From an uncultured archaeon (GTDB lineage Archaea; Altiarchaeota; Altiarchaeia; JAFGQM01): a stretch of 58,724 bases of DNA. The first letter of the stretch is position 1, and each line of letters starts with the position of its first letter. This document shows positions 1 to 58,724 of this stretch, in pieces. The position numbers and the translations under genes are program-made. The notes beneath the pieces were generated by a model. The model was not told the DNA's origin. It was given only the letters and a program-made list of their open reading frames with translations, and ran no database searches. The DNA lies in the NCBI GenBank assembly GCA_964619365.1, contig CAZUDQ010000002.1, positions 132,815 to 191,538 on the forward strand, given 5' to 3'.

Positions 1-1802
1 TCCCGTATAACGGAGACAATGTCACAAATAACACTTGGGTCAATGTCACAGTATGTGAGGCAAATGTCACTTCAGTTAAAGCTGATATCACCGCATACAC
101 AGCGTCACAAGGTGGAATCGTAGAATACAACATCACCGTTACAAACAACGGTAATGTCACACTTAGAACTGTAATCATCAACGACACGATTCCAAGCATC
201 CTGACATATAACAGCTCAAGTCTTGCTCCTTCAGCATCAGCGGCTCAGTATGTTACATGGACTCTAACAGACCTCGCATCAGGTGCAAGCCAGACAATCT
301 ACATGAACGCAACGGTTGACTACTACCCAGATGAGTGCGACGAAGTAACAAACATCCTTAATGTGACGGGAATCCCGTATAACGGAGACAATGTCACAAA
401 TAACACTTGGGTCAATGTCACAGTATGCGAGGCAAACATATCGGTCCTTAAAATCGACCAGACTTTTGCAATAGCCTCACAGGGCGGTCTTGTAACCTAC
501 AATCTCACAATAACAAACAATGGTAATGTGACTTTAGACCCAGTCAGGGTTGTTGATACCCTGCCCTCACAGTTAGAGTACACTGCCACTAACATGACGC
601 CGAATTCCACAACAGGAGATGTTGTGATTTGGGAGAACATAAGCTCTTTAGCACCAGGTGAGTCTGTTAAGATTACATTAAACGCGACGGTTAAGTCATT
701 ATCTGGCATGGGGTGCATAAACATAAGCAACAACCTTACGGCTGAAGGCGTGCCTCCAAACGGTGATAATGTAAGCCATACAGATTTACTAGATGTTGAA
801 GTATGCGAGGCAGGGATTGAAGTAACAAAGACTGTAAACCACGCCAGCATATACACAGGCAACTCGGCAGTATTTGCAATAACAGTTCAAAACAACGGTT
901 TTGTAAATCTTTCAAACGTCACTTTAACCGATGTGCTCCCCTCAGGCTTAACTTACCAGTCAACAAATGTTACGCCAAATTCAACGGCACCATACGTTTG
1001 GTATATTGGTAATCTAAGTGTGGGTTCTGCTGCTGTAAAGATTTCAATAACTGTTAAAGGACCCTCAAGAGGAACATTTACTAACTATGTCAATGCCACA
1101 GCAAGCGTCCCAAACGGAGATAATGTGAGTGACGAAGCTACTCGCAGTTTAACAGTCAAGAAGAGGTCTAGTGGTGGAGGAAGTGGAGGTTCATCAGGTA
1201 GCATGATAATTTATAATCCAACACTTCCAAGTGAGATTTGTGGCAACGGCAAGTGCACAGGCAATGAAACATGCATGAACTGTCCTGAAGATTGCGGCGA
1301 ATGTGTTGTAACAATAGTAGTTGAAAAAATTCCTGGCCTCGGCGAAGAGATTGTAATAATTGTCCTAGGAGATGATGGTATAGAGGTTTCAGAAGGAATT
1401 GTATTCTTTACAGGACCTGACGGGGCAGTTAGGGAAGTGGATATAATCGGTGGTATTGCAAAGGCTGTAATGGACGCCCCAGGTGTCTGGACAATAAGCT
1501 ACACTGATGCCGCAGGCAACAAAGTAGTCGAGACCGTTGCAATTGCGCGTCTAAGTCCCGAAATAAAACCAGATACTACAAAAGACGAAGCAAAAGACAG
1601 TTATGAACCTTTTGTCCCAACTGAGTATACTTCAAAGGAACAAACAAGTAGCGAGGATAACACCCTCCTTATTGTGGCTGTAATCGTTGTAATAGTTGCG
1701 GTAATCGCGGCTCTTGCATTTTTTATGAAGCCAAAAAAGAAAGGGGTTTTAGGTTCTTTTTTACCTAAAAAAGTTAAGAAAACAGGACTAAGGAGTTTAT
1801 AG
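1..1802 (+). CDS. DUF11-repeat cell-surface protein with Cys-rich module, Ig-like domain and C-terminal TM anchor (5' partial)
   Basis: The frame is open from base 3 (PYNGDNVTNNTW...). Tandem ~124-aa repeats with 'V.Y.ITVTNNGNVTL..V...DTLPS', then CGNGKCTGNETCMNCPEDC, a hydrophobic helix and a Lys-rich tail. Confidence 0.85.
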   Translation, partial: PYNGDNVTNNTWVNVTVCEANVTSVKADITAYTASQGGIVEYNITVTNNGNVTLRTVIINDTIPSILTYNSSSLAPSASAAQYVTWTLTDLASGASQTIYMNATVDYYPDECDEVTNILNVTGIPYNGDNVTNNTWVNVTVCEANISVLKIDQTFAIASQGGLVTYNLTITNNGNVTLDPVRVVDTLPSQLEYTATNMTPNSTTGDVVIWENISSLAPGESVKITLNATVKSLSGMGCINISNNLTAEGVPPNGDNVSHTDLLDVEVCEAGIEVTKTVNHASIYTGNSAVFAITVQNNGFVNLSNVTLTDVLPSGLTYQSTNVTPNSTAPYVWYIGNLSVGSAAVKISITVKGPSRGTFTNYVNATASVPNGDNVSDEATRSLTVKKRSSGGGSGGSSGSMIIYNPTLPSEICGNGKCTGNETCMNCPEDCGECVVTIVVEKIPGLGEEIVIIVLGDDGIEVSEGIVFFTGPDGAVREVDIIGGIAKAVMDAPGVWTISYTDAAGNKVVETVAIARLSPEIKPDTTKDEAKDSYEPFVPTEYTSKEQTSSEDNTLLIVAVIVVIVAVIAALAFFMKPKKKGVLGSFLPKKVKKTGLRSL

Positions 1803-1838
1803 TCCTGGCTTATTTTTTTCTTTTAACTAAGCTTAGCA

Positions 1839-2270
1839 TTAGTTAAGTTCTTTTCGCATCTTTACATGTGCTATTTCACCAAAAAGCATGTGTCCCGCGC
1901 CAATTGGATGGTAACTTGCTTTAGAATAGAATCCAGAGGCACTCTCACGCGCGTTTAAAATAACATATTTTGCCCCAGTTTCTTTTGCTTTTACTTCAAG
2001 TTCGAAAAGGACTTTTTGACCCACTCCATTGCCTCGATAAGTTTCATCTATCGCCATATATCTAATCTGGGCTTCATCCGAAGAATTTTTATGGACGCGT
2101 CCGCATGCGATTATCTTTCCATCATCAAACGCAGCTATGTGGATGGAGGAATCTTCAAGTTCATCCTTTTCAGTTCCCCTTTCTTGCCCCCAGGGTGCCC
2201 TTAAAACCTTATACCTCAGTTCGTAATATGCATTGAATTCCTCCGGGTTTTTAGGACATCTTATTTCCAT
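1839..2270 (-). CDS. GNAT-family N-acetyltransferase (YiiD/ElaA-like)
   Basis: LRY.VLR.PW, AQIRYMA, acetyl-CoA motif YRGNGVG, LNARE...FY. Start moved to MEIRC at 2270. Confidence 0.85.
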   Translation of the reverse strand: MEIRCPKNPEEFNAYYELRYKVLRAPWGQERGTEKDELEDSSIHIAAFDDGKIIACGRVHKNSSDEAQIRYMAIDETYRGNGVGQKVLFELEVKAKETGAKYVILNARESASGFYSKASYHPIGAGHMLFGEIAHVKMRKELN

Positions 2271-2319
2271 ATTGACGCAAAAACAGCTTTTATATTTCGT
2301 TTGCATAATTACACTCGCA

Positions 2320-2664
2320 ATGGCAAAAAAAGAAGACAAGATTAGTGATAAGGACCTTGACGGATTTGATGACCCGTTTATTGACGCACCTGACTTTGGC
2401 ATGGGCGCGCTTGCAATGCCTGATTTTTCCCAGATTGGAAAGGCGTTCTCGCTTTTATCATGGCTTCCAGCAATAATCACAACAGTTCTCACATTTATCG
2501 TAGCCTTTATAGTCCTTGTGCTCTATTACGGACTTACCCAGGGTGGGTATTACATGACGTTTGATTCCTTTATGTGGATAATTATGATTCCCTTTATAGT
2601 GGCTATCATCTCAGGTGGCATAACGCGCCTTGCATTCTCAAAGAAATCAACAGGTATTATGTAA
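2320..2664 (+). CDS. hypothetical membrane protein (2 TM)
   Basis: Acidic N-terminus followed by two hydrophobic helices. Start taken at MAKKEDK. Confidence 0.6.
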   Translation: MAKKEDKISDKDLDGFDDPFIDAPDFGMGALAMPDFSQIGKAFSLLSWLPAIITTVLTFIVAFIVLVLYYGLTQGGYYMTFDSFMWIIMIPFIVAIISGGITRLAFSKKSTGIM

Positions 2665-2667
2665 GAA

Positions 2668-2844
2668 ATGGTTTTTGTAAATCCAGATAAATGTCCACAG
2701 GACCATAGGTGTCCAATGCTGCTTAAGTGTCCTGTCGGTGCAATAAGCCAGGAAGGCATGGGTCTTCCTTTGGTGGATGCTTCAAAGTGTATAAACTGTG
2801 GGTTTTGCATAAGTAACTGCCCATTGGGCGCTATTGTTGAATAA
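2668..2844 (+). CDS. small 4Fe-4S ferredoxin (58 aa, absent from the ORF track)
   Basis: Translated by hand: MVFVNPDKCPQDHRCPMLLKCPVGAISQEGMGLPLVDASKCINCGFCISNCPLGAIVE*. Has CxxCxxCxxxCP. Its stop overlaps the next ATG (TAATG). Confidence 0.9.
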   Translation: MVFVNPDKCPQDHRCPMLLKCPVGAISQEGMGLPLVDASKCINCGFCISNCPLGAIVE

Positions 2845-3074
2845 TGACACAAACTAAGCTTTCTAAGGAGACTTTTCATATTGAAGGGCTTTATACTTCC
2901 GGTCATGCCAGGCGCTGTGAGGCAATGGTCAGAAACTCTGCGGGCGGACTCGAATCTGTCCACGCAAACGAGTTTAAGGACACCCTTGAGATACTCTTTG
3001 ATCCAAAGAGGGTATCAGTCCACACTTTAAAAGATATAATTGACGAGACTGGCTACATAATAATTAACGATTAA
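2844..3074 (+). CDS. HMA/CopZ-like small protein with degenerate metal motif
   Basis: HMA-like pattern (F.IEG...; I.FDP..VS...LK.II...GY). GMxCxxC is replaced by GLYTSGHARRC. Confidence 0.6.
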   Translation: MTQTKLSKETFHIEGLYTSGHARRCEAMVRNSAGGLESVHANEFKDTLEILFDPKRVSVHTLKDIIDETGYIIIND

Positions 3075-3076
3075 AG

Positions 3077-3952
3077 ATGAGACTGCAATTTGCAGTCCGC
3101 CCCTCCTTGATTTTTGCGGCAGTAGTTTTGGCTCTGATACTTTTCTCTACAAGTGCCCTATCTGCAGAGCTTAAAGTATCGGGAGATATCGAGAATAATC
3201 TAGTCCATGTGCTAATTGAAAACAAAGCAAGCTACTCTGTACCTTACAATTTCAAAGCCGAGCTAAAGACGCGCTCGGATGAAAAATGGGTTTTAGAGAA
3301 GACAGTTAAAGAAATTTCAAATGCGTCTCTTGCGCCAAAATCAAAAGAAGCAATTGACATCAATTTTACTTTCCCTGAGGCTAAGGGTGAATACAAGATA
3401 TTCCTAAAGGCCGATATTACAAACGGGACATATACCTACACAGACCTTAAATTCTCTGTTGGAGACGCGGGACCCCATCTTGATAAGCCAGAAAGCGGGG
3501 CTGGCGTGAAGATAATATCGGCGCCCGACGTGGTAAAGACTGGCGAAGAATTCACAATCATTGCAGAAATCGAGTCCTATTCTGACCAGAAGCTTGAAGT
3601 ATATTCCTATGTCTATGGCAACAGGCGATGCCTTTCGCTTTGGGGCTGGGACGGAAACAAAGTAAAGCTTGATTTTACAAAAGGCGAGATAAAACAAATA
3701 AACCTTAGCGATTCAGTCGCTCATTCAACATCCAACGGGACTTATTCTTTAACCGTCAGGGCACGCGGGGAAAAAGACTGGGACAAAAAAATGGAGATAA
3801 GAATAGTACAAAGTCCTCAGAATCTTTCTAAGGAACTAAGCTTACCGCACGATTTTAGTTCGGAAGAAGACGGCCTGTTTAACCCAGAAATACTTTTTCC
3901 CTTAATCGCTTTAATCCCCCTGGCCTTAATCATACTAAAACGCCTGTTCTAA
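3077..3952 (+). CDS. secreted, membrane-anchored hypothetical protein with Ig-like domains
   Basis: N-terminal signal peptide, beta-rich body, C-terminal TM followed by KR. Confidence 0.65.
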   Translation: MRLQFAVRPSLIFAAVVLALILFSTSALSAELKVSGDIENNLVHVLIENKASYSVPYNFKAELKTRSDEKWVLEKTVKEISNASLAPKSKEAIDINFTFPEAKGEYKIFLKADITNGTYTYTDLKFSVGDAGPHLDKPESGAGVKIISAPDVVKTGEEFTIIAEIESYSDQKLEVYSYVYGNRRCLSLWGWDGNKVKLDFTKGEIKQINLSDSVAHSTSNGTYSLTVRARGEKDWDKKMEIRIVQSPQNLSKELSLPHDFSSEEDGLFNPEILFPLIALIPLALIILKRLF

Positions 3953-3987
3953 ACGGTCTTTTTATGGATTCAAACCTTAACTAAATC

Positions 3988-6900
3988 GTGGGTAGCTCTA
4001 AGGTTGTCTCGGGCAGTGGCCTTGTCGGTCTTGTTACCATTCTTTTAATCATACTGGCAGGCGTAGCCAGCGCAGAATTTATTGATATTGATTCTGAGGT
4101 TCCACTCGAAGAGCTTGAGAAGGGAGGCTTTAATGAAGTTGCCCAGCAAAGCTATCTAGACCATGTTTCCTATGAAGCAAGAAAAGAACGCGAAGATTAC
4201 ACTCTCGTTGAATTTTCAAGGAGCAAAAGCTCCCAAAAAGAATTAGGAGTTTCATCAAAGCTTTCTTCAAAGACTGCAACTCTTTACTCAGAGCTTGGCA
4301 GAAATGAAAGAGTCCCTGTAATTGTTCTCCTAAAAGAAACTAGAACGATAAAAGCAGGGGGAAGCAAACTGAAAGCAGCAGAAAACGATGTAATCGATTC
4401 GATGGGGGCTGAGTTCAATGAGAAAGCCCATTTCTTCTCTATTCCAGGCTTTGCAGGGGACGCATCAAAAGAGGCCTTAAACGAGCTTACAGCTAATGAT
4501 GAAGTCATTGCCGTGTTCTATGATGAAAAAATCAATTTGCCTGAATCAATTGAAATCAAGGGCGAAACTACTAATAATCCAAAAGTCATATATGCAAAGC
4601 CAACAATAAGTGCGCAGGCGGCATGGGCTCTTGGTTGTGATGGTACGGGGAAATCAGTTGCGATACTTGATACTGGTGTTGATTATGAGCACGCAGACTT
4701 TGGTTCATGTAATCAGACTGAAATGGAAAGTGGAAATTGCCAGAAGATTCCAAAAGGTTATGACTTCTCAGATGATGATACAAACCCCATGGATTATCAT
4801 GGCCACGGGTCGCATTGTGCAGGAATTGCAGCATCTAATTCTACAAACGATAGTTTTAAGGGGATGGCGCCAAACGCAACGATATTTGCAGCCAAAGTAT
4901 TTCCCAATTCATATGATTCAGTTGTAATCACTGCGATTGATTGGTCTATTGCAGAAGGCGCTGATGTAATCTCTATGAGTCTTGGGAGTGATGAACAAGC
5001 AAATGATGGCCAATATGCCCTTTCCCTGGCTTCTGACTATGCAATGAGCCAAGGTGTTGTCGTTTCAATTGCAATGGGTAATGAAGGACCTGGAACTGGG
5101 ACAACAGGTAAACCTGCAGATTCTGTCTGGGCGATTTCAGTGGGGGCATCTGATGATAATAAGACTGCGGTCATATCTGATGACACCATAACTCCTTATA
5201 GCAATAGGGGTCCTTCTTTTCCAGGACGATTGGATCCTGAGTTTGTTGCGCCAGGTCAATCCATTTGTGCCACTAAGCTTCCAGGATCTGGAGGTACAAC
5301 ATGTTATGACATTTATCACAAATACTTATCTGGCACCTCAATGGCAACTCCAGCAGTAGCAGGAGCTGCTGCTGCCCTTCTTAGTTGTACAAGCGAATTT
5401 GACTCCTATGGGGTTCGCAAACAGCTTATGCACACAGCAAGTGATATCGGGGCGCATGTATTCCTCCAGGGTGCGGGTGAGATAAACCTCACTCAGGCAG
5501 CAATACAAAAGATATTTGGCACGATAAACGATGATGATAGATGGGAAGTAGAAATAGTGCCCGGTTCCTATGGGATAACGATTCTATCGCTTGAAAACGC
5601 ATACGGGACATCATCAGGACTTTCTATAAGTATTACGGATTTGACTGAACTTGAAGACGACAAGACAATAGGTGCGGGGAATGTCTCCTTTTCAGAAAGT
5701 TCTATAACTCTTGGAACAGGGGACACTCAGGAGATAAACGTAACAATCGAGGTTCCAAGTGACGCGCTTCCTGCAATATACGGCGCGATAATCGAGGTTA
5801 CTGGTGCCAATAACAGCTTACGGATACCCGTTGTCCTTACTGTCCCGCTTATAACAAGCGGCGCGATAACCGGCACCTTAAACAATAGTTATGTTGAATC
5901 CGGAGGTAGCATATATGAGTGGGGCGACTGGATATTCTACAAACTAAAGAGTCCTTCAGGCATTGCTCCGATATTGACTCTTTCATGGGATAATGCTTAT
6001 GATGTTGATTTATATGTTTTTGACAATGCAGGAAATCTAGTAGCGGTCAATGGCTCCAATTTTACTGTAAACCCCGAGATATTAACATTGCCTGATTATG
6101 GGGTCCAAGAGTATTGGGTAGGTATCCATGCATACACAGTCACTTCCGGATGTAATTATACGCTCTTAGTTTCTTATGATTCCTCACTTTTTATCGAACC
6201 AATCTTTTGGACTGAAAACTTTTGTACTGGCGAGCTTGCTAAAAAAGAGTTCATAATAAATAATACTGGAAATGAAATAAGTTCTCCGGAGCTTTCTGTA
6301 AAACGTATTGTAGCTCAAGATTCACAATCTACATCATCAACTATACCTAGTGGATATTGTTCTATCCCTTGGCAGTTAGATAATCCCGAAAATATCTCCT
6401 TTGTAGATATAGCCCTAAACTTCTCTGGATCCAATGGATATTTTTGTTTTGGTTTAGAATATTATGATGGGTCTGATTGGACGCCACCAATAGATACATC
6501 AACAGCCTATAATGAGAGAAGTTGTCATACATTAGAATACGGTGAAATAGTTAATCTTTCCTTTTTTTCTAGTGTAGAATATGCCAGTGAGCAATATGAA
6601 AAAATAGGATTTTTCATAGGTAATGCAGGTCCAAATAATCTTTCTTACGATTTAACTGTAATAGAATATAATGCGACAGAATGGAGCCTTGCAACAATAA
6701 GTCCTGAACTAACAAGCATACCTAGCGGAACTTCCCAAGTAAATGTTTCGATTAACACCACATCCTTTTTAGAGGGTGATGAGTACATGGGCGCATTTAC
6801 CCTAAGTAATGGTAGTTCTACACTTGTTAGTGTTCCAATAAACCTATATACTAATGATTCGGGTAGTCCCTTTAACCTCACTTGGAATTCAACTATAAAC

Positions 6901-7404
6901 TCCACTTTATACCAAATGAACCCTGAAATCTGCATGAGTTCCAATAGAACAATTTTTTCATGTAATCTTTACTGGAATGGTTCCGTTTTTGAGAATTTCA
7001 CAGAAGGAAATCAGTTTTGTTTTGAACCTTGGGCAGATGTCCCAGGAAATTATTCTCTTTTTGTGAACTGTTCTTATGGATTGTTTAATAGTAATTTAAC
7101 AGGCTGGCTTAATATCCCAAGTGACTCGCCCCCAGTAAACCTGACTTTGAGTGAGTCCTCAGGGAACTTTTCCTTTAACTGGAGCGGCTTTGGCAATAAC
7201 TTCACGGTTTACTATTCAACAAATGCCAGTGAGCTTGCAGGAAATGACCCTTCAGTCTTTGGTGGGAGTTCAGTTAATGTTACAAGCGGGAACTGGACAG
7301 ACACGCTAGGGGGTATTGAGATGTTCTACCGCGTTGCAAATAAAGGTCTTTTAGTAGGTCTTTCGCCAACAATTATGGCGCGCTATCAAATAGAAATATC
7401 CTAA
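3988..7404 (+). CDS. secreted S8 (subtilisin-like) serine peptidase with PPC-like and other C-terminal domains
   Basis: Signal peptide. Catalytic motifs AILDTG, HGSHCAG, GTSMATP; oxyanion GNEG; DVDLYVFD (PPC-like). Confidence 0.92.
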   Translation: MGSSKVVSGSGLVGLVTILLIILAGVASAEFIDIDSEVPLEELEKGGFNEVAQQSYLDHVSYEARKEREDYTLVEFSRSKSSQKELGVSSKLSSKTATLYSELGRNERVPVIVLLKETRTIKAGGSKLKAAENDVIDSMGAEFNEKAHFFSIPGFAGDASKEALNELTANDEVIAVFYDEKINLPESIEIKGETTNNPKVIYAKPTISAQAAWALGCDGTGKSVAILDTGVDYEHADFGSCNQTEMESGNCQKIPKGYDFSDDDTNPMDYHGHGSHCAGIAASNSTNDSFKGMAPNATIFAAKVFPNSYDSVVITAIDWSIAEGADVISMSLGSDEQANDGQYALSLASDYAMSQGVVVSIAMGNEGPGTGTTGKPADSVWAISVGASDDNKTAVISDDTITPYSNRGPSFPGRLDPEFVAPGQSICATKLPGSGGTTCYDIYHKYLSGTSMATPAVAGAAAALLSCTSEFDSYGVRKQLMHTASDIGAHVFLQGAGEINLTQAAIQKIFGTINDDDRWEVEIVPGSYGITILSLENAYGTSSGLSISITDLTELEDDKTIGAGNVSFSESSITLGTGDTQEINVTIEVPSDALPAIYGAIIEVTGANNSLRIPVVLTVPLITSGAITGTLNNSYVESGGSIYEWGDWIFYKLKSPSGIAPILTLSWDNAYDVDLYVFDNAGNLVAVNGSNFTVNPEILTLPDYGVQEYWVGIHAYTVTSGCNYTLLVSYDSSLFIEPIFWTENFCTGELAKKEFIINNTGNEISSPELSVKRIVAQDSQSTSSTIPSGYCSIPWQLDNPENISFVDIALNFSGSNGYFCFGLEYYDGSDWTPPIDTSTAYNERSCHTLEYGEIVNLSFFSSVEYASEQYEKIGFFIGNAGPNNLSYDLTVIEYNATEWSLATISPELTSIPSGTSQVNVSINTTSFLEGDEYMGAFTLSNGSSTLVSVPINLYTNDSGSPFNLTWNSTINSTLYQMNPEICMSSNRTIFSCNLYWNGSVFENFTEGNQFCFEPWADVPGNYSLFVNCSYGLFNSNLTGWLNIPSDSPPVNLTLSESSGNFSFNWSGFGNNFTVYYSTNASELAGNDPSVFGGSSVNVTSGNWTDTLGGIEMFYRVANKGLLVGLSPTIMARYQIEIS

Positions 7405-7412
7405 AATTTAAA

Positions 7413-8345
7413 ATGAAACAAATAATGTATAAGGCAGCAATTGTAATTATGCTTTTTGCCTTGGTCATGCCTATAGCTACTGCAGATTGCCCAGTATGCA
7501 AACAGAAAAAGACAGAAGACCATTGTCAGCTTATTATTGGCGAGAATAGAACCTTAGAGGGTATTGATATATTTTTGGCATATGGGCTAAATGACGATTT
7601 AGAGCCTGTTGAAGGCACAGAAGTTGAGATTCAATATTATAATGCAGAAGGATTGATTGAAAAAGAGGAATTTTTGACTGGAAAAAACGGCCACATTTAT
7701 TTTGACCCGGAATTTGTGGGTTACTATATAATCGACCCAAAAAAGGACAGCGACTTTAAGGCAATAGGGATAACATGCGAGGATCTTGTCCCACAAATGA
7801 TATATGTTGACACAATATGTGGGGACGCAGTCTGTGCCGGCAATGAAACTTCGCTTTCTTGTGCCATAGACTGTGCTAATTGTGGCGATGCCGTCTGCAG
7901 TGAAGGGGAAAACGCAAGTAATTGCGCCGATTGCTCAATTTGCGGCGATGGGGTTTGCACCATAGGCGAGAGCCGTCATACCTGCCCAGATGATTGTATG
8001 ATATGCGGCGATGGTTTTTGTGATTACATAGAAAATGGTCTTAATTGCCCCGATGACTGTGGAACAGGAATCGTTGATGGGGTTTGTGACCAGGCAGAAG
8101 ACGATATCTGCGACCCGGATTGCAATTCTTCTGATTCTGACCCTGATTGTATGATTGTTTTCCCCGAAGTCGAGGTATCGGACCTAGAACTCGAAACAAC
8201 GAGCGCAAATAGCTCAGATTTAGACATCTTACCCTTTGTTATAATCGCAATAATACTTATTGTAATAACCTTAGTGTTTGTCCTGCGAAAACGCCCTAAT
8301 AATAAAAAACCCGAGCCAAAGAAGAAAACAAAGTCAGAGAAATGA
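7413..8345 (+). CDS. Cys-rich repeat surface protein with C-terminal TM
   Basis: Signal peptide, four CGD..C...E....C..DC repeats, CDPDC motifs, TM and basic tail. Confidence 0.75.
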   Translation: MKQIMYKAAIVIMLFALVMPIATADCPVCKQKKTEDHCQLIIGENRTLEGIDIFLAYGLNDDLEPVEGTEVEIQYYNAEGLIEKEEFLTGKNGHIYFDPEFVGYYIIDPKKDSDFKAIGITCEDLVPQMIYVDTICGDAVCAGNETSLSCAIDCANCGDAVCSEGENASNCADCSICGDGVCTIGESRHTCPDDCMICGDGFCDYIENGLNCPDDCGTGIVDGVCDQAEDDICDPDCNSSDSDPDCMIVFPEVEVSDLELETTSANSSDLDILPFVIIAIILIVITLVFVLRKRPNNKKPEPKKKTKSEK

Positions 8346-8716
8346 CTCATTATCAAAAAGGCGCAGGATTCGAGCGCAAGCTTGTAAGGGCGTTTTGGGA
8401 TAATGGGTTTGCTGCCTTGCGCGCTGCAGGTTCAGGCTCGGCCCCCTTTGACCTTCCCGATGTCATCGCCTTTAAAAGTCCAAGGATAATTGCAATTGAA
8501 TGCAAGACAAGTTCAAAAGACAAGTTTCATTTAGAACTCGCAGATTATGAGAAACTAAAACATTTTTCAAGCATAGCAGGATGCGAATCTTATCTTGCAT
8601 TGAAATTTGACAGGACCGCGGCAAAGTTTTTCTCCCTTGGTTTGATGGATGCAGGGACAAGGACATTTGCCAAAAGCGATATATCGCTTTCTTTTGAGGA
8701 TTTAATCCAGGAATAA
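8342..8716 (+). CDS. hjc: archaeal Holliday junction resolvase
   Basis: KGAGFERKL, RAAGSG, PDVIA, IECK (PD-(D/E)xK). Confidence 0.92.
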   Translation: MTHYQKGAGFERKLVRAFWDNGFAALRAAGSGSAPFDLPDVIAFKSPRIIAIECKTSSKDKFHLELADYEKLKHFSSIAGCESYLALKFDRTAAKFFSLGLMDAGTRTFAKSDISLSFEDLIQE

Positions 8717-8724
8717 AGAATACT

Positions 8725-9951
8725 TTATTCAAAATGACTGGGGATTGCCTTTCCTATGGAATCAGCATCCTTTTTAGTCCAGGCCCAATCTCCATTCTTT
8801 TTTAAATCCGGTTTTTCCTCTTTTGGCTCTTTTTTCTCACCTGACTTTCTTGAAATCAGAACAGCCACAACAATTGCTCCAAGAAGGATTCCAACGGCGA
8901 TAAAATAGACAGTATAATCTGTACTCTTTTCCGTAATGACTGTTGGCGTGTTTTCTGACTGGGCAGGCGTGTTTGCGGCAATATTTATGGATTCTAAGGC
9001 TAGTGATTTTGCCGACGCGTAGTTTCCTGCGTTAAATGCATTTGCCGCGGCGTTATATTTTGTCACAGCCTCGCTTGATGATGAGCCAGATACTGTCTCC
9101 CAGGCAGAGTCTATTGCCACCTTGGCAAGCACCTTTTCTTCCCGTGAAGGAAGATTTGCTATAGCCTTTTCCGAATAGTCCTTTGAGCTACCTTCAAATT
9201 CAGTGATTGCCTTAGCAATGGCACCGGTGTATTGACCTATCTGTTCTGAAACCTGCGTACTTGCCATTGAGAGGTAGGCTTCCGGTTTCTCCTCAGCAAT
9301 CCTGTTGTATTCGAGTATCAGCGTTTTCCAGGCGGAACTAAAGTTCTTAAGGGACACAACAGCTTCCTTTTCAATACCTAAGAAGTCAAGCAGGCCCACA
9401 CAGTCCGGTTTCCCCCAGAATGAATCTGATGCGTTGCGCGCCAGAAGGGAGTCTTTCATTGCAAGAGAAAGCATATCAGACGCATTTTTTTGAGCCTTTG
9501 AAAGAGTTAAATATTCATAATTATCAATAATCCCATCTTCCTTTAGTGCCGAAAAGACAAGCACATAGTTTGTTATTGTGGTATTTGCACTTGATAGTTT
9601 TGAGGCGATTTCACCCGTACTTATCTGGTTTGAGAGCGCATAATTGTTTTCAGAGTCTATTGCGTACTTAAGTCTTAAGAGGTCGTCAAACTTTTCATCA
9701 TTCCCATTCAAAGTGTTTCCTCCCGAACTGACAAACAGGGCAAAGTTCTGGTCGTTCCCGTAATATGTGAAGCCACATACCCAAAAATCGCCTTCACAGG
9801 CAACAGGACCGCTAACCTGAACACTTTCTCCCGAAAGCGAGTATTCCATACAAAGCTCGCTTGCACCTTGCTGGCTGATTTCTCCGCAGGCTAGGGACGC
9901 ACATACGACAAACACGACTGACACTGTTAAAAACAAAGAGCTCTTTTTCAT
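8725..9951 (-). CDS. secreted helical hypothetical protein with C-terminal TM
   Basis: Signal peptide, TM YFIAVGILLGAIVVAVLI, charged tail. Confidence 0.65.
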   Translation of the reverse strand: MKKSSLFLTVSVVFVVCASLACGEISQQGASELCMEYSLSGESVQVSGPVACEGDFWVCGFTYYGNDQNFALFVSSGGNTLNGNDEKFDDLLRLKYAIDSENNYALSNQISTGEIASKLSSANTTITNYVLVFSALKEDGIIDNYEYLTLSKAQKNASDMLSLAMKDSLLARNASDSFWGKPDCVGLLDFLGIEKEAVVSLKNFSSAWKTLILEYNRIAEEKPEAYLSMASTQVSEQIGQYTGAIAKAITEFEGSSKDYSEKAIANLPSREEKVLAKVAIDSAWETVSGSSSSEAVTKYNAAANAFNAGNYASAKSLALESINIAANTPAQSENTPTVITEKSTDYTVYFIAVGILLGAIVVAVLISRKSGEKKEPKEEKPDLKKNGDWAWTKKDADSIGKAIPSHFE

Positions 9952-9991
9952 TTTGGGGCTACTAATTAATTAACTTGTCAGGATTTAAAAA

Positions 9992-10687
9992 ATGGATATG
10001 CGGATTGTTCTTGTGAGAACCCAGGAAAATGGGAATATCGGTTCTGTTGCGCGAGCCATGAAAAACTTTGGATTATCCGAGCTTTATCTACTTGACCCAA
10101 TATGTGAGATAGGTCCTGATGCCAGGCGTTTTGCAAGTCATGGTCTTGACGTTTTAGAAGGGGCAAAGGTGGTTTCAGACTTAAATGAAGCATTAATGGG
10201 CTGTGATTTTATTGTTGCAACCACTGGAAAACCAGGGGGGCACAAGACTCCAAAAAGAAAAGCAATAACTCCTGAGCAGCTTGGAGAGATGATTCCTCCT
10301 GGGGCAAAAGTCGCGTTAGTCTTTGGAAATGAAGCAAGCGGGCTTCCAAATGAGATTTTAGAGAAAGTCGATATAACAATGCGAATTCCTGCAAATCCAA
10401 AATATCCCATTCTTAATCTTGCTCAGGCCGTCTGTGTGACCTGTTATGAGCTTTCAAAGAAACGGTATGAGAAGACAGTCAAAGAGCGTCCTATGAGCCA
10501 TGACGTTCGCACGCAGCTTGTAAAATACACTAAAGAGATTTGCGGCGAGGTTTATGCGCAGGAACATCAGGCTGGATTTATTGAAACCTCTCTTGAACAA
10601 GTGTACTCAAAGGCGGCATTAACAGAGCAACAGGGAAGGCGCATAATAAGCTTTTACCGGAAAATTCTTACAAAGATAAAACCCTAA
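9992..10687 (+). CDS. trmJ: tRNA (C/U32-2'-O)-methyltransferase, SPOUT TrmJ family
   Basis: GNIGSVARAMKNFG, VFGNEASGL, YPILNLAQAV. Confidence 0.9.
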   Translation: MDMRIVLVRTQENGNIGSVARAMKNFGLSELYLLDPICEIGPDARRFASHGLDVLEGAKVVSDLNEALMGCDFIVATTGKPGGHKTPKRKAITPEQLGEMIPPGAKVALVFGNEASGLPNEILEKVDITMRIPANPKYPILNLAQAVCVTCYELSKKRYEKTVKERPMSHDVRTQLVKYTKEICGEVYAQEHQAGFIETSLEQVYSKAALTEQQGRRIISFYRKILTKIKP

Positions 10688-10704
10688 ATTTAAGCTATAG
10701 ATGC

Positions 10705-10726
10705 AACACTTGCATGTGCGAGTCTT
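10705..10726. repeat. 22-bp dispersed palindrome, copy 1 (AAcACTtGCA-TG-TGCGAGTCTT)
   Basis: Two mismatches to consensus. Lies between convergent genes. Confidence 0.8.
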
Positions 10727-10727
10727 G

Positions 10728-11081
10728 TCAACACACATAAGAAAAGACATCTTTTGCATCAATTTCGAGTCCACCCTTAACCGAAACGATTTCGCCAAGT
10801 ACCTGGGCGCACATGCCTTTTTTTGCTTTGAACGGAATTCTGTCAAAATAAATGACCTCAATATTCCTTTTGTTATCGCTAAGGAGAAGATAACAGCCGG
10901 CAGAAAAAACCCTTATTTCCGTTATTATCCCGCGTGTTAGTACAAGCTTCCCACGCATGTTTAAATCTATTTCTGAGATATCAATCATTTCCGGGACAAG
11001 GAGTCCTGATGCCTCATTCGTTAAAACAATCCCTCCGATTGCCACAATTACAAGTATTATAGGTAAAATCTCTTCTTTCAT
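10728..11081 (-). CDS. membrane-anchored OB-fold protein
   Basis: N-terminal TM, then G..V...G.I..I, L.D....I.V..F and V.G.....G.LEI.A. Confidence 0.7.
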   Translation of the reverse strand: MKEEILPIILVIVAIGGIVLTNEASGLLVPEMIDISEIDLNMRGKLVLTRGIITEIRVFSAGCYLLLSDNKRNIEVIYFDRIPFKAKKGMCAQVLGEIVSVKGGLEIDAKDVFSYVC

Positions 11082-11768
11082 CTAAGCTTTTTTCGCAGAG
11101 ATTATTAGGAAGCGGATGCCAAGAGCGCTCAGGAGACTGATTCTCTTGGAACAATACTTTTGAATATCAACGGATTTAAAGTCCTTTTGCATAATGGCGT
11201 TAAACTCTTTTTCAGAGTGCCTAAAAGTTTTAAACCCCCACGCACGGTCTGCCATAACATCACCGGCAAGGGCAAGCGGGTTTTTCGTAGAGTCAAAAGT
11301 CACAATTAGGCACATACCTTTAGGTTTAAGGACGCGCGATATTTCAGAAATCGCTTTTTTAGGGTTTGTAATGTGATGAAACGACCAGAAACACACAACA
11401 GCGTCAAATGAGGAGTCGGGATAATCCAGGTCTTCTGCGTCCTTAAGTTCAAATCGACCGTCTGGATATCGATTTTTACAGCAGGCAATCATACCTGGGG
11501 CAAAATCGGCTCCAGTGTATTCTCCCAGTTTAGAAAGCCAGGGATAAAGCTGACCCGTCCCGCAGCAAAGGTCAAGTATCTGCGCTTTTTTGTTTCCCAC
11601 GCGTGTCATGCTTAACTTAGAAGAAAGTTTTTGGACGGTAAGCTCACTTAAAGTTTCCCTTAATTCCTTTGAAGCCTTTGATATGTACCAAGAATCATAC
11701 TCGCCGCCTAACGCGTCATATGTGCAAAGCGTACTTGACTTTATCTTATTCTGCGTTAGTTTGTCCAC
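11082..11768 (-). CDS. class I SAM-dependent methyltransferase
   Basis: ILDLCCGTG, DAEDLDYPDSSFD, RVLKPKG. The GTG start is inferred. Confidence 0.85.
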   Translation of the reverse strand: MDKLTQNKIKSSTLCTYDALGGEYDSWYISKASKELRETLSELTVQKLSSKLSMTRVGNKKAQILDLCCGTGQLYPWLSKLGEYTGADFAPGMIACCKNRYPDGRFELKDAEDLDYPDSSFDAVVCFWSFHHITNPKKAISEISRVLKPKGMCLIVTFDSTKNPLALAGDVMADRAWGFKTFRHSEKEFNAIMQKDFKSVDIQKYCSKRISLLSALGIRFLIISAKKA

Positions 11769-11843
11769 AGTATGATTTTGATGTTTCTCCCTTAAATTTA
11801 TAAAGCCTCTTTTGTTAGTTTTATGCAAAAAATATAAATTAAA

Positions 11844-12491
11844 ATGGCAACACTCGTAGTATATTATTCAAAAACAGGGAACACAAAGAAGATTGCAGAA
11901 GAAATAGTCTCTTTAGAAGGCGGTGATTTGATGCAAATAGAAGAGAAAAACCCCAGTAAATCAGGAGGCATTAATATTATCGGTGCTGGCATTTCGGCGC
12001 TTCGAGGCAAAAAGACTGAAATCAAGCCATTATCTCACGTTCCTTCGGAGTATTCAAGAATTTATGTGGGGTCTCCTGTTTGGGCAGATAACATGCCTCC
12101 TGCAGTGCGTGGCTTTTTGGATTCAGGAGCACTTAACGGAAAAGAAGTCTTTCTTTTTTCAACACATGGTGGGGGTGGAGCAAAAAAGTTCTTTTGCAAG
12201 ATGGCAGAAGTTCTGCCAAAATCAAACATCTTAGGTTCATTTGCGATATGTGACAAGGAGATTAAAAAGGGTAATGAGAAAACGCATGTTAAAGATGCCC
12301 TCACTAAACTCGAGGTGCTTAACGGAAAAAAAGTCTCGGCAAAAAGTGCTGTTACTTCAGCGCTTAAAAAGCACAAAAAAGATTCAGAAAAAGTTAAAAA
12401 ACCCAAAAAGAAAAGCTCTGTATCTCTAACGAAAAAGACAGCAACTAAAAAGAAGAGTCCTGTAAAAAAGACAAATAAGGCCAAGAAATAA
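11844..12491 (+). CDS. flavodoxin with Lys-rich C-terminal tail
   Basis: YYSKTGNT, GSPVW, FSTHGG, then a ~55-aa K/S/T/A/P-rich tail. Confidence 0.85.
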   Translation: MATLVVYYSKTGNTKKIAEEIVSLEGGDLMQIEEKNPSKSGGINIIGAGISALRGKKTEIKPLSHVPSEYSRIYVGSPVWADNMPPAVRGFLDSGALNGKEVFLFSTHGGGGAKKFFCKMAEVLPKSNILGSFAICDKEIKKGNEKTHVKDALTKLEVLNGKKVSAKSAVTSALKKHKKDSEKVKKPKKKSSVSLTKKTATKKKSPVKKTNKAKK

Positions 12492-12512
12492 ATTCCCTTA
12501 TAACAGCAGGCT

Positions 12513-14822
12513 TTATTCTATCTCGCGTTTGTAGTGCCCCGCACTACGCTCATTGCCTCTTTCATCGGCTTTAAAATCAGAAAGCATTCTAGATATCCCG
12601 CTTTTTTCAGTGGAGACATCAGCGATTATTCCAAAACAGCCCTGAAGTTTAGAAAGTTCTCCACCCATATCAACCATCGTTGGGTTGTAAAGTCTAAAAA
12701 GGCCGTCTTTTACCTTAACTGGATAGTCAAATCCTTTCCTGCCTGAAAGGATATAGCTTCCATCGGCAAGAGACTTTCCATAAGCTGCAGAGACCATAAG
12801 CTGCGGGCGAAATACTCCAAGAGGGGCAAGTATTCCTTTAAATGATGAGTTTCTAATAGCATTTAAGTTTAATTCAACAGAAGGCACAACGACTTTTGCC
12901 CCAAGGTCGATAAGAGCCTTTATGCTAAGTGAATTCAGGCAGTTTAATTCCCGCCCTGCCCAAAACTCTCTTCCTTCCCTTTTAAGCGCCCAAAGAACGC
13001 CTAAGTTAGAGGCTACCACCGGAAGGTCCGAACTTGCCTTTATGAAGGCCCCAATGTCGCCTTTAGTTTCTATTTCAGGAGATTTTATGATGACTTTACA
13101 GTGCGCAAGCTCTTTTTTAAGGCGGTTTATCTCATTTTTGCCGCTTGCAGAACAGATTATTGTGCCTTTTAATTCTTTGGGGTCTATCTCCCCAGATTTT
13201 AATTGTTCTTCGCGAATTTCAAATATCCTTTCTGTTTGTTTGTTTGCTTTCCCACCTTTGGTATCATAATATTCCTTTACTCTGCTTCCAAAGTCTTCTG
13301 GGAGCTTCTTTTCACAGGATTCAAGAATCTTTTTCCTCATTGCAACAAGGCATTTTTCAGCGAGCACTCGGGCGACACTTGATGGTACAAAGGGAGAGCC
13401 TTCGATTTCACACCATGTTTTTGCCACAGGAAAGAAGAGATCGTCTTCTTTTGCAAATTTCTTTAGCCACTCGGGTTTTGTAGGAGCAGTCCTGGATTCT
13501 TCAAGGGCATCCCCTTCGGTTAGCTTAATACAATCTTCGCCCAGATACGCCTCAGCACACAAGGGTTCTCCCTTCTTTGCAATTATTCTTAATGAATAAG
13601 GCATTTTCTTTTCTTTGGGCGCACTTATTGGGTCTGGATGCGAGACAAAAAGGCTTTCACCAAGCTCAAGTTTTGCATTTCCGCTGAGAAGGAGGTGAAC
13701 AACCTGACCTTGGAATATATGCTTTACTTCTTTTTTACCCACGAATATTCGCTTTACTTCAAAATTTCTTATTTTTTCGCCCTTTATCATCGACAGCTTA
13801 TCGTGCTCCTTTATCTGAGCGCTTACCTTTACTTTGTAAAGCCCGCGTTCGATGCCAATGACTTCTGCCGCCTTTAAACCTTTATGGGATGGGGATTTTG
13901 CTATTCGCGAACTGCCTTCTTCACCTAAGAGATATCCCTTGTCATTTTCGCGAAGGAAGCTTGCCGCAAGATTGCGCAGTTCGGTTTCACTTGGACCCTC
14001 TCCCTTGCCAAGAAATTTTTTGATTGCCGCCCTGTATGCTACTGCCGCAGCCTTTACATAATCCTCGTTTTTGAGCCGTCCTTCGACTTTTAGGGCTGAT
14101 ACCCCCGCATTTATTATCTTTGGGATATTCTCTATTGTCATTTGGTCTTTTGGGCAGAGGAGATATCCTTGTTTAAGCACTTTTTCGTCTTCGTCCTTTA
14201 GGATATATCCCATCCTGCACGGCTGAAGACAACGCCCGCGGTTTCCGCTTTTGTTAAACGCAAAGCTCGAAAAAAGGCAAAGGCCCGAGTATGAGAAGCA
14301 AAGTGCCCCGTGGACAAATACCTCAGTTTCAACGCCACGGTCTTTCATTTCTGAGCTTATCTCTGAAACCTCCTTAACCGAAAGCTCGCGTGCAAGGACA
14401 ATTCGTTTAAAGCCAAGTTCTCCAAGAAGGCGTGCGCCTTCTATATTGTGGCAAGTCATTTGAGTTGAGGCGTGAATCCGTATTCCAGGGATAAGGTCAA
14501 TAAGAGCTTTACCCAGACCAATATCCTGAATTATTATGCCATCAACGCCAAGAGTCCATGCGCGCGCTGCAAGTCCCATAGCTTCACGTATTTCAGAATC
14601 TTTGATTAGCGTGTTTAATGCAAGATAACATTTTGCCTTTTTGATTTTACAAAAAGCGACAAGCTCAGACATTTCCTCTGAACTTAAGTTTTCCGCACTT
14701 GCTCTGGCAGAGAATTTGTCTGCTCCGAAATAGACTGCGTCTGCCCCATACAAAATGGCGGATTTTGCTTTCTTTAGGCTTCCTCCGGGGAGAATTAACT
14801 CCGGACTTAAATTTGAACTCAT
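12513..14822 (-). CDS. U32-family Fe-S protein, long RlhA-like form (putative rRNA hydroxylase)
   Basis: GADAVYFG, HASTQ, LAREL, EVFVHGALCFSYSGLC...NRGRCLQPCR, LKVEGR, long C-terminal extension. Confidence 0.85.
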   Translation of the reverse strand: MSSNLSPELILPGGSLKKAKSAILYGADAVYFGADKFSARASAENLSSEEMSELVAFCKIKKAKCYLALNTLIKDSEIREAMGLAARAWTLGVDGIIIQDIGLGKALIDLIPGIRIHASTQMTCHNIEGARLLGELGFKRIVLARELSVKEVSEISSEMKDRGVETEVFVHGALCFSYSGLCLFSSFAFNKSGNRGRCLQPCRMGYILKDEDEKVLKQGYLLCPKDQMTIENIPKIINAGVSALKVEGRLKNEDYVKAAAVAYRAAIKKFLGKGEGPSETELRNLAASFLRENDKGYLLGEEGSSRIAKSPSHKGLKAAEVIGIERGLYKVKVSAQIKEHDKLSMIKGEKIRNFEVKRIFVGKKEVKHIFQGQVVHLLLSGNAKLELGESLFVSHPDPISAPKEKKMPYSLRIIAKKGEPLCAEAYLGEDCIKLTEGDALEESRTAPTKPEWLKKFAKEDDLFFPVAKTWCEIEGSPFVPSSVARVLAEKCLVAMRKKILESCEKKLPEDFGSRVKEYYDTKGGKANKQTERIFEIREEQLKSGEIDPKELKGTIICSASGKNEINRLKKELAHCKVIIKSPEIETKGDIGAFIKASSDLPVVASNLGVLWALKREGREFWAGRELNCLNSLSIKALIDLGAKVVVPSVELNLNAIRNSSFKGILAPLGVFRPQLMVSAAYGKSLADGSYILSGRKGFDYPVKVKDGLFRLYNPTMVDMGGELSKLQGCFGIIADVSTEKSGISRMLSDFKADERGNERSAGHYKREIE

Positions 14823-14866
14823 ATTCGTTTGCCTTTTTTGGACTTGAAGCTTTAAAATAGCATAAA

Positions 14867-15604
14867 ATGACAAAACTCATCTTTCTTGGTTCTGGCGGCG
14901 GGCGTTTTGTGACCCAAACTCAAACGAGAAGAACTGGAGGGCTATGGCTTGAGGCAAACGGGAAAAATATTATGATAGACCCTGCACCAGGCACAATTGT
15001 GCGAAGTTTGGAATACAATACGCCTCTTTTAAAGCTTGATGCCATTCTAGTCTCTCATAAGCATCTTGACCATTATGGGGACACTGAGGTCTGTATCGAA
15101 GGCATGACTCATGGTATGGGTGAGGTGAGAGGTACGCTTTTTATCAACAAAAACACTTCAAGCTACGTTTCAGATTATCATAAAGATATGACTGAAGTCA
15201 TAGAGTTTTCAGATATTGGCAAATGGAAGCTTTGTGGGATTGATATTGAAACAATTCCAACATTTAATCATGACGGAGCATTCGGGTTTAAGTTTCATTT
15301 GGATGACTGCATAATCTCTGTTAGTTCAGATACGAATTATTCGCCTGAGCTTGCAAAATACTACTCAGGTTCAGACATATTGATACTAAATGTCCTTAGA
15401 CCAGACTCTTCAAAGATACAAAAGCACCTTTGCGTCTCTGAAGCCGCAAAGATAATCTCTGAAGCCAAACCCAAACTTGCAATAATCACCCATTTTGGCT
15501 ACGAACTGGCAAGTTCAGACACCGATGCCATCGCAGAAAAGATGACTAAGGAAACAGGTGTCGATGTTATCTCGGCACATGATGGACTGGGAATAGACGT
15601 ATAG
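14867..15604 (+). CDS. metallo-beta-lactamase-fold hydrolase
   Basis: FLGSGGGR, SHKHLDH, SDT, THFG. Confidence 0.88.
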   Translation: MTKLIFLGSGGGRFVTQTQTRRTGGLWLEANGKNIMIDPAPGTIVRSLEYNTPLLKLDAILVSHKHLDHYGDTEVCIEGMTHGMGEVRGTLFINKNTSSYVSDYHKDMTEVIEFSDIGKWKLCGIDIETIPTFNHDGAFGFKFHLDDCIISVSSDTNYSPELAKYYSGSDILILNVLRPDSSKIQKHLCVSEAAKIISEAKPKLAIITHFGYELASSDTDAIAEKMTKETGVDVISAHDGLGIDV

Positions 15605-15625
15605 TTTAAAGACTGCCCAAAAGGC

Positions 15626-15647
15626 AAGACTCGCATGTGCGAGTCTT
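15626..15647. repeat. 22-bp dispersed palindrome, copy 2 (perfect AAGACTCGCA-TG-TGCGAGTCTT)
   Basis: Perfect 10-bp arms. Lies between convergent genes and overlaps the dph6 stop codon. Confidence 0.9.
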
Positions 15648-16245
15648 AAAGGCGTAAGCTCTTTTTAAAGCCCGGACCATTAATGACAAATGTTTCATAT
15701 TCCCCACCTTCCCCACCTAAGTGGATTTGTGTTTTTCTAAACTTTTCAAGAAGTTCTGGAGTTATCTTAGCACCGATAAGTGAATCGTCAAGACCGTCTG
15801 CAAAAGTTCCGACAATCCGCACGTCAAAGCCTTCTTTGATTAGAAATTCCATATACATTTCAGGGTCAATGTGCCAAAGGGGATTGATTGTTGCAAGATT
15901 AAGTTCGTGGCAAATGCGCTCAATTCTTGTTCTTTGGTAGTCTGAAGCAAGGGCACCTGAAACAACGCCCACAATACCGAGTTCCTCCTTAAGCCCGGCA
16001 AGATACGTCTTTAAGTCATCAACTTCAGCCTCTTTTTCTCCTGCTGTTTCACAGACTCTTAACGGAATGTCCATGGCTTCAGCGAGTTCCGGGACGCGCT
16101 CTTCTTTTAGAGTATGGTACATGTAGGACTCCTTGTTTTTAGAGCGCATATTAAGGAGACATACAATATCATAACCCATCTGGCTTGCTATATGGCAGGC
16201 GTAAACTGAGTCTTTCCCGCCTGAGAAAAGTGCGACGACTTTCAT
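15646..16245 (-). CDS. dph6: diphthine--ammonia ligase
   Basis: PP-loop LFSGGKDS, SYMYH, GALASDYQRTR, PLW, GEGGEYETFV. Confidence 0.9.
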   Translation of the reverse strand: MKVVALFSGGKDSVYACHIASQMGYDIVCLLNMRSKNKESYMYHTLKEERVPELAEAMDIPLRVCETAGEKEAEVDDLKTYLAGLKEELGIVGVVSGALASDYQRTRIERICHELNLATINPLWHIDPEMYMEFLIKEGFDVRIVGTFADGLDDSLIGAKITPELLEKFRKTQIHLGGEGGEYETFVINGPGFKKSLRL

Positions 16246-16282
16246 AATAGCTTTTTTATCTTTTAGAAACATAAATGAACCA

Positions 16283-17407
16283 ATGCCAAAACCAAAAGCC
16301 AGAAAACCCGATTTCATACATTACAATCCCCCCAAATACCTAAGCTCGCCAAGGATAACTCCCAATAAACTCAAATCAATACATGAGAAAACAAAAAACC
16401 TTGATGTCCGTGAAGGTGAATTCTTGCCAATAAAATACTATGGTCACCTGCACCCGCTATTAAGAGAACGCTTGCCTGCACACATCGACATAAATGGGGT
16501 TAAGCGCGGGCCTTTTTTTGAGGAAATGGCAGAGGAAATGCGAATTTTAAAGGCATCACGACAGGCAAAACAAATTGGTATTCCCCACATGCAGCATATG
16601 CCCACACTTGTAGGTATGCACGAATTCAATGAAAATTTGAGGGAACCCGGAGATTTTATTCGTCTTAATATGGGCTTTAAGCACCCCGAAGCTGATATTG
16701 AGGGCGCTAGACTTCGTTCTGCCAGTTATATCACAAAGACCAGGAAAGGCAATTATTTGGTCCTAGGTTATGGCACGCAGGGGTCAACAAAATTGGCTCA
16801 GCTTGACAGAAAACTCAGGAAAGAATCTAAAGGCAATAGCGGTGGTAGTCAACTGCACAGGGTTTATGATTATGCAATTCCAGCTCAAACTCTTGCCATA
16901 CTATCAAGAGCTCTTCCGAGGGCGGGCAATCCTGAAGCTCGTGTATTTGTAACTGGTCAGGGCTTAGCAACACTCAGGCGAGGTACTGGGCGAGAATACT
17001 CTAGAGAAGCTTTAGAGGGATTCTTGCCGTTATTAAAAGATAATTATGGCATCACGGATACTGCCAAATATGAAAAGCTTCTAAAAAATTGGCAAAGTAC
17101 CGACCCATATGAACGCGACAGGGTACTAAGTACTCTACCCTTTAGAGGCCTTTTTGGAATACCTACCCACATACTTGACGATGTTTATCACAAGGTTCCA
17201 AGTACAATTGCTTCGAGAAAAAAGAGGCTTTTTGATGTTGCAACACCTGAGGTAGTCGAATCCATTTTTGCAAAAGATCCTCAAATCAAAGACCCAAAAG
17301 CTACTGCCAAAAAAGCTATGGATATGGACGTATTCGAGCTAGATGCGGAAAAAACAAAGGCTCTGGACCCCTTTATAAAAGTAGGGTACTCCAAAAAGAA
17401 AACTTAG
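16283..17407 (+). CDS. hypothetical protein, paralog of 18908-20143
   Basis: 374-aa ORF with a Pro/Lys-rich N-terminus. Shares collinear motifs with 18908-20143. Confidence 0.7.
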   Translation: MPKPKARKPDFIHYNPPKYLSSPRITPNKLKSIHEKTKNLDVREGEFLPIKYYGHLHPLLRERLPAHIDINGVKRGPFFEEMAEEMRILKASRQAKQIGIPHMQHMPTLVGMHEFNENLREPGDFIRLNMGFKHPEADIEGARLRSASYITKTRKGNYLVLGYGTQGSTKLAQLDRKLRKESKGNSGGSQLHRVYDYAIPAQTLAILSRALPRAGNPEARVFVTGQGLATLRRGTGREYSREALEGFLPLLKDNYGITDTAKYEKLLKNWQSTDPYERDRVLSTLPFRGLFGIPTHILDDVYHKVPSTIASRKKRLFDVATPEVVESIFAKDPQIKDPKATAKKAMDMDVFELDAEKTKALDPFIKVGYSKKKT

Positions 17408-18864
17408 TAGGCCTTGGCAATATACACAATAGTTGTTGCGTCCTTGCCACAAACCGGGCATTTGTCGCCATTATCTGGAATGCCTGCCGTTGGGTAAAGT
17501 GTTCCCCTGACTTCAGCTGAAATCGAGGCTTTTAGTTGTTCGTCGCAATCAACACCACTCATTTCACAACTGCACCACGGAGATTTTGCGATCCCGCCTT
17601 CTGCTATAACATTCTCAATCACATCAAGGGTTTTTGCCTCCCTTATGTTTTCGATAAGATGTTTTGTCGAATGCATTAAAAGGACATTATCAAGCTCGAT
17701 TGCTTCCTTTTCAACCTCATTTAGCAGCTCTTTTTCATCAATAGGTTTTTTGTTGCCAAGACGTGATGCGATAACTACTTTGTTCTCTTCAATATCGCGT
17801 GGTCCGATTTCAATCCGGATTGGGGTGCCCATAAGTTCCCAATGATAGTGCTTTTCACCAGGGCGTTTATCTGAAGCATCTATTTCTACAATGAAACCTG
17901 CATTTTCAAGTAAAAGGCGCATCTCCTCGCATTTCTTAAAGATTGCATCCTCTTTTTTACCCTTAAAGATTATTGGGAGTATTACAATTTGGACGGGAGC
18001 CAGTTCCATTGGGAGAACAAGACCCTTATCGTCCCCGTGAGTCATCACTGTTGCGCCAATAAGCCTGGTTGAAACGCCCCATGTTGTCTGGTGGACAAAA
18101 GTCTTGTTATTGTTCTCATCAAGGAATGAGATTTCCATGGGTCTTGAGAAATGAGTTCCCATGTTATGGACAGTTCCCGCCTGAAGGACCTTTCCATCCG
18201 GCATGAGCGTTTCTAAAGAAACTGTATCCTCTGCCCCCGCAAATTTATCCCATTCTGGGCGCTTAACAAAAAAGCATGCAATCTTTAGTCGCTCTTCAAG
18301 AAGCTTTTTGTAAACATCAAGGACTTGTGCTTGGTTCTCCTTAGCCTCTTTTGCGCTTGCAAAACAGCTGTGCCCCTCTTGCCACAAGAACTCGCGCCCA
18401 CGGATAAAGGGCTTAGTCATTTTTGTCTCCCAACGCACGATATTGCACCACTGATTTGTCTGAAGTGGTAAATCCTGATAACTTCTTATCCAAAGCTTAT
18501 ACATATTATTTATGATTGTTTCACTAGTCGGGCGAATCGCAAGGCGATTATCAAGCTTTTCTTCGCCCCCATGAGTTACCCAGGCGACTTCTGGCATAAA
18601 GCCTTCAAAGTGCTCTGCTTCTTCCTTTAGAAGCGATTCGGGGATGACCAGGGGGAAATAAGCGTTTCTTGCTCCAAGTGCCTTGAATTCCGGATTTGAG
18701 AACTCTTGAATCTTCTCCCATATATGATACGCATTTGGCATGACTACATCAAAGCCTTTTGTGGGTGAGCGCTGATCCATAAGCTTTGCGCGGCGCACAA
18801 GCTCTATATACCACTCTGAAAAATCCTCGTCCTTTTTGATATTAAAAAAATCTTTATCAGCCAT
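17404..18864 (-). CDS. proS: proline--tRNA ligase (archaeal/eukaryotic type)
   Basis: RPTSET, RWE..PFIRGREFLWQEGH, FAGA, WGVSTR, C-terminal Zn knuckle ending AKAY. Confidence 0.97.
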   Translation of the reverse strand: MADKDFFNIKKDEDFSEWYIELVRRAKLMDQRSPTKGFDVVMPNAYHIWEKIQEFSNPEFKALGARNAYFPLVIPESLLKEEAEHFEGFMPEVAWVTHGGEEKLDNRLAIRPTSETIINNMYKLWIRSYQDLPLQTNQWCNIVRWETKMTKPFIRGREFLWQEGHSCFASAKEAKENQAQVLDVYKKLLEERLKIACFFVKRPEWDKFAGAEDTVSLETLMPDGKVLQAGTVHNMGTHFSRPMEISFLDENNNKTFVHQTTWGVSTRLIGATVMTHGDDKGLVLPMELAPVQIVILPIIFKGKKEDAIFKKCEEMRLLLENAGFIVEIDASDKRPGEKHYHWELMGTPIRIEIGPRDIEENKVVIASRLGNKKPIDEKELLNEVEKEAIELDNVLLMHSTKHLIENIREAKTLDVIENVIAEGGIAKSPWCSCEMSGVDCDEQLKASISAEVRGTLYPTAGIPDNGDKCPVCGKDATTIVYIAKAY

Positions 18865-18907
18865 TTCTTTTTGCTATTTTTGAGTCTTTGGAATTAAAAG
18901 CTACCAA

Positions 18908-20143
18908 TCAATTCCCATCAGAACTGCTTGCACGCTCGATATTTTCTACGTCATGCCCACGTTTTTTCAGGTCGTTTTGCCAAATCTCAATCTCCTTTTC
19001 ACTCATAGGTTTTATGAATTTACTTAATTCTTTAAACGCAGGAACTCGCATATCATAAGCCTTAAGCCCTGTAAGGTTTTTTGCGTCTTCTGGAGTCACG
19101 CCCCACTGGAAATGCATATGCCAATCAGATAAAGGTCCTAAGGCATCTTCTGCAGTTGTTTTTCTTGCACCTAATTTTTTTGGTATAGTACTGTAATTCC
19201 GTTCAAGAACAACCTTAGGAACTCCATGCGCCCGGTCAAAAAAGGTACCTCCATCCTCATAGATATCCTTTAGGATCTTTCTTACTTTGATTCCACCCAT
19301 ATCAGGACTATCCCAATTATCCAAAATTTGTTTTATTCGCTTTTGATTCTGTTTTGATAGCGGGTAATATTGAGCTTCCTTTAGTATTTCTTTTGATTGA
19401 GGTCTTTTAGTTCCCTTTCGCCACCATCCAAGGTCTTTTCCAGGCATCCCAATAGGATATTTATCGCCTTCGCGCATAAGGAGCGCTGAAGTTAAAGCAA
19501 GACCCAAGCTTGGGGCACCTTCATCAAAAGTCTTGTGCATCCCAGGACTTATTCCAGCTCTGATATCGTGCCAGTTATGCTCTGTTGTATCTCGCTCGCG
19601 ATCCTCTTTAGATCTAAGGTCTGTAAACTGCATGCCATGGGCCTCAATAGAATACCGGTCCCCAGGATTCTTTCTTATTACGTGCGTTGTTGGAACAAGA
19701 GGATGTTTATCGTATCCTGGAACTTCCATAAACGCCCTGATTGGATATATCCTGTCTATTTCACCTTCTGTTGCAAGCTCTCCAAGATCAAGAACCGTGG
19801 GATAAAAATGCCCCCCACGAAGATTTGAATCATAGATGTGTTTAGCTTCCTTTAGGGAGGTTATCTCTTTTGCAAAGTCATCCCGTGAAGAACCTTTTGG
19901 GAGCCTTTCACGAATGAGTGGATGTAATTTTTGCCTTCCTTCTTTGTCAAGAACTGCCCCTTTTGTTGGAGTGTTTTTAGAGACATTTTTTATAAGCTGG
20001 TTTATCTTGTTTGAACTATGATGCTTATGTCCCCCCAATATTGGATGTGGGTCAAATTTCCAGAACCTTTGGCCACCAAGTGGCTTTGAAGTCTGGATGG
20101 GAGGTAATTTAGGTAATTTAAAAACAGGTCGTTTTGGGGGCAT
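18908..20143 (-). CDS. hypothetical protein, paralog of 16283-17407
   Basis: 411-aa ORF beginning MPPKRP. Shared motifs such as LHPLIRERLP. Confidence 0.7.
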   Translation of the reverse strand: MPPKRPVFKLPKLPPIQTSKPLGGQRFWKFDPHPILGGHKHHSSNKINQLIKNVSKNTPTKGAVLDKEGRQKLHPLIRERLPKGSSRDDFAKEITSLKEAKHIYDSNLRGGHFYPTVLDLGELATEGEIDRIYPIRAFMEVPGYDKHPLVPTTHVIRKNPGDRYSIEAHGMQFTDLRSKEDRERDTTEHNWHDIRAGISPGMHKTFDEGAPSLGLALTSALLMREGDKYPIGMPGKDLGWWRKGTKRPQSKEILKEAQYYPLSKQNQKRIKQILDNWDSPDMGGIKVRKILKDIYEDGGTFFDRAHGVPKVVLERNYSTIPKKLGARKTTAEDALGPLSDWHMHFQWGVTPEDAKNLTGLKAYDMRVPAFKELSKFIKPMSEKEIEIWQNDLKKRGHDVENIERASSSDGN

Positions 20144-20246
20144 AGTATTGTTTTTTTAACATTAACAACTTATTATTAAACTCTAAAAGAAGATAAACAT
20201 AGCTTTTCTAACTCTTTGTTCAAAACTAACACGCGAAGGAAATAAA

Positions 20247-21155
20247 ATGTTTGATTTGGTGATTATCGGAGCAGGACCTGCGGGGCTTTCAGCTGCAAAT
20301 GAAGCAAAAAAGCTAGGACTTGATTATATCTGCTTAGAAAAAGGCGTTGTTGCAAACACAATTGTTGATTATCCTCCAAATAAGGACATTCTTTACACGC
20401 CCCTAGACTTAAAATGTGAAGGTGACCTTCCACTTCCTGAAGGGAAAGTAGAAGGCTTAATCAAAGCCTGGCAGGACTTTGCAAAGAAGTTTAATATCAA
20501 AGAGCACGCGGAAGTCACGGAAATAACTAAAAAAGACGGATATTTCATCATAAGTACAAAATGTGAGGACTTTGAAGCAAAATTTGTTCTTGTTTCAGCA
20601 GGCGTTCAGGGCAGCCCGCGCACCTTAGACCTTCCATGCTGCGAAAAAGCACAGTTGATTTATAAAATTTCAGATCCAGCTAAGTTCTCAGGTAAAAAAG
20701 TCATTGTAGTTGGTGGCGGCGATACTGCAATTGAACATGCGATGCTCCTCAAAGATGCTGGAGCTAATGTTACATTATCATACCGAAAGCCAGAATTCTT
20801 TAGGATTAAGGAAGCCAATTCTGTGGCTATTACTGAGAGCAAAATACCAATCATATTCGAGTCAAATGTCATCTCAGTCAAAGACGGCATTGCAACTCTT
20901 GACATAAATGGCAAGCAAAAAGAGATTCCTGCCGACTTTATCGCTGTTTTTGCAGGAACTGTGCCCGCAACTGCCTTTTTAGAAAAAATTGGACTCATCC
21001 TTGAAAACAATAAGCCAAACTATGATTTGGAGACTTTAGAATCAACTGACATCCCAGGAATATTCATTGCAGGAGACTTAACAAAACAGCCACTTATAAA
21101 ACCCGCAATAAATCAGGGCGTAAAAGTGGTATCTGAAATAAAAAAGCGAATTTAA
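20247..21155 (+). CDS. NAD(P)/FAD-dependent oxidoreductase (TrxB/YpdA-like, no CxxC)
   Basis: IIGAGPAG, VVGGGDTA, YR, GIFIAGD. Confidence 0.85.
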   Translation: MFDLVIIGAGPAGLSAANEAKKLGLDYICLEKGVVANTIVDYPPNKDILYTPLDLKCEGDLPLPEGKVEGLIKAWQDFAKKFNIKEHAEVTEITKKDGYFIISTKCEDFEAKFVLVSAGVQGSPRTLDLPCCEKAQLIYKISDPAKFSGKKVIVVGGGDTAIEHAMLLKDAGANVTLSYRKPEFFRIKEANSVAITESKIPIIFESNVISVKDGIATLDINGKQKEIPADFIAVFAGTVPATAFLEKIGLILENNKPNYDLETLESTDIPGIFIAGDLTKQPLIKPAINQGVKVVSEIKKRI

Positions 21156-21156
21156 T

Positions 21157-22443
21157 ATGGATTTAAGAGAATTTTTAGATAAGCTTGACTCGGAAGGAAA
21201 GCTTCTTAAAAAAGAGGGTGGGAATCCTGATGTAGAGATAGCAGACCTGATATTTTCAGAGAAATCCCCAATACTTTTTAGCGGTCTTGGCAAATATCGC
21301 CTTGTTTCAGGTGTTTGCATGAGTAGAGACTTAATCGCAGATTATCTGGGTTGCGATAAAAACGAGCTTATATTTAAAATCGCAGATGCTCTTGACACCC
21401 CGATTGACCCGGTTATAACTGATACGCCAGCACCATGCCAGGAAGTCGAAGAGGAAAAAGTCGACCTTGAAGAAATTCCAATACTTAAGCATTATTCAAA
21501 AGACGACGGCAATTACATCACAGCAGGTCTTGTATTCATAAAAAATCCAGACGGAAGCCAGAATGTGGCCTACCACCGGATGAAGCGCATTGGAAAAGAC
21601 AAGCTTGTCGGGCGAATCTGTGAGCGCGATACCTTTAAGTGCATAAAGGAGAAGGGTGGCACCAGCGAAATCGCAATCTCCCTTGGAAACGTACCTTCAA
21701 TGCTAATTGCGGCCTCAACCAGCTTAAAAGGTGTTGATGAGACTAAGATTGCGGGCGCCCTTGAGAACAAACCAGTAACTCTCATCAAATGTAAAACCGT
21801 TGATATAAACGTCCCCTCAAATTGCGAGATTGTCCTTGAAGGAACAATATCTTTTGACGAGCGCGCGCAGGAAGGAAAGTTTGTGGATATGACAGGCACT
21901 TATGATTCATTTCGCGAGCAGCCGGTAATCACGATAAAGAAGATAACGCATAGAAAAAATCCGATTTATCAGGCAATTGTTCCAGGGAAAACCGAGCACC
22001 GGCTTCTTATGGGCATGCCAAAGGAGCCAACAATCCTAAAAGCAGTATCTCAGGTATGCGACTGCAAAAACGTCAATCTGACACCCGGTGGCTGCTCATG
22101 GCTCCATTCTGTAATCCAGATAAAGAAGAACTCTGAAAACGACCCAAAAAATGCGATAAAAGCGGCATTTAACGGTCACAAATCAATGAAACGAGTGATT
22201 GTCGTTGATGAGGATATAGACCTATTTGACCCTGAAGATGTTGAGTGGGCGATTGCAACACGTGTACAGGCGCACAGGGATGTCATGCTTTTCCCGGGCG
22301 AGCCTGGCTCATCCCTTGATCCTTCAGCCGAAGACGACCCGAATTCTGACAGACGCCTGACAACAAAATGGGGGATTGATGCGACAATACCTGCCGGTGG
22401 CAAAAAAGAGCATTTCCTGCGCGCAAGTGAATTGCAGGAATAA
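21157..22443 (+). CDS. ubiD: UbiD-family prFMN-dependent decarboxylase (probable anhydromevalonate-phosphate decarboxylase)
   Basis: EIVLEG, EGKFVDMTGTYD, GGCSWLH, VVDEDID, EWAIATR, SSLDPS, GIDAT. Confidence 0.88.
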   Translation: MDLREFLDKLDSEGKLLKKEGGNPDVEIADLIFSEKSPILFSGLGKYRLVSGVCMSRDLIADYLGCDKNELIFKIADALDTPIDPVITDTPAPCQEVEEEKVDLEEIPILKHYSKDDGNYITAGLVFIKNPDGSQNVAYHRMKRIGKDKLVGRICERDTFKCIKEKGGTSEIAISLGNVPSMLIAASTSLKGVDETKIAGALENKPVTLIKCKTVDINVPSNCEIVLEGTISFDERAQEGKFVDMTGTYDSFREQPVITIKKITHRKNPIYQAIVPGKTEHRLLMGMPKEPTILKAVSQVCDCKNVNLTPGGCSWLHSVIQIKKNSENDPKNAIKAAFNGHKSMKRVIVVDEDIDLFDPEDVEWAIATRVQAHRDVMLFPGEPGSSLDPSAEDDPNSDRRLTTKWGIDATIPAGGKKEHFLRASELQE

Positions 22444-22444
22444 A

Positions 22445-22756
22445 ATGAGCATAAAGCGATTCAGCAAACAGTCGGGAGACGAACTGGTATCGCATCTTAA
22501 GAATTTTCTTCTTATGGGAGACGCCGATTCCTTTGACATTAAGATTGATACCTTTGCAAAAGTCGCAGAAGTAAAAAAAGCGCGCCCAGGGGGTAAAGGC
22601 AGTTCAAAAAAGAAAGAACACATACGTTCTTTGATGCCTAATATGCAGCCCAAAAAAAGAAAGCAGGTCCTCTCAAAAAAACGTCAGGAAAAGCCAAAAT
22701 TAAAAACTGTCAGAAACGGCCGGATGATAAACTTAAAAGGATATGAAGGTTATTGA
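22445..22756 (+). CDS. small basic hypothetical protein
   Basis: ATG immediately after the ubiD stop. Lys/Arg-rich. Confidence 0.55.
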   Translation: MSIKRFSKQSGDELVSHLKNFLLMGDADSFDIKIDTFAKVAEVKKARPGGKGSSKKKEHIRSLMPNMQPKKRKQVLSKKRQEKPKLKTVRNGRMINLKGYEGY

Positions 22757-23217
22757 AGCGCCCTGACCAGATTCACATCAAGTGTTATTTCATTTGTAAA
22801 ACCCTTTGGGTTTTTTGTAACAACTCCCCTTGCTTCAAGACCGGATATAGTCCTTGATATCTTTACTTTCCCAATTCCGGTTTCAGAGACTATTTTGGAT
22901 TGGGTCATAGTCCCGCCTTCTTTTGCAAGAATCTCGATTACCTTTCTTTCTGAAGAGTCAAGAAGCCTTAGAATAGGGCTTAAATCTTTTTTTTCCTGTT
23001 CCCTGAATTGCGCGCTGAGAAAATAGTATACAAGGCAGCCTACAAGGAGGCCTGCTGAGGATAAAATAGGAATCAAAAGTTCAACTGGAAACTCGCAACC
23101 GCAAACTGTACCTGAGAGGATGAGTGATTGTGCGTACATGGAAGCCAGTGAAACTGCCAAGATAAATCCAGTGAGAAGGATTATTCCCATTACAAGTTTT
23201 TGAGCATTTGATTCCAT
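22750..23217 (-). CDS. membrane-bound winged-helix transcriptional regulator (2 TM + wHTH)
   Basis: Two TM helices with a CGC loop, then L...ER..I..L...GG..TQS.I...TG..K.KISR....LE.RG. Confidence 0.8.
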   Translation of the reverse strand: MESNAQKLVMGIILLTGFILAVSLASMYAQSLILSGTVCGCEFPVELLIPILSSAGLLVGCLVYYFLSAQFREQEKKDLSPILRLLDSSERKVIEILAKEGGTMTQSKIVSETGIGKVKISRTISGLEARGVVTKNPKGFTNEITLDVNLVRALQ

Positions 23218-23239
23218 TTTGTCCGCACGCTTAAGGTAG

Positions 23240-23260
23240 TCGTTTCATAAATCGAAACGA
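23240..23260. promoter_or_regulatory. inverted repeat TCGTTTC-N7-GAAACGA, putative operator in a divergent promoter
   Basis: Perfect 7-bp arms between the regulator gene and the thioredoxin-like operon, next to TATATATA. Confidence 0.5.
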
Positions 23261-23308
23261 GACTATATATACTGTTTCATTATAATATACTCCAATAAAA
23301 GGAAAACA

Positions 23309-24370
23309 ATGAATACACGACTGATACTTATAATAGCACTCATTGCAGTAATTGCTGCGGGCTTTTATCTTGGCTTCCAGTCGACATGTGATAATGCGTG
23401 CGAAAAATGCGGGAGCATTGGCGGCGAATGCACATGCGACTCCATGTGTGCATCTCAGGCTTGTGCAAACCAAGAAAGTCCCACCCCCGCAAAGGAAAAT
23501 GTCTCAAAAGAGCCAATAGCCATCGTTGAGGACAAGAACCTGAATTCATTGATAAACAAGACAAATATCAACCAAACGCCCGAAGGTAATCCTAATCCTA
23601 AAGACAATATAACAATAATAATTCAGTCTCCGGATAACACAAAAAACGATTCGCCTGAAACTGAGTCAATATTTCCGGACGAGCCAACAGAAATACGTAT
23701 CTTTTGGCAAGAGGGTTGCCTTCAATGTGCAAACCAAAAGGTTTTTTTGAATAAAATGTCTCTTATTTATCCTGAACTTAAGGTCACAACCCTTGATATT
23801 GATGGGGGTGACAACTTAGAGGACTTAAAAGAAATTTGCACGAAACGAGGGATAAACTGCGATATAACTCCCCTTACAATTATCGGAGATCTTGCATTCG
23901 AAGGGTTTTATAATGGAGACGGAAGACTCGTTGGCTATGTTGATGAAAATTCTTATAAAGGCTATGAAGGGGTTATCTATGATGTTATAGCTACAATGTT
24001 TGGATCAAAAGAAAAAAGTCCCCCAGAGTCCTTTGATGGATCGTGGTGGGACGGAGCAAATATTTCCCTATCAATTAATGGAGTTGACTTCATAAGTCAT
24101 GACCCGATATATGCACTTTTTTCGATATGGTCACCAAAGGCGGCTCATGGCGTGCGCATAATGGGTAATGGTGTAGAAGGATATTTCAAGGTCGATGATT
24201 TAGTTGATCTGAAAGCTGGACAGAATTATTTTGTTTTAGAAGACATGACGCCAGCCTGCTTTTCTTGTGCGAATTTCCAGCCCGGGGAATATACAATTTC
24301 ATTATTTGTCAAGGACGAATCAGAACAAATAGCCAAAGCGGATTTTACTATATATATTGAGGACGATTAA
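23309..24370 (+). CDS. membrane-anchored extracellular thioredoxin/glutaredoxin-like protein
   Basis: N-terminal TM, Cys-rich patch, FWQEGCLQC...TPLTIIG (CxxC plus cis-Pro). Confidence 0.7.
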   Translation: MNTRLILIIALIAVIAAGFYLGFQSTCDNACEKCGSIGGECTCDSMCASQACANQESPTPAKENVSKEPIAIVEDKNLNSLINKTNINQTPEGNPNPKDNITIIIQSPDNTKNDSPETESIFPDEPTEIRIFWQEGCLQCANQKVFLNKMSLIYPELKVTTLDIDGGDNLEDLKEICTKRGINCDITPLTIIGDLAFEGFYNGDGRLVGYVDENSYKGYEGVIYDVIATMFGSKEKSPPESFDGSWWDGANISLSINGVDFISHDPIYALFSIWSPKAAHGVRIMGNGVEGYFKVDDLVDLKAGQNYFVLEDMTPACFSCANFQPGEYTISLFVKDESEQIAKADFTIYIEDD

Positions 24371-24371
24371 A

Positions 24372-25883
24372 ATGGATAAAAAAACAGTTATAGGGATATT
24401 TGCAGTAATACTTTTATTGTGTGTTGCAGTTGATGCATACCTTATTGGTGACCTTACAGAAACACCTCTAAACAATAACCTTGAAGGGCTTGTTCTTGAG
24501 ACTGTAAGTGAATGTGAAGACGGAAATGTATGTGTGGTGTTATTTTGGGGTGAAGGCTGTCCACATTGTACAACAGAGAAAATTTTCTTGGGAAAATTAA
24601 AAGAAACTTATCCTGAGATTCAAGTTATTGACTATGAAGTGTTTGATTGTGAAGACAATTTTGATGTCTTTGAGGAATGCACGAGCACCTTTGATTATCC
24701 ATCTCAAGTTCCGATAACTGTTGTTGGCAACTGGTCTATGATGGGTTATGATTCTGATGCAATAGAAGGTGCAAGAGTTGAAGCAGAGGTCAGAAAGGCT
24801 TTAGGTCTTGATGCAGATGAAATCTCTGAATTTGTTGTGGAATTGCCAGGTATTGGAATTGTTGATACGCGTGATATGGGAGTTCTAGCATCAACCATAA
24901 TAATAGGGTTCCTTGATGGATTTAATCCATGCGCATTTTTTGTCTTAATGATGCTTCTTACCTTCCTCATATACGCAAAATCTCGGGGGAAAATGCTTGT
25001 TGTAGGGTTTACGTTTGTCTTTGTTTCAGCTCTTGTATATTTCATGGCAATGGCTCTTATCTATATGGGTCTTGACTACGCAAGCGAGCTTATAACAACA
25101 GAATGGCTCCTCATGATAGGTGGAGCAATAGCCCTTGTTGTAGGGTTTATAAACATAAAGGATTTCTTCTTTTTCAAAAAAGGAGTCTCGCTTACAATAT
25201 CTGAAGATAAAAAACCAAAATTGTATAAGCGCATGCGTTCTCTTCTTAAGTCACAAAGCATGATAGAGCTTGTCGGTGCGACAATAATCCTGGCGCTTGT
25301 TGCAAACAGTTACGAACTCGTTTGTACAGCCGCCATGCCGTTAGTATACAATAATCTTCTCCTTGCTCAAGGATTTGGAATGATGGAGGCACTTATGTAC
25401 ATCGCCTTATACTGTGCAATATATATCTTACCGCTTCTTACAATCGTTCTTCTCTTTGTCTGGAAGTTTAACCGTGAGAAGATGAGTGAAGAATCCGGCC
25501 AGACGCTAAAAGCAATATCTGGTATTATGATGATAGGATTTGGACTACTTTTGATACTTGCACCAAACGCCCTTTCATCAATTACAACAATGATTGGAGT
25601 TATGCTCTTTGCAATTGGTGTCGGACTGGGACTCTCGTTTTCTAAGAAAATAAGGGAACTTGGTCAAAAGATGTTGATTGTGGCCTTTGTATGCCTGCTT
25701 TTTGCACAAATAGGCCTCGGGATGATACTTACTCCTCAGACCAGCTCGGATATGATATATTTATTATGGATAACCAGTAACTCTTTAGTACTTGCTATTA
25801 TTGCAACAAAACTTGCAAGTAGGCTAGATATCAGGGATAATAAGGACGAGAAAGAAAATGACCAACTTACCAAAGGACCTTAA
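24372..25883 (+). CDS. glutaredoxin-like domain fused to a DsbD/CcdA-like membrane domain
   Basis: FWGEGCPHC...VP, then LDGFNPCA and ELVCTA in a multi-TM domain. Confidence 0.82.
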   Translation: MDKKTVIGIFAVILLLCVAVDAYLIGDLTETPLNNNLEGLVLETVSECEDGNVCVVLFWGEGCPHCTTEKIFLGKLKETYPEIQVIDYEVFDCEDNFDVFEECTSTFDYPSQVPITVVGNWSMMGYDSDAIEGARVEAEVRKALGLDADEISEFVVELPGIGIVDTRDMGVLASTIIIGFLDGFNPCAFFVLMMLLTFLIYAKSRGKMLVVGFTFVFVSALVYFMAMALIYMGLDYASELITTEWLLMIGGAIALVVGFINIKDFFFFKKGVSLTISEDKKPKLYKRMRSLLKSQSMIELVGATIILALVANSYELVCTAAMPLVYNNLLLAQGFGMMEALMYIALYCAIYILPLLTIVLLFVWKFNREKMSEESGQTLKAISGIMMIGFGLLLILAPNALSSITTMIGVMLFAIGVGLGLSFSKKIRELGQKMLIVAFVCLLFAQIGLGMILTPQTSSDMIYLLWITSNSLVLAIIATKLASRLDIRDNKDEKENDQLTKGP

Positions 25884-26235
25884 ATACTCGGAGTTTGCAT
25901 GGCTTCAGATAGAAGGGAAAAAAGCTAAAATCGGTGTAACTGATTATGCCATAAAAGCTGCAAAAGAGATAATAATGGTAGACTTACCTGAAGTCGATAA
26001 AGTGATAAAGAAGGGTGAGGACTTTGTTTCAATCGAATCTGTGAAATGGAGCGGCCATATAGCAAGCCCCGTTTCTGGAAAGGTTGTAGAAGTCAACAAT
26101 GAGCTTTTTGACGAGCCGCAGTATGTCAGTGAGATTCCCTACGAAGCATGGATTTGTAAAATTGAGCTTTCTGACCCAAAAGAACTAGATTCTTTAGAGG
26201 ATGCAAAAAGTGCTTCTGAAAAATGGACAAAATAA
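25858..26235 (+). CDS. gcvH: glycine-cleavage-H-like lipoyl carrier protein
   Basis: LKYSE..W, IGVTDYA, lipoyl-Lys motif IESVK, SPVSG.V.EVN, PY..W. Confidence 0.92.
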   Translation: MTNLPKDLKYSEFAWLQIEGKKAKIGVTDYAIKAAKEIIMVDLPEVDKVIKKGEDFVSIESVKWSGHIASPVSGKVVEVNNELFDEPQYVSEIPYEAWICKIELSDPKELDSLEDAKSASEKWTK

Positions 26236-26239
26236 AAGA

Positions 26240-27475
26240 GTGCCTAAGGAACTTGTTATAATCGGCTGTGGGGACGCAGGCCTTTCTGCTGCCTTTGCGG
26301 CGGCAAAAGACGGGGCGCATGTAACTGTTGTTTCCAATGAAAGCGAACATTATCCACGTTGCCCCCTTCCCCATCTAATCGCAGGCGAATACAAAAAATC
26401 CGATTTGTCAAAACCATTAGATGATATGTTTAAAGGTACAAGTGTCGTTATAAAGAAAGGCCAGGTGCTTAAACTAAAAGACATCAGCCTTGAATGCGAC
26501 TTTGGGGAATTGTCCTATGATGCGGCCATCATTGCAAGCGGGGCAAGTCCAAAACGAATAGCAGACTCATTAGTCCTAAGGACTATGGACGATGCCCTTG
26601 AAATAAAGAGGCGAATTGATGCTGGAGAACGCGGACTCATAATCGGTGCGGGAATGATAGGTTGCGAACTCGCAGATGCTATTGACGGAACAATTATTGA
26701 GAAAGAAAACCGGATTCTTCCTAGATTTGACCCGGAGTTCTCAAAAGAAGTCGAAAAAAGGCTTTCTTTGCGATGCAAAATCCTAACCAGCACAACTGAT
26801 GCCCCAAAGAGTGATTTTACAGTTTCTGCAATCGGTGTAAGTCCCAATACGACTCTTGCAAAAGACTCAGGCATAAAGGTAAGTGATTTTGGGATTGAAG
26901 TTGATTCATGCCTTAAGACTTCAAAAGAAAACGTTTATGCTGCAGGCGATTGCGTGGCTGAAAAGTGTTTTATAACTGGCGCAAGGATACATAGTTATTA
27001 TGGCCCGCAATCTGAACGGCAGGGGGTGATTGCAGCAAAAAACGCCTTGGATGAAAAATGTGATAATGGCTGTTTTAGGTATCCAGGCTCTTTAAATTCT
27101 ATTGTCGCAAAGATAGCAGATATTGAGATAGGTATGGCAGGAATCTCTTCGGAGCGGGCAAAAGAAGCGGGAATCGATTTTACATTTGGGAAAATATCAA
27201 CTACATCACTTCCCTACTATTCCCCTTTTGGCAAAAAAATAGTCGTCAAGATGCTTTTTGAACGGGAAACCGAGCGTTTAATAGGCTGTCAGGCGATGGG
27301 TGAAAGGATAGACGGGATAATCAACCTTGCTGCATATGCGATGATGAAAAGCGCATCTGTAAATGAACTTATGAACTTGCCGTATTGTTTCTCACCTCCG
27401 GTTTGTTCTGCCCCAAATCCGATAATAATATGCGCTGAAAACGCAAAACGCAGGCTAAAAACAAAAATATGTTAA
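26240..27475 (+). CDS. FAD-dependent oxidoreductase, CoA-disulfide reductase/NADH oxidase family
   Basis: IIGCGDAG, single redox Cys in YPRCPLP, IIGAGMIG, YAAGDC, C-terminal YCFSPPV. GTG start. Confidence 0.82.
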   Translation: MPKELVIIGCGDAGLSAAFAAAKDGAHVTVVSNESEHYPRCPLPHLIAGEYKKSDLSKPLDDMFKGTSVVIKKGQVLKLKDISLECDFGELSYDAAIIASGASPKRIADSLVLRTMDDALEIKRRIDAGERGLIIGAGMIGCELADAIDGTIIEKENRILPRFDPEFSKEVEKRLSLRCKILTSTTDAPKSDFTVSAIGVSPNTTLAKDSGIKVSDFGIEVDSCLKTSKENVYAAGDCVAEKCFITGARIHSYYGPQSERQGVIAAKNALDEKCDNGCFRYPGSLNSIVAKIADIEIGMAGISSERAKEAGIDFTFGKISTTSLPYYSPFGKKIVVKMLFERETERLIGCQAMGERIDGIINLAAYAMMKSASVNELMNLPYCFSPPVCSAPNPIIICAENAKRRLKTKIC

Positions 27476-27828
27476 AAAACAAAATGACAACAGGCAATAT
27501 GGACACAAAGCTTAAGGAATGTGTGGAGACAATAGGTCGTATGCAAGAGGCTCAGCCAGAAGCAACCTGTGCTTTTATGGGTTTTTTGAAGGCAGCTGAA
27601 GAGGGTGGAAGCCTTGAGGTGAAATATAAGGAGTTAATTGCAGTTGCATTGTCCGTTTCAACACACTGTGAATGGTGCATAGCATTTCACGTAAAAGCGG
27701 CTCTTGACGCCGGCGCAAAACCAGACGAGATAAAGGATGCTGCTATGATGGCAGTAGTCATGGGTGGGGGTCCTTCGTTGATGTATGCAAAACACGTTTT
27801 TGATGCAATAGATGACTTCACAAAATAA
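27469..27828 (+). CDS. carboxymuconolactone decarboxylase/AhpD-like protein
   Basis: KELIAVALSV..HCEWCIAFH...A...GA, MGGGPS. The start could be 27484 or later. Confidence 0.88.
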   Translation: MLKNKMTTGNMDTKLKECVETIGRMQEAQPEATCAFMGFLKAAEEGGSLEVKYKELIAVALSVSTHCEWCIAFHVKAALDAGAKPDEIKDAAMMAVVMGGGPSLMYAKHVFDAIDDFTK

Positions 27829-28675
27829 GGAAGAAAGCTATTTGCCAAAACCTGCCTGGTTAAAGGTGCCATTTCCTTCAGGAAGCGTTCATTCACAAGT
27901 AAGGGCGCTTCTTGGGGAAAATTCCTTACATACCATTTGCCAGGAGGCAAACTGCCCAAATATGGCAGAATGCTTTGGACAAAAAAACGCGGCCTTCATG
28001 ATACTCGGAGATACCTGCACGCGCAATTGTAAGTATTGTGCCGTCAAAAAAGGAGTTCCAAAGGGAGTGGACTGCACTGAGCCTGAGCATCTCTTAAACG
28101 CGGTTTTAGCCCTTGGATTAAATTATGTTACAATAACCTCACCCACACGAGACGACCTCCCCGATGGGGGTGCAAGCCATTTTGCAGAGTGCATAAGTAC
28201 TATACGAGCAAAACTGCCAAATTGTAAAATAGAAGTCCTCATACCTGATTTTAAAGGCAATCACGACGCGCTTAAGACGATTATTCTGGCAAAGCCTGAT
28301 ATCATAAATCATAATATCGAAGTTGTAGAAAGATTATTTCCGATAGTCCGGGCGGGCGGGGATTACTCTTGTTCTATCCAGCTCCTTAAACAAGTATCCA
28401 AATCCGGGATAACAACAAAATCCGGCATGATGCTGGGTCTTGGCGAATCTAACAAAGAAATCCTAGCGACTTTTTCTGACTTGAGGGATGCTGGTGTCAG
28501 CCTGCTTTCAATAGGTCAATACCTTAGACCTACAAGAAAACATTATCCTGTACAGAAATATTACACACCCCAAGAATTTGCCGAATTCAAAAAGAAGGGT
28601 GAGGCGATGGGTTTTTCGCATGTCGAGTCTGGACCCCTTGTACGAAGTTCATATCACGCATGCGATTATATTTAA
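27812..28675 (+). CDS. lipA: lipoyl synthase
   Basis: CQEANCPNMAEC (CX4CX5C), CTRNCKYC, RDDLPDGGA, GQYLRP, RSSY. Confidence 0.96.
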   Translation: MTSQNKEESYLPKPAWLKVPFPSGSVHSQVRALLGENSLHTICQEANCPNMAECFGQKNAAFMILGDTCTRNCKYCAVKKGVPKGVDCTEPEHLLNAVLALGLNYVTITSPTRDDLPDGGASHFAECISTIRAKLPNCKIEVLIPDFKGNHDALKTIILAKPDIINHNIEVVERLFPIVRAGGDYSCSIQLLKQVSKSGITTKSGMMLGLGESNKEILATFSDLRDAGVSLLSIGQYLRPTRKHYPVQKYYTPQEFAEFKKKGEAMGFSHVESGPLVRSSYHACDYI

Positions 28676-28682
28676 TCTAAAA

Positions 28683-29393
28683 ATGGAACTACGGTTAATC
28701 GAATCTGGTGAGTGCGACCCTGCGCTCAATATGGCAATTGATGAAGCGATAACAAATTCGGGCATACCCACACTACGCTTGTTTTCATGGGATGCCCCTG
28801 CAGTGACTATGGGATATTTCCAAAAGGCAAATGAGGTGGCAAAACTTGATTTGTGTAAGAATGACGGCGTTTCTGTAATAAGAAGAATAAGTGCCGGGGG
28901 GACTGTCTTTCACGGAAAAGGAAGCTTTACTTATTCCCTTTGTGTTCCGCAAGGCGAACTTGGCATGGAAAATGATGTCGTATGCAAATGGCTTTGCGAT
29001 GCGATAATAACAACACTTGCTAAAATCGGTGTCAAAGGGGAATTTAAGCCGCCAAACGACGTTTTAATTGATGGCAAGAAGGTATCGGGCAACGCCCAGG
29101 CGACAAAAAATGGCAGTTTCTTGCAGCACGGGACAATAATTGTAAGTGATTGCATAACTGACGCTGTTAAATACTTAAACATACCAAAGGGCAAAAAGCC
29201 GATAACATCAGTCTGTAGCGAGCTTGGACGGAAAGTGGAAACAGAAGAGCTCAATCGCTTTATGATTGAGGCATTTAAGGAAGACTCGCATGTACGAGTC
29301 TTGAAGCCTGCAAAGCTATCTGAAGAGGAACTTGCTTACGCAAAAGAGCTTTGTGAGAAATATTCTTCAGACGAATGGAACCTTTCAAAATAG
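28683..29393 (+). CDS. lplA: lipoate--protein ligase/octanoyltransferase catalytic domain (LplA/LipM family)
   Basis: NMAIDEA, RRISAGGTVFH, ND, KKVSGNAQ, QHGT. Confidence 0.88.
   Translation: MELRLIESGECDPALNMAIDEAITNSGIPTLRLFSWDAPAVTMGYFQKANEVAKLDLCKNDGVSVIRRISAGGTVFHGKGSFTYSLCVPQGELGMENDVVCKWLCDAIITTLAKIGVKGEFKPPNDVLIDGKKVSGNAQATKNGSFLQHGTIIVSDCITDAVKYLNIPKGKKPITSVCSELGRKVETEELNRFMIEAFKEDSHVRVLKPAKLSEEELAYAKELCEKYSSDEWNLSK
29281..29302. repeat. 22-bp dispersed palindrome, copy 3 (AAGACTCGCA-TG-TaCGAGTCTT), inside lplA
   Basis: One mismatch. Encodes part of EDSHVRVL. Confidence 0.85.
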
Positions 29394-29394
29394 A

Positions 29395-30579
29395 TTAAAA
29401 GGAATCAAGATACATCTTTAAGACGTCATCCCTTGATGTTTCGGCAGGGTTCAAGTTCCAGTTTGAATCTATTGTAGATGGAGAGGACGCAATTATCCGC
29501 TCCATGCAGTCTTTTTTTGCCCCAAGTTCAGAGAAGCGTTTTCCAAGACCGATTTTTTCAGCCAGTTCCCACGCGGCATCAGCAGCCTTTAACGCGTCTT
29601 TTGTATTGACTTTGGGAGAAACATCTTTTCCAAGCGCCTTTGCAATCTCGCAGTACTTCTTAATAATAAAGGTGTCCCCGTTTAAGGCATTAAAGCGCAT
29701 TATCGCAGGAGAAAGGCTGGCAAGTACCTGCCCGTGTGCGATATCAGGACATAATCCAGTTATCTTATTGCCAACAGCGTGGACAAGGACTGTTTTTGAG
29801 CTTGTTATTGCGATTCCGGCAAGAGTATCAGCAAGAGCCATAGCTTCCCGTGCGTTTAAGTCATTTCCGTTATCATATGCCTTGACTAAATTATCCCTTA
29901 TAAGTTCCATTGCCCTTATGCAAAGCGTGTCTGATATCGGACTGGCTCTCTTTGAGACATAAGCTTCCATGACATGAGCCAGGGCGTCAAAGCCTGTTTC
30001 AGCCGTGACTTTTGGTGGCATCTTAGAGCAGATTTCAATATCCACTATAGATTCGACTGGGTATATCTGAGGCGAAGAAAAGGCGCTTTTTGATTGCACA
30101 TCAGGATTTGTTATGACTGAATACCATGTGACATGGGATCCTGTTCCGGAAGTCGAGGGTATGGCGCAGATTGGAATTGCCCTTTTTACAGGGGATTTGC
30201 CGGTAACAAAGTCCCAAAGCTCGTTTTTAGAAGATTTCTTTTGCCCAATACCTACTGCAATAAGTTTTGCGGCATCGATTGTCGAGCCGCCGCCAATCCC
30301 AACAACAATATCACACCCCATTCTTATCCCAAGTTCTGCACCCCCTTTACAGGTATCAACACTCGGGTTTGGCTCAACACCACTAAACTCGGTTATCTCC
30401 ATACCAACAGATTCCAAAGAAGCTTTTGCCTCAGCTAAAAAACCTAAGCGCTTCATTGACCCTTTCCCAGAGATTAATAAGGCCTTTTTGCCGTGTTTTG
30501 ATGCTAAGATACCAAGTTTGTCGCGCATTCCTTTTCCAAAAGAAATGCTTGTTGCGGGTAAGGTAAAGTTAAAATCCAT
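29395..30579 (-). CDS. iron-containing alcohol dehydrogenase
   Basis: VEPNP, GIGGGSTIDAAK, PSTSGTGS, DALAHVMEAY, H..G and HG. Confidence 0.92.
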   Translation of the reverse strand: MDFNFTLPATSISFGKGMRDKLGILASKHGKKALLISGKGSMKRLGFLAEAKASLESVGMEITEFSGVEPNPSVDTCKGGAELGIRMGCDIVVGIGGGSTIDAAKLIAVGIGQKKSSKNELWDFVTGKSPVKRAIPICAIPSTSGTGSHVTWYSVITNPDVQSKSAFSSPQIYPVESIVDIEICSKMPPKVTAETGFDALAHVMEAYVSKRASPISDTLCIRAMELIRDNLVKAYDNGNDLNAREAMALADTLAGIAITSSKTVLVHAVGNKITGLCPDIAHGQVLASLSPAIMRFNALNGDTFIIKKYCEIAKALGKDVSPKVNTKDALKAADAAWELAEKIGLGKRFSELGAKKDCMERIIASSPSTIDSNWNLNPAETSRDDVLKMYLDSF

Positions 30580-30623
30580 CCTCTAGTTTTTATCTCCTCA
30601 AAGTTTAAAATAGACGAAATTAA

Positions 30624-32315
30624 ATGGTTTTTGATGAAGAAGTATCTGATTTATACCGCTTAAGAGAACTAACCGGTCTCCTTGTTAAATATGGACTTGC
30701 ACCTTGGGCCGATGCCGATGCCGAAAAAAATAGTCCTATTGCAGTCCTAGCACGACTTACTCCATGGTACAAGAAAAGTGAGGCAATCGCAATGCCGTTT
30801 CCTGAGAGGCTAAGAAAGGCTCTTGAGGAAATGGGCCCCATATTTGTCAAATTCGGGCAGATGATGAGCACAAGAGCTGATCTTCTTCCAAAAGAATACA
30901 TAGTAGAACTTTCAAAACTTCAGAACAAGGCTCCTCCGTTTTCTTGGGACGAAGCAAAACCAATCCTGATGCATGAACTTGGAGACGACCCAGATAAGGC
31001 GTTTAAATCCTTTGTGCGTGAACCGATAGCCTCTGCTTCCTTAGGGCAAGCTTACGAAGCGACGCTCCTTTCAGGGGAACGTGTTGCAATAAAGGTTCAG
31101 CGCCCTGATATGAAGCCGAAAATCGAGCAGGACTTAAGGATTATGCGTCAACTTGCAGATTTTGTCATAAATACAGACAAGAAAAAATTTGAGCCCTATA
31201 ACGTCCCAAAAATCCTTGATGAGTTTGAAGACGCGATAATGCGCGAAGTAAACTATAAGATTGAAGCGCGCTCAACTGATATTTTCTCTGAAAACTTTGC
31301 AAAAGATCTGTATATAAGGGCGCCTAAAGTCTATTGGGATTACACAACAGAAAAGGTTCTGACTCTTGAATATGTTGATGGTGAAAACCTCAAAGAGCTT
31401 ATACATAATGGTGACCTTAAGCGCAATAAGATTATCGCAGATCGTATGATGGGGTCATACTTAAAACAGCTTTTTGAAGACCAATTCTTCCACGCAGACC
31501 CACATCCATCAAACCTAATAGTAACACAATCAAATATACTTTATTTCATTGATTTTGGAATGGTCAAACGCCTGTCTAAGGAGTTCTCAAAGAATCTTGG
31601 AAACATATTGATGAGTCTGATTACAGGTGACGTCGAAAAGCTTGTCGATAATTTACAGGAAGGTGGAATTGCTCCAAAAGACATAAACCGTGAGAGAATA
31701 ATCACCGACATGGAAATAATATATACCTCTTACTTTAAGCCTAGGGCAGGTACTAACGTAAATGTTGGCGGCGGCCTTGAAAAGGTCTTAGAGCTATTCC
31801 AAAAATATCATATGAATCTTCCAAGCGACTTTGCCCTTCTTATAAAATCATTTATTGAGATTGAAGGGACTGCAACAGAACTTTATCCAAAGTTTGATTT
31901 AGTCGAATATATCAAGAAGTATTTCACGAATCCAACGCACGTCGAAACAATGGGTATGGCAAAAGCCGAAGAGTTAAAAACAACAGTTTTTGACATAATA
32001 AATTCAGTTCAAAAAATCCCCAGTGCACTCGATAAATTTACCAGAACTCTTTCAGAGGGCTCTGTTAAAATAGATTTTAATCACCAACATCTAGAAGATT
32101 TGACTAAGCAGATTGATAAAGTAAGTAACCGGATTTCAGCAGCACTTTTGCTTGCAGCCCTTATCATTGGAAGCTCGCTTATAATGTCTTCAGGAATTGG
32201 TATTGAGGGTCAGGCTATAATGGGTTTTCCCATGGTAGGAATAGTTGTCTTTATGCTGTCTGTTGTCATTGGTATCTGGATGATACTAAGAATAGTTCAA
32301 AAATCAGGAATATAA
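30624..32315 (+). CDS. ABC1/AarF/UbiB atypical kinase-like protein
   Basis: GPIFVKFGQ, ASASLGQ, AIKVQRP, FHADPHPSN, IDFGM, C-terminal TMs. Confidence 0.92.
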   Translation: MVFDEEVSDLYRLRELTGLLVKYGLAPWADADAEKNSPIAVLARLTPWYKKSEAIAMPFPERLRKALEEMGPIFVKFGQMMSTRADLLPKEYIVELSKLQNKAPPFSWDEAKPILMHELGDDPDKAFKSFVREPIASASLGQAYEATLLSGERVAIKVQRPDMKPKIEQDLRIMRQLADFVINTDKKKFEPYNVPKILDEFEDAIMREVNYKIEARSTDIFSENFAKDLYIRAPKVYWDYTTEKVLTLEYVDGENLKELIHNGDLKRNKIIADRMMGSYLKQLFEDQFFHADPHPSNLIVTQSNILYFIDFGMVKRLSKEFSKNLGNILMSLITGDVEKLVDNLQEGGIAPKDINRERIITDMEIIYTSYFKPRAGTNVNVGGGLEKVLELFQKYHMNLPSDFALLIKSFIEIEGTATELYPKFDLVEYIKKYFTNPTHVETMGMAKAEELKTTVFDIINSVQKIPSALDKFTRTLSEGSVKIDFNHQHLEDLTKQIDKVSNRISAALLLAALIIGSSLIMSSGIGIEGQAIMGFPMVGIVVFMLSVVIGIWMILRIVQKSGI

Positions 32316-32370
32316 TCTTATTTTAGCTCTATTTTTTCTTTTTTCTATTGACTCCTGTAAACTAAGGTAA

Positions 32371-32928
32371 ATGGATGTTGTTGTAGCTGTAACTGGAGCA
32401 TCAGGCTCACTACTCGCAAAACAGTTGCTTTTAGGATTAAAAGGGGCTGGAGTAAGGACTCATTTAATTATGAGCGAGCCTGCAAAAAAGATTGCAGAAA
32501 TAGAGCTTCCCGGAGTCAATATCAAATCACTCGCAGATGTTTCTTATAGCAATAACGACCTTGCAGCACCCATTGCAAGCGGTTCTTTTAAATTTGACGC
32601 TATGATTATTGCACCATGTTCAATGAAGACGTTAGGTGAAAGTGCAAACGGTTGCGGGGGCTCTTTAATCAGCAGGGTAGTGGAAGTTTGCTTAAAAGAA
32701 GACCGAAAGCTTATTCTTATGCCACGAGAAGCACCCTTTTCACTAATAGACCTAAGGAACATGGTTTCTGTAAAGGAAGCCGGAGGGATGATACTTCCGC
32801 CGACTCTTGCATTTTATCCAAAACCAGAGACGCCTGAGGACTTAGTGAATTTTGCATGCGGAAAGGCTCTTGACCTTCTGGGTATCAAAAACAATCTTTT
32901 TAAAAAATGGGAAGGACTTAAAAAATGA
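32371..32928 (+). CDS. ubiX: flavin prenyltransferase
   Basis: TGASG, IASGS, PCSMKT, LKE.RKL...PRE.P, FY.KP. Confidence 0.95.
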   Translation: MDVVVAVTGASGSLLAKQLLLGLKGAGVRTHLIMSEPAKKIAEIELPGVNIKSLADVSYSNNDLAAPIASGSFKFDAMIIAPCSMKTLGESANGCGGSLISRVVEVCLKEDRKLILMPREAPFSLIDLRNMVSVKEAGGMILPPTLAFYPKPETPEDLVNFACGKALDLLGIKNNLFKKWEGLKK

Positions 32929-33704
32929 CAGTATTATTGAAGCTTGGTGGTTCGGCAATAACTGATAAATCTAAGGAAAATACGGCTAAGCCTGATGAGA
33001 TATCAAGATTATCCTCTGAGATAGCCTCTGCATTATCCCAAAACCCCAAAATGCCTCTTATCGTGGGCAATGGTGGTGGTTCGTTCCCACACAGGCCTGC
33101 AAAGGAAGGCAGTCTTAAAGACGGGGTAACAGAAGCATGGCAAAAGGCCTACGTCATTAAGACTCAAGAGGCCGCAGCAAAGCTTAATTTAATCGTAGTT
33201 AATTCTCTTGTAAAAAACGGTGTTTTAGCAGTCCCCTTTAGACCCTCAATTGCCGGAAGTGCACATAAGGGTAAAATAGGTTCATTAAATTCTAAAGCGC
33301 TTTTAAGCTACCTTATTGCAGGTTATGTTCCTGTAGTCTGTGGAGACGTTTTAATCGATGACAGGAGGGGCTGTCTTGTAGCATCGACTGAAACCGTATT
33401 TTCATTTATTGCAAAAAATATCCCGGTTTCAAGAATAATAATAGGAACAAACGTCCCAGGTGTTCTTGATGACAATGGTAAGGTAATAAAAAATATAAGT
33501 CCGCAAAATATCTCTAAAATAAAGGCATGTCTTAGTGGCTCAAAAGAAACAGATGTCACAGGTGGCATGCTCCATAAAGTAGAATCCATGCTCAAACTTG
33601 CAAGCTACTGTGATTCCATCCTCATAACAGATTGCACAAAACCTGGAATGATAGAAAAAGCTCTAAATGGCAAAACGGTAGACGGGACAATCATTTCAAA
33701 ATGA
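32925..33704 (+). CDS. ipk: isopentenyl phosphate kinase
   Basis: LKLGGSAITDK, GGGSFPH, DVTGGM..K. Confidence 0.88.
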   Translation: MTVLLKLGGSAITDKSKENTAKPDEISRLSSEIASALSQNPKMPLIVGNGGGSFPHRPAKEGSLKDGVTEAWQKAYVIKTQEAAAKLNLIVVNSLVKNGVLAVPFRPSIAGSAHKGKIGSLNSKALLSYLIAGYVPVVCGDVLIDDRRGCLVASTETVFSFIAKNIPVSRIIIGTNVPGVLDDNGKVIKNISPQNISKIKACLSGSKETDVTGGMLHKVESMLKLASYCDSILITDCTKPGMIEKALNGKTVDGTIISK

Positions 33705-34273
33705 CTGAGTTTATTGATATTATAAGCGACAAGGAGGCTGCACTGCGTTTTGGCTGGGACAAAGTTCCTGAAAATAGCGAGTGCCCAGTCATAGTTGAAG
33801 GAAGCCCTGAAAGGCTAAAAGTGGCAACGAAAAAAGCAGGTTGTGATATAATCTGCCCGGATGTGAGTCACAAGGAAGGTGATTTCATGCACCAGAAAAA
33901 CTCAGGCATGGATACAACAATAGTCCGCGATGCCCAGAAAAACGGGATAAGCGTCCTTTTTAGGTTCTCAGATGCGCTTGATTCATATGGCAAAGTACGC
34001 GCGCTTGTCTTGTCCAGGATGAGACAAAACGTACTCCTATGTGAAAAGGCAGGCTGCACAATGATACTTACGAGTGGGACTCAAAATAGTATTGGAGTCA
34101 GGGCGCCAAAGGAGCTTATTGCATTTGGCAAAATAATTGGGATGGATGATTCTTCTGCAAAATCTGCCATTTCTACAAACCCTGCAATTGCCTTAAAGCG
34201 GGCACGTGAAAGAAAAGACCCGAATGTAGTTGCAAACGGAGTCGTTATAATGCCTAAGGAGACACTAGATTAA
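33701..34273 (+). CDS. rnp3: ribonuclease P protein component 3 (Rpp30)
   Basis: R.NV.LC.K, LTSG......RAP..L..FG..IGM, C-terminal V..GV. Confidence 0.75.
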   Translation: MTEFIDIISDKEAALRFGWDKVPENSECPVIVEGSPERLKVATKKAGCDIICPDVSHKEGDFMHQKNSGMDTTIVRDAQKNGISVLFRFSDALDSYGKVRALVLSRMRQNVLLCEKAGCTMILTSGTQNSIGVRAPKELIAFGKIIGMDDSSAKSAISTNPAIALKRARERKDPNVVANGVVIMPKETLD

Positions 34274-35197
34274 ATGACAAATAAACTCCACGCTATTGTA
34301 ACAGGCGGCTGCGGCAGGATAGGATCCGAACTCGTTAAAACTCTTCTTAAAGATGGCTGGCGCGTAACTGTAATCGATTTGAGTGAAGGCTCCTGCAAAG
34401 GGGTTAAATACATCAAATCCCAGATTTTAGACCTTAAAGAGCTTCCAGCTTGCGATTGTCTTTTCCACTTGGCAGCAAAGATAAGTTATTCTGCGTCTTT
34501 AGATGAATTAAGACAGGCAAACCTAGTCCCAACACAGCATTTACTGAATCTTAGTAAGGGGACTGGCGTGAAACGCTTTGTATTCCTTAGCACAAGTTCT
34601 GTTTACAATGAATCAAAAAAGCCAATAACAGAAGACATGGCAAAAAAGCCGTATTCACTTTACGGGAAATCAAAACTTGAAGCCGAATATGCAGTACAAT
34701 CAAGTGGCATTCCTTTTGTCATATTACGTTCAAGCCAGGTATTCGGCCCACAATTTAAAGAAGGTTACTTAAGAGTCCTTAAACACATCAAAAAAGGAGA
34801 CATAAACATAATAGGCAAAGGGAGTAACATAATCCCATTAATCCACATAAAGGATTTGATTTCAGCACTTATGTTCTCGGCAAAAAATAATGAGGCTTTA
34901 AGCAATATTTTTAACGTTGATGGCAACTACAAAAAAAGTCAGGAAGAATTTATGGCTCTGGCGGCAAAGGGATTAAGGATTCCCGCCCCAAAAAGTCACA
35001 TATCGCCTTTTATGGCAAAATTGGGGACATTATTCAAAGGAAACAGTAATGTGCTCTCTGAATATTCAGAAAAGCTTGGAAAAAACCGTGAAATCTCGAT
35101 TGGAAAGATAATGCCTCTTGGTTGGAAGCCTGAAGTCCACCTGGATTTTGCAATGGGTGAGGTGATATCATCATTTAAAAAGGAGGGTTTGCTTTAG
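34274..35197 (+). CDS. NAD-dependent epimerase/dehydratase (extended SDR)
   Basis: VTGGCGRIG, HLAA, STSSVY, YGKSK. Confidence 0.9.
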   Translation: MTNKLHAIVTGGCGRIGSELVKTLLKDGWRVTVIDLSEGSCKGVKYIKSQILDLKELPACDCLFHLAAKISYSASLDELRQANLVPTQHLLNLSKGTGVKRFVFLSTSSVYNESKKPITEDMAKKPYSLYGKSKLEAEYAVQSSGIPFVILRSSQVFGPQFKEGYLRVLKHIKKGDINIIGKGSNIIPLIHIKDLISALMFSAKNNEALSNIFNVDGNYKKSQEEFMALAAKGLRIPAPKSHISPFMAKLGTLFKGNSNVLSEYSEKLGKNREISIGKIMPLGWKPEVHLDFAMGEVISSFKKEGLL

Positions 35198-35449
35198 ATG
35201 GACTATGATTTTGAGACTTCCCGAATTGTTTTTGAAATCAAGAAAAGAGACGCTAAAATAGTTGCTCTCCAGTTTCCAGAAGGCTTCAAAACACGCTCAA
35301 TTGATATCGCAAAGGAAATTGAAGAAAAAAGCGGGGCAAAATGCCTCATTTTTGCCGACCCTTGTTATGGGGCGTGTGACACTCGTGAAACTGATGCTAA
35401 AAAACTGGGTGCAGATTTACTGGTGCATTTTGGCCATGATGTCTTTTAA
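35198..35449 (+). CDS. dph2: diphthamide biosynthesis Dph2, N-terminal domain only (83 aa)
   Basis: LQFPEG, ADPCYGACD, DLLVHFGH, then a stop. No continuation in any frame downstream. Confidence 0.8.
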   Translation: MDYDFETSRIVFEIKKRDAKIVALQFPEGFKTRSIDIAKEIEEKSGAKCLIFADPCYGACDTRETDAKKLGADLLVHFGHDVF

Positions 35450-35491
35450 TGCTATTAGTTTTAATTGTTTTAAGACTAATTATCATATACT

Positions 35492-37183
35492 ATGAAAGGA
35501 TATTTACTCTGCTTTTTGCTCATTCTATTCTTAACCAGCTCTAGTTTCGGTGAAACTTGCAATACCTGTGAGGAATGCAACGCCATTGCTCAAAAGTCAG
35601 ATGTTATAATAAGCCTAAATAACGACATAAACTCTTCAAAAAATTGCATTACAATAGCTGGCAATAATGTCAATCTCGATTGTAACGGACACAAAATCTC
35701 AAGTCCGAACGGTTCGGCGATATTCATTAATTCCTCAGCGGGGGCAATCAGCATAAAAGACTGCGTTTTTGAGGGTGAGGATGGAAGTGGAATACTTAAC
35801 TCAGGACAGTATTCCTCGAGCCTTTCAATCAAAAATAACGAATTCAATTACAGTAATATCTTTCGCAATATCGCTCTAGAGCTCTTAGCTAGTGCAAAAG
35901 TAGACATAAGCGATAACAAATTTAATAGTGCAAGTAAAAACGATTTCATAAAGCTTTCCGGACCTTGGTCTGTTAGTAATGTAAAGATAGAAAAAAACGA
36001 TTTTGGACTTGGGGGATGTGGAGAGCTCCTAGCTAAAGTCTCCCTTAAATCTGGAAACCTGGTATACCAAATCCCAACAATCAAGGTTTCTGGAAAAGAA
36101 GTAAAATGCACAGAAACAACAAGACTCGAGCCTTCCTTAAGCTACACATTTTATACTAAAAATAATATCGCATCGGCAAAATTAAGTGACACAACAGGTA
36201 TTGGTATTGCCAATGAAAAGCTTGACTTTAAACTTGGAGAGAAAAAAATACAAAAGGTTTCAGGTTCAGGCGGCTCAACAGAATTCTTGGTTGATAATGT
36301 CCTTATAAAGCAAATGAGTCCTGAATCCAGTGTTAGTTTTGGAGGCAACTCTTATTTTGCCCCAAAGACTGTCAAAGTCCAGTTCAGTGATGAAGATTCA
36401 AAAGGTCTTTGTCGTATGATTGCCGGAAATGCTAATGGCAAAATAGACATTGTTTTTGTCCCAGTAGATATCTTGGATACTGCAGAACTCGAAAAGACCC
36501 TTAAAAGTGATTACATTGATGTTGAAGGGGATAGCACAGGTCTTCTTGGAACAACTGCGTTCTCAAAGATAAGTGACAAGCTCAAATTCTCGATTTATGA
36601 TGGAAACTCAAGTTATACGATTAAAGATCTTTCAGGGGACAGGATTCCTGATTTTACAAAAAAATTGGCTTCAGAAGGCTGCAGAGCAACTGTCGTCGTC
36701 TTTGTGACGTCTAGCTCAACGCGCTCCGGATATGACAGAGGAACTCATTCTATATTACTTTCAACAAGCTATGCTGACGGGTCAAGAACTTTTACCCATG
36801 AATTCGGTCACGTATTTGGTCTTGCCGATGAGTATGTAGAAGCATCTAAAGGCAGTAGTCCCCGTTTTAATTGTGTGGCGAGTCTTGAGAAAGCAAAAAA
36901 GTATTGGGGTAAGCTTGTGGGACAGGGCAACGGAGATTTCCAAGTAGGTTATTTCACAGGAAATTCAGAACTAAAGAAATTTGAGGGATTAAAGGGGTTT
37001 AACGGTCTTGATTATGATTCATCATATGGTTGTGCGTATGTAAAAGAAAACATTAGGCCGACAAAAAACTCCATAATGAACCACGCGACTATAATAACAG
37101 CAAGTGACTGGAAAAACGGGTTTGGCGCCGCAAACGAATTCCTCATAAATCTTGTCGCAAACTACCTTATTCAAAAAATATAA
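35492..37183 (+). CDS. secreted zinc metallopeptidase (M64-like) with N-terminal beta-helix-like domain
   Basis: Signal peptide; CITIAGNNVNLDCNGH; DIVFVP, HEFGHVFGLADEY, SIM. Confidence 0.8.
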   Translation: MKGYLLCFLLILFLTSSSFGETCNTCEECNAIAQKSDVIISLNNDINSSKNCITIAGNNVNLDCNGHKISSPNGSAIFINSSAGAISIKDCVFEGEDGSGILNSGQYSSSLSIKNNEFNYSNIFRNIALELLASAKVDISDNKFNSASKNDFIKLSGPWSVSNVKIEKNDFGLGGCGELLAKVSLKSGNLVYQIPTIKVSGKEVKCTETTRLEPSLSYTFYTKNNIASAKLSDTTGIGIANEKLDFKLGEKKIQKVSGSGGSTEFLVDNVLIKQMSPESSVSFGGNSYFAPKTVKVQFSDEDSKGLCRMIAGNANGKIDIVFVPVDILDTAELEKTLKSDYIDVEGDSTGLLGTTAFSKISDKLKFSIYDGNSSYTIKDLSGDRIPDFTKKLASEGCRATVVVFVTSSSTRSGYDRGTHSILLSTSYADGSRTFTHEFGHVFGLADEYVEASKGSSPRFNCVASLEKAKKYWGKLVGQGNGDFQVGYFTGNSELKKFEGLKGFNGLDYDSSYGCAYVKENIRPTKNSIMNHATIITASDWKNGFGAANEFLINLVANYLIQKI

Positions 37184-37187
37184 AAAA

Positions 37188-37793
37188 GTGGAAACCAAAC
37201 TAAAATTTTTAATCTGGATTCTTATTACATCAATACTTTTTAGCGCTTCAGTGGCGGCAATTGAAGTCCTTAAAGTGGGTATCGCTTATGACAATGGGGA
37301 ACTCAGTATCATAAACTCAAGTAAAATAGACCTCGAAGTTTTACCCGACAATAGTCTTGATGAGGCATTATATCTTAGTGCTCTAGAGCTTAACGGGACT
37401 GATAATTATGTGACTATCTCCTTAGAATCAAACAGCCTGCCACAATATGAGATTCACATAGAATATCCGATACTTGTGTATTATGATTATCCTGAGGGTG
37501 GAGGTGGAGTCAATGTGTTAAATAAGAGTTATGATTATTATCTATTTCCATACTACAATAATTCCACTACAATAGCCGTTTATAGTTCTGATAACAGTCT
37601 TCTAGACAGTTTTAAACTAGAAAAAACTCCGGAAACTGGAGATGAGATTTTGCCATATCAAAACAAAACTGAAGAAATTAAGCTTACTGAACAGGAAGAG
37701 GATTCTAACCCAATCTGGGTAATCTTTATTGCAATAGCTGCAGTCCTGATTGTTATGTTTATAATCTTAGGGAAGGGCAAGCTGAATTTTTAA
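37188..37793 (+). CDS. secreted, membrane-anchored hypothetical protein
   Basis: GTG start, signal peptide, C-terminal TM. Confidence 0.6.
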   Translation: METKLKFLIWILITSILFSASVAAIEVLKVGIAYDNGELSIINSSKIDLEVLPDNSLDEALYLSALELNGTDNYVTISLESNSLPQYEIHIEYPILVYYDYPEGGGGVNVLNKSYDYYLFPYYNNSTTIAVYSSDNSLLDSFKLEKTPETGDEILPYQNKTEEIKLTEQEEDSNPIWVIFIAIAAVLIVMFIILGKGKLNF

Positions 37794-37822
37794 ATCCAGT
37801 TAGATAAATTCCCTCTGTTAAA

Positions 37823-38227
37823 ATGGTCGATATTAGAATAGAGTTTGTCCCGCTTGAAAAATTAAAGCCCCATGAGGAATTCACAGAGGGGCGCATAGGC
37901 CAGGTCATGCGCGAGATAAAAGAGTATGGCGAGCTTTGGTTCCCGATACTTGTTGATGCGCGCGATTATGTCATACTAGACGGCCACCACAGGACTGAGG
38001 CCTTCAGGCGCATGGGCTATGAAAAAATCCCCGCACGGCTAGTTGACTATAACGACCCGACAATTAAGGTTGAATCAAGGCGACCTGAAATTGAGATAAC
38101 AAAGGATATTGTGCGAAAAAAGGCTGTTTTAGGAGAAGTATTTCCACATAAGACAACACGCCACACGTACAAACTTGCAACAAAACACTTTGATTTCGCG
38201 CTAAAAGACATTCCTAAGAAAAAGTAA
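37823..38227 (+). CDS. ParB/Srx-fold protein resembling a single SerK/SbnI serine-kinase domain
   Basis: LKPHE, PILVD, ILDGHHR, VDY, FPHKTTRH. No HTH domain. Confidence 0.75.
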   Translation: MVDIRIEFVPLEKLKPHEEFTEGRIGQVMREIKEYGELWFPILVDARDYVILDGHHRTEAFRRMGYEKIPARLVDYNDPTIKVESRRPEIEITKDIVRKKAVLGEVFPHKTTRHTYKLATKHFDFALKDIPKKK

Positions 38228-38438
38228 GGCGTATTTGTCACAGGGGAGGCATCGCTTCACTGCCTGTCAAGCATCATTTTTTGTGCGTTGCCGAAGATGA
38301 ATCCTCTAAAATCCCTGTTTCTTTTGCCTTTTGGGTTGGTATTTATTAGCGACTGTCCGTCGTAAATCAAATGAGAGGACCTATAAAAAGTTATGCCTTT
38401 TTAGTAAGTTTGAGAATACTTTGGGTTACTTAAAAAAC

Positions 38439-38460
38439 AAGACTCGCACATCCGATTCTT
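38439..38460. repeat. 22-bp dispersed palindrome, copy 4 (AAGACTCGCA-CA-TcCGAtTCTT)
   Basis: Two mismatches, reverse orientation of the central dinucleotide. Lies just downstream of the DRG GTPase gene. Confidence 0.8.
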
Positions 38461-38469
38461 AAACTATTA

Positions 38470-39615
38470 TTACATATTCAATTCGAATATATCCCCTTCT
38501 ACTAAGATATGCTTCTTGCCCACTCTTTGTCCATCATATTTCACACTTTTGCCCCATATCCGTCCGAACTTAAAGTTCTTTGCAAAGTCCTTGTGAATCT
38601 TTTTTGCAACAGTTAGCATATTTGTACCTATCGGGACTACAAGGGGTTCAGAATCGGGAGTATCGATTGTATAAACACGCATAAGCTCTGAGATATTCCA
38701 GATTTCTTTTCTTAAATATCCAATGTTCTCATGCTCAGTAATAGAAACTGCAATCACTTCCATATTATACCTGCGTTTGATTATGCGCGTTATGGCTTTT
38801 ACTTGTTCTGGTGTTGCAATATCAATTTTATTAAGTATAACAAAGCCCTTCTTCCAGACTGTGCTTATGTCTATTGCGTCAACAAAGGTCTCAAGACCCA
38901 TACTGCGGTTTATCCTGATGTCAGCATTTAGTATGCCAAAATCACGGCAAGTCTCAATGGCGTCTTTCTTATCGCACGTGAGAAGATGTTCACCGAGTAA
39001 GACAATTCCGCCCCTTTCCTTCTTTTTTACGCGCACATCAGGACGTTCTTGGTTTACCCTTATCCCAGCGGCTTCAAATTCATGCATAAGACGATCAAGG
39101 CGTTCCAGGGGCTTATTGTCCATTGAAAGGAAAAATGCTATGATATCACTGTTTCGCATGACTGTAAGAAACCTCTTACCCATTCCCTTGTCATTAGCCG
39201 CACCAGTAATAAGTCCAGGAAGGTCAACAAGCTGGAGGGCGACATCGCCAAGATCAAGCATCCCTACATTAGGTTCGACTGTTGTAAACTCGTAATTTGC
39301 AACCTTTGGATCCGCATTTGTTATCTCGGAAAGAAGACTTGATTTTCCGGCGTTCGGAAAACCCGCAAAGACAATCTGGGCAGCACCCTGCTTTCTGATA
39401 TTTATTTCAGTTGCCCCGCCAGCCTTTCCTTTCTTGGCCTGAGCATCTCGTAGAAGGGCAAGCTTACGTTTAAGCATGCCGCGCTCCTTTTCAGTACCTT
39501 TATGTTTAGGAATTGATGAAACGTACTCTTCTAAGTACTTTATCTTATCGTTATCGTTTGTAGCCGCATCATATTTTTTAAATGCAGCCATAGTTTGAGA
39601 TGGCGCGTTTGGCAT
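38470..39615 (-). CDS. Obg/DRG-family GTP-binding protein with TGS domain
   Basis: PKHKGTE, GFPNAGKS, YEFTT, DLPG, NKID, IWGKS..GQRVG..H.L..GD. Confidence 0.93.
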   Translation of the reverse strand: MPNAPSQTMAAFKKYDAATNDNDKIKYLEEYVSSIPKHKGTEKERGMLKRKLALLRDAQAKKGKAGGATEINIRKQGAAQIVFAGFPNAGKSSLLSEITNADPKVANYEFTTVEPNVGMLDLGDVALQLVDLPGLITGAANDKGMGKRFLTVMRNSDIIAFFLSMDNKPLERLDRLMHEFEAAGIRVNQERPDVRVKKKERGGIVLLGEHLLTCDKKDAIETCRDFGILNADIRINRSMGLETFVDAIDISTVWKKGFVILNKIDIATPEQVKAITRIIKRRYNMEVIAVSITEHENIGYLRKEIWNISELMRVYTIDTPDSEPLVVPIGTNMLTVAKKIHKDFAKNFKFGRIWGKSVKYDGQRVGKKHILVEGDIFELNM

Positions 39616-39665
39616 ATTAAAGAATCTAAGCTTAATTTGAGAAATCCCTTAGAAAAGCTTAGTCC

Positions 39666-39712
39666 TTTATTGTGTCTAAGTTATAATAACAATACTCACC
39701 TTAGACAATAAA
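39666..39712. promoter_or_regulatory. imperfect inverted repeat TTTATTGTGTCTAAG...CTTAGACAATAAA in an AT-rich divergent intergenic region
   Basis: Perfect 8-bp core TGTCTAAG/CTTAGACA. A third TGTCTAA lies near 39805. Confidence 0.45.
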
Positions 39713-39895
39713 ATTCAGTCATACAATAAATTTTGTTGTGTAACATTCTTTTTAATAGCTTTTTTACATAAGTTTCTTTTAAATAAATGTTTTAAATAAC
39801 ATATGTCTAATAGCAACTAAGGGAATATACTTAATGGATTGGGTTTTTATAGGCGCTCCCATAATGATATCGGGTTAAAACCCGGGTGGAAGTAA

Positions 39896-40213
39896 ATGGA
39901 TGACGATCTTTTAGCGTTCTTTTTACAGGACAAGCCGGCACGTATCCTGCTTGTTATGGCGGAGTCTGGGAAGACTTATCCTGCCGATGTTTCAAAGGCT
40001 CTTGCTGCAACTTATTCTCACATTGTAAGGGTCATTCAAAAGCTTGAGATTTATGGTCTTATCAAGTCTACAAAAGAGGGCCGCACCAAGTACATTGAAC
40101 TCACTGATGCGGGTCAGGAAGTTGCCAGTGCACTTAAGTCATTAAACGAGGCACTCACACGCGTCCAGGAGCGTCTTGCTGACTCAAAAAGGCCTGCTGA
40201 AAAGCTTGAATAA
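39896..40213 (+). CDS. MarR-like winged-helix DNA-binding protein
   Basis: KP..IL, TYSHIVRVIQKLE..GLI...KEGRTKYIELT..G. Confidence 0.88.
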   Translation: MDDDLLAFFLQDKPARILLVMAESGKTYPADVSKALAATYSHIVRVIQKLEIYGLIKSTKEGRTKYIELTDAGQEVASALKSLNEALTRVQERLADSKRPAEKLE

Positions 40214-40266
40214 GCTATTTTTCTAAAAACTGCTGATTTTAACGAGTTTGTAGCTTTGCTTTTTTC

Positions 40267-40876
40267 GCATCAGTTTTCCGATGCGCATCAAAATTCTGAT
40301 GTTCCTGAAATTTTGCGAAAAATCTGGCCTTTTCAGACAATTTTTAGGCATTTGTGATCGCTTGACTTTGCCTATATAAAGACATCAAAATTCTGAGGCA
40401 CTAAACACAAAAATTGGCCAAAAAAGCCCCCTTGAGCATAAACCTATGTGTTTTGGGCCTGTTTTTCGCATAATCACGGGTGTTCGACGGGGGTATAAAA
40501 AAGCCTCAGAAAACTGAGGTAAGGGGTTCAAATGCATTATGGCTTACATCCTTATTGCCTCAGAAATCTGAGGCACCAAAAATAAAGCTATGTTACAAAA
40601 CTGCCAAATCTTGCGATTTTAGTCAAAACTGCCAATTTAACGCATCAGAAAATTGAGGCACTACGATACCTCAAAAAACTGATGCGAAAAACTGCCAAAA
40701 ACAGCCTGTTTTGAATGCCAAATACCCCAGGGTATTTGCATGAAATAATCCAAGCCATAAATGATATGGCCGACGCGTGTCACTTTTTAAAAAAATACCA
40801 TTGACTAGTGCTCATGGGGGAGGATTTAGCCTTTAATACCCCAGATTCAAGTTTAATCGCATCAGTTATCTGAGGC
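40267..40876. repeat. array of eight 18-bp palindromes, consensus RC[AC]TCAR-W4-YTGA[GT]GY
   Basis: Copies start at 40267, 40285, 40382, 40503, 40557, 40642, 40668 and 40859, in a region with no ORF. Confidence 0.9.
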
Positions 40877-40894
40877 ATAAAAGGAGAAACCCAA

Positions 40895-41314
40895 ATGTTT
40901 GATTGGCATAAAGCGTATGAATCTCAGGATCTAAAGGATATAGTCTACTTATTTTTAGACTCTACATTGCGGCAGGAAGCGGGCTTAAAAATCGTTGAAA
41001 TGTTACTTTTAAAGCCTGACGCGCGGCGCGGAAAAATTCTTGATGATTTAGGTGGGGAAAATGGTTATTCAAAAGCAACACTAGAGCGCACGCTGCATGA
41101 TTTAGAAACAATAGGACTCATTTCAAGTGAAGGAAAATACTTAAAAACAGGGCGTTATCGGGTCAATTTTACGCGCTTTTCAGGCTCGCTTTCAAGACTC
41201 TCAAGAACTATTAAAAAGGTTGAAACTGAGTCAGGGGATAAGCAAAAAAAGATATCAGATAGCATTAATGAAACAGATGTTAGTAAAGGAGAGTATCCAG
41301 TTAAATCTTATTGA
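40895..41314 (+). CDS. winged-helix DNA-binding protein (candidate binder of the palindrome array)
   Basis: SKATLERTLHDLETIGLI...GRYRV. AAGGAG SD upstream. Palindrome copy 8 ends 18 bp before the ATG. Confidence 0.75.
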   Translation: MFDWHKAYESQDLKDIVYLFLDSTLRQEAGLKIVEMLLLKPDARRGKILDDLGGENGYSKATLERTLHDLETIGLISSEGKYLKTGRYRVNFTRFSGSLSRLSRTIKKVETESGDKQKKISDSINETDVSKGEYPVKSY

Positions 41315-41315
41315 C

Positions 41316-41400
41316 TAAATGTTATTAATTAAGTATTAATTATAATATTTAATATAATATATCTTTTAGATTACATGTTATTAATAATACTAATTATTTT
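41316..41400. other. extremely AT-rich element (candidate DNA-unwinding element)
   Basis: 7 G/C in 85 nt by hand count. ATGTTATTAAT occurs at 41319 and 41375. Confidence 0.55.
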
Positions 41401-41457
41401 TCTCAATGTGAGGATAAACACGGGTTTTATATCCATGATATAACTAGATTTGTAAAG

Positions 41458-42195
41458 ATGACACAATGGAGTACTAATCCCTTTGATTTATTTATAAACA
41501 GTTCAAAGGTTAAGGAAACTTATATTAACCTGATTCATGACACTCATTCTTTAGTAGGTGAATTGATGTCAAAAAAACGAGAATATGAAGTAATGGCAGC
41601 TAGGCCTTCGGATCGGGAGTCTATAAAAAAGGCTAGAAGTCTACATTTTCAGATAATGATATTATTGTCAATAAATGCCGAATACCTTCTAAAAGCTATT
41701 CTATTGAAACGGGGTTATGTTATAAATCAGGTTAGTTTAGGTTATCAACCAAAATTCAATGAAGAATTCAGAACCCGTCTAGGCGAGTTTTCTCCAAGAA
41801 CCCAAGGAGATCTAAACCAATTGTATATAGAAGCTACACTAGCGATAACCCCAATATGTTCCTATACTGAAAAATTAATAAGTTTGGAGACCTCTAGTCA
41901 AATATTCGAAGAAAGTAATTCTGAGGGTTATTATGAAACTATAGGTACAATGCCCATAAGTACTGGAAATTATTTGGGTAAGTTTAATGAATTGTCTGCA
42001 GATAACTTCTTACAGGTTATAAAGAAAATTAGGAACCGCTACCCCCACAGGCTTGAGTCATATTCTGAGATACAGGGAATTCCTTGGTATTTATATAATT
42101 TTATATTATGGGCCGCACGAAAAGAATTTCCAAATTATTTTGAGGATTTAGAGTATGTGGGTAGCGATGATGTTAAAACCCTATTTGAGAGATAA
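41458..42195 (+). CDS. putative HEPN-domain RNase/toxin
   Basis: N-terminal AEYLLKA and C-terminal RNRYPH (R-x4-H). AT-rich coding sequence. Confidence 0.6.
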   Translation: MTQWSTNPFDLFINSSKVKETYINLIHDTHSLVGELMSKKREYEVMAARPSDRESIKKARSLHFQIMILLSINAEYLLKAILLKRGYVINQVSLGYQPKFNEEFRTRLGEFSPRTQGDLNQLYIEATLAITPICSYTEKLISLETSSQIFEESNSEGYYETIGTMPISTGNYLGKFNELSADNFLQVIKKIRNRYPHRLESYSEIQGIPWYLYNFILWAARKEFPNYFEDLEYVGSDDVKTLFER

Positions 42196-42203
42196 ATGTA
42201 AAG

Positions 42204-42530
42204 TTAAAGACCACAGAAAACCTTTATAAGACTTATAACTATAAAGAATAATCCCACATAATCAAAGTATAGTCTGTGTTCCCATAATTTATTAGATCTT
42301 GAAAGTATTACTGGGATGGCTATGAAAAAAATCCCAATAGCAAAAAATATGGAAGCATCGCCCATTATTTGCATATTTTCAACGAGTTTATTGCCTTGTC
42401 TATCAAGAGCAAGGTAATTCCCCAAATAACCAGCATAAACTGATCTTAGGACTAAAAGAACACTAAATAGGAATATAATTTTAGTAATACGATTCTCTTT
42501 AGCAACTATTATTTCTTCTTTACGGGACAT
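42204..42530 (-). CDS. hypothetical membrane protein (3 TM)
   Basis: Three hydrophobic segments; low GC. Confidence 0.6.
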   Translation of the reverse strand: MSRKEEIIVAKENRITKIIFLFSVLLVLRSVYAGYLGNYLALDRQGNKLVENMQIMGDASIFFAIGIFFIAIPVILSRSNKLWEHRLYFDYVGLFFIVISLIKVFCGL

Positions 42531-42919
42531 TTTATCGAGCGTTGAGTTACATCATAAGTTCGGTTACCTGATAAATCTGTTAATTTGGCTTTTGCAAAGA
42601 ATTCCTTGCCCAGATTATTGTCACAATACTCATCCAGTTCACTAGCTCCACAAGGAATTGTTCCTTTGTTGCATGAATATAATGGACCAGAACAAGATAT
42701 ACCAATATCAGTTTCGATAAATACCATATAATCAGCAAGTATATTAAATGGCGGTATATCTCTAAAATCAATGCCAGAAATTGTAAGTTTTTCATTATTA
42801 CATGTAACTGCAATACCTTGCGACTTTTCTATCTTTTGACCAAAATAAACAAGTAACAGTAAAGCTATTGCGAAAACAATAACTATTAAAATCCCGGAGT
42901 TTCCACGATTAGCAGTCAT
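42509..42919 (-). CDS. membrane-anchored hypothetical protein (possible class III signal peptide)
   Basis: NRG followed by a hydrophobic stretch, then a Cys-containing beta domain. Confidence 0.55.
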   Translation of the reverse strand: MTANRGNSGILIVIVFAIALLLLVYFGQKIEKSQGIAVTCNNEKLTISGIDFRDIPPFNILADYMVFIETDIGISCSGPLYSCNKGTIPCGASELDEYCDNNLGKEFFAKAKLTDLSGNRTYDVTQRSIKCPVKKK

Positions 42920-42938
42920 TTTAGTAATTCTGTAATAT

Positions 42939-43211
42939 CTATTTTACATATTTCTCAGGCAGCTCATCAATATGTTTCTGTATCTCTTTTCCGAGTTCTG
43001 TGAGAACATAAACGCGCCATCGCTTAGCTTCCGGATTTGCGCATTCTGCTATGTCCTGCTTGATGAAGTCTGCAAGTGTATGGCTGACATATGAAGAATA
43101 CATTCCAGTTGCCTTTGCTATCTGAGAAGGCACCATTGGCGTAGTCATACACTTTAAGATTTCTGTTCTATGTGATGATCTCATCACAAAGGAATAAGCA
43201 TTCCAATCCAT
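42939..43211 (-). CDS. small ArsR-like winged-helix regulator
   Basis: S.HR..IL...PMVPSQIA...VSHTL...C.NPEAK..RVY.LT..G. Confidence 0.85.
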   Translation of the reverse strand: MDWNAYSFVMRSSHRTEILKCMTTPMVPSQIAKATGMYSSYVSHTLADFIKQDIAECANPEAKRWRVYVLTELGKEIQKHIDELPEKYVK

Positions 43212-43344
43212 AAGCTATTTTCCATCTGCATTAAAAAATGGTTATTTGCTAACTTAATGTTGAGTAAGTGTTAGATTAGTGTTTTTTAAGATAAAACTTG
43301 AAGATAACTATGTGAATAGATAAAATAGTTTAAATTATCGTAAA

Positions 43345-43578
43345 ATGGAACCAAAAGAAAGAATCCCTCAATTGCTTGGGCTACTTAAGGAAAGATGGGA
43401 AGATGCGCCAGCGATGCGCTTTGGGCAGCTTCTTGTGAACTTAGGGATTGTAACAGACAGTGCGCACAACTGGAATATCGAGGATGATGTTGTGATGGAG
43501 ATGCTGGGTGGAGCTGGATCCTTTAGTAATCCTAGCCCAAAATTAACAAAAGCAATAGACTCTGCAAGAGAACTTTAA
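43345..43578 (+). CDS. YihD/DUF1040-like small protein (phage-associated type)
   Basis: RI..LL.LL...W...P.MRFGQL...IEDD. Confidence 0.55.
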   Translation: MEPKERIPQLLGLLKERWEDAPAMRFGQLLVNLGIVTDSAHNWNIEDDVVMEMLGGAGSFSNPSPKLTKAIDSAREL

Positions 43579-43690
43579 TATAGGACTTCGGGGTAGGGGA
43601 TACAAAAATAAAACCCTTTGAAATTTTGTAGAGCCTAATGAAAGTAAGTTTTTATTCTCGCCCCAATAACAATTAGGCAAACTATTTAAA

Positions 43691-44092
43691 ATGGCCGCAA
43701 AGAAAAAAACTGCTAAAATCCCGAAGAAAACCGGTAGCATTGAAGACGAACTTCGAAGGATTGAGGCCGAAGAAAAAGCGATTTTTGTTGAGGAAAAACG
43801 CATTGAAGAAAAAGAAGATCTCTTACGCTCGTTTGAAGAACTTGGACTTATGCGTTGGAAGAGCTACTATATCCTTACAGCAGGGGCAATACTCCTTCTT
43901 GCATTAACATTTGTTACAAGCCTTTGGGTCATGAACGACCAGCTTTCAAACATGCAGACAAGCATGGATACAATCGAGGCTAAGATTGATGCTCTTGACG
44001 TAGGTGGAGTTATTGGTAATGTTCCAGCAGAATACTTTATGATTGCAGAGACTGAAGGACCAACTGAGGTTCTAACGCCTCCGGGTTCTTAA
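43691..44092 (+). CDS. hypothetical single-TM coiled-coil protein
   Basis: E/K-rich coil, one TM, short coil. Confidence 0.6.
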   Translation: MAAKKKTAKIPKKTGSIEDELRRIEAEEKAIFVEEKRIEEKEDLLRSFEELGLMRWKSYYILTAGAILLLALTFVTSLWVMNDQLSNMQTSMDTIEAKIDALDVGGVIGNVPAEYFMIAETEGPTEVLTPPGS

Positions 44093-44095
44093 ATT

Positions 44096-45019
44096 TTATA
44101 TTTCGACTTCAAGGAAGTCAACTGCAGCACGGGAGTTTTTGAATACTCCCTTAGCTTCTTTTTCTAATACTTTTTCGTCAGTATACCTTTGTGAAAAGTG
44201 GGTTAGTATCAATTCCTTAACATTAGCCTTAATTGCCACTTCTGCTGCCTGTTTTGCTGTCGAGTGCCCTGCTTTATCAGCTGAGGCCGCGAGTTCATCA
44301 AGAAGTGTTGACTCATGGATGAGGAGATCTGCATCCTGCGATAGGCTAATTCCTTCTGGACAGGGAATCGTATCTGAGCAATAAGCTAGCTTTCGTGTCA
44401 CTTTAGCAGGCCCTAAAACTTCTTTTGCCTCGATTTTCCTCCCATCTTTAAGGACGATATCCACCCCGGCTTGCAACTGAGAAAATAAAGGACCTTCCGG
44501 AACGCCTAAGGAAATCGCCTTTTCGCGATTAAATTTATGTTTATGAGTCTCTTCAATAGAATAACCGACACATGGGACACTATGCCTAAGGGGGGCGCAT
44601 TTTAAGGTCACATCATTATCAGAAAAGAATGTCTCAATTCCCTTGGGGTCAAGTTCTGTTATCTCAAGGTCAAAGCCTTCAAGGACAAAATGCCCTGTTG
44701 AAATGACTTTTTGAATGACATCATGAGTGCCTTTTGGGCCGCATATCTCAAGAGGCTCAGTTCTCTCAAAAAGATCCATAGTCTGAATAAGGCCACCGAG
44801 GCCCAGGCAATGGTCTGCATGAAAGTGTGTTATTAAGATTTTATCAAGCTTCATGAAAGGAAGGCCGGCCTTTCTCATCTGACGCTGGGTTCCTTCGCCA
44901 CAATCAAGAAGATATCTATGTCCGCGCCATTCAAACCAAACTGCAGGAAGCCCTCTTTCTTTTGTTGGAACAGACCCTCCCGTCCCTAAAAATACTACTT
45001 TCATATCTTTTTTAGTCAT
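44096..45019 (-). CDS. rnz: ribonuclease Z
   Basis: DCGEGTQRQ, THFHADH, GP exosite (LGVPEGP), DT, HEST, HST, THFSQRY. Confidence 0.95.
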   Translation of the reverse strand: MTKKDMKVVFLGTGGSVPTKERGLPAVWFEWRGHRYLLDCGEGTQRQMRKAGLPFMKLDKILITHFHADHCLGLGGLIQTMDLFERTEPLEICGPKGTHDVIQKVISTGHFVLEGFDLEITELDPKGIETFFSDNDVTLKCAPLRHSVPCVGYSIEETHKHKFNREKAISLGVPEGPLFSQLQAGVDIVLKDGRKIEAKEVLGPAKVTRKLAYCSDTIPCPEGISLSQDADLLIHESTLLDELAASADKAGHSTAKQAAEVAIKANVKELILTHFSQRYTDEKVLEKEAKGVFKNSRAAVDFLEVEI

Positions 45020-45078
45020 TATTATATTGTGCGCTATTTTTTTGGCTCACCCTTCAAAAACACGTTGAATAAACTAAG

Positions 45079-46122
45079 ATGGCCTTAAAAGAACTTTTGA
45101 TGAAGCTGTGTGACGCTGACGGTGTTTCAGGATATGAAGACGAGATTCGTGCTATTATGAAATCTGAGCTCTCCAAATGCGGAGATACAGAAATAGATTT
45201 GTTTGGCAATGTAATTTGTAAGATGGGTTCAGGAGCGCCTAAGGTCATGCTTGCAGCACATATGGACGAAATAGGTCTCCTAGTTAAGCATATCGATGAA
45301 AAGGGCTTTATTCGCTTTATAGACATGGGAGGGGTTGATGATGACACACTTCCCGCCTCAAGAGTAAAGATTATGACTGAAACTGGGCCAATACCAGCAA
45401 TCATAGGGTTTAAACCCCCCCACTTAAAGGATGCTGAAGAATTAAAAAAGAAGCTGGCCTTAAAAGAGATGTACATTGACACCGGACTTCCAGCCGAAGA
45501 CGTCAAAAAGAAAGTGCAAATCGGTGATGCAGTACTCTTCGAATCAAAATCTGAAGCGGTGGGCGACATGGTCATTGCAAAGGCCCTTGACAACCGCGCG
45601 GGCTGTGCGGCATTAATCGAAGCTATGAAAGCTCTTAAGAATTCAGGCTTTAAGGGAACTGTATACGGCGTTGGAACGGCTCAGGAAGAAATTGGCCTTA
45701 AAGGTGCAAGGACTTCGGCCCACACAATAGCTCCCGATTTTGCCCTTGCAATAGACACAGGTATCGCAGGTGATGTCCCGGATATAAACTCTGCGACTGA
45801 AACGGATTTAACAGTTGGTAAAGGACCTGCAATAACAGTTGTTGAATCATCAGGACGTGGTCTTGTCCCATGCCCACTTGTAAAAAAGCATCTTTTACGC
45901 TGCGCGCGCGATGCTAAAATTGACTATCAACTTGAAGCGACAAAAGGCGGCATGACAGATGCTGCAATAATATATATGTCAAATGGCGGAGTCAGGACAG
46001 GAGGAATCTCAATTCCAACAAGATACATACATTCGCCAAATTCCCTAGCTTCTGTAAAGGATGTTGAAAATGCAGCAAAACTTGTTGTAGAATTCGTAAA
46101 AAGGATAACTGAGATATACTGA
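45079..46122 (+). CDS. M42 (TET-like) aminopeptidase
   Basis: AAHMDEIG, ALDNR, QEEIGL.GA, GG.TDA, RYIHS. Confidence 0.93.
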   Translation: MALKELLMKLCDADGVSGYEDEIRAIMKSELSKCGDTEIDLFGNVICKMGSGAPKVMLAAHMDEIGLLVKHIDEKGFIRFIDMGGVDDDTLPASRVKIMTETGPIPAIIGFKPPHLKDAEELKKKLALKEMYIDTGLPAEDVKKKVQIGDAVLFESKSEAVGDMVIAKALDNRAGCAALIEAMKALKNSGFKGTVYGVGTAQEEIGLKGARTSAHTIAPDFALAIDTGIAGDVPDINSATETDLTVGKGPAITVVESSGRGLVPCPLVKKHLLRCARDAKIDYQLEATKGGMTDAAIIYMSNGGVRTGGISIPTRYIHSPNSLASVKDVENAAKLVVEFVKRITEIY

Positions 46123-46148
46123 ATTTATATATTCAGGAAACGGGCTTT

Positions 46149-46550
46149 TTAAGAAAAGCTAAGTTCAACAGACTCCGTATCAAAATGTCTTAGGACTGCC
46201 TCTTTTAGAAGCCTTATCTGACGCCCGGTTAAGTTATCGCGGTCTGAGCGCATAACTTCTATTAGGATTTTTGGACCGGAAACCGATATTGATTTTGCCC
46301 TTGCGTTTCCAAGGCCTTTTTCTATAAACTCGTGTGGGGTCTCTGCATTCTCAAAAACAGCAATGCGCTTTCCAAGGCGTTTTCTGGCATTTGAAATATT
46401 AGCTCCACCCTTGCCTATTGCTTTGCCTAGTTCGCCTTTTTCAACAATAAAACATATTGTCTCTTCAAGAGTAAAACAATCAGAAACATGAGTCCGCGTA
46501 AGCGACTCAAAAGCATTCATTAATTGAATGTCATCAGAATTTATAAGCAT
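46149..46550 (-). CDS. nusA: archaeal NusA (KH domains)
   Basis: FESLT...V.DC, G.LGKAIGKGGANI. Directly downstream of L30e. Confidence 0.9.
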   Translation of the reverse strand: MLINSDDIQLMNAFESLTRTHVSDCFTLEETICFIVEKGELGKAIGKGGANISNARKRLGKRIAVFENAETPHEFIEKGLGNARAKSISVSGPKILIEVMRSDRDNLTGRQIRLLKEAVLRHFDTESVELSFS

Positions 46551-46594
46551 CCTTATACACTTAGTCCTTAGTCAATAAAAAGAGAATAATAAAG

Positions 46595-46885
46595 TTAAGG
46601 TTCAAGTATTTTGCTTGAGCCTTCCTTCACAATTGCGATACACGCTACTGGAAACGGCTTTGCACAAACATATCCAAGCTCTTTTGTGTTCTCGGGGTAT
46701 TCCCAATATTTTATTCCCGAAAGATCGGAATATCTCTTAAAATCCTCTTTTGTAGACTGGGCAGCGCCTTTGGATATAATTACCATCTTAACCCCACCTG
46801 TCAAAAGTGCCTTTTTTATACTCTTTTCCCCAATGAGAATTTCTCCGTCCTTGAGGACTTTTTTCATTTCAGCTTCAAAGTTCAT
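46595..46885 (-). CDS. rpl30e: 50S ribosomal protein L30e
   Basis: G...IG.K, ELG..C.KPF, I...GSS.IL. Confidence 0.92.
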   Translation of the reverse strand: MNFEAEMKKVLKDGEILIGEKSIKKALLTGGVKMVIISKGAAQSTKEDFKRYSDLSGIKYWEYPENTKELGYVCAKPFPVACIAIVKEGSSKILEP

Positions 46886-46964
46886 TGTTACTCTAGTTGG
46901 AACCGTTTATTTGATATTAAATCGCCTAATTTGAGTGGAAGGATATAAAAACGCAAAGAAATCT

Positions 46965-47744
46965 CTATTTTAGCCTAGATGATATTTCTCCGGCCACTTT
47001 TTCTCCCGACATTAACATCCCACCAAAGATTGGACCCATTCTCGGGCACCCAAATGCGGCGTTTGCGGCCATTCCGGCAACATAGACATTTGCTGCGACT
47101 TCTCTTGTGAATTCAACACAATCAGCTTCGGCGCGTGTAGCATCCATACTCTTCTCCCAAAGAATTCCTCCAGTTTCAGTAAAAAGTTTTGTTCCAGTCT
47201 TCCGCTCAATAACAGAAAGTATCTCAAGAGGGTGGCCTGTTGCTTCAATTAAGTATTTGCATCCTATTGTCAAAGGGTCTACGTGGAGGCCAGCCATTTC
47301 AACAGGCGTCCAGTTTATGACAATGCCACAAACCTTGTTGTCCTTAAACATCACGTCTTCAATGCACATGCAGTTAAATATCTTGGCGCCGGCTTCAATT
47401 GCCTTTGAGCAGATTGTTGACGCGCAGCCTACTGAATCTGCAGTATAATAACCGTCTTTGAAAAGCTCTGTTTTAACGCCAATCTCATCAAGAAGCCTTT
47501 TGCCGTCCTCCTGGACTACAATCTCGTTAAATAGCATTCCACCACCCCACATACCACCTCCGGGGGCGAGCTTCTTTTCAAATATGGCAACTTTGTGCCC
47601 TGCTTTTGCAAGGTAATAGGCTGCAGTCATTCCGGCAGGTCCTGCTCCGGCTATTGCAACATCCACTTCTAAATGGTTTTTTAGCTTCTCAAAATATCTT
47701 TGTACTATTGCTTCTGTTACAGTTATTTCGTTTATTTCCATCAT
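46965..47744 (-). CDS. thi4: sulfide-dependent (non-Cys) thiazole synthase Thi4
   Basis: [33 protein letters not shown]. Confidence 0.95.
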
Positions 47745-47827
47745 TTGTTTTTGAGATTTTGAATGTCTGTTGATAAAAGATGCCTGAATAATTTTTAAAT
47801 GCATCCTTCGGAATATAAATCGTTAAA

Positions 47828-48709
47828 ATGAATGAATTTTTAGAACTCTTAGACAAGAAAGTCGCCCACTTATGCGAGAAAAAAACCGCACTCATACTTT
47901 CAGGAGGCATTGACTCAGCCCTTCTTTGTGCACTTATGCCAAAACACTGCGAGTTTACGGCTTATACTGTTACTGTTGGAGAAGCGCCGGACTTAAAATT
48001 CGCGCGCATGGTTGCAGAGCAGTATGATGTGGCCCTTGAAATAATTGAACTCAATGACGAGATTGTCGACCGTGAACTAGAACACTTACTCCCCACAATA
48101 AAAAAGTTCCAGGGGGATGTTTCACCAGTAAGGGTCGGCGCTGAGTTCCCGACTTACTTTGCAGCCAAAGCCGCAGCAGCTGACGGATATAAAGTCGCAC
48201 TTTCTGCCCAGGGACCTGATGAAATGTTTGGGGGCTACGCACGCTACATGGAAGTCGCAAAGAATGGTGGATATCCCGCAATAGAAAAAATACTCCATGA
48301 TGACTCAATAGAGTTGCAGGGTGAGATTATAGCAATTGACAAAGCAGTATGCGCACTTCACGGAATCGAGCTTAGAGAACCTATGCTCGAAGATGATTTC
48401 ATCGAATTCGGACTTTCAATCCCTATTGAAAAGAGATTTTACTTTGAAAAGAAAACACCAGACTATCCCTTTGAAGAGTTTGAAGATTTTAAGGTAGTAA
48501 GGAAACTTTGTGAGAAAGTGGCCGCCGAAGAAGTCCTTCCAAAAGAGCTTGTCTGGCGCCCTAAAAAGGCTGCTCAATATGGCTCAGGCGTGCACAAAGC
48601 TCTTGACCGCCTTGCAAGAAAGTACGATTATAAGAAAAAGGCACGTGAGCTTGGCAGTAAACATTACTTGAGTATGTTCCTTGAAGACCGCCTAGGGGGT
48701 AAAGTCTGA
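47828..48709 (+). CDS. asparagine synthase C-terminal-domain protein (no glutaminase domain)
   Basis: LSGGIDS, QGPDEMFGGYARY, WRPKKAAQYGSG. Confidence 0.85.
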   Translation: MNEFLELLDKKVAHLCEKKTALILSGGIDSALLCALMPKHCEFTAYTVTVGEAPDLKFARMVAEQYDVALEIIELNDEIVDRELEHLLPTIKKFQGDVSPVRVGAEFPTYFAAKAAAADGYKVALSAQGPDEMFGGYARYMEVAKNGGYPAIEKILHDDSIELQGEIIAIDKAVCALHGIELREPMLEDDFIEFGLSIPIEKRFYFEKKTPDYPFEEFEDFKVVRKLCEKVAAEEVLPKELVWRPKKAAQYGSGVHKALDRLARKYDYKKKARELGSKHYLSMFLEDRLGGKV

Positions 48710-49194
48710 GATTGAGCCGCCGCCCTAACCTTCTTTAAAACTCTCCTTTTCAAATGTAATAACTCAGGCTCTGAGGAAAGAACCATACCATCTAGTTCCT
48801 TAGCATTAATTCTAATCGTATGTGCGCCTTTTTTTGCCTGGATATAGTGCTTTTCTACTCGGTCTTTACCTTCAGCATGAAGCTCGTTATGTATAAGACT
48901 TCCTGGAAACGGAGTAATAAAGACGCTATGGGGTACAAAACATTCTTCGTTAACTGGAGTCGTTCCTTCATGAACTGGGGTAACGTAGCCATGAGGGTGT
49001 AAGCTCACATAAACTGTTTTATTACCCGTTCGTACAGGGAAAACATCCTTATTTGTTTTTTCAGCAGAAATGAGTCTTTTGATTGTGGGCACTCCAAGTT
49101 TCTTTGAAAATTCCCCGTAGGTACAAGCAAGATGCACTTTTACAGGGTTTTTTATTGAGCCAACAGCATGTTTTTGACCAATTGGACGTTTCAT
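48664..49194 (-). CDS. basic hypothetical protein
   Basis: 176-aa ORF filling the gap between genes. Overlaps the 3' end of its neighbour by 46 bp. Confidence 0.5.
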   Translation of the reverse strand: MKRPIGQKHAVGSIKNPVKVHLACTYGEFSKKLGVPTIKRLISAEKTNKDVFPVRTGNKTVYVSLHPHGYVTPVHEGTTPVNEECFVPHSVFITPFPGSLIHNELHAEGKDRVEKHYIQAKKGAHTIRINAKELDGMVLSSEPELLHLKRRVLKKVRAAAQSQTLPPRRSSRNILK

Positions 49195-49273
49195 TGGGCT
49201 ACTATTATACGTAAAAAAATAAAAACAATAGCTGACTAATCTTTAATACTGCGCGCCTCAAAATAAAGAGACT

Positions 49274-49504
49274 ATGACTGGTAAGGAAGATAAGATTCTT
49301 AAGGATGGAAAAGCGCTTTTAGAAGAGTTCGCAAGCGCACTTGACAAGGTACCTGACATGGAAGGGACGCCTTATGTAATTGAACTAAAAAACGTCCTTG
49401 CCGGCGACTATCCTGGGCAAAGTCCTAGTGACTTTCCAAAACGGTTCTCAGAGCTTGCGCCAAGATGGGATTTTGGCTATCTTAAGGTTGAAAAGAAACG
49501 ATGA
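49274..49504 (+). CDS. gatC: Asp/Glu-tRNA amidotransferase subunit C (archaeal short type)
   Basis: Overlaps the gatA start; ends F...AP....GY.KVEK. Confidence 0.75.
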   Translation: MTGKEDKILKDGKALLEEFASALDKVPDMEGTPYVIELKNVLAGDYPGQSPSDFPKRFSELAPRWDFGYLKVEKKR

Positions 49505-50781
49505 GCAAGGAACATATAGAATCAATCTTGGAGAAAGAAGACTCTTGGAACGCATTTATAGAAAAAACGCCTGAAATAGCTAGAAGCGCCTCAAATGAAG
49601 GGATGCTTGCCGGAAAGACCCTTGCTATAAAATCATGTATAAACGTCAAGGGAGCCCTCACCTCATGCGCCTCAAAAACTCTTGATAATTATATCGCGCC
49701 ATATGACGCCACAGTTATTTCAAAGATAAAATCGGAAGGTGGCGCAATAATCGGCATGGCAAACATGGATGAATTTGCCTGCGGGGCATCTGGTGAAACA
49801 TCATATTATGGTCCTACAAAAAATCCAAGCGCAAAAGGCATGATACCCGGAGGCTCTTCTTCAGGTAGCGCTGCAGCAGTTGCCGCAGATCTATGTGATA
49901 TGGCAATTGGAACAGACACTGGAGGCTCTATCCGAAACCCTTCGAGTCATTGTGGTGTCGTAGGTTTTAAGCCAACTTATGGCACTGTTTCAAGATATGG
50001 TGTCTGTGATATGAGTATGAGCCTTGAGCAAGTAGGTCCAATTGCAAAATCCGTATACGACGCGGCGCTTCTTCTTGATGTAATATCTGGAAAGGATGAG
50101 CGCGAAGCAACGACACTTGACACAAGAGGCGGTTTTTCAGAAAACTTAAACCCTGACTTATCCGGCAAGAAACTGGGGTATGCAAAAGAGATTGATGAGC
50201 TCATCGTCGATGACGGCATTAGAACCTCAATTCACGCGGCTCTTGACAAACTAAAAAGCGAGGGTGCGGAGATTATTGACGTGGAACTTCCATCCCTTTC
50301 AATTTCAATTCCAACATACTATCTAAATGTTTATGTGGAGTTCTTCTCTGCGACAAGAAAGTATGACGGCCGAAGATTCGGCCATAAGATTGAAGAATCC
50401 TGCGGAGAAGAAGTTCTAAGGAGAATTACCCTTGGAAAATACATCAGCGCAGCAGAGTGGCAGGGTAAATACTACAGAAAGGCACTTGCTGCAAGAACGA
50501 TGATACGAAATGAGCTGGAATCGGCTCTTAAAGATGTTGATGCCCTTGTGGCCCCAGTTGTCCCGATGTTGCCGCATAAAATCGGAGAAGAAGGATCAAA
50601 CGACCCAAAAGTCATGTATGCTTATGATATATTTACAACTCCTGCAAACTTAGCAGGCCTTCCGGCCGGAAGCGTTCCTGCAAATGAAGTAAATGGCATC
50701 CCAACAGGACTCCAAGTAATTGGTAAACCCTTAAGTGACCAAAAAGTACTTGATGTTATGGCAGGCTTTGAAGCTCTCTGA
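49501..50781 (+). CDS. gatA: Asp/Glu-tRNA amidotransferase subunit A
   Basis: NMDEFA, PGGSSSGSAAAVAA, GTDTGGSIR, KPTYG.VSRYG, EV.RRI. Confidence 0.95.
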   Translation: MSKEHIESILEKEDSWNAFIEKTPEIARSASNEGMLAGKTLAIKSCINVKGALTSCASKTLDNYIAPYDATVISKIKSEGGAIIGMANMDEFACGASGETSYYGPTKNPSAKGMIPGGSSSGSAAAVAADLCDMAIGTDTGGSIRNPSSHCGVVGFKPTYGTVSRYGVCDMSMSLEQVGPIAKSVYDAALLLDVISGKDEREATTLDTRGGFSENLNPDLSGKKLGYAKEIDELIVDDGIRTSIHAALDKLKSEGAEIIDVELPSLSISIPTYYLNVYVEFFSATRKYDGRRFGHKIEESCGEEVLRRITLGKYISAAEWQGKYYRKALAARTMIRNELESALKDVDALVAPVVPMLPHKIGEEGSNDPKVMYAYDIFTTPANLAGLPAGSVPANEVNGIPTGLQVIGKPLSDQKVLDVMAGFEAL

Positions 50782-50784
50782 GCC

Positions 50785-51324
50785 CTATTTTGTCGGAGGC
50801 AGCCAGGTAGTCGTTTCTTTTAAAAGCAGGCCTTCTTTTGGCTTTAAAGCCCCTTTAAGGAGTGTTTTAATGCTAGGGGTGACCAATTCTTCCCAGGAAC
50901 TGTCATCTTTTGCCATTAGGCATCTTATATTTGCCCCATTATAGGCCTCTATTGAAAAGTCTGGCTGCTCTTTTACAATAATTTTATTCGCTTTAAAGAG
51001 TCTTGTGGGGAGGGGATTTCTTGAGTATGCGCAATCAAAATCTCCACAAAAAGATTTTACGTGTCCTGGCCAAGAGGAATAATCATGGATATCTGGAATC
51101 AGGACTATCTTATACTTGTTTTGGGGTATGGCCGCTTCAGATAATGCGACATTTATCATCGTCTCGCGCTCAGCTCCCGACCAAGGATTCTCAGGCGTTC
51201 CCGAGTACTGCGCGCTTCCGACGCCAATTATCACAAGGTCATTTTCAGAGAGTATATATCTTATTGTCTCCAGATGACCTTTATGGAAGGGTTGGAACCT
51301 GCCTATAAAAAGCGCCTTTGCCAT
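50785..51324 (-). CDS. nadM: nicotinamide-nucleotide adenylyltransferase
   Basis: GRFQPFHKGH, GSAQYS...NPW..ER. Confidence 0.93.
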   Translation of the reverse strand: MAKALFIGRFQPFHKGHLETIRYILSENDLVIIGVGSAQYSGTPENPWSGAERETMINVALSEAAIPQNKYKIVLIPDIHDYSSWPGHVKSFCGDFDCAYSRNPLPTRLFKANKIIVKEQPDFSIEAYNGANIRCLMAKDDSSWEELVTPSIKTLLKGALKPKEGLLLKETTTWLPPTK

Positions 51325-51364
51325 AGCTATTTTTAAATCGGAAGACTCAAAAACGAAAACATAA

Positions 51365-52087
51365 ATGAATATTCCAAATTCTCATCCAAGATACGAGTCC
51401 TTGCGGGAACGGCATCTAATCGAAGAAGGGGTAAAAGACGGAATGGTGACGCCAACTGGCATGATTGCTCAAGGGCGCGGCGAAGCCTTTGATTACCTTA
51501 TAGGCGAAAAAACAACAGACTCTGCGCTTGCTGCAATACGCGCGGCTATCTCTCTTATGAAGGCATCTAACTGTGTCACGATTTCAGTAAATGGCAATGT
51601 CGCAGCACTTTGTGCAAAAGACGTCGTTTCTTTAGCAGATTCCCTCAACGCTAAAATCGAGGTAAATCTTTTTTACTGGATGCCCGCACGCGAAAAGAAG
51701 GTTGCCAATGCCCTCATCAAAGCTGGCGCAAAGAAGGTATATGGGACAAAAGACAAAATAGTCATGCCTGGAATCGACCATAATCGCGGCAAGATAGACC
51801 CTGAAGGAATCAGTAGTTCGGACTGCGTTCTTGTGATGCTTGAAGACGGAGACAGAACCTGCGCACTAAAGAATATGGGTAAAAAAGTAATAGCAATAGA
51901 CTTAAACCCGTTTTCAAGAACTGCAATTGACGCGGATATTACAATTGTTGATAATGTTGTGCGCGCAGTACCCAAAATGCTTGAACTCGCAAAAAACGAA
52001 GTTCTAAATGAACTTAAGTTTGATAATAAGAAAAACCTCTTTTTATCCAAAGAAGCAATAATGAAAAATCTTAGTCAAGAAGATTGA
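51365..52087 (+). CDS. pps: 4-phosphopantoate--beta-alanine ligase (archaeal PPS)
   Basis: IP.SHPRY.SL, GRGEAFDYL.GE, SVNGN, LEDGDR, DLNP.SRT. Confidence 0.93.
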   Translation: MNIPNSHPRYESLRERHLIEEGVKDGMVTPTGMIAQGRGEAFDYLIGEKTTDSALAAIRAAISLMKASNCVTISVNGNVAALCAKDVVSLADSLNAKIEVNLFYWMPAREKKVANALIKAGAKKVYGTKDKIVMPGIDHNRGKIDPEGISSSDCVLVMLEDGDRTCALKNMGKKVIAIDLNPFSRTAIDADITIVDNVVRAVPKMLELAKNEVLNELKFDNKKNLFLSKEAIMKNLSQED

Positions 52088-52760
52088 GTATCCCGCGCAG
52101 TTTTTCTATTGGTATCTGACCTGCAGCAGAATTTTTGCTCTCGTCAAGAGACGCATAAGAAAGGTATGACCCAAGTTTAGGTCCAAATACACGACTCATT
52201 TGACCAAGATCACCCATTGATATTGCAATAACATCCTTGCCCTTTAGCTTTGCGTATTCTATTGTGGAGAGTACCTTACAGACATCAGAGACCTTTTGGG
52301 GCATTACTGCTATTTTAGCTATGTTTGCACCCGCCGCATACATGTTTTTTACCGTGTCAATAAGCTCTTCTACACTTGGCGTCTTTTCAAAATCATGATG
52401 GGAGATGATAAGTTTTGAACCGCTTTCACGGCACGCCTTTGCAATCTCATAACGCCAGCCGATATCCAGGCTTTCTTCTATGTCAACGTATTCTGCGCCA
52501 AATGAAAGGGCAGTTTCAAGAAGTGCTACTTTGTCTTTATCATCGCCGTTCCAAAAACCACCTTCTGATTCGCAACGAATCGTTACGATTTTTGGTATTT
52601 CAATGCCATCGACAAGATCACCAACTATCGCGTCATCAAGCTCTCCGATGTAATCAAGCCTAAGTTCAACTAAATCTGCACCTTTTTCCTTAGCACCAGT
52701 CATAGCGGCGAGAGCGTCTTTAACATTAGCCTCGCATATTGGTACGCATAATAGTGACAT
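52071..52760 (-). CDS. aroD: type I 3-dehydroquinate dehydratase
   Basis: VELRLD, TIR...EGG, SHHDF..TP, AKIA, SMG..G..SR, A.GQ. Confidence 0.93.
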   Translation of the reverse strand: MSLLCVPICEANVKDALAAMTGAKEKGADLVELRLDYIGELDDAIVGDLVDGIEIPKIVTIRCESEGGFWNGDDKDKVALLETALSFGAEYVDIEESLDIGWRYEIAKACRESGSKLIISHHDFEKTPSVEELIDTVKNMYAAGANIAKIAVMPQKVSDVCKVLSTIEYAKLKGKDVIAISMGDLGQMSRVFGPKLGSYLSYASLDESKNSAAGQIPIEKLRGILNLLD

Positions 52761-52781
52761 TTTTTGTCTCAAAATAAATAT

Positions 52782-53798
52782 TTACTTCTCGTTGATTGAT
52801 TCCTCAATCGCCATGCCAAAATGACGGCCTCCGGTCTCAACATAGGCTAAGACCTCGTCACCCTCTTTTAGCTTTGAAACCGAAAGTGCTTTACCTTCGG
52901 GGGTTGTAAGTCGTATTGTTTCTGCGTTTTGCAGGATTGTTTTTATTGTCTTTTGCACACCATCAAGAGACACTGAGGCTTCTATGTGGAGCAATGGGCG
53001 CTTTTCAATCTTCATCCTTCCGATAACAACTGCTCTTGTGTTCCCTTTTGAATCAACAGCCATTACTTCGTCTCCACCTTCAAGCTCAGACAAGTATGTT
53101 GTTTTCCCATTTGAAAGAAGCGTGTAGGCGTGAACCGTCCCAGCGTTCACCCTAAATGGCCTTGCGGCTACATACGGCGATTCAATGGTCTCTGCATGAA
53201 CTAAGAATAAACCTGAGGAGGATGAGCCAACGAGCATGCCTTCCCCATTTGAGAAAAGTGAACATGTATCGACGCATACACGGTCGCCCATACCAACTAC
53301 TTTTACCTTTGTTATCTTTGCCTTGAGAAGTTTTATTTCCTGACCGCCCATTTTCTCAAGAATCCCTGCTGCTTTTTTTATGTCCGGGACAGGACCTCTG
53401 AATAAAACGCCGTCAACGCCGGACTCAAGAGTTTCAATGGCGACTTTTGCATCGTTTAAGCTCGCTACGCTTGCAATTAGCGTTCCTTTGCCCTTTTGTT
53501 TTGAAGCAATGAGGTTTTCTAATGGGATTATCGTCCAGTCTGTTGTTGAAACGACAACAGTTTTATCTCTTGCAAGCTTTGCCGCGTTTAATTCATCCTC
53601 TTTGTTCTTTATTGTGAGGATTTCTGCCTTGATATCTTTACCGATAATGGCAATCGTTCCAAGCTCTTTTACAAGGTTTTCTTCGCCTGGATTAACAAGA
53701 ACTGCCTCTGCGCCTGATTCAAGAGCCTCTGTAACGCGCGTCTTGCGCTCATCCCAAGGAGCATCGCCTGATGCATCCACCCATAATGATTTGGTCAT
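52782..53798 (-). CDS. aroB': 3-dehydroquinate synthase II (archaeal)
   Basis: WTIIPLEN, GDRVCVDTC, RPFRVNAG, LQNAETI, GRHFG. Confidence 0.95.
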   Translation of the reverse strand: MTKSLWVDASGDAPWDERKTRVTEALESGAEAVLVNPGEENLVKELGTIAIIGKDIKAEILTIKNKEDELNAAKLARDKTVVVSTTDWTIIPLENLIASKQKGKGTLIASVASLNDAKVAIETLESGVDGVLFRGPVPDIKKAAGILEKMGGQEIKLLKAKITKVKVVGMGDRVCVDTCSLFSNGEGMLVGSSSSGLFLVHAETIESPYVAARPFRVNAGTVHAYTLLSNGKTTYLSELEGGDEVMAVDSKGNTRAVVIGRMKIEKRPLLHIEASVSLDGVQKTIKTILQNAETIRLTTPEGKALSVSKLKEGDEVLAYVETGGRHFGMAIEESINEK

Positions 53799-53910
53799 TT
53801 GCGAACTGAAAAGAAAAAGTACGGGATAAAGTTCAGTTTATAGTAATAAAAATCAAGAGACTTTTAGCTCGTTGTAACTTGCATATAGACTCTTAAATCT
53901 CGTGATCCAG

Positions 53911-54708
53911 TTATTTAAGGAATTTTAGAGCTTCTGCTACGCCCTTCTTCCCGTGAACAATAGCGTTTACTGCGCCGACCATCTTTGCAGGGTCTTTTGC
54001 CTGGAAGAAATTCCTACCCATAGCAACTCCTGCGCCGCCAGCCTCTAGTGAATCTGCAACCATTTGTAGTACATCTTCAATCTTTTTTGCCTTGGCACCG
54101 CCGGCAATGACAACAGGAACTCCGCAGCAGCCTTCAACTACTTCCTTAAACGAGTCAATGTCTCCTGTGTAGTTAGTCTTTATAATGTCTGCTCCAAGTT
54201 CAACCCCGATTCTTGCCGCGATTTTTACGACTTCAGCGTCATACGGGTCTTTTACGTCATGACCTCTTGGGTACATCATTGCAAGAAGGGGCATTCCCCA
54301 TTCATCTGCAGATTCGGCGACCATGCCAAGATCCTGCATCATATCAGTTTCGGTTTCAGCACCTATATTAACATGCACTGAAACAGCATCAGCTCCCATG
54401 CGCACTGTCTCTTCAACTGTTGTTACAAGGCGCTTTGCGTTAGGGTCTGGAGCTAGATTAGAAGAACCTGATAAATGAATAATGAGACCTGTATCCTTGC
54501 CGTATCCTCTGTGAGCAGTTCTTACCATGCCTTTATGCAAAAGGATTGCATTTGCTCCGCCATTTACTACAGAGTCGACTGCAGCTGCCATGTCACTAAG
54601 TCCGGGAATCGGGCCTACTGTTATGCCGTGATCCATTGGGGCAATTATGCTTCTGCCATCTTTACGGTCAATTATCCGCTCCATGCGAATTTGTTTGCCT
54701 GAAATCAT
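53911..54708 (-). CDS. aroA': 2-amino-3,7-dideoxy-D-threo-hept-6-ulosonate synthase (DhnA-type aldolase)
   Basis: [36 protein letters not shown]. Adjacent to aroB'. Confidence 0.9.
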
Positions 54709-54747
54709 TTTATTTAGATATTTTTGCAGCAGGGTTAAAAAATATGC

Positions 54748-57700
54748 CTATATCTTCTCAATAATGCCTGAACTGCGTTTCTTCGCGGCAAAAGTGACAA
54801 TAAGGAATGCTGCGATTATGACTGCGACAAGTAAGAGAACTGAGCGCGCGGCTGAGTCGGCAATCCAGTTTACAAAGTCGCCTACTGCGTCTGCAACAGA
54901 GCCAAGGACGCCTGCTATTCCTGAGTCTCCCGTCCCGCCTTTAGTCTCAACGTCAAGAAGGACGTAGTTTCCGGCGTATCCACTCTTATCGGCCATAACA
55001 GCCCATTTGCCTTTCTCATAAAGCTTAAAGCCGTCTTCATAGGAGAGTATGCGCCCATCAGGCGTGATAAACTGTATTGTCACCCCGTCAATCAGGTTGC
55101 CAAACTCGTCATAAATTGTGACATTAACACCGTCTCCGACAAATTCCCCGCCGATAATAATGATTTCAAGAGCGCCTTCAGTTGCGTTGACTTCGCAGGT
55201 ATCAACCATTGTGCCGTCACCCCCGCAGTTTCCGCTTTCACATGAACACTCGCACATGCGAGTCTTGAGGCCCCCAACGCATTCACTCCACTCTTCACAT
55301 ATCCAGTCAGCGTCGCATTCTTCTTCCTTCCCACAAGTCTCATCGTAGGTAAACTCACATGTTCCTGCAACACAGCTTGGGATAAAACATTCCTGGACGG
55401 GGCAATCAGAATCGGTCTTGCAATCACATACGTAGGCTCCTGGGACACACTCCCCTCCAGAGCAAAGGTCTCCTTGCGTACAGAAGTCACCGTCATCACA
55501 CGCACTTGTTGTTGGAATCTCTGCACACATACCAAGCTCGCAGACAAGGTCGATACATGGGTCGCTTGAGTCTCCGCAAGTGTTTCCTGATAATAGCTCG
55601 ATTATGCACTCCCCATTAACGCACTCAACTGTCGTGCAGGGGTTGCCGTCATCCGGGCAAGTTACACCCTCACAGGCATTACAGTCCTGTTCTGTTTCAT
55701 GGTTCCCTGAACACTGAGAGTCTTTCGGGCATCCGCATGAACAAGAGCGCGTCTGGGTTCCATCCTCGCATTCGCTCCATTCACCACACGACCAAGATTT
55801 TGAGCAACTTGGCGCGGGACAATGAACTGAGACTGTTGCTGAGTCCGTTATTGTCACGGGTTCTGAAGTGTCTGAAGTGACGCTAACACTTCTTGAGATT
55901 GAAGTTGTCGGGCAAGAAACGCCTTGAGTCCAAGCGTGATTATATGAGTCTCCAGAGTCAATATTTCTGTTATACATTGCCCCCCATGAGGTTGTTATTG
56001 TAACAGTTAACTCTGTTTCTCCTAAATTTGTTATTGTAAGATTCCAAGCAACGGTTCCAGTTTCGTCAATACTGCTTGGAACTGCCCTGAAGTCTACTGT
56101 GAAATTTGCATCGCCCGGAAAGACTTCAAGAAGGCCAAGATCACTTGATGAGTTGTAGTTGCTGGTGTTCTCAATCGTGCAGTTAAGCGTGTGAGTCATA
56201 TCCGGCGAAAGGGTCTTTACTCCTTGGCTTGTTATCTCCTCATCAATCGAAAGGACTGTTGAGAGCGAATCTGGGGTTCCGTTGCATGTGATATTAACTG
56301 GCAGCGTGTATGCCACAGGAGAGGTCTCATTAACGTTAAGTGTGACACTTGTTGCGGCTTTGTCTACGTGCAGGTACTTTGTGTCAATTGAGTCTCCAAA
56401 TGAACCTGTGCCTGACATTATACAAGTCAGGTTGTAGCGGTCTGTGTCAAGGACCCCAAGACTTCCTTCTGATATCGGTGTCCCATTGCGGTAAAGCTGG
56501 GTTGTTCCTTCTCCTTCTACAATTGTGCAGCTCGCGCTTACAAGAGTGCCGTAGGTTACAGGACTTGAATCGTTAAGAGTTACCGCGACTTCAGTTGTGT
56601 ATCCTGTGACTGTGACTGTCAAATCAGCTGTTGCAGACTGGGTTAGAGCGTCAGTTGCAGTTAGCCTTAGGGCGTGTTCGGTAAATATTGGAAGCTCTGT
56701 TGCGTTCCTTAGGGACTCTGATACTATTGTGAAATCTGTATTGTTAACCGTTAAGGAATCAATTCCCTCGCAGGCAAAGACTTCAATTGGGTAGTTTAGG
56801 TCCGTTCTGAAGAATACTGTTTGGTTAGTGACTCCTACAAACTGTGGCCCGCATCCTTGCGCGTCATAACTCGGGCACCCCTGGCATGTCGCGTCTTCGC
56901 GTGTTAATGCGGGGGTTCCAACGCACTGGCAGTCAGAACTCCATTTTGCGCTGTCCCAAAAGGTGAAGGGCTCATTATCCATCGTCTTAAAGTAGGAGAT
57001 GTCTGAAATTTCTGTGCAGCCTGAGTCACCTGTCGGGTAGCAATATTCCGCGTCGCCTCCCGCAAGCCAGTAGACATTATTAAGGCTTGTGAAGTTGTCA
57101 TCGCCTGCGATTCCTCCGGCGTCTCTTGTCGAGTAGACAAGATTTGAGGCAAAAGAATCATATATCCTTGTTCGGTATGAGAATCCTGAGAGACCGCCAA
57201 CGCTTTCAGTTCCGGCCACAGTTCCTGAGGCATAAGAGTCTGTTATTATTGCAGACTGCGCGTGGCCAAATATTCCTCCAACTATGCGCCCTCCTGCAAG
57301 ATTGCCGTCAAAGTATGAGTCATATATCCGTGCACTTGGAGCATATCCTGAAATCCCGCCTGTAGCGTATATACTTGAAACATTACCTCTTGCATATGAA
57401 TCCCTTATTGTCGATGATGAGGAATGACCAAATAACCCTCCAGCATAGTAGTTGCCCTTTATGTTTCCAACTGAGCTGCAATTTGTGATTGTCGCGCCGT
57501 AAAAGACTCCTCCAAGACCCCCTGTGTGGTGGTTTCTTCCCGTGATATTTCCCCGGAAGTTACAACGCAACATACTAGAACTGGCTCCATAACCAACGAT
57601 TCCACCCACATAATGGCTTGTTGAGTCCATGCGCCCACTTGCGTTAATATCGCTAAATGTCGCGTATGCTGCGCGCGTGGCAATGGCGCCTGCCATATAG

Positions 57701-58724
57701 CCTCCTGAAATATCATAATCAGTAATGCTTAAGTTCTTAAAGTTCTCGGTCACCCAGCCAAATAGGCCTCCTTTATAACTTCCGCGGTTGTTTATCTCTA
57801 GATTTGATATCGCGTGGCCTGCGCCATCAAGGTTTCCAAAGAACATGTACTCTGGGGCCTGCCAGGTAACACCAGTCATGTCAATATCACTTGTTATCTC
57901 ATAGTTGCACACAATACATGAGTCTGCCGCGGCTAAGTCATCTGCGTCAGTTAAGAGACATGGGTCATTAAGTGTCCCATTCCCACTCATGGCGTTGGGG
58001 CAGTCCATCGCTTGTGGCTCAACAAATGACGGGCAGGATTCGTCCGTCCCATAAAGTGTCTGGTATCCTGTAGTGTTGCAGGCATCACTCCACGGCGGGA
58101 AGCTCCACTCTGAGATTGGAGTATTGTTTATGTTAAAGAAGTATGATTCATCAGTTATTGCTGTGCATCCAGTGTTAGTTGACTGCGTGCAGAAGTTTGC
58201 GCGGTCTGTGCTCCTATTTAGCCAGTAAGCATTTGTGAGGTAGTTTAGGTCATTTGTTCCAAACATAGCCCCACCGCTTGTCGCGTAGTTAAGCGTTCCG
58301 GCTGAATAGACGTTTTGGACCTGCGCGCGGTAGCCGCGTCCGTAGATTCCGCCGACTTGGTGACCTCCGTTTACATTGACTAAGGAATATGAGTCTTTTA
58401 TGTGAGCGTAGTAACCGTATCCTCCGATACCTCCGGTTTCAAATCCTCCAGTTACGTTTCCTGTGGCATAACAGTTCTCAAAGCTTGTTGTGTGCGGGTA
58501 TCCAACAAGTCCTCCAGTGTAAGCAATTCCTACAATATCAACTGTTGCATAAGAGTTTTTAATCTGAGTGCCAACAGAGTGTCCAAGAAGGCCTCCGCGA
58601 TAATATTCGCCATTTACCATATCAGTTGTGGCATGTGAGTCTTCGAGTGTTGAGTAATACATTATCCCAACAAGCCCTCCCTGATGCGAGCTTCCTGCAG
58701 TTTGGGTGATATCTGCACTACAGT
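54748..58724 (-). CDS. large surface protein with GLUG-type beta-helix repeats, Cys-rich modules and C-terminal TM (5' partial)
   Basis: Frame is open to the window end. Repeated GGLVG/GGIFG; W.C.EWSEC and CDDG..CT modules; TM followed by KKR. Confidence 0.85.
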   Translation of the reverse strand, partial: CSADITQTAGSSHQGGLVGIMYYSTLEDSHATTDMVNGEYYRGGLLGHSVGTQIKNSYATVDIVGIAYTGGLVGYPHTTSFENCYATGNVTGGFETGGIGGYGYYAHIKDSYSLVNVNGGHQVGGIYGRGYRAQVQNVYSAGTLNYATSGGAMFGTNDLNYLTNAYWLNRSTDRANFCTQSTNTGCTAITDESYFFNINNTPISEWSFPPWSDACNTTGYQTLYGTDESCPSFVEPQAMDCPNAMSGNGTLNDPCLLTDADDLAAADSCIVCNYEITSDIDMTGVTWQAPEYMFFGNLDGAGHAISNLEINNRGSYKGGLFGWVTENFKNLSITDYDISGGYMAGAIATRAAYATFSDINASGRMDSTSHYVGGIVGYGASSSMLRCNFRGNITGRNHHTGGLGGVFYGATITNCSSVGNIKGNYYAGGLFGHSSSSTIRDSYARGNVSSIYATGGISGYAPSARIYDSYFDGNLAGGRIVGGIFGHAQSAIITDSYASGTVAGTESVGGLSGFSYRTRIYDSFASNLVYSTRDAGGIAGDDNFTSLNNVYWLAGGDAEYCYPTGDSGCTEISDISYFKTMDNEPFTFWDSAKWSSDCQCVGTPALTREDATCQGCPSYDAQGCGPQFVGVTNQTVFFRTDLNYPIEVFACEGIDSLTVNNTDFTIVSESLRNATELPIFTEHALRLTATDALTQSATADLTVTVTGYTTEVAVTLNDSSPVTYGTLVSASCTIVEGEGTTQLYRNGTPISEGSLGVLDTDRYNLTCIMSGTGSFGDSIDTKYLHVDKAATSVTLNVNETSPVAYTLPVNITCNGTPDSLSTVLSIDEEITSQGVKTLSPDMTHTLNCTIENTSNYNSSSDLGLLEVFPGDANFTVDFRAVPSSIDETGTVAWNLTITNLGETELTVTITTSWGAMYNRNIDSGDSYNHAWTQGVSCPTTSISRSVSVTSDTSEPVTITDSATVSVHCPAPSCSKSWSCGEWSECEDGTQTRSCSCGCPKDSQCSGNHETEQDCNACEGVTCPDDGNPCTTVECVNGECIIELLSGNTCGDSSDPCIDLVCELGMCAEIPTTSACDDGDFCTQGDLCSGGECVPGAYVCDCKTDSDCPVQECFIPSCVAGTCEFTYDETCGKEEECDADWICEEWSECVGGLKTRMCECSCESGNCGGDGTMVDTCEVNATEGALEIIIIGGEFVGDGVNVTIYDEFGNLIDGVTIQFITPDGRILSYEDGFKLYEKGKWAVMADKSGYAGNYVLLDVETKGGTGDSGIAGVLGSVADAVGDFVNWIADSAARSVLLLVAVIIAAFLIVTFAAKKRSSGIIEKI
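55245..55266. repeat. 22-bp dispersed palindrome, copy 5 (AAcACTCGCA-CA-TGCGAGTCTT), inside the surface-protein CDS
   Basis: One mismatch. Encodes KTRMCEC on the minus strand. Confidence 0.85.

Follow-up and report, generated by a model that had tools for sequence, protein, structure and literature searches.

A dispersed 24-bp palindrome in an archaeal family, a candidate site for a dimeric DNA-binding protein

The window analyzed here is a 58,724-nucleotide stretch of the 1.21-Mb MAG of an uncultured salt-lake archaeon that is 85% complete and comprises 17 contigs (genome G000). It carries five copies of a 22-bp palindrome, all of them found at the positions given in the original prediction and with 2, 0, 1, 2 and 1 mismatches, respectively, to the 22-mer proposed there (better strand). 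No match to this 22-mer was obtained in 100 dinucleotide shuffles of the window. The first copy, AACACTTGCATGTGCGAGTCTT (10705..10726), lies in the 40-nt spacer between a SpoU methylase ORF (9992-10687, plus strand) and the convergent ORF of an OB-fold protein (10728-11081, minus strand). The second, AAGACTCGCATGTGCGAGTCTT (15626..15647), is perfect and sits between convergent genes for a metallo-beta-lactamase (MBL)-fold protein (14867-15604, plus strand) and a diphthamide synthase (15646-16317, minus strand), overlapping the stop codon of the latter by 2 nt. The third, AAGACTCGCATGTACGAGTCTT (29281..29302), is inside the 3' part of a lipoate-ligase-family ORF (28578-29393, plus strand), 90 nt before the stop. 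The fourth, given in its minus-strand reading as AAGAATCGGATGTGCGAGTCTT (38439..38460), is 9 nt past the stop of a GTPase gene (38470-39615, minus strand) that converges with a weakly ParB_N-like ORF (37823-38227, plus strand). The fifth, also in minus-strand reading, is AAGACTCGCATGTGCGAGTGTT (55245..55266); it lies inside the gene of a giant GLUG-motif protein (54748-58662, minus strand; 1304 aa), where it encodes K-T-R-M-C-E-C. The predicted placement, three copies between convergent genes and two inside ORFs, is thus correct. It is of note that giant GLUG proteins have a paralogous Cys-rich coding repeat (K-T-R-M-C-E-C) at the C terminus in which six copies occur, the fifth copy being one of them; despite differing flanks, five of the six agree at every one of the 22 nt.

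The refined consensus is C-AA-NN-CTCG-[C/G][A/G]-YR-[..]-CGAG-NN-TT-G. Positions 3-4 and 19-20 and the central six bases are looser than had been supposed. Across the genome, 40 of 48 half-site flanks have G at the base adjoining the 22-mer (+1), which makes the palindrome 24 bp long, not 22. Apart from this conserved G the flanks are unrelated, as had been claimed: they do not align, they hold at most 0.3 bit per position past the +1 G, and their pairwise identity is barely above random (top value 16/22 vs 13). The switch in TG/CA polarity that had been suggested from five copies fails when the whole contig (C2) is considered, the order being + - + + - - + + + - -. The array at 40.2-40.9 kb is a different palindrome, unrelated to the 24-bp motif. 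The window contains no tRNAs, and no Rfam family reaches its gathering score there.

The enrichment beyond the window that had been named as a check holds across the G000 genome, which contains about 33-38 copies compared to none for a reversed-pattern control. Thirty-three sites combine at most one mismatch at the 12 fixed positions with a suitable centre; in the reversed genome there are none without mismatch and three with one, the centres of these being poorer. A pattern search gave 32-33 matches in G000 vs none in its control. The half-site has 64 matches in G000, of which 18 are outside the listed sites and seven of these fall in weaker full sites; solo half-sites then number 11, vs 14 in the reversed-genome control, and are not above chance. 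Among 61 genomes of the class the motif is abundant only in G000 (33 sites), G007 (24 sites; this genome is 63% complete) and G006 (16 sites), which belong to the same family. All genomes are incomplete MAGs (63-87%). In viral contigs we found eight single matches, which is the chance level. The motif was not found in print by a full-text search with the core 12- and 14-mers, nor among the titles and abstract beginnings retrieved for palindromes of Nanohaloarchaeota.

About half of the G000 copies are inside genes, taken crudely as the longest ORFs, and they span all three reading frames, giving KTRMCE, xSHMRx or TLAYAxV according to the frame. By the same crude calls seven of the 18 spacer copies are between convergent genes and three are in divergent spacers. 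Six of the seven true tandem-spacer copies are closer to the upstream stop than to the downstream start; this count leaves out an eighth (C2 162095) that is inside the LplA ORF. Most spacer copies lie either between convergent genes or right past a stop codon (1-34 nt). The genes neighbouring the sites share no common function or pathway. Gene order itself is little conserved: synteny between G000 and the relative G004 is broken into 5-40-kb blocks, and scaffolding of the 17 G000 contigs by this synteny failed.

In G000, G006 and G007 several copies occupy an identical codon or spacer position although the encoded amino acids differ, and this positional conservation spans genera at about 65-70% nucleotide identity. 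For instance, the mevalonate kinase genes carry the motif at the same codon position while reading QESDTRVL, QPSHMREL and QPSHVREL. In the lipoate-ligase-family gene, G006 and G007 have the motif at the codon position of the 29281 copy, where G004 has a one-mismatch relic. The same codon position is likewise used in a Trm14-like methyltransferase gene, and the same spacer between the PRC-barrel and TraB genes. In orthologous alignments of G007 and G006 the 12 fixed positions are intact in five of eight cases, overall identity being 72-85%; in alignments with G004 they are intact in none of 15 (mismatches or gaps: 1, 1, 1, 1, 4, 5, 6, 6, 6). Sites have decayed in the motif-less genomes G004 and G001, and the Trm14 copy of G001 retains one half only. 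These two genomes provide natural loss-of-system controls within the same family; G004 has no replacement palindrome family. In the motif-less G002 and G003 the Trm14 segment is of nearly equal length, and a HemK copy found only in G000 adds just 6 nt, which indicates that these copies are not insertions.

The original prediction also held that the motif lacks compensatory pairing, and two covariation analyses agree. At positions 3, 4, 9, 10 and 11 identical halves never exceed the expected number (25 sites of G000, 16 of G006 and 20 of G007). An alignment of 41 sites gives a covariation score of 0.078 vs 0.074 in shuffles, 194 of 500 shuffles scoring equally high, and the three variable pairs have unpaired cells at 18, 23 and 21 of the 41 sites. 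The invariant positions could pair in a hairpin, and their invariance is uninformative on pairing either way; a hairpin of RNA or DNA whose variable positions stay unpaired therefore keeps some small probability. An exact-pattern search of 185,579 species' genomes gave 92 matches outside the archaeal family. Both NN pairs are complementary in 79 of these and A/T runs occur in 70, showing that they are mostly rho-independent terminators; by contrast, among 19 matches from two relatives both NN pairs are complementary in two and an A/T run is present in one. Judged by the covariation results and this terminator control, sequence-specific recognition of the duplex by a symmetric dimer fits the variation of the motif better than a hairpin does. 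The two-fold symmetry, the independently varying half-sites and the lack of excess lone half-sites are all generic properties of dimer sites.

We accordingly favor, at a probability of roughly one half, the view that the motif is recognised in double-stranded DNA by a symmetric and probably homodimeric sequence-specific protein, and that purifying selection keeps it at fixed places. Its CTCG and CGAG blocks are 10 bp apart, the flanking AA and TT follow another 5 bp outwards and a YR step occupies the centre, an arrangement expected of recognition by two heads from one face. Each subunit would read the half-site C-AA-(S)N-CTCG-(C/G)(A/G)-Y; one reading head would sit in each of two consecutive major grooves facing the same side of the helix, the minor grooves to either side would be contacted as well, and the flexible YR step would lie between the heads. 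CRP-type operators, the 22-bp sites of helix-turn-helix dimers, are alike in having 4-5-bp blocks 10 bp apart, outer A/T and a central YR; the likeness is one of architecture alone, not of sequence, and the sites studied here are mostly not at promoters. Under such binding the sites would be maintained in coding sequence and spacers alike and would decay in genomes that lost the system. From this follows a prediction, namely that G000, G006 and G007 should each encode the reader protein and that G001 and G004 should lack it.

Candidate readers were sought by tblastn profiling with the crude G000 ORFs, which sampled 98% of the G004 assembly, 79% of G006 and about 22% of G001. ORFs of G000 that matched G006 but not G004 numbered 39 + 28 + 11, plus a few short ones. 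No profiled ORF combined a recognisable DNA-binding fold with the right distribution over G004, G006, G001 and G007, and none of the 12 candidates compared with Pfam showed a DNA-binding domain. An orphan of 375 aa and a membrane protein of 293 aa were rejected because both are also in G001, and the tandem basic Cys proteins of contig C13 because they have a weak match in G004 and none in G007. A beta-CASP nuclease occurs in G000, G006 and G007, is absent from G004 and is represented in G001 by a 34-residue fragment; this distribution fits except for G002, which has the gene but not the motif. The ParB_N ORF at 37823-38227, which scores below the Pfam cut-off (25.4 vs 26.3 bits), is present in all eight family genomes, motif-less ones included. 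The TrpR family (PF01371) has no match in any of these eight.

Could the copies act as RNA instead? Transcribed, each might fold into a 3-bp C-A-A stem, a 2x2 internal loop, a 4-bp CUCG/CGAG stem and a hexaloop, and stabilise the 3' end, terminate transcription or mark a processing site, the beta-CASP ribonuclease that co-occurs with the motif being a conceivable partner. The position of most spacer copies shortly past stop codons, the GTTTTTT directly after two copies, the self-complementarity of the conserved positions and the distribution of the nuclease in G000, G006, G007, G004 and G001 are in keeping with this idea. Yet the conserved letters would form the stems and the variable ones the loops, the opposite of what is usual in RNA-protein recognition; moreover, covariation is absent, the U-run seen in bacterial terminators of this pattern is missing from most copies, many copies are in mid-gene, Rfam has no matching family, and G002 has the nuclease gene without the motif. 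We consider an RNA role quite improbable. An ordinary regulon, in which a transcription factor controls the genes beside its sites, is improbable too, if slightly less so. A two-fold architecture of 22-24 bp is typical of operators, three G000 copies are in divergent spacers, and of these the PRC-barrel/TraB copy is also retained in G006 and G007. On the other hand, the share of spacer copies between convergent genes by the crude calls (7/18), the bias of tandem-spacer copies towards the upstream stop, the location of about half of all copies inside genes and the lack of a common pathway among neighbours are not what operators would lead one to expect.

A further alternative, already raised in the original prediction, is a REP-like selfish palindrome, the 24-mer being copied by a trans-acting nuclease or transposase and its copies decaying once the enzyme is lost. 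For REPIN/RAYT pairs it has been proposed that established copies are maintained for as long as the genome has the enzyme and erode once it is gone, and the decayed sites of G004 and G001 would fit such a course. Like REP elements, the motif is a short, dispersed, lineage-specific palindrome found at the 3' ends of genes, places that tolerate insertions. Mobile-element behaviour is evident in G007, in which a composite repeat (site + CCG + GTCTCGCACAGTCT + GC hairpin with covarying stem + site) occurs at eight places, giving only sub-threshold chance matches in Rfam, and which differs from G006 by a 43-nt insertion that bears a site. In G000, identical 27-mers are found in two unrelated genes (C5 13783 and C5 44076). 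While the copied composite of G007 thus lends this alternative some weight, it fails in G000, and overall we regard it as unlikely. The Y1 transposase (PF01797) has no match in G000 or G007 and is matched in G001, G005 and G006, with a fragment in G004, a distribution nearly opposite to that of the motif. G001 and G006, which bear Y1, share a different hairpin family, AGGTTCACC-N3-GGTGAACCT, and this one does show compensatory changes whereas the motif does not. About half of the copies are in genes, with no insertion-sized change in length, and copies are kept at the same codon across genera. As had been claimed, no consistent target-site duplication is seen in the flanks; together with the chance-level number of solo half-sites, this shows that the motif is not the end of an IS or MITE. 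A REP-like replicator operating in the absence of a Y1 transposase, should the motif prove to be one, would likewise be a novelty among archaea. Finally, two inverted arms round a variable, often asymmetric centre recall the core sites of dif/pdif-type recombination, and the G007 composite has a segment flanked by two sites. This alternative is very improbable: a search for tyrosine recombinases (Phage_integrase, PF00589) gave no match in G000 (85% complete), its control being positive in 14 of 14 genomes, and in four salt-lake metagenome runs that contain the window's stretch, with no RNA run among them, the contigs that cover 20 kb of it (9500-29400; contigs only) have no rearrangement joints, other differences or indels at the three sites covered.

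To return to a protein-bound duplex site, placement in convergent and post-stop spacers and the functionally unrelated neighbours point to a chromosome-level job rather than to a promoter operator. Our guess is that the sites could be landmarks for chromosome organisation or segregation, or two-way roadblocks or insulators at gene ends. More specifically, and with considerable doubt, they may belong to a chromosome-marking system private to a small family of salt-lake archaea, in which a dimeric protein would read about 35-40 copies, either as an archaeal counterpart of MatP, Noc or SlmA or as a transcription roadblock. On this tentative reading the sites would have been held since before the genera split, overriding amino-acid sequence, and lost at least twice (in G001 and G004). 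The sites of MatP (matS), of the TetR-type SlmA and of the ParB-type Noc are bacterial palindromes of 13-20 bp that number tens per chromosome, lie in genes and spacers, are read by dimers and are restricted to, or kept out of, a single part of the chromosome. The archaeal motif resembles them in being palindromic, in having dozens of copies in genes and spacers and in not being bound to promoters; it differs in that theirs are bacterial systems with known proteins, whereas here we have an archaeal host and a sequence motif alone. Sites of the parS type are also palindromic, often in genes and conserved in position between species, as is the motif, but they are few and clustered near the origin, and the ParB_N ORF fails to track the motif. 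To our knowledge sequence-specific chromosome landmarks are well described in bacteria and hardly in archaea, which adds interest to a long palindrome demonstrably under DNA-level selection, even within coding sequence, in a small-genome archaeal lineage. The single orc1/cdc6 gene of G000 is at 191 kb on contig C1; three sites are within 40 kb of it, and the site in the conserved PRC-barrel/TraB spacer is 2.7 kb away.

The palindrome occurs at five places in the window (10705, 15626, 29281, 38439 and 55245), each differing from the 22-mer at 0-2 positions on its better-matching strand; the 22-mer had no match in 100 dinucleotide shuffles of the window. The ORF contexts agree with the original prediction of three copies between convergent genes and two inside coding sequences. 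The copy at 10705 lies between ORFs for a SpoU methylase and an OB-fold protein, that at 15626 between an MBL-fold protein and diphthamide synthase, and that at 38439 between a ParB_N-like ORF and a GTPase. The copy at 29281 is inside the 3' part of a lipoate-ligase-family (LplA) gene and that at 55245 within the ORF of a 1304-aa GLUG protein. The flanks of the five copies do not align with one another, as had also been claimed. The window corresponds to C2:132815-191538 of the host genome (G000), a 1.21-Mb MAG in 17 contigs, 85% complete; its diphthamide synthase, archaeal-type ProRS and orc1/cdc6 genes mark it as archaeal, and DNA of the window is present in salt-lake metagenome runs.

Genome-wide scans separated fixed blocks (AA, CTCG, CGAG and TT) from variable positions (3-4, 19-20 and the central six bases). 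A site was counted when no more than one of the 12 fixed positions was mismatched and the centre fitted S-R-Y-R-Y-S. By this definition G000 has 33 sites, or about 38-41 if 7-8 weaker ones are included. As a control, the reversed genome gave no site with 0 mismatches and three with one mismatch and poorer centres. The motif is thus real and not a product of chance, and it is enriched beyond the window as anticipated. Just beyond the ends, 40 of 48 flanks have G (C when read from the opposite strand), which makes the unit a 24-bp palindrome, C-AA-NN-CTCG-SRYRYS-CGAG-NN-TT-G. Full-text literature searches did not find it in print.

Its phyletic range was analyzed by a pattern scan, with a reversed-pattern control, over 61 genomes of the class. 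Recurrence in sister genomes, which the original prediction had proposed to look for, was observed in G007 (24 sites) and G006 (16), both of genus g4; G004, also of g4, has two sites and G003 (genus g3) one. G001, which shares genus g1 with G000, has none. Elsewhere in the class there are three single matches, GC-rich and dissimilar, and the remaining 53 genomes have zero; the reversed pattern gave 0 in all 61. When the exact pattern was scanned against 185,579 species, each represented by one genome, at least 111 loci were returned; among the matches listed there was one per genome except in the two relatives. Viral contigs contain eight single matches.

Does the palindrome act as an RNA hairpin or as duplex DNA? 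Selection for a hairpin should make the halves within a site agree more frequently than halves paired at random. No excess of identical halves was found at any variable position in G000, G006 or G007, and over 41 aligned sites the covariation score was 0.078 against a shuffled mean of 0.074 (194 of 500 shuffles scored as high), as expected from the earlier remark that substitutions go uncompensated. Unpaired cells at the three variable pairs number 18, 23 and 21 of the 41 sites. The extra-family matches listed in the exact-pattern scan provide a natural control: both NN pairs are complementary in 79 of 92 and A- or T-runs are present in 70 of 92, the mark of ordinary rho-independent terminators. 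The relatives' own 19 matches are unlike them, with complementary NN pairs in two and A/T runs in one. An RNA hairpin is therefore improbable. Lone half-sites were not found above chance in G000 (11 solo versus 14 in the control; 18 half-site matches fall outside the listed sites, seven of them in weaker full sites). Together with the independence of the halves, this indirectly favors the sequence-specific, dimer-type recognition originally suggested. CTCG and CGAG are 10 bp apart, AA and TT lie 5 bp farther out, and a YR step is central; going by the sequence and standard helix geometry, this is the spacing that a dimer would be expected to read on one face of B-DNA.

Shared positions emerged when G000 ORFs were compared by tblastn with the loci that surround the sites of G006 and G007. 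At the position in the mevalonate kinase gene the residues are QESDTRVL in G000, QPSHMREL in G006, QPSHVREL in G007 and QDLNIQRL in G004, where the motif has decayed. The same three genomes have the motif in the lipoate-ligase-family gene (a one-mismatch relic in G004), in the PRC-barrel/TraB spacer and in a Trm14-like methyltransferase gene, for which G001 has a single half, G004 a degenerate version, and G002 and G003 unrelated sequence of nearly equal length. In nucleotide alignments all 12 fixed positions are kept in five of eight orthologous G007-G006 pairs at 72-85% overall identity; by our own arithmetic the neutral expectation at about 75% identity is roughly 3% per site, a sign of selection acting on the DNA itself. 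None of 15 alignments to G004 keeps all 12, and no other abundant palindrome was found in that genome, so that the constraint has been lost rather than the motif swapped for another. A copy in HemK occurs only in G000; as the length there differs by just 6 nt, it is not an insertion. Directly downstream of the Trm14 motif position are in-frame insertions of 23 codons in G006 (L056), consisting of short GC-rich inverted repeats, and of 18 codons in G004 (L057).

The ORF calls are crude and cover 93% of G000. Of the 41 listed sites 18 lie outside them (although window 29281, counted here, is actually within the LplA ORF), a strong excess over the non-coding share of roughly 7%. Seven of the 18 are in convergent, eight in tandem (including 29281) and three in divergent spacers; in six of the seven true tandem spacers the upstream stop is closer than the downstream start. 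Among intragenic sites all three reading frames and both strands are represented, and the distribution of the sites along the length of their genes shows no evident bias. A Cys-rich repeat, present as paralogs close to the C-terminal end of giant GLUG proteins, accounts for six copies, of which five are identical across all 22 nt with different flanks. The proposed TG/CA polarity did not hold up: the orientation of the G000 sites shows no switch of a replichore-like kind. The only orc1/cdc6 gene, in the region C1:191245-195560, is beside SepF-like, TraB-family and PRC-barrel genes; its upstream spacer has G-string boxes, and the conserved motif copy between the TraB and PRC-barrel genes is 2.7 kb away.

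We give a probability of about 0.5 to the reading that the motif is a conserved, putative binding site of a symmetric double-stranded DNA-binding protein; its role would probably be at the level of the chromosome, not the promoter, and its function is a guess. The leading alternative, though an unlikely one, is a REP-like replicator, that is, a selfish dispersed palindrome, here lacking its Y1 transposase. In its favor, a composite roughly 100 nt long recurs in eight places in G007; it is made up of a site, then CCG, GTCTCGCACAGTCT, a GC-rich hairpin whose changes are compensatory, and another site that is partly degenerate. A diverged version is present at one orthologous place in G006; at another place a clean 43-nt insertion bearing a site sets G007 apart from G006. 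The motif can therefore be copied with neighboring DNA, at least in G007. Against it, the Y1 transposase is distributed differently from the motif, and a separate hairpin family, one that does show compensation, is common to Y1-bearing G001 and G006. Next in rank comes a classical operator, which we consider quite unlikely, ahead of the RNA hairpin. Last is a recombinase core site, which is very improbable given that a profile search of the 85% complete G000 gave no tyrosine recombinase match.

The hairpin family just mentioned, GTGCAC-AGGTTCACC-N3-GGTGAACCT-CGTG, has compensatory stem changes and is found in the two genomes with intact Y1 genes, G006 and G001 (L184:5872, L187:15994, L193:13502 and 13529). 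It and Y1 are likely a true REP/RAYT-type pair in this archaeal family.

For the protein reading the putative binding site, G000 ORFs were profiled for a match in G006 with a missing or much weaker match in G004. The sequence sampled amounted to almost the whole of G004, 79% of G006 and roughly one fifth of G001, with crude ORFs and MAGs 63-87% complete. Within it no G000 ORF combined a recognizable DNA-binding domain with the right distribution, and the co-distributed protein once envisaged did not emerge. The closest fit was a beta-CASP (RMMBL) nuclease of 513 aa that lacks KH domains (G000 C4:15049-16590); it is present in G000, G006 and G007, missing from G004 and, in G001, represented by a fragment of 34 residues; it was rejected because G002 also has the gene but no motif. 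The ParB_N-like ORF beside the 38439 copy was rejected as present in all eight family genomes, and a TrpR-family protein as found in none. Locus L320 (G000 C13:15851-17662) has four tandem paralogs of a basic, 137-155-aa protein that begins with a Lys/Pro-rich segment, has four conserved cysteines and matches no Pfam family; G006 has a single homolog and G004 a weak one.

Other features came to light. A second repeat family in G000 has 38 copies of AAAGTAAGAWWWTCTTACTTT, 13 alternating with GGGTTACNNNGTAACCC in a unit of about 82 nt; it forms mostly intergenic tandem arrays of 2-3 units (e.g., C6:50101-50285, C10:44792-44976 and C13:6304-6522). The window has an AT-rich island at about 39600-44100 (GC 0.36), within which another palindrome (GCCTCAGAAAnCTGAGGC / GCATCAG..CTGATGC) is repeated at least 6-8 times in a 680-bp non-coding stretch at 40214-40893. 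This stretch, adjoined by small winged-helix ORFs (39896-40213 and 42939-43211) and ORFs without Pfam match, looks like the iteron/operator region of an integrated element or a replication origin. At 35198-37183 an 83-aa ORF, whose match to the diphthamide-synthesis (Dph2) profile is limited to positions 1-55 of 302, is followed by 563-aa and 213-aa ORFs, both without Pfam match; the gene may be split or interrupted here.

Follow-up and report, generated by a model that had tools for sequence, protein, structure and literature searches.

An array of 18-bp dyads upstream of a family-restricted, predicted winged-helix gene in an uncultured archaeon is a candidate autoregulatory operator region

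What do eight copies of an 18-bp palindrome do in the gap between two small genes of an uncultured archaeal lineage in which almost no regulation is known? In a sequence-only reading of the window (the whole analysed stretch of 58,724 nucleotides), the palindromes had been proposed as part of a replication or partition module, either chromosomal or derived from a captured replicon. All eight are present at the positions first listed (Table 1), with start-to-start spacings of 18, 97, 121, 54, 85, 26, and 191 bp, and the 4-nt centre is A/T in 8 of 8 sites, as had been claimed. The gap of 681 bp in which they lie (40214–40894) is indeed the longest stretch without ORFs of at least 70 codons in the window's part of contig C2; its GC content is 0.39, compared with 0.42 for the genome. 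Two ORFs of 50 and 58 aa inside the array overlie spacers that cannot be aligned among relatives and were therefore rejected as genes. The absence of any other copy of the motif from the window also stood: the pattern CMTCAN6YGAKG finds these 8 sites only, within 40268–40875, its 15 strand-matches comparing with a mean of 0.69 and a maximum of 5 in dinucleotide shuffles (n = 100). Across the whole assembly (1,208,397 bp in 17 contigs), this loose pattern occurs at 15 positions, 8 of them at the array, and the strict pattern, which demands an A/T spacer, occurs at 9, the single match away from the array (C1:175517) falling inside a 494-codon ORF.

Table 1. Features of the dyad locus and its two flanking genes, in window coordinates.
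Feature	Position	Strand	Details
wHTH1, 105-aa winged-helix protein	39896..40213	+	Pfam HTH_27, E 6e-7
Eight 18-bp dyads, RCMTCAR-WWWW-YYGAKGY	40267, 40285, 40382, 40503, 40557, 40642, 40668, 40859		Span 40267-40876
Adjoining dyads 1 and 2, starts 18 bp apart	40267..40302		Absent from aligned relatives
Site A: TATA-like TATATAAAG (40373-40381), then dyad 3	40373..40399	+	Aligns with CTATTAAAAA and GCCTCAG..CTGAGGC of 12 other loci
Imperfect inverted repeat, decayed copy	40434..40489		In relatives GAGCTCAAA, ~45 nt, GGGGTATTCGAGC; here GAGCATAAA ... GGGTGTTCGACG
Site B: TATA-like TATAAAAAA (40494-40502), then dyad 4	40494..40520	+	121 bp past A
Site C: dyad 5 behind a decayed GATATATC box, which reads GCTTACATC here	40542..40574	+	54 bp past B
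Genome-specific extra DNA	40575..40858		Dyads 6 (40642-40659) and 7 (40668-40685); three AAAACTGCCAA repeats (40597, 40625, 40688)
Replacement promoter-like region	40851..40894	+	GTTTAATC, dyad 8 (40859-40876), GGAG (40883-40886), ATG at 40895
wHTH2, 139-aa lineage-specific predicted winged-helix protein, proposed dyad binder	40895..41314	+	

A catalogue of 48 sites from 16 loci describes the form of the dyad. The core of the half-site, C-M-T-C-A, was fixed by the search pattern and the flanking positions were left unforced; position 1 is nonetheless always a purine (G in 36 sites, A in 12) and position 18 always a pyrimidine (C in 40, T in 8), and at every position of the centre 42 or more of the 48 sites have A/T. 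Perfect dyads of 7 + 7 nucleotides number 23, and in 11 dyads the arms are hybrid, with a mismatch at position 3/16. In a de novo search of the genome for further repeat clusters as possible marks of an origin, the top clusters that were opened (C5:52 kb and C4:77 kb) lay within long ORFs; the search is weak, since it needs exact 11-mers and missed this dyad array too. Contigs of four DNA runs over the locus are of the same strain, of low depth and without length variants, and are uninformative on strain variation; one contig of X3 breaks off at 40260, where 21 unrelated letters follow that we presume to be sequencing adaptor, which they resemble.

Both flanking genes had been described as encoding winged-helix proteins. 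The description holds for wHTH1, which belongs to a Pfam family, and is less secure for wHTH2, for which no Pfam profile scores above threshold (best E 0.06) and which is assigned to the winged-helix proteins on three weaker results: profile-profile alignment to the wHTH1 family (hhalign, 70% probability, E 4e-5), Atlas neighbours of the MarR/AF_0843 type, and weak matches to ArgR. Judging from the profile alignment, the two proteins may be distant paralogs. Among solved structures, wHTH1 is closest to AF_1382 (E 6e-7), with AspA ranked below it (E 0.003–0.005); AspA was not retrieved with the wHTH2 profile, even at E up to 10. Homologs of wHTH1 are present in 50 of the 61 genomes of the class, where outside the family they have unrelated neighbour genes and, in the 14 loci scanned, no such dyads nearby; the orthologs of the family are only 24–40% identical to those outside it. 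The distribution of wHTH2 is narrow: the gene occurs in 6 of the 7 other genomes of the family, the 53 genomes outside it yielded one weak match only, and among 1.84 billion representatives just 3 clusters were recovered at E ≤ 1e-3. No relatives of wHTH2 were found in the viral contigs, plasmids, and phages searched. In its recognition-helix region, K60, A61, T62, E64, R65, and T66 are invariant in 6 of 6 sequences. The genes downstream of wHTH2 in relatives, named from their translations, are nadE, a small unnamed ORF, and a guaA-like gene. The neighbours of the array are a DRG-type GTPase gene and two small wHTH genes; a small ParB_N-like gene two genes upstream is syntenic in the family and scores 25.4 bits against a Pfam cut-off of 26.3. 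The host family is one of uncultured salt-lake archaea.

The genes for wHTH1 and wHTH2 are syntenic and always adjacent in this one family of the Altiarchaeota-labelled class. The sequence-only reading had treated the array and the 40895 protein as a single module, and this proved right: the module is conserved and self-contained, with the same dyads directly upstream of wHTH2 homologs across the family, in 5 of the 5 GTDB relatives in which the region is assembled and in 10 of the 11 metagenome loci with any upstream sequence. The set of distinct loci comprises 13 (this genome, G000; the 5 GTDB relatives; and 7 metagenome contigs), L048 being a duplicate of G004 that brings the alignment to 14 rows. 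The twelve distinct loci other than ours have three dyads, A, B, and C, in a shorter intergenic region, and these correspond to dyads 3, 4, and 5 of the window. Their spacing is constant in 13 of 13 loci, 121–123 bp from A to B and 54–56 bp from B to C; the spacers themselves are largely unalignable, yet their length changes by 1 nt only. In relatives, wHTH1 ends about 17–20 nt ahead of the first TATA-like box, and TATWAAAR stands directly before A and before B. At the third site, the order in the 12 loci is GATATATC, 5 nt, dyad C, and then 10–40 nt to the ATG of wHTH2. The alignment of 82 of the genome's own promoters shows an A/T-rich element 19–24 nt past the start of the TATA box; dyad C has its A/T centre at +20 to +23.

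Five of the 61 genomes of the class contain the strict 18-mer, invariably at this locus, and the five belong to the wHTH2-bearing family; no copy was found upstream of any other gene in the 8 family genomes. The five off-locus matches that were inspected all fall within long ORFs and are without the outer G/C, and nine others have G/C in their centres (G001:C53, G006:C20, three in G007, G003:C14:5361, G002:C20, G002:C109, and G002:C71). On the genome scans and the off-locus matches inspected, a regulon with sites at scattered genes was rejected, in agreement with the sequence-only reading.

Compared with these relatives, the irregular eight-copy layout is real but peculiar to this genome, the ancestral state being three dyads next to TATA-like boxes a short way upstream of the gene, as in an operator or promoter region. 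On the alignment of the loci, the eight-dyad form is a derived, expanded version of the three-dyad layout, with ~170 bp added upstream of the core, ~300 bp added downstream, and five extra dyads. An abutting dyad pair is also present in one metagenome locus, L053. A 17-nt perfect inverted repeat links 40261–40277 with 40675–40691. The genome-specific segments, of 168 bp and 284 bp, have no second copy elsewhere in the genome and none in the relatives; since they are single-copy in the genome, a mobile element or MITE was rejected as the source of the extra DNA. Site C, which in relatives is the promoter-proximal candidate operator, here lies ~300 bp from the ATG of wHTH2, compared with 10–40 nt. 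Dyad 8 sits about 18–19 nt before this ATG, behind an A/T box and thus placed as site C is in relatives, and the region 40851–40894 would, on this pattern, serve as the promoter of wHTH2. That the order of A/T box, dyad, and ATG was rebuilt after the insertion suggests that the link between dyad and gene is under selection.

Dyads of conserved sequence and spacing, confined to a single locus and co-distributed with wHTH2, stand upstream of that gene, and we consider the array to be, more likely than not, a multi-operator autoregulatory region of gene 40895 bound by wHTH2 dimers. The dyad symmetry suits a dimeric HTH protein, and wHTH2 is favoured over wHTH1 as the binder because the dyads are confined to the wHTH2-bearing family, whereas wHTH1 is class-wide. 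Dimers of wHTH2 would recognize the half-site RCMTCAR on either side of the 4-bp A/T centre. Occupation of dyad C, between the box and the start codon, would block initiation by TBP, TFB, and RNA polymerase and so result in negative autoregulation, and dyads A and B would work cooperatively or govern additional starts further upstream. The old promoter-proximal box has decayed in this genome, and its role would have passed to the new A/T box, dyad, and Shine-Dalgarno-like GGAG directly before the ATG. From the arrangement of the sites we infer the identity of the binder, its dimeric binding, the transcript starts, and the sign of the regulation. The direction of any starts at A and B is ambiguous, since their boxes fit the T-rich-first TATA form better on the minus strand; this form dominates upstream of the genes of this genome (37 versus 6 in the −40 bin). 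It would be unusual for a regulator to target only itself, and the module may have another function; the imperfect inverted repeat conserved between A and B is unaccounted for by simple autoregulation.

Such another function could be an RNA. With the same binder and operators, the main product of the locus might be a small RNA of ~100 nt, or a structured leader, between A and B. Its transcription would begin at the box of A if on the plus strand, or at the box of B if on the minus strand, in which case it would end at dyad A and its T5 tract; wHTH2 and the RNA would then form a two-component switch, which would account for a regulator without another target. Each of A and B has its own TATA-like box, on the minus strand these boxes fit the genome's preferred TTTTTAT form, and the spacer between them is fixed at 121–123 bp. 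Blocks within the spacer can pair (GCUC with GAGC in 11–13 of 13 sequences, CC with GG in 11–12 of 13), and the same long stem recurs in single-sequence folds of most loci. The inverted repeat is found at loci of this family only, with its pairs conserved and hardly covarying, and 9 of 13 loci, this genome not among them, have an A/T-rich, TATA-like patch of ~25 bp between its arms. Against such a product, the RNAalifold consensus of the 13 A–B spacers is weak at −1.3 kcal/mol and includes a single compensatory pair out of 7; the folds have weak mean z-scores (plus strand, −1.29; minus strand, −0.89); and in this genome the blocks are decayed while the dyads were kept. Rfam 15 gave no match at gathering thresholds in the window and none at E up to 1 in the loci of six relatives, a relaxed search of 39600–41500 returned only four chance-level matches (E 1.2–4.6), and ARAGORN found no tRNA. 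A known RNA gene was rejected on Rfam, ARAGORN, and RNAalifold, the hand-drawn helix being conserved almost without covarying pairs. On balance, we regard a small RNA or leader as the main product of the locus as unlikely.

The identity of the binder could also be otherwise, in that wHTH1, or both proteins, might bind the dyads, with wHTH1 controlling wHTH2 in a two-regulator cascade. This is suggested by the position of wHTH1, a clear wHTH protein that ends 17–20 nt before box A in relatives, by the constant adjacency of the two genes in the family, and by their possible distant paralogy on the hhalign comparison. The distribution of the two partners argues otherwise, homologs of wHTH1 being present in 50 of the 61 class genomes and dyads only in the wHTH2-bearing family. 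Since the wHTH1 orthologs of the family are so divergent from those outside it (24–40% identity), specificity may have changed within the family; nevertheless, we judge the cascade to be quite improbable.

The sequence-only reading regarded the dyads as initiator- or centromere-binding sites of a chromosomal origin or partition locus. A lineage-specific wHTH protein would here take the place of Orc1/Cdc6 or ParB; the element would combine the wHTH2 gene with three phased dyads and an inverted repeat, likewise conserved, whose centre is A/T-rich, and the eight-dyad form would be an expansion of it. Consistent with this proposal, gene and sites occur together, with the sites nowhere else in the 8 family genomes, the strictly kept spacing suggests a higher-order nucleoprotein complex, and the A/T-rich stretch of ~25 bp between the inverted-repeat arms is present in 9 of 13 loci. 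The origin has, moreover, not been located elsewhere, since the 176 bp upstream of the full-length orc1/cdc6 gene are without obvious repeats. For partition, there are the ParB_N-like gene in synteny two genes upstream, the weak resemblance of wHTH1 to AspA (E 0.003), and the sites of SegB and AspA, which, according to a review, are likewise upstream of their own genes (PMC5120986).

Evidence against replication comes from several sides. Cumulative GC skew has no extremum in the window or the contig, although skew is weak genome-wide and this comparison has little power. The coding strands converge on the locus (plus, 63% over 60 kb on the left; minus, 67% over 18 kb on the right), which is the opposite of the usual origin pattern. 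At a GC content of 0.39 versus 0.42, the region is not AT-rich relative to the genome, and it seems to offer no long unwinding element. As had been stated, no orc1/cdc6 gene is near, the two TIGR02928 matches being on other contigs (C1:191299–192444 and C5:26287–27063), and no parA or rep gene is adjacent. Partition fares similarly: no Walker-type ParA/SegA or ParB gene lies within 10 kb on either side, no ParA-type ATPase is in or beside the cluster, and of the AAA_31 matches in the genome (C2:1950, C1:202883, and C3:22253) the nearest on the contig is ~170 kb off. The ParB_N-like gene, syntenic in the family but below the Pfam cut-off and with no ParA nearby, was rejected as a partner. Homologs of wHTH1 elsewhere in the class have unrelated neighbours, wHTH2 is followed in relatives by nadE, guaA, and similar genes, and in the ancestral state there are just three dyads, with a TATA-like box next to each and 10–40 nt between the last one and the ATG. 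We therefore find no support for a function in replication or partition and hold such a role to be very unlikely. The suggestion of a captured replicon failed as well, chromosomal synteny on the upstream side being conserved in 5 relatives and wHTH2 having no viral, plasmid, or phage relative; an iteron-type plasmid or viral replicon was rejected on the dyad form of the repeats, the chromosomal synteny, and the single-copy extra DNA. Searches of the literature by title and abstract returned no origin mapping in Altiarchaeota, which is not proof of its absence in print.

That the palindromes are RNA hairpins and not protein sites, for example intrinsic-terminator-like stems at A and B, where the minus strand reads as a GC-rich stem of 7 bp with a loop of 4 nt and then TTTT(T), deserves hardly any credence, given the 11 of 48 hybrid dyads mismatched at 3/16, the only 23 of 48 that are perfect, the lack of T tracts at site C and the five extra sites here, and the lack of a minus-strand gene upstream that would need termination.

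Read as an operator array, the locus provides a candidate protein–DNA pair, namely, the family-restricted wHTH2, which is without a Pfam family, and a precisely defined 18-bp site, in a three-site architecture conserved to the base pair. It would also be a case in which an eye-catching "iteron array" arose as an ordinary operator region expanded in one lineage. If the regulator is truly without another target, the inverted repeat and the possible small RNA between A and B deserve attention; and if the origin or centromere reading were true, an Orc1-independent origin or a centromere in what we take to be a DPANN-type archaeon would be important.

Among characterized systems, the Lrp-like regulator Ss-LrpB of Sulfolobus solfataricus binds cooperatively, as dimers, to a regular row of three juxtaposed palindromes upstream of its own gene, deforming the DNA, with concentration-dependent autoregulation (PMC4046817). 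The two systems share an archaeal regulator and three palindromic sites upstream of its own gene, binding by wHTH2 being a prediction. They differ in that Ss-LrpB belongs to the Lrp/AsnC family and has an effector domain and further targets, whereas wHTH2 lacks a Pfam family and a second domain, and its sites occur nowhere else in the genome. The wHTH2 dyads, at 122 and 55 bp, are also much wider apart than the sites of Ss-LrpB, which are reportedly tightly spaced. AspA, a small dimeric wHTH protein of pNOB8, and SegB of the Sulfolobus chromosome bind palindromic sites upstream of their own gene, and the SegB sites might equally be regulatory, as the review of these systems notes (PMC5120986). 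Unlike in the present cluster, which has no Walker ATPase or full ParB, their genes overlap parB-parA or follow segA. Archaeal oriC regions with ORB elements, the WhiP-linked oriC3 of Sulfolobus, and iteron plasmid origins all have several protein-binding repeats, asymmetric in the case of ORBs and direct in the case of iterons. The locus described here resembles them in having several candidate protein-binding repeats in a long intergenic region beside a wHTH gene, but its repeats are dyads, and it lacks an adjacent initiator-family gene, a skew signal, and an orientation switch and seems to lack an AT-rich unwinding element; unlike iteron plasmids, it is part of syntenic chromosomal DNA without plasmid or virus relatives. 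In archaeal repressors such as MDR1, LrpA, Phr, and those of the TrmB type, the operators lie between the TATA box and the transcript start. Although the present locus differs from these in its three (here eight) candidate operators at fixed long spacing, its extra inverted repeat, and the lack of a known regulon, it shares with them a dyad directly past a TATA-like box and near the start codon, with the block to RNA polymerase recruitment that this position implies.

All eight 18-bp palindromes (dyads 1 to 8) described between the winged-helix genes wHTH1 and wHTH2 were recovered at their exact positions, in what is, as the sequence-only reading had proposed, the longest ORF-free gap in this part of the contig (40214-40894). 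The pattern CMTCAN6YGAKG matches these sites alone within the 58.7 kb of the window, again in agreement with that reading, with 15 strand-matches against 0.69 expected and a maximum of 5 among 100 shuffles. Across the whole assembly (1,208,397 bp, 17 contigs; the window is C2:132815-191538), the loose pattern occurs at 15 positions, 8 of them in the array; when an A/T centre is required, 9 positions remain, the ninth being within a long ORF. Rfam and ARAGORN searches of the window returned no match. A catalogue of 48 sites contains 23 perfect dyads and 11 hybrids, in which position 3 is A in one arm but C in its partner. This composition suits protein binding to RCMTCAR half-sites better than it suits an obligatory hairpin.

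The suggestion that the same dyads would accompany homologs of wHTH2 was borne out, with three dyads found upstream in most of the relatives' loci. In five GTDB relatives, the wHTH1-wHTH2 spacer measures ~285-445 bp and carries three dyads 122 and 55 bp apart (the third is one mismatch off the pattern in G002). A metagenome contig scan yielded 12 additional loci, 8 of which show the triple dyads with spacings of 121-123 and 55 bp, including one (L048) that duplicates the family genome G004. L046 begins just ahead of the third dyad, L052 comes without upstream sequence, and L053 carries the second and third sites in addition to an extra, abutting one. In L055, the wHTH2 locus that diverges most (60% identity, on a 109-kb contig), a single dyad precedes the gene and two follow it, at positions 665 and 813, 140-290 nt past the gene; dyad placement is not the same in every lineage. 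In the 14-row alignment, the core reads CTATTAAAAA, dyad A, ~37 variable nt, TGAGCTCAAA, ~33 variable, often TATA-rich nt, GGGGTATTCGAGCC, nn, TATATAAAA, dyad B, ~22 variable nt, GATATATC, 5 nt, dyad C and, after 10-40 nt, the wHTH2 ATG. The variable stretches have diverged past recognition, yet their lengths vary by no more than 1 nt, so the spacing is under constraint. The window counterparts of sites A, B, and C are dyads 3, 4, and 5 (spacing 121 and 54 bp).

The distribution of wHTH2 is very narrow: of the 7 other family genomes, 6 have it, and the 53 additional class genomes gave a single weak match (E 9.5e-4). Out of 1.84 billion representative proteins, just 3 clusters reach E<=1e-3, and the searched viral contigs, plasmids, and phages contain no relative. 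Of the 61 class genomes, 50 have wHTH1 homologs. Across the eight family genomes, the motif is restricted to this locus, save for ~1 background match per genome, comparable to a reversed-pattern control; all 5 background matches that were opened lie inside ORFs. The strict 18-mer was found in 5 of the 61 class genomes, each in the family and always at this locus, and is absent from the 53 outside it. No dyads surround wHTH1 homologs at the 14 loci scanned outside the family, where the neighbours are unrelated. The dyads, being family-limited and missing from these loci, therefore track wHTH2 rather than wHTH1.

The nearest solved relatives of wHTH1 are AF_1382 (E 6e-7) and, more weakly, AspA (E 0.003). 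The wHTH2 protein has no Pfam match above threshold; its C-terminal two thirds align with the wHTH1 family over the recognition helix, wing, and C-terminal helix (profile-profile, 70% probability, E 4e-5), and its Atlas neighbours are MarR/AF_0843-type proteins. Family members share the order ParB_N-like, DRG (minus strand), wHTH1, wHTH2, and synteny ends directly after wHTH2, which is followed by nadE and guaA-like genes in relatives and by a low-GC stretch of genes of unknown function here. This stretch looks like a variable island because synteny stops exactly there; the A/T-rich patch past the wHTH2 stop codon may be a terminator region, a promoter region or the island edge. Further upstream, the two ORFs that separate the ParB_N-like gene from a small diphthamide-synthesis-like ORF are a genome-specific insertion, since the flanking genes are adjacent or nearly so in relatives. 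No ParA was found near the ParB_N-like gene.

Features of the locus and its surroundings (window positions unless a contig is named)
Feature	Position	Strand	Description
Upstream genes			ABC1 kinase, flavoprotein, amino-acid kinase, RNase P p30, epimerase, small ParB_N-like protein, DRG-type GTPase; ordinary chromosomal
Two ORFs	35492-37793		563 and 213 aa; signal-peptide-like or hydrophobic ends; no Pfam match
ParB_N-like	37823-38227		134 aa; ParB N-terminal-like domain alone, 25.4 bits vs cut-off 26.3; syntenic with DRG GTPase and wHTH1 in the family
wHTH1	39896-40213	+	105-aa winged-helix protein; Pfam HTH_27, E 6e-7
Dyads 1-8	40267, 40285, 40382, 40503, 40557, 40642, 40668, 40859		18-bp palindromes
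AAAACTGCCAA repeats	40597-40699		Three copies within 100 bp
wHTH2	40895-41314	+	139 aa; predicted winged helix (profile-profile comparison)
Low-GC stretch	41001-43300		GC 0.33-0.36 vs 0.42
A/T-rich patch	41302-41395		Past wHTH2 stop codon; three ~28-nt direct repeats (TAAAT.TTATT.A..), 26-nt inverted repeat
Gene	41458-42195		No Pfam family
Gene	42204-42530	-	No Pfam family
Gene	42509-42919	-	No Pfam family
Third small wHTH gene	42939-43211	-	Weak HVO_A0261_N match
Downstream genes			tRNase Z, M42 peptidase, Thi4, amidase, DHQ synthase II; ordinary chromosomal
1304-codon ORF	54748-58662	-	In higher-GC stretch (0.47-0.48)
Low-GC, skewed region	C2:45001-55000		Outside window; ~10 kb, GC 0.33-0.38, strong positive GC skew (0.17-0.27)
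Tandem repeats	C4:77023-78091		Outside window; 78 nt
Tandem repeats	C5:52027-52342		Outside window; ~15-75 nt

The region is remodelled in this genome. Its wHTH1 is ~20 codons shorter than those of relatives, site A is preceded by 168 bp carrying two abutting dyads, and site C stands ~300 bp from the ATG, the intervening DNA carrying dyads 6, 7, and 8 as well as three AAAACTGCCAA repeats. Both the conserved blocks and the GATATATC box are decayed, and directly before the wHTH2 ATG there is a new A/T box (GTTTAATC), with dyad 8 and GGAG. The extra DNA has no second copy in the genome and none in the relatives' loci. The flanks of dyads 1 and 7 are linked by a perfect inverted repeat of 17 nt. 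The irregular eight-copy array is thus derived, an expanded version of a region with three operators. The AAAACTGCCAA repeats, absent from the relatives' loci, contain the AAAACTG also present in the dyad's right half and may be duplication remnants or a second site; they are three of the 12 copies of AAACTGCCAA genome-wide.

Such an anatomy is predicted, with reasonable though not high confidence, to be that of a multi-operator region through which wHTH2 regulates its own gene. In this genome, 434 upstream regions show a peak of T-first TATA forms (TTTTTAT and similar) at -40, with 37 vs 6 for the reverse form, and an A-rich element lies 19-24 nt past the TATA box start. At site C, the self-complementary GATATATC box positions the dyad so that its A/T centre falls at +20 to +23, and the start is predicted at the dyad's 3' end, 10-40 nt ahead of the ATG; site C is predicted to be a coherent, repressible promoter. 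For the boxes at A and B, the plus-strand reading is TATWAAAR and the minus-strand reading CTTTTWAWATA; because the latter is nearer the usual TATA form, putative transcription from these boxes could run either way. Two conserved blocks between A and B form an imperfect inverted repeat, pairing GCUC/GAGC in 11-13 of 13 sequences and AA/UU and CC/GG in 11-12 of 13 each. Single-sequence folds of the spacer often give the same long stem, but an RNA structure has weak support: alifold returns -1.3 kcal/mol and a single compensatory pair, and the z-scores average -1.3 and -0.9. The repeat may be an RNA stem, the site of a second protein or a promoter element.

From the interpretation first advanced, the wHTH2-dyad module stands as real, conserved, and self-contained, whereas nothing positive points to replication or partition. 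A replication origin or centromere formed by the dyads and wHTH2 is, on indirect evidence, very unlikely: neither the window nor the contig has a skew extremum, the flanking coding strands converge here, no ParA-type gene was found nearby, the region is not AT-rich, and the locus is fixed in chromosomal synteny. As had been noted, orc1/cdc6 is absent nearby, its matches lying on other contigs, although their flanks have no clear repeats either. Partition sites of SegB and AspA are also located upstream of their own genes, and, in the review passages (PMC5120986), the authors could not tell centromere from operator function there either; we therefore leave this possibility a small residual weight. 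The sole large jump in the cumulative skew of the contig falls at C2:45001-55000, where long ORFs are nearly all on the minus strand, and this region is another island or a giant gene. The tandem repeats on C4 and C5 were rejected as origins, as they lie inside long ORFs and represent repeat proteins.

What is unusual in the module, for which autoregulation by wHTH2 is the preferred reading, is that it has no other target, keeps its spacing exact to the base pair, and contains an unexplained inverted repeat between A and B. Its closest described analogue, going by passages of PMC4046817, is the three-site control region of Ss-LrpB.
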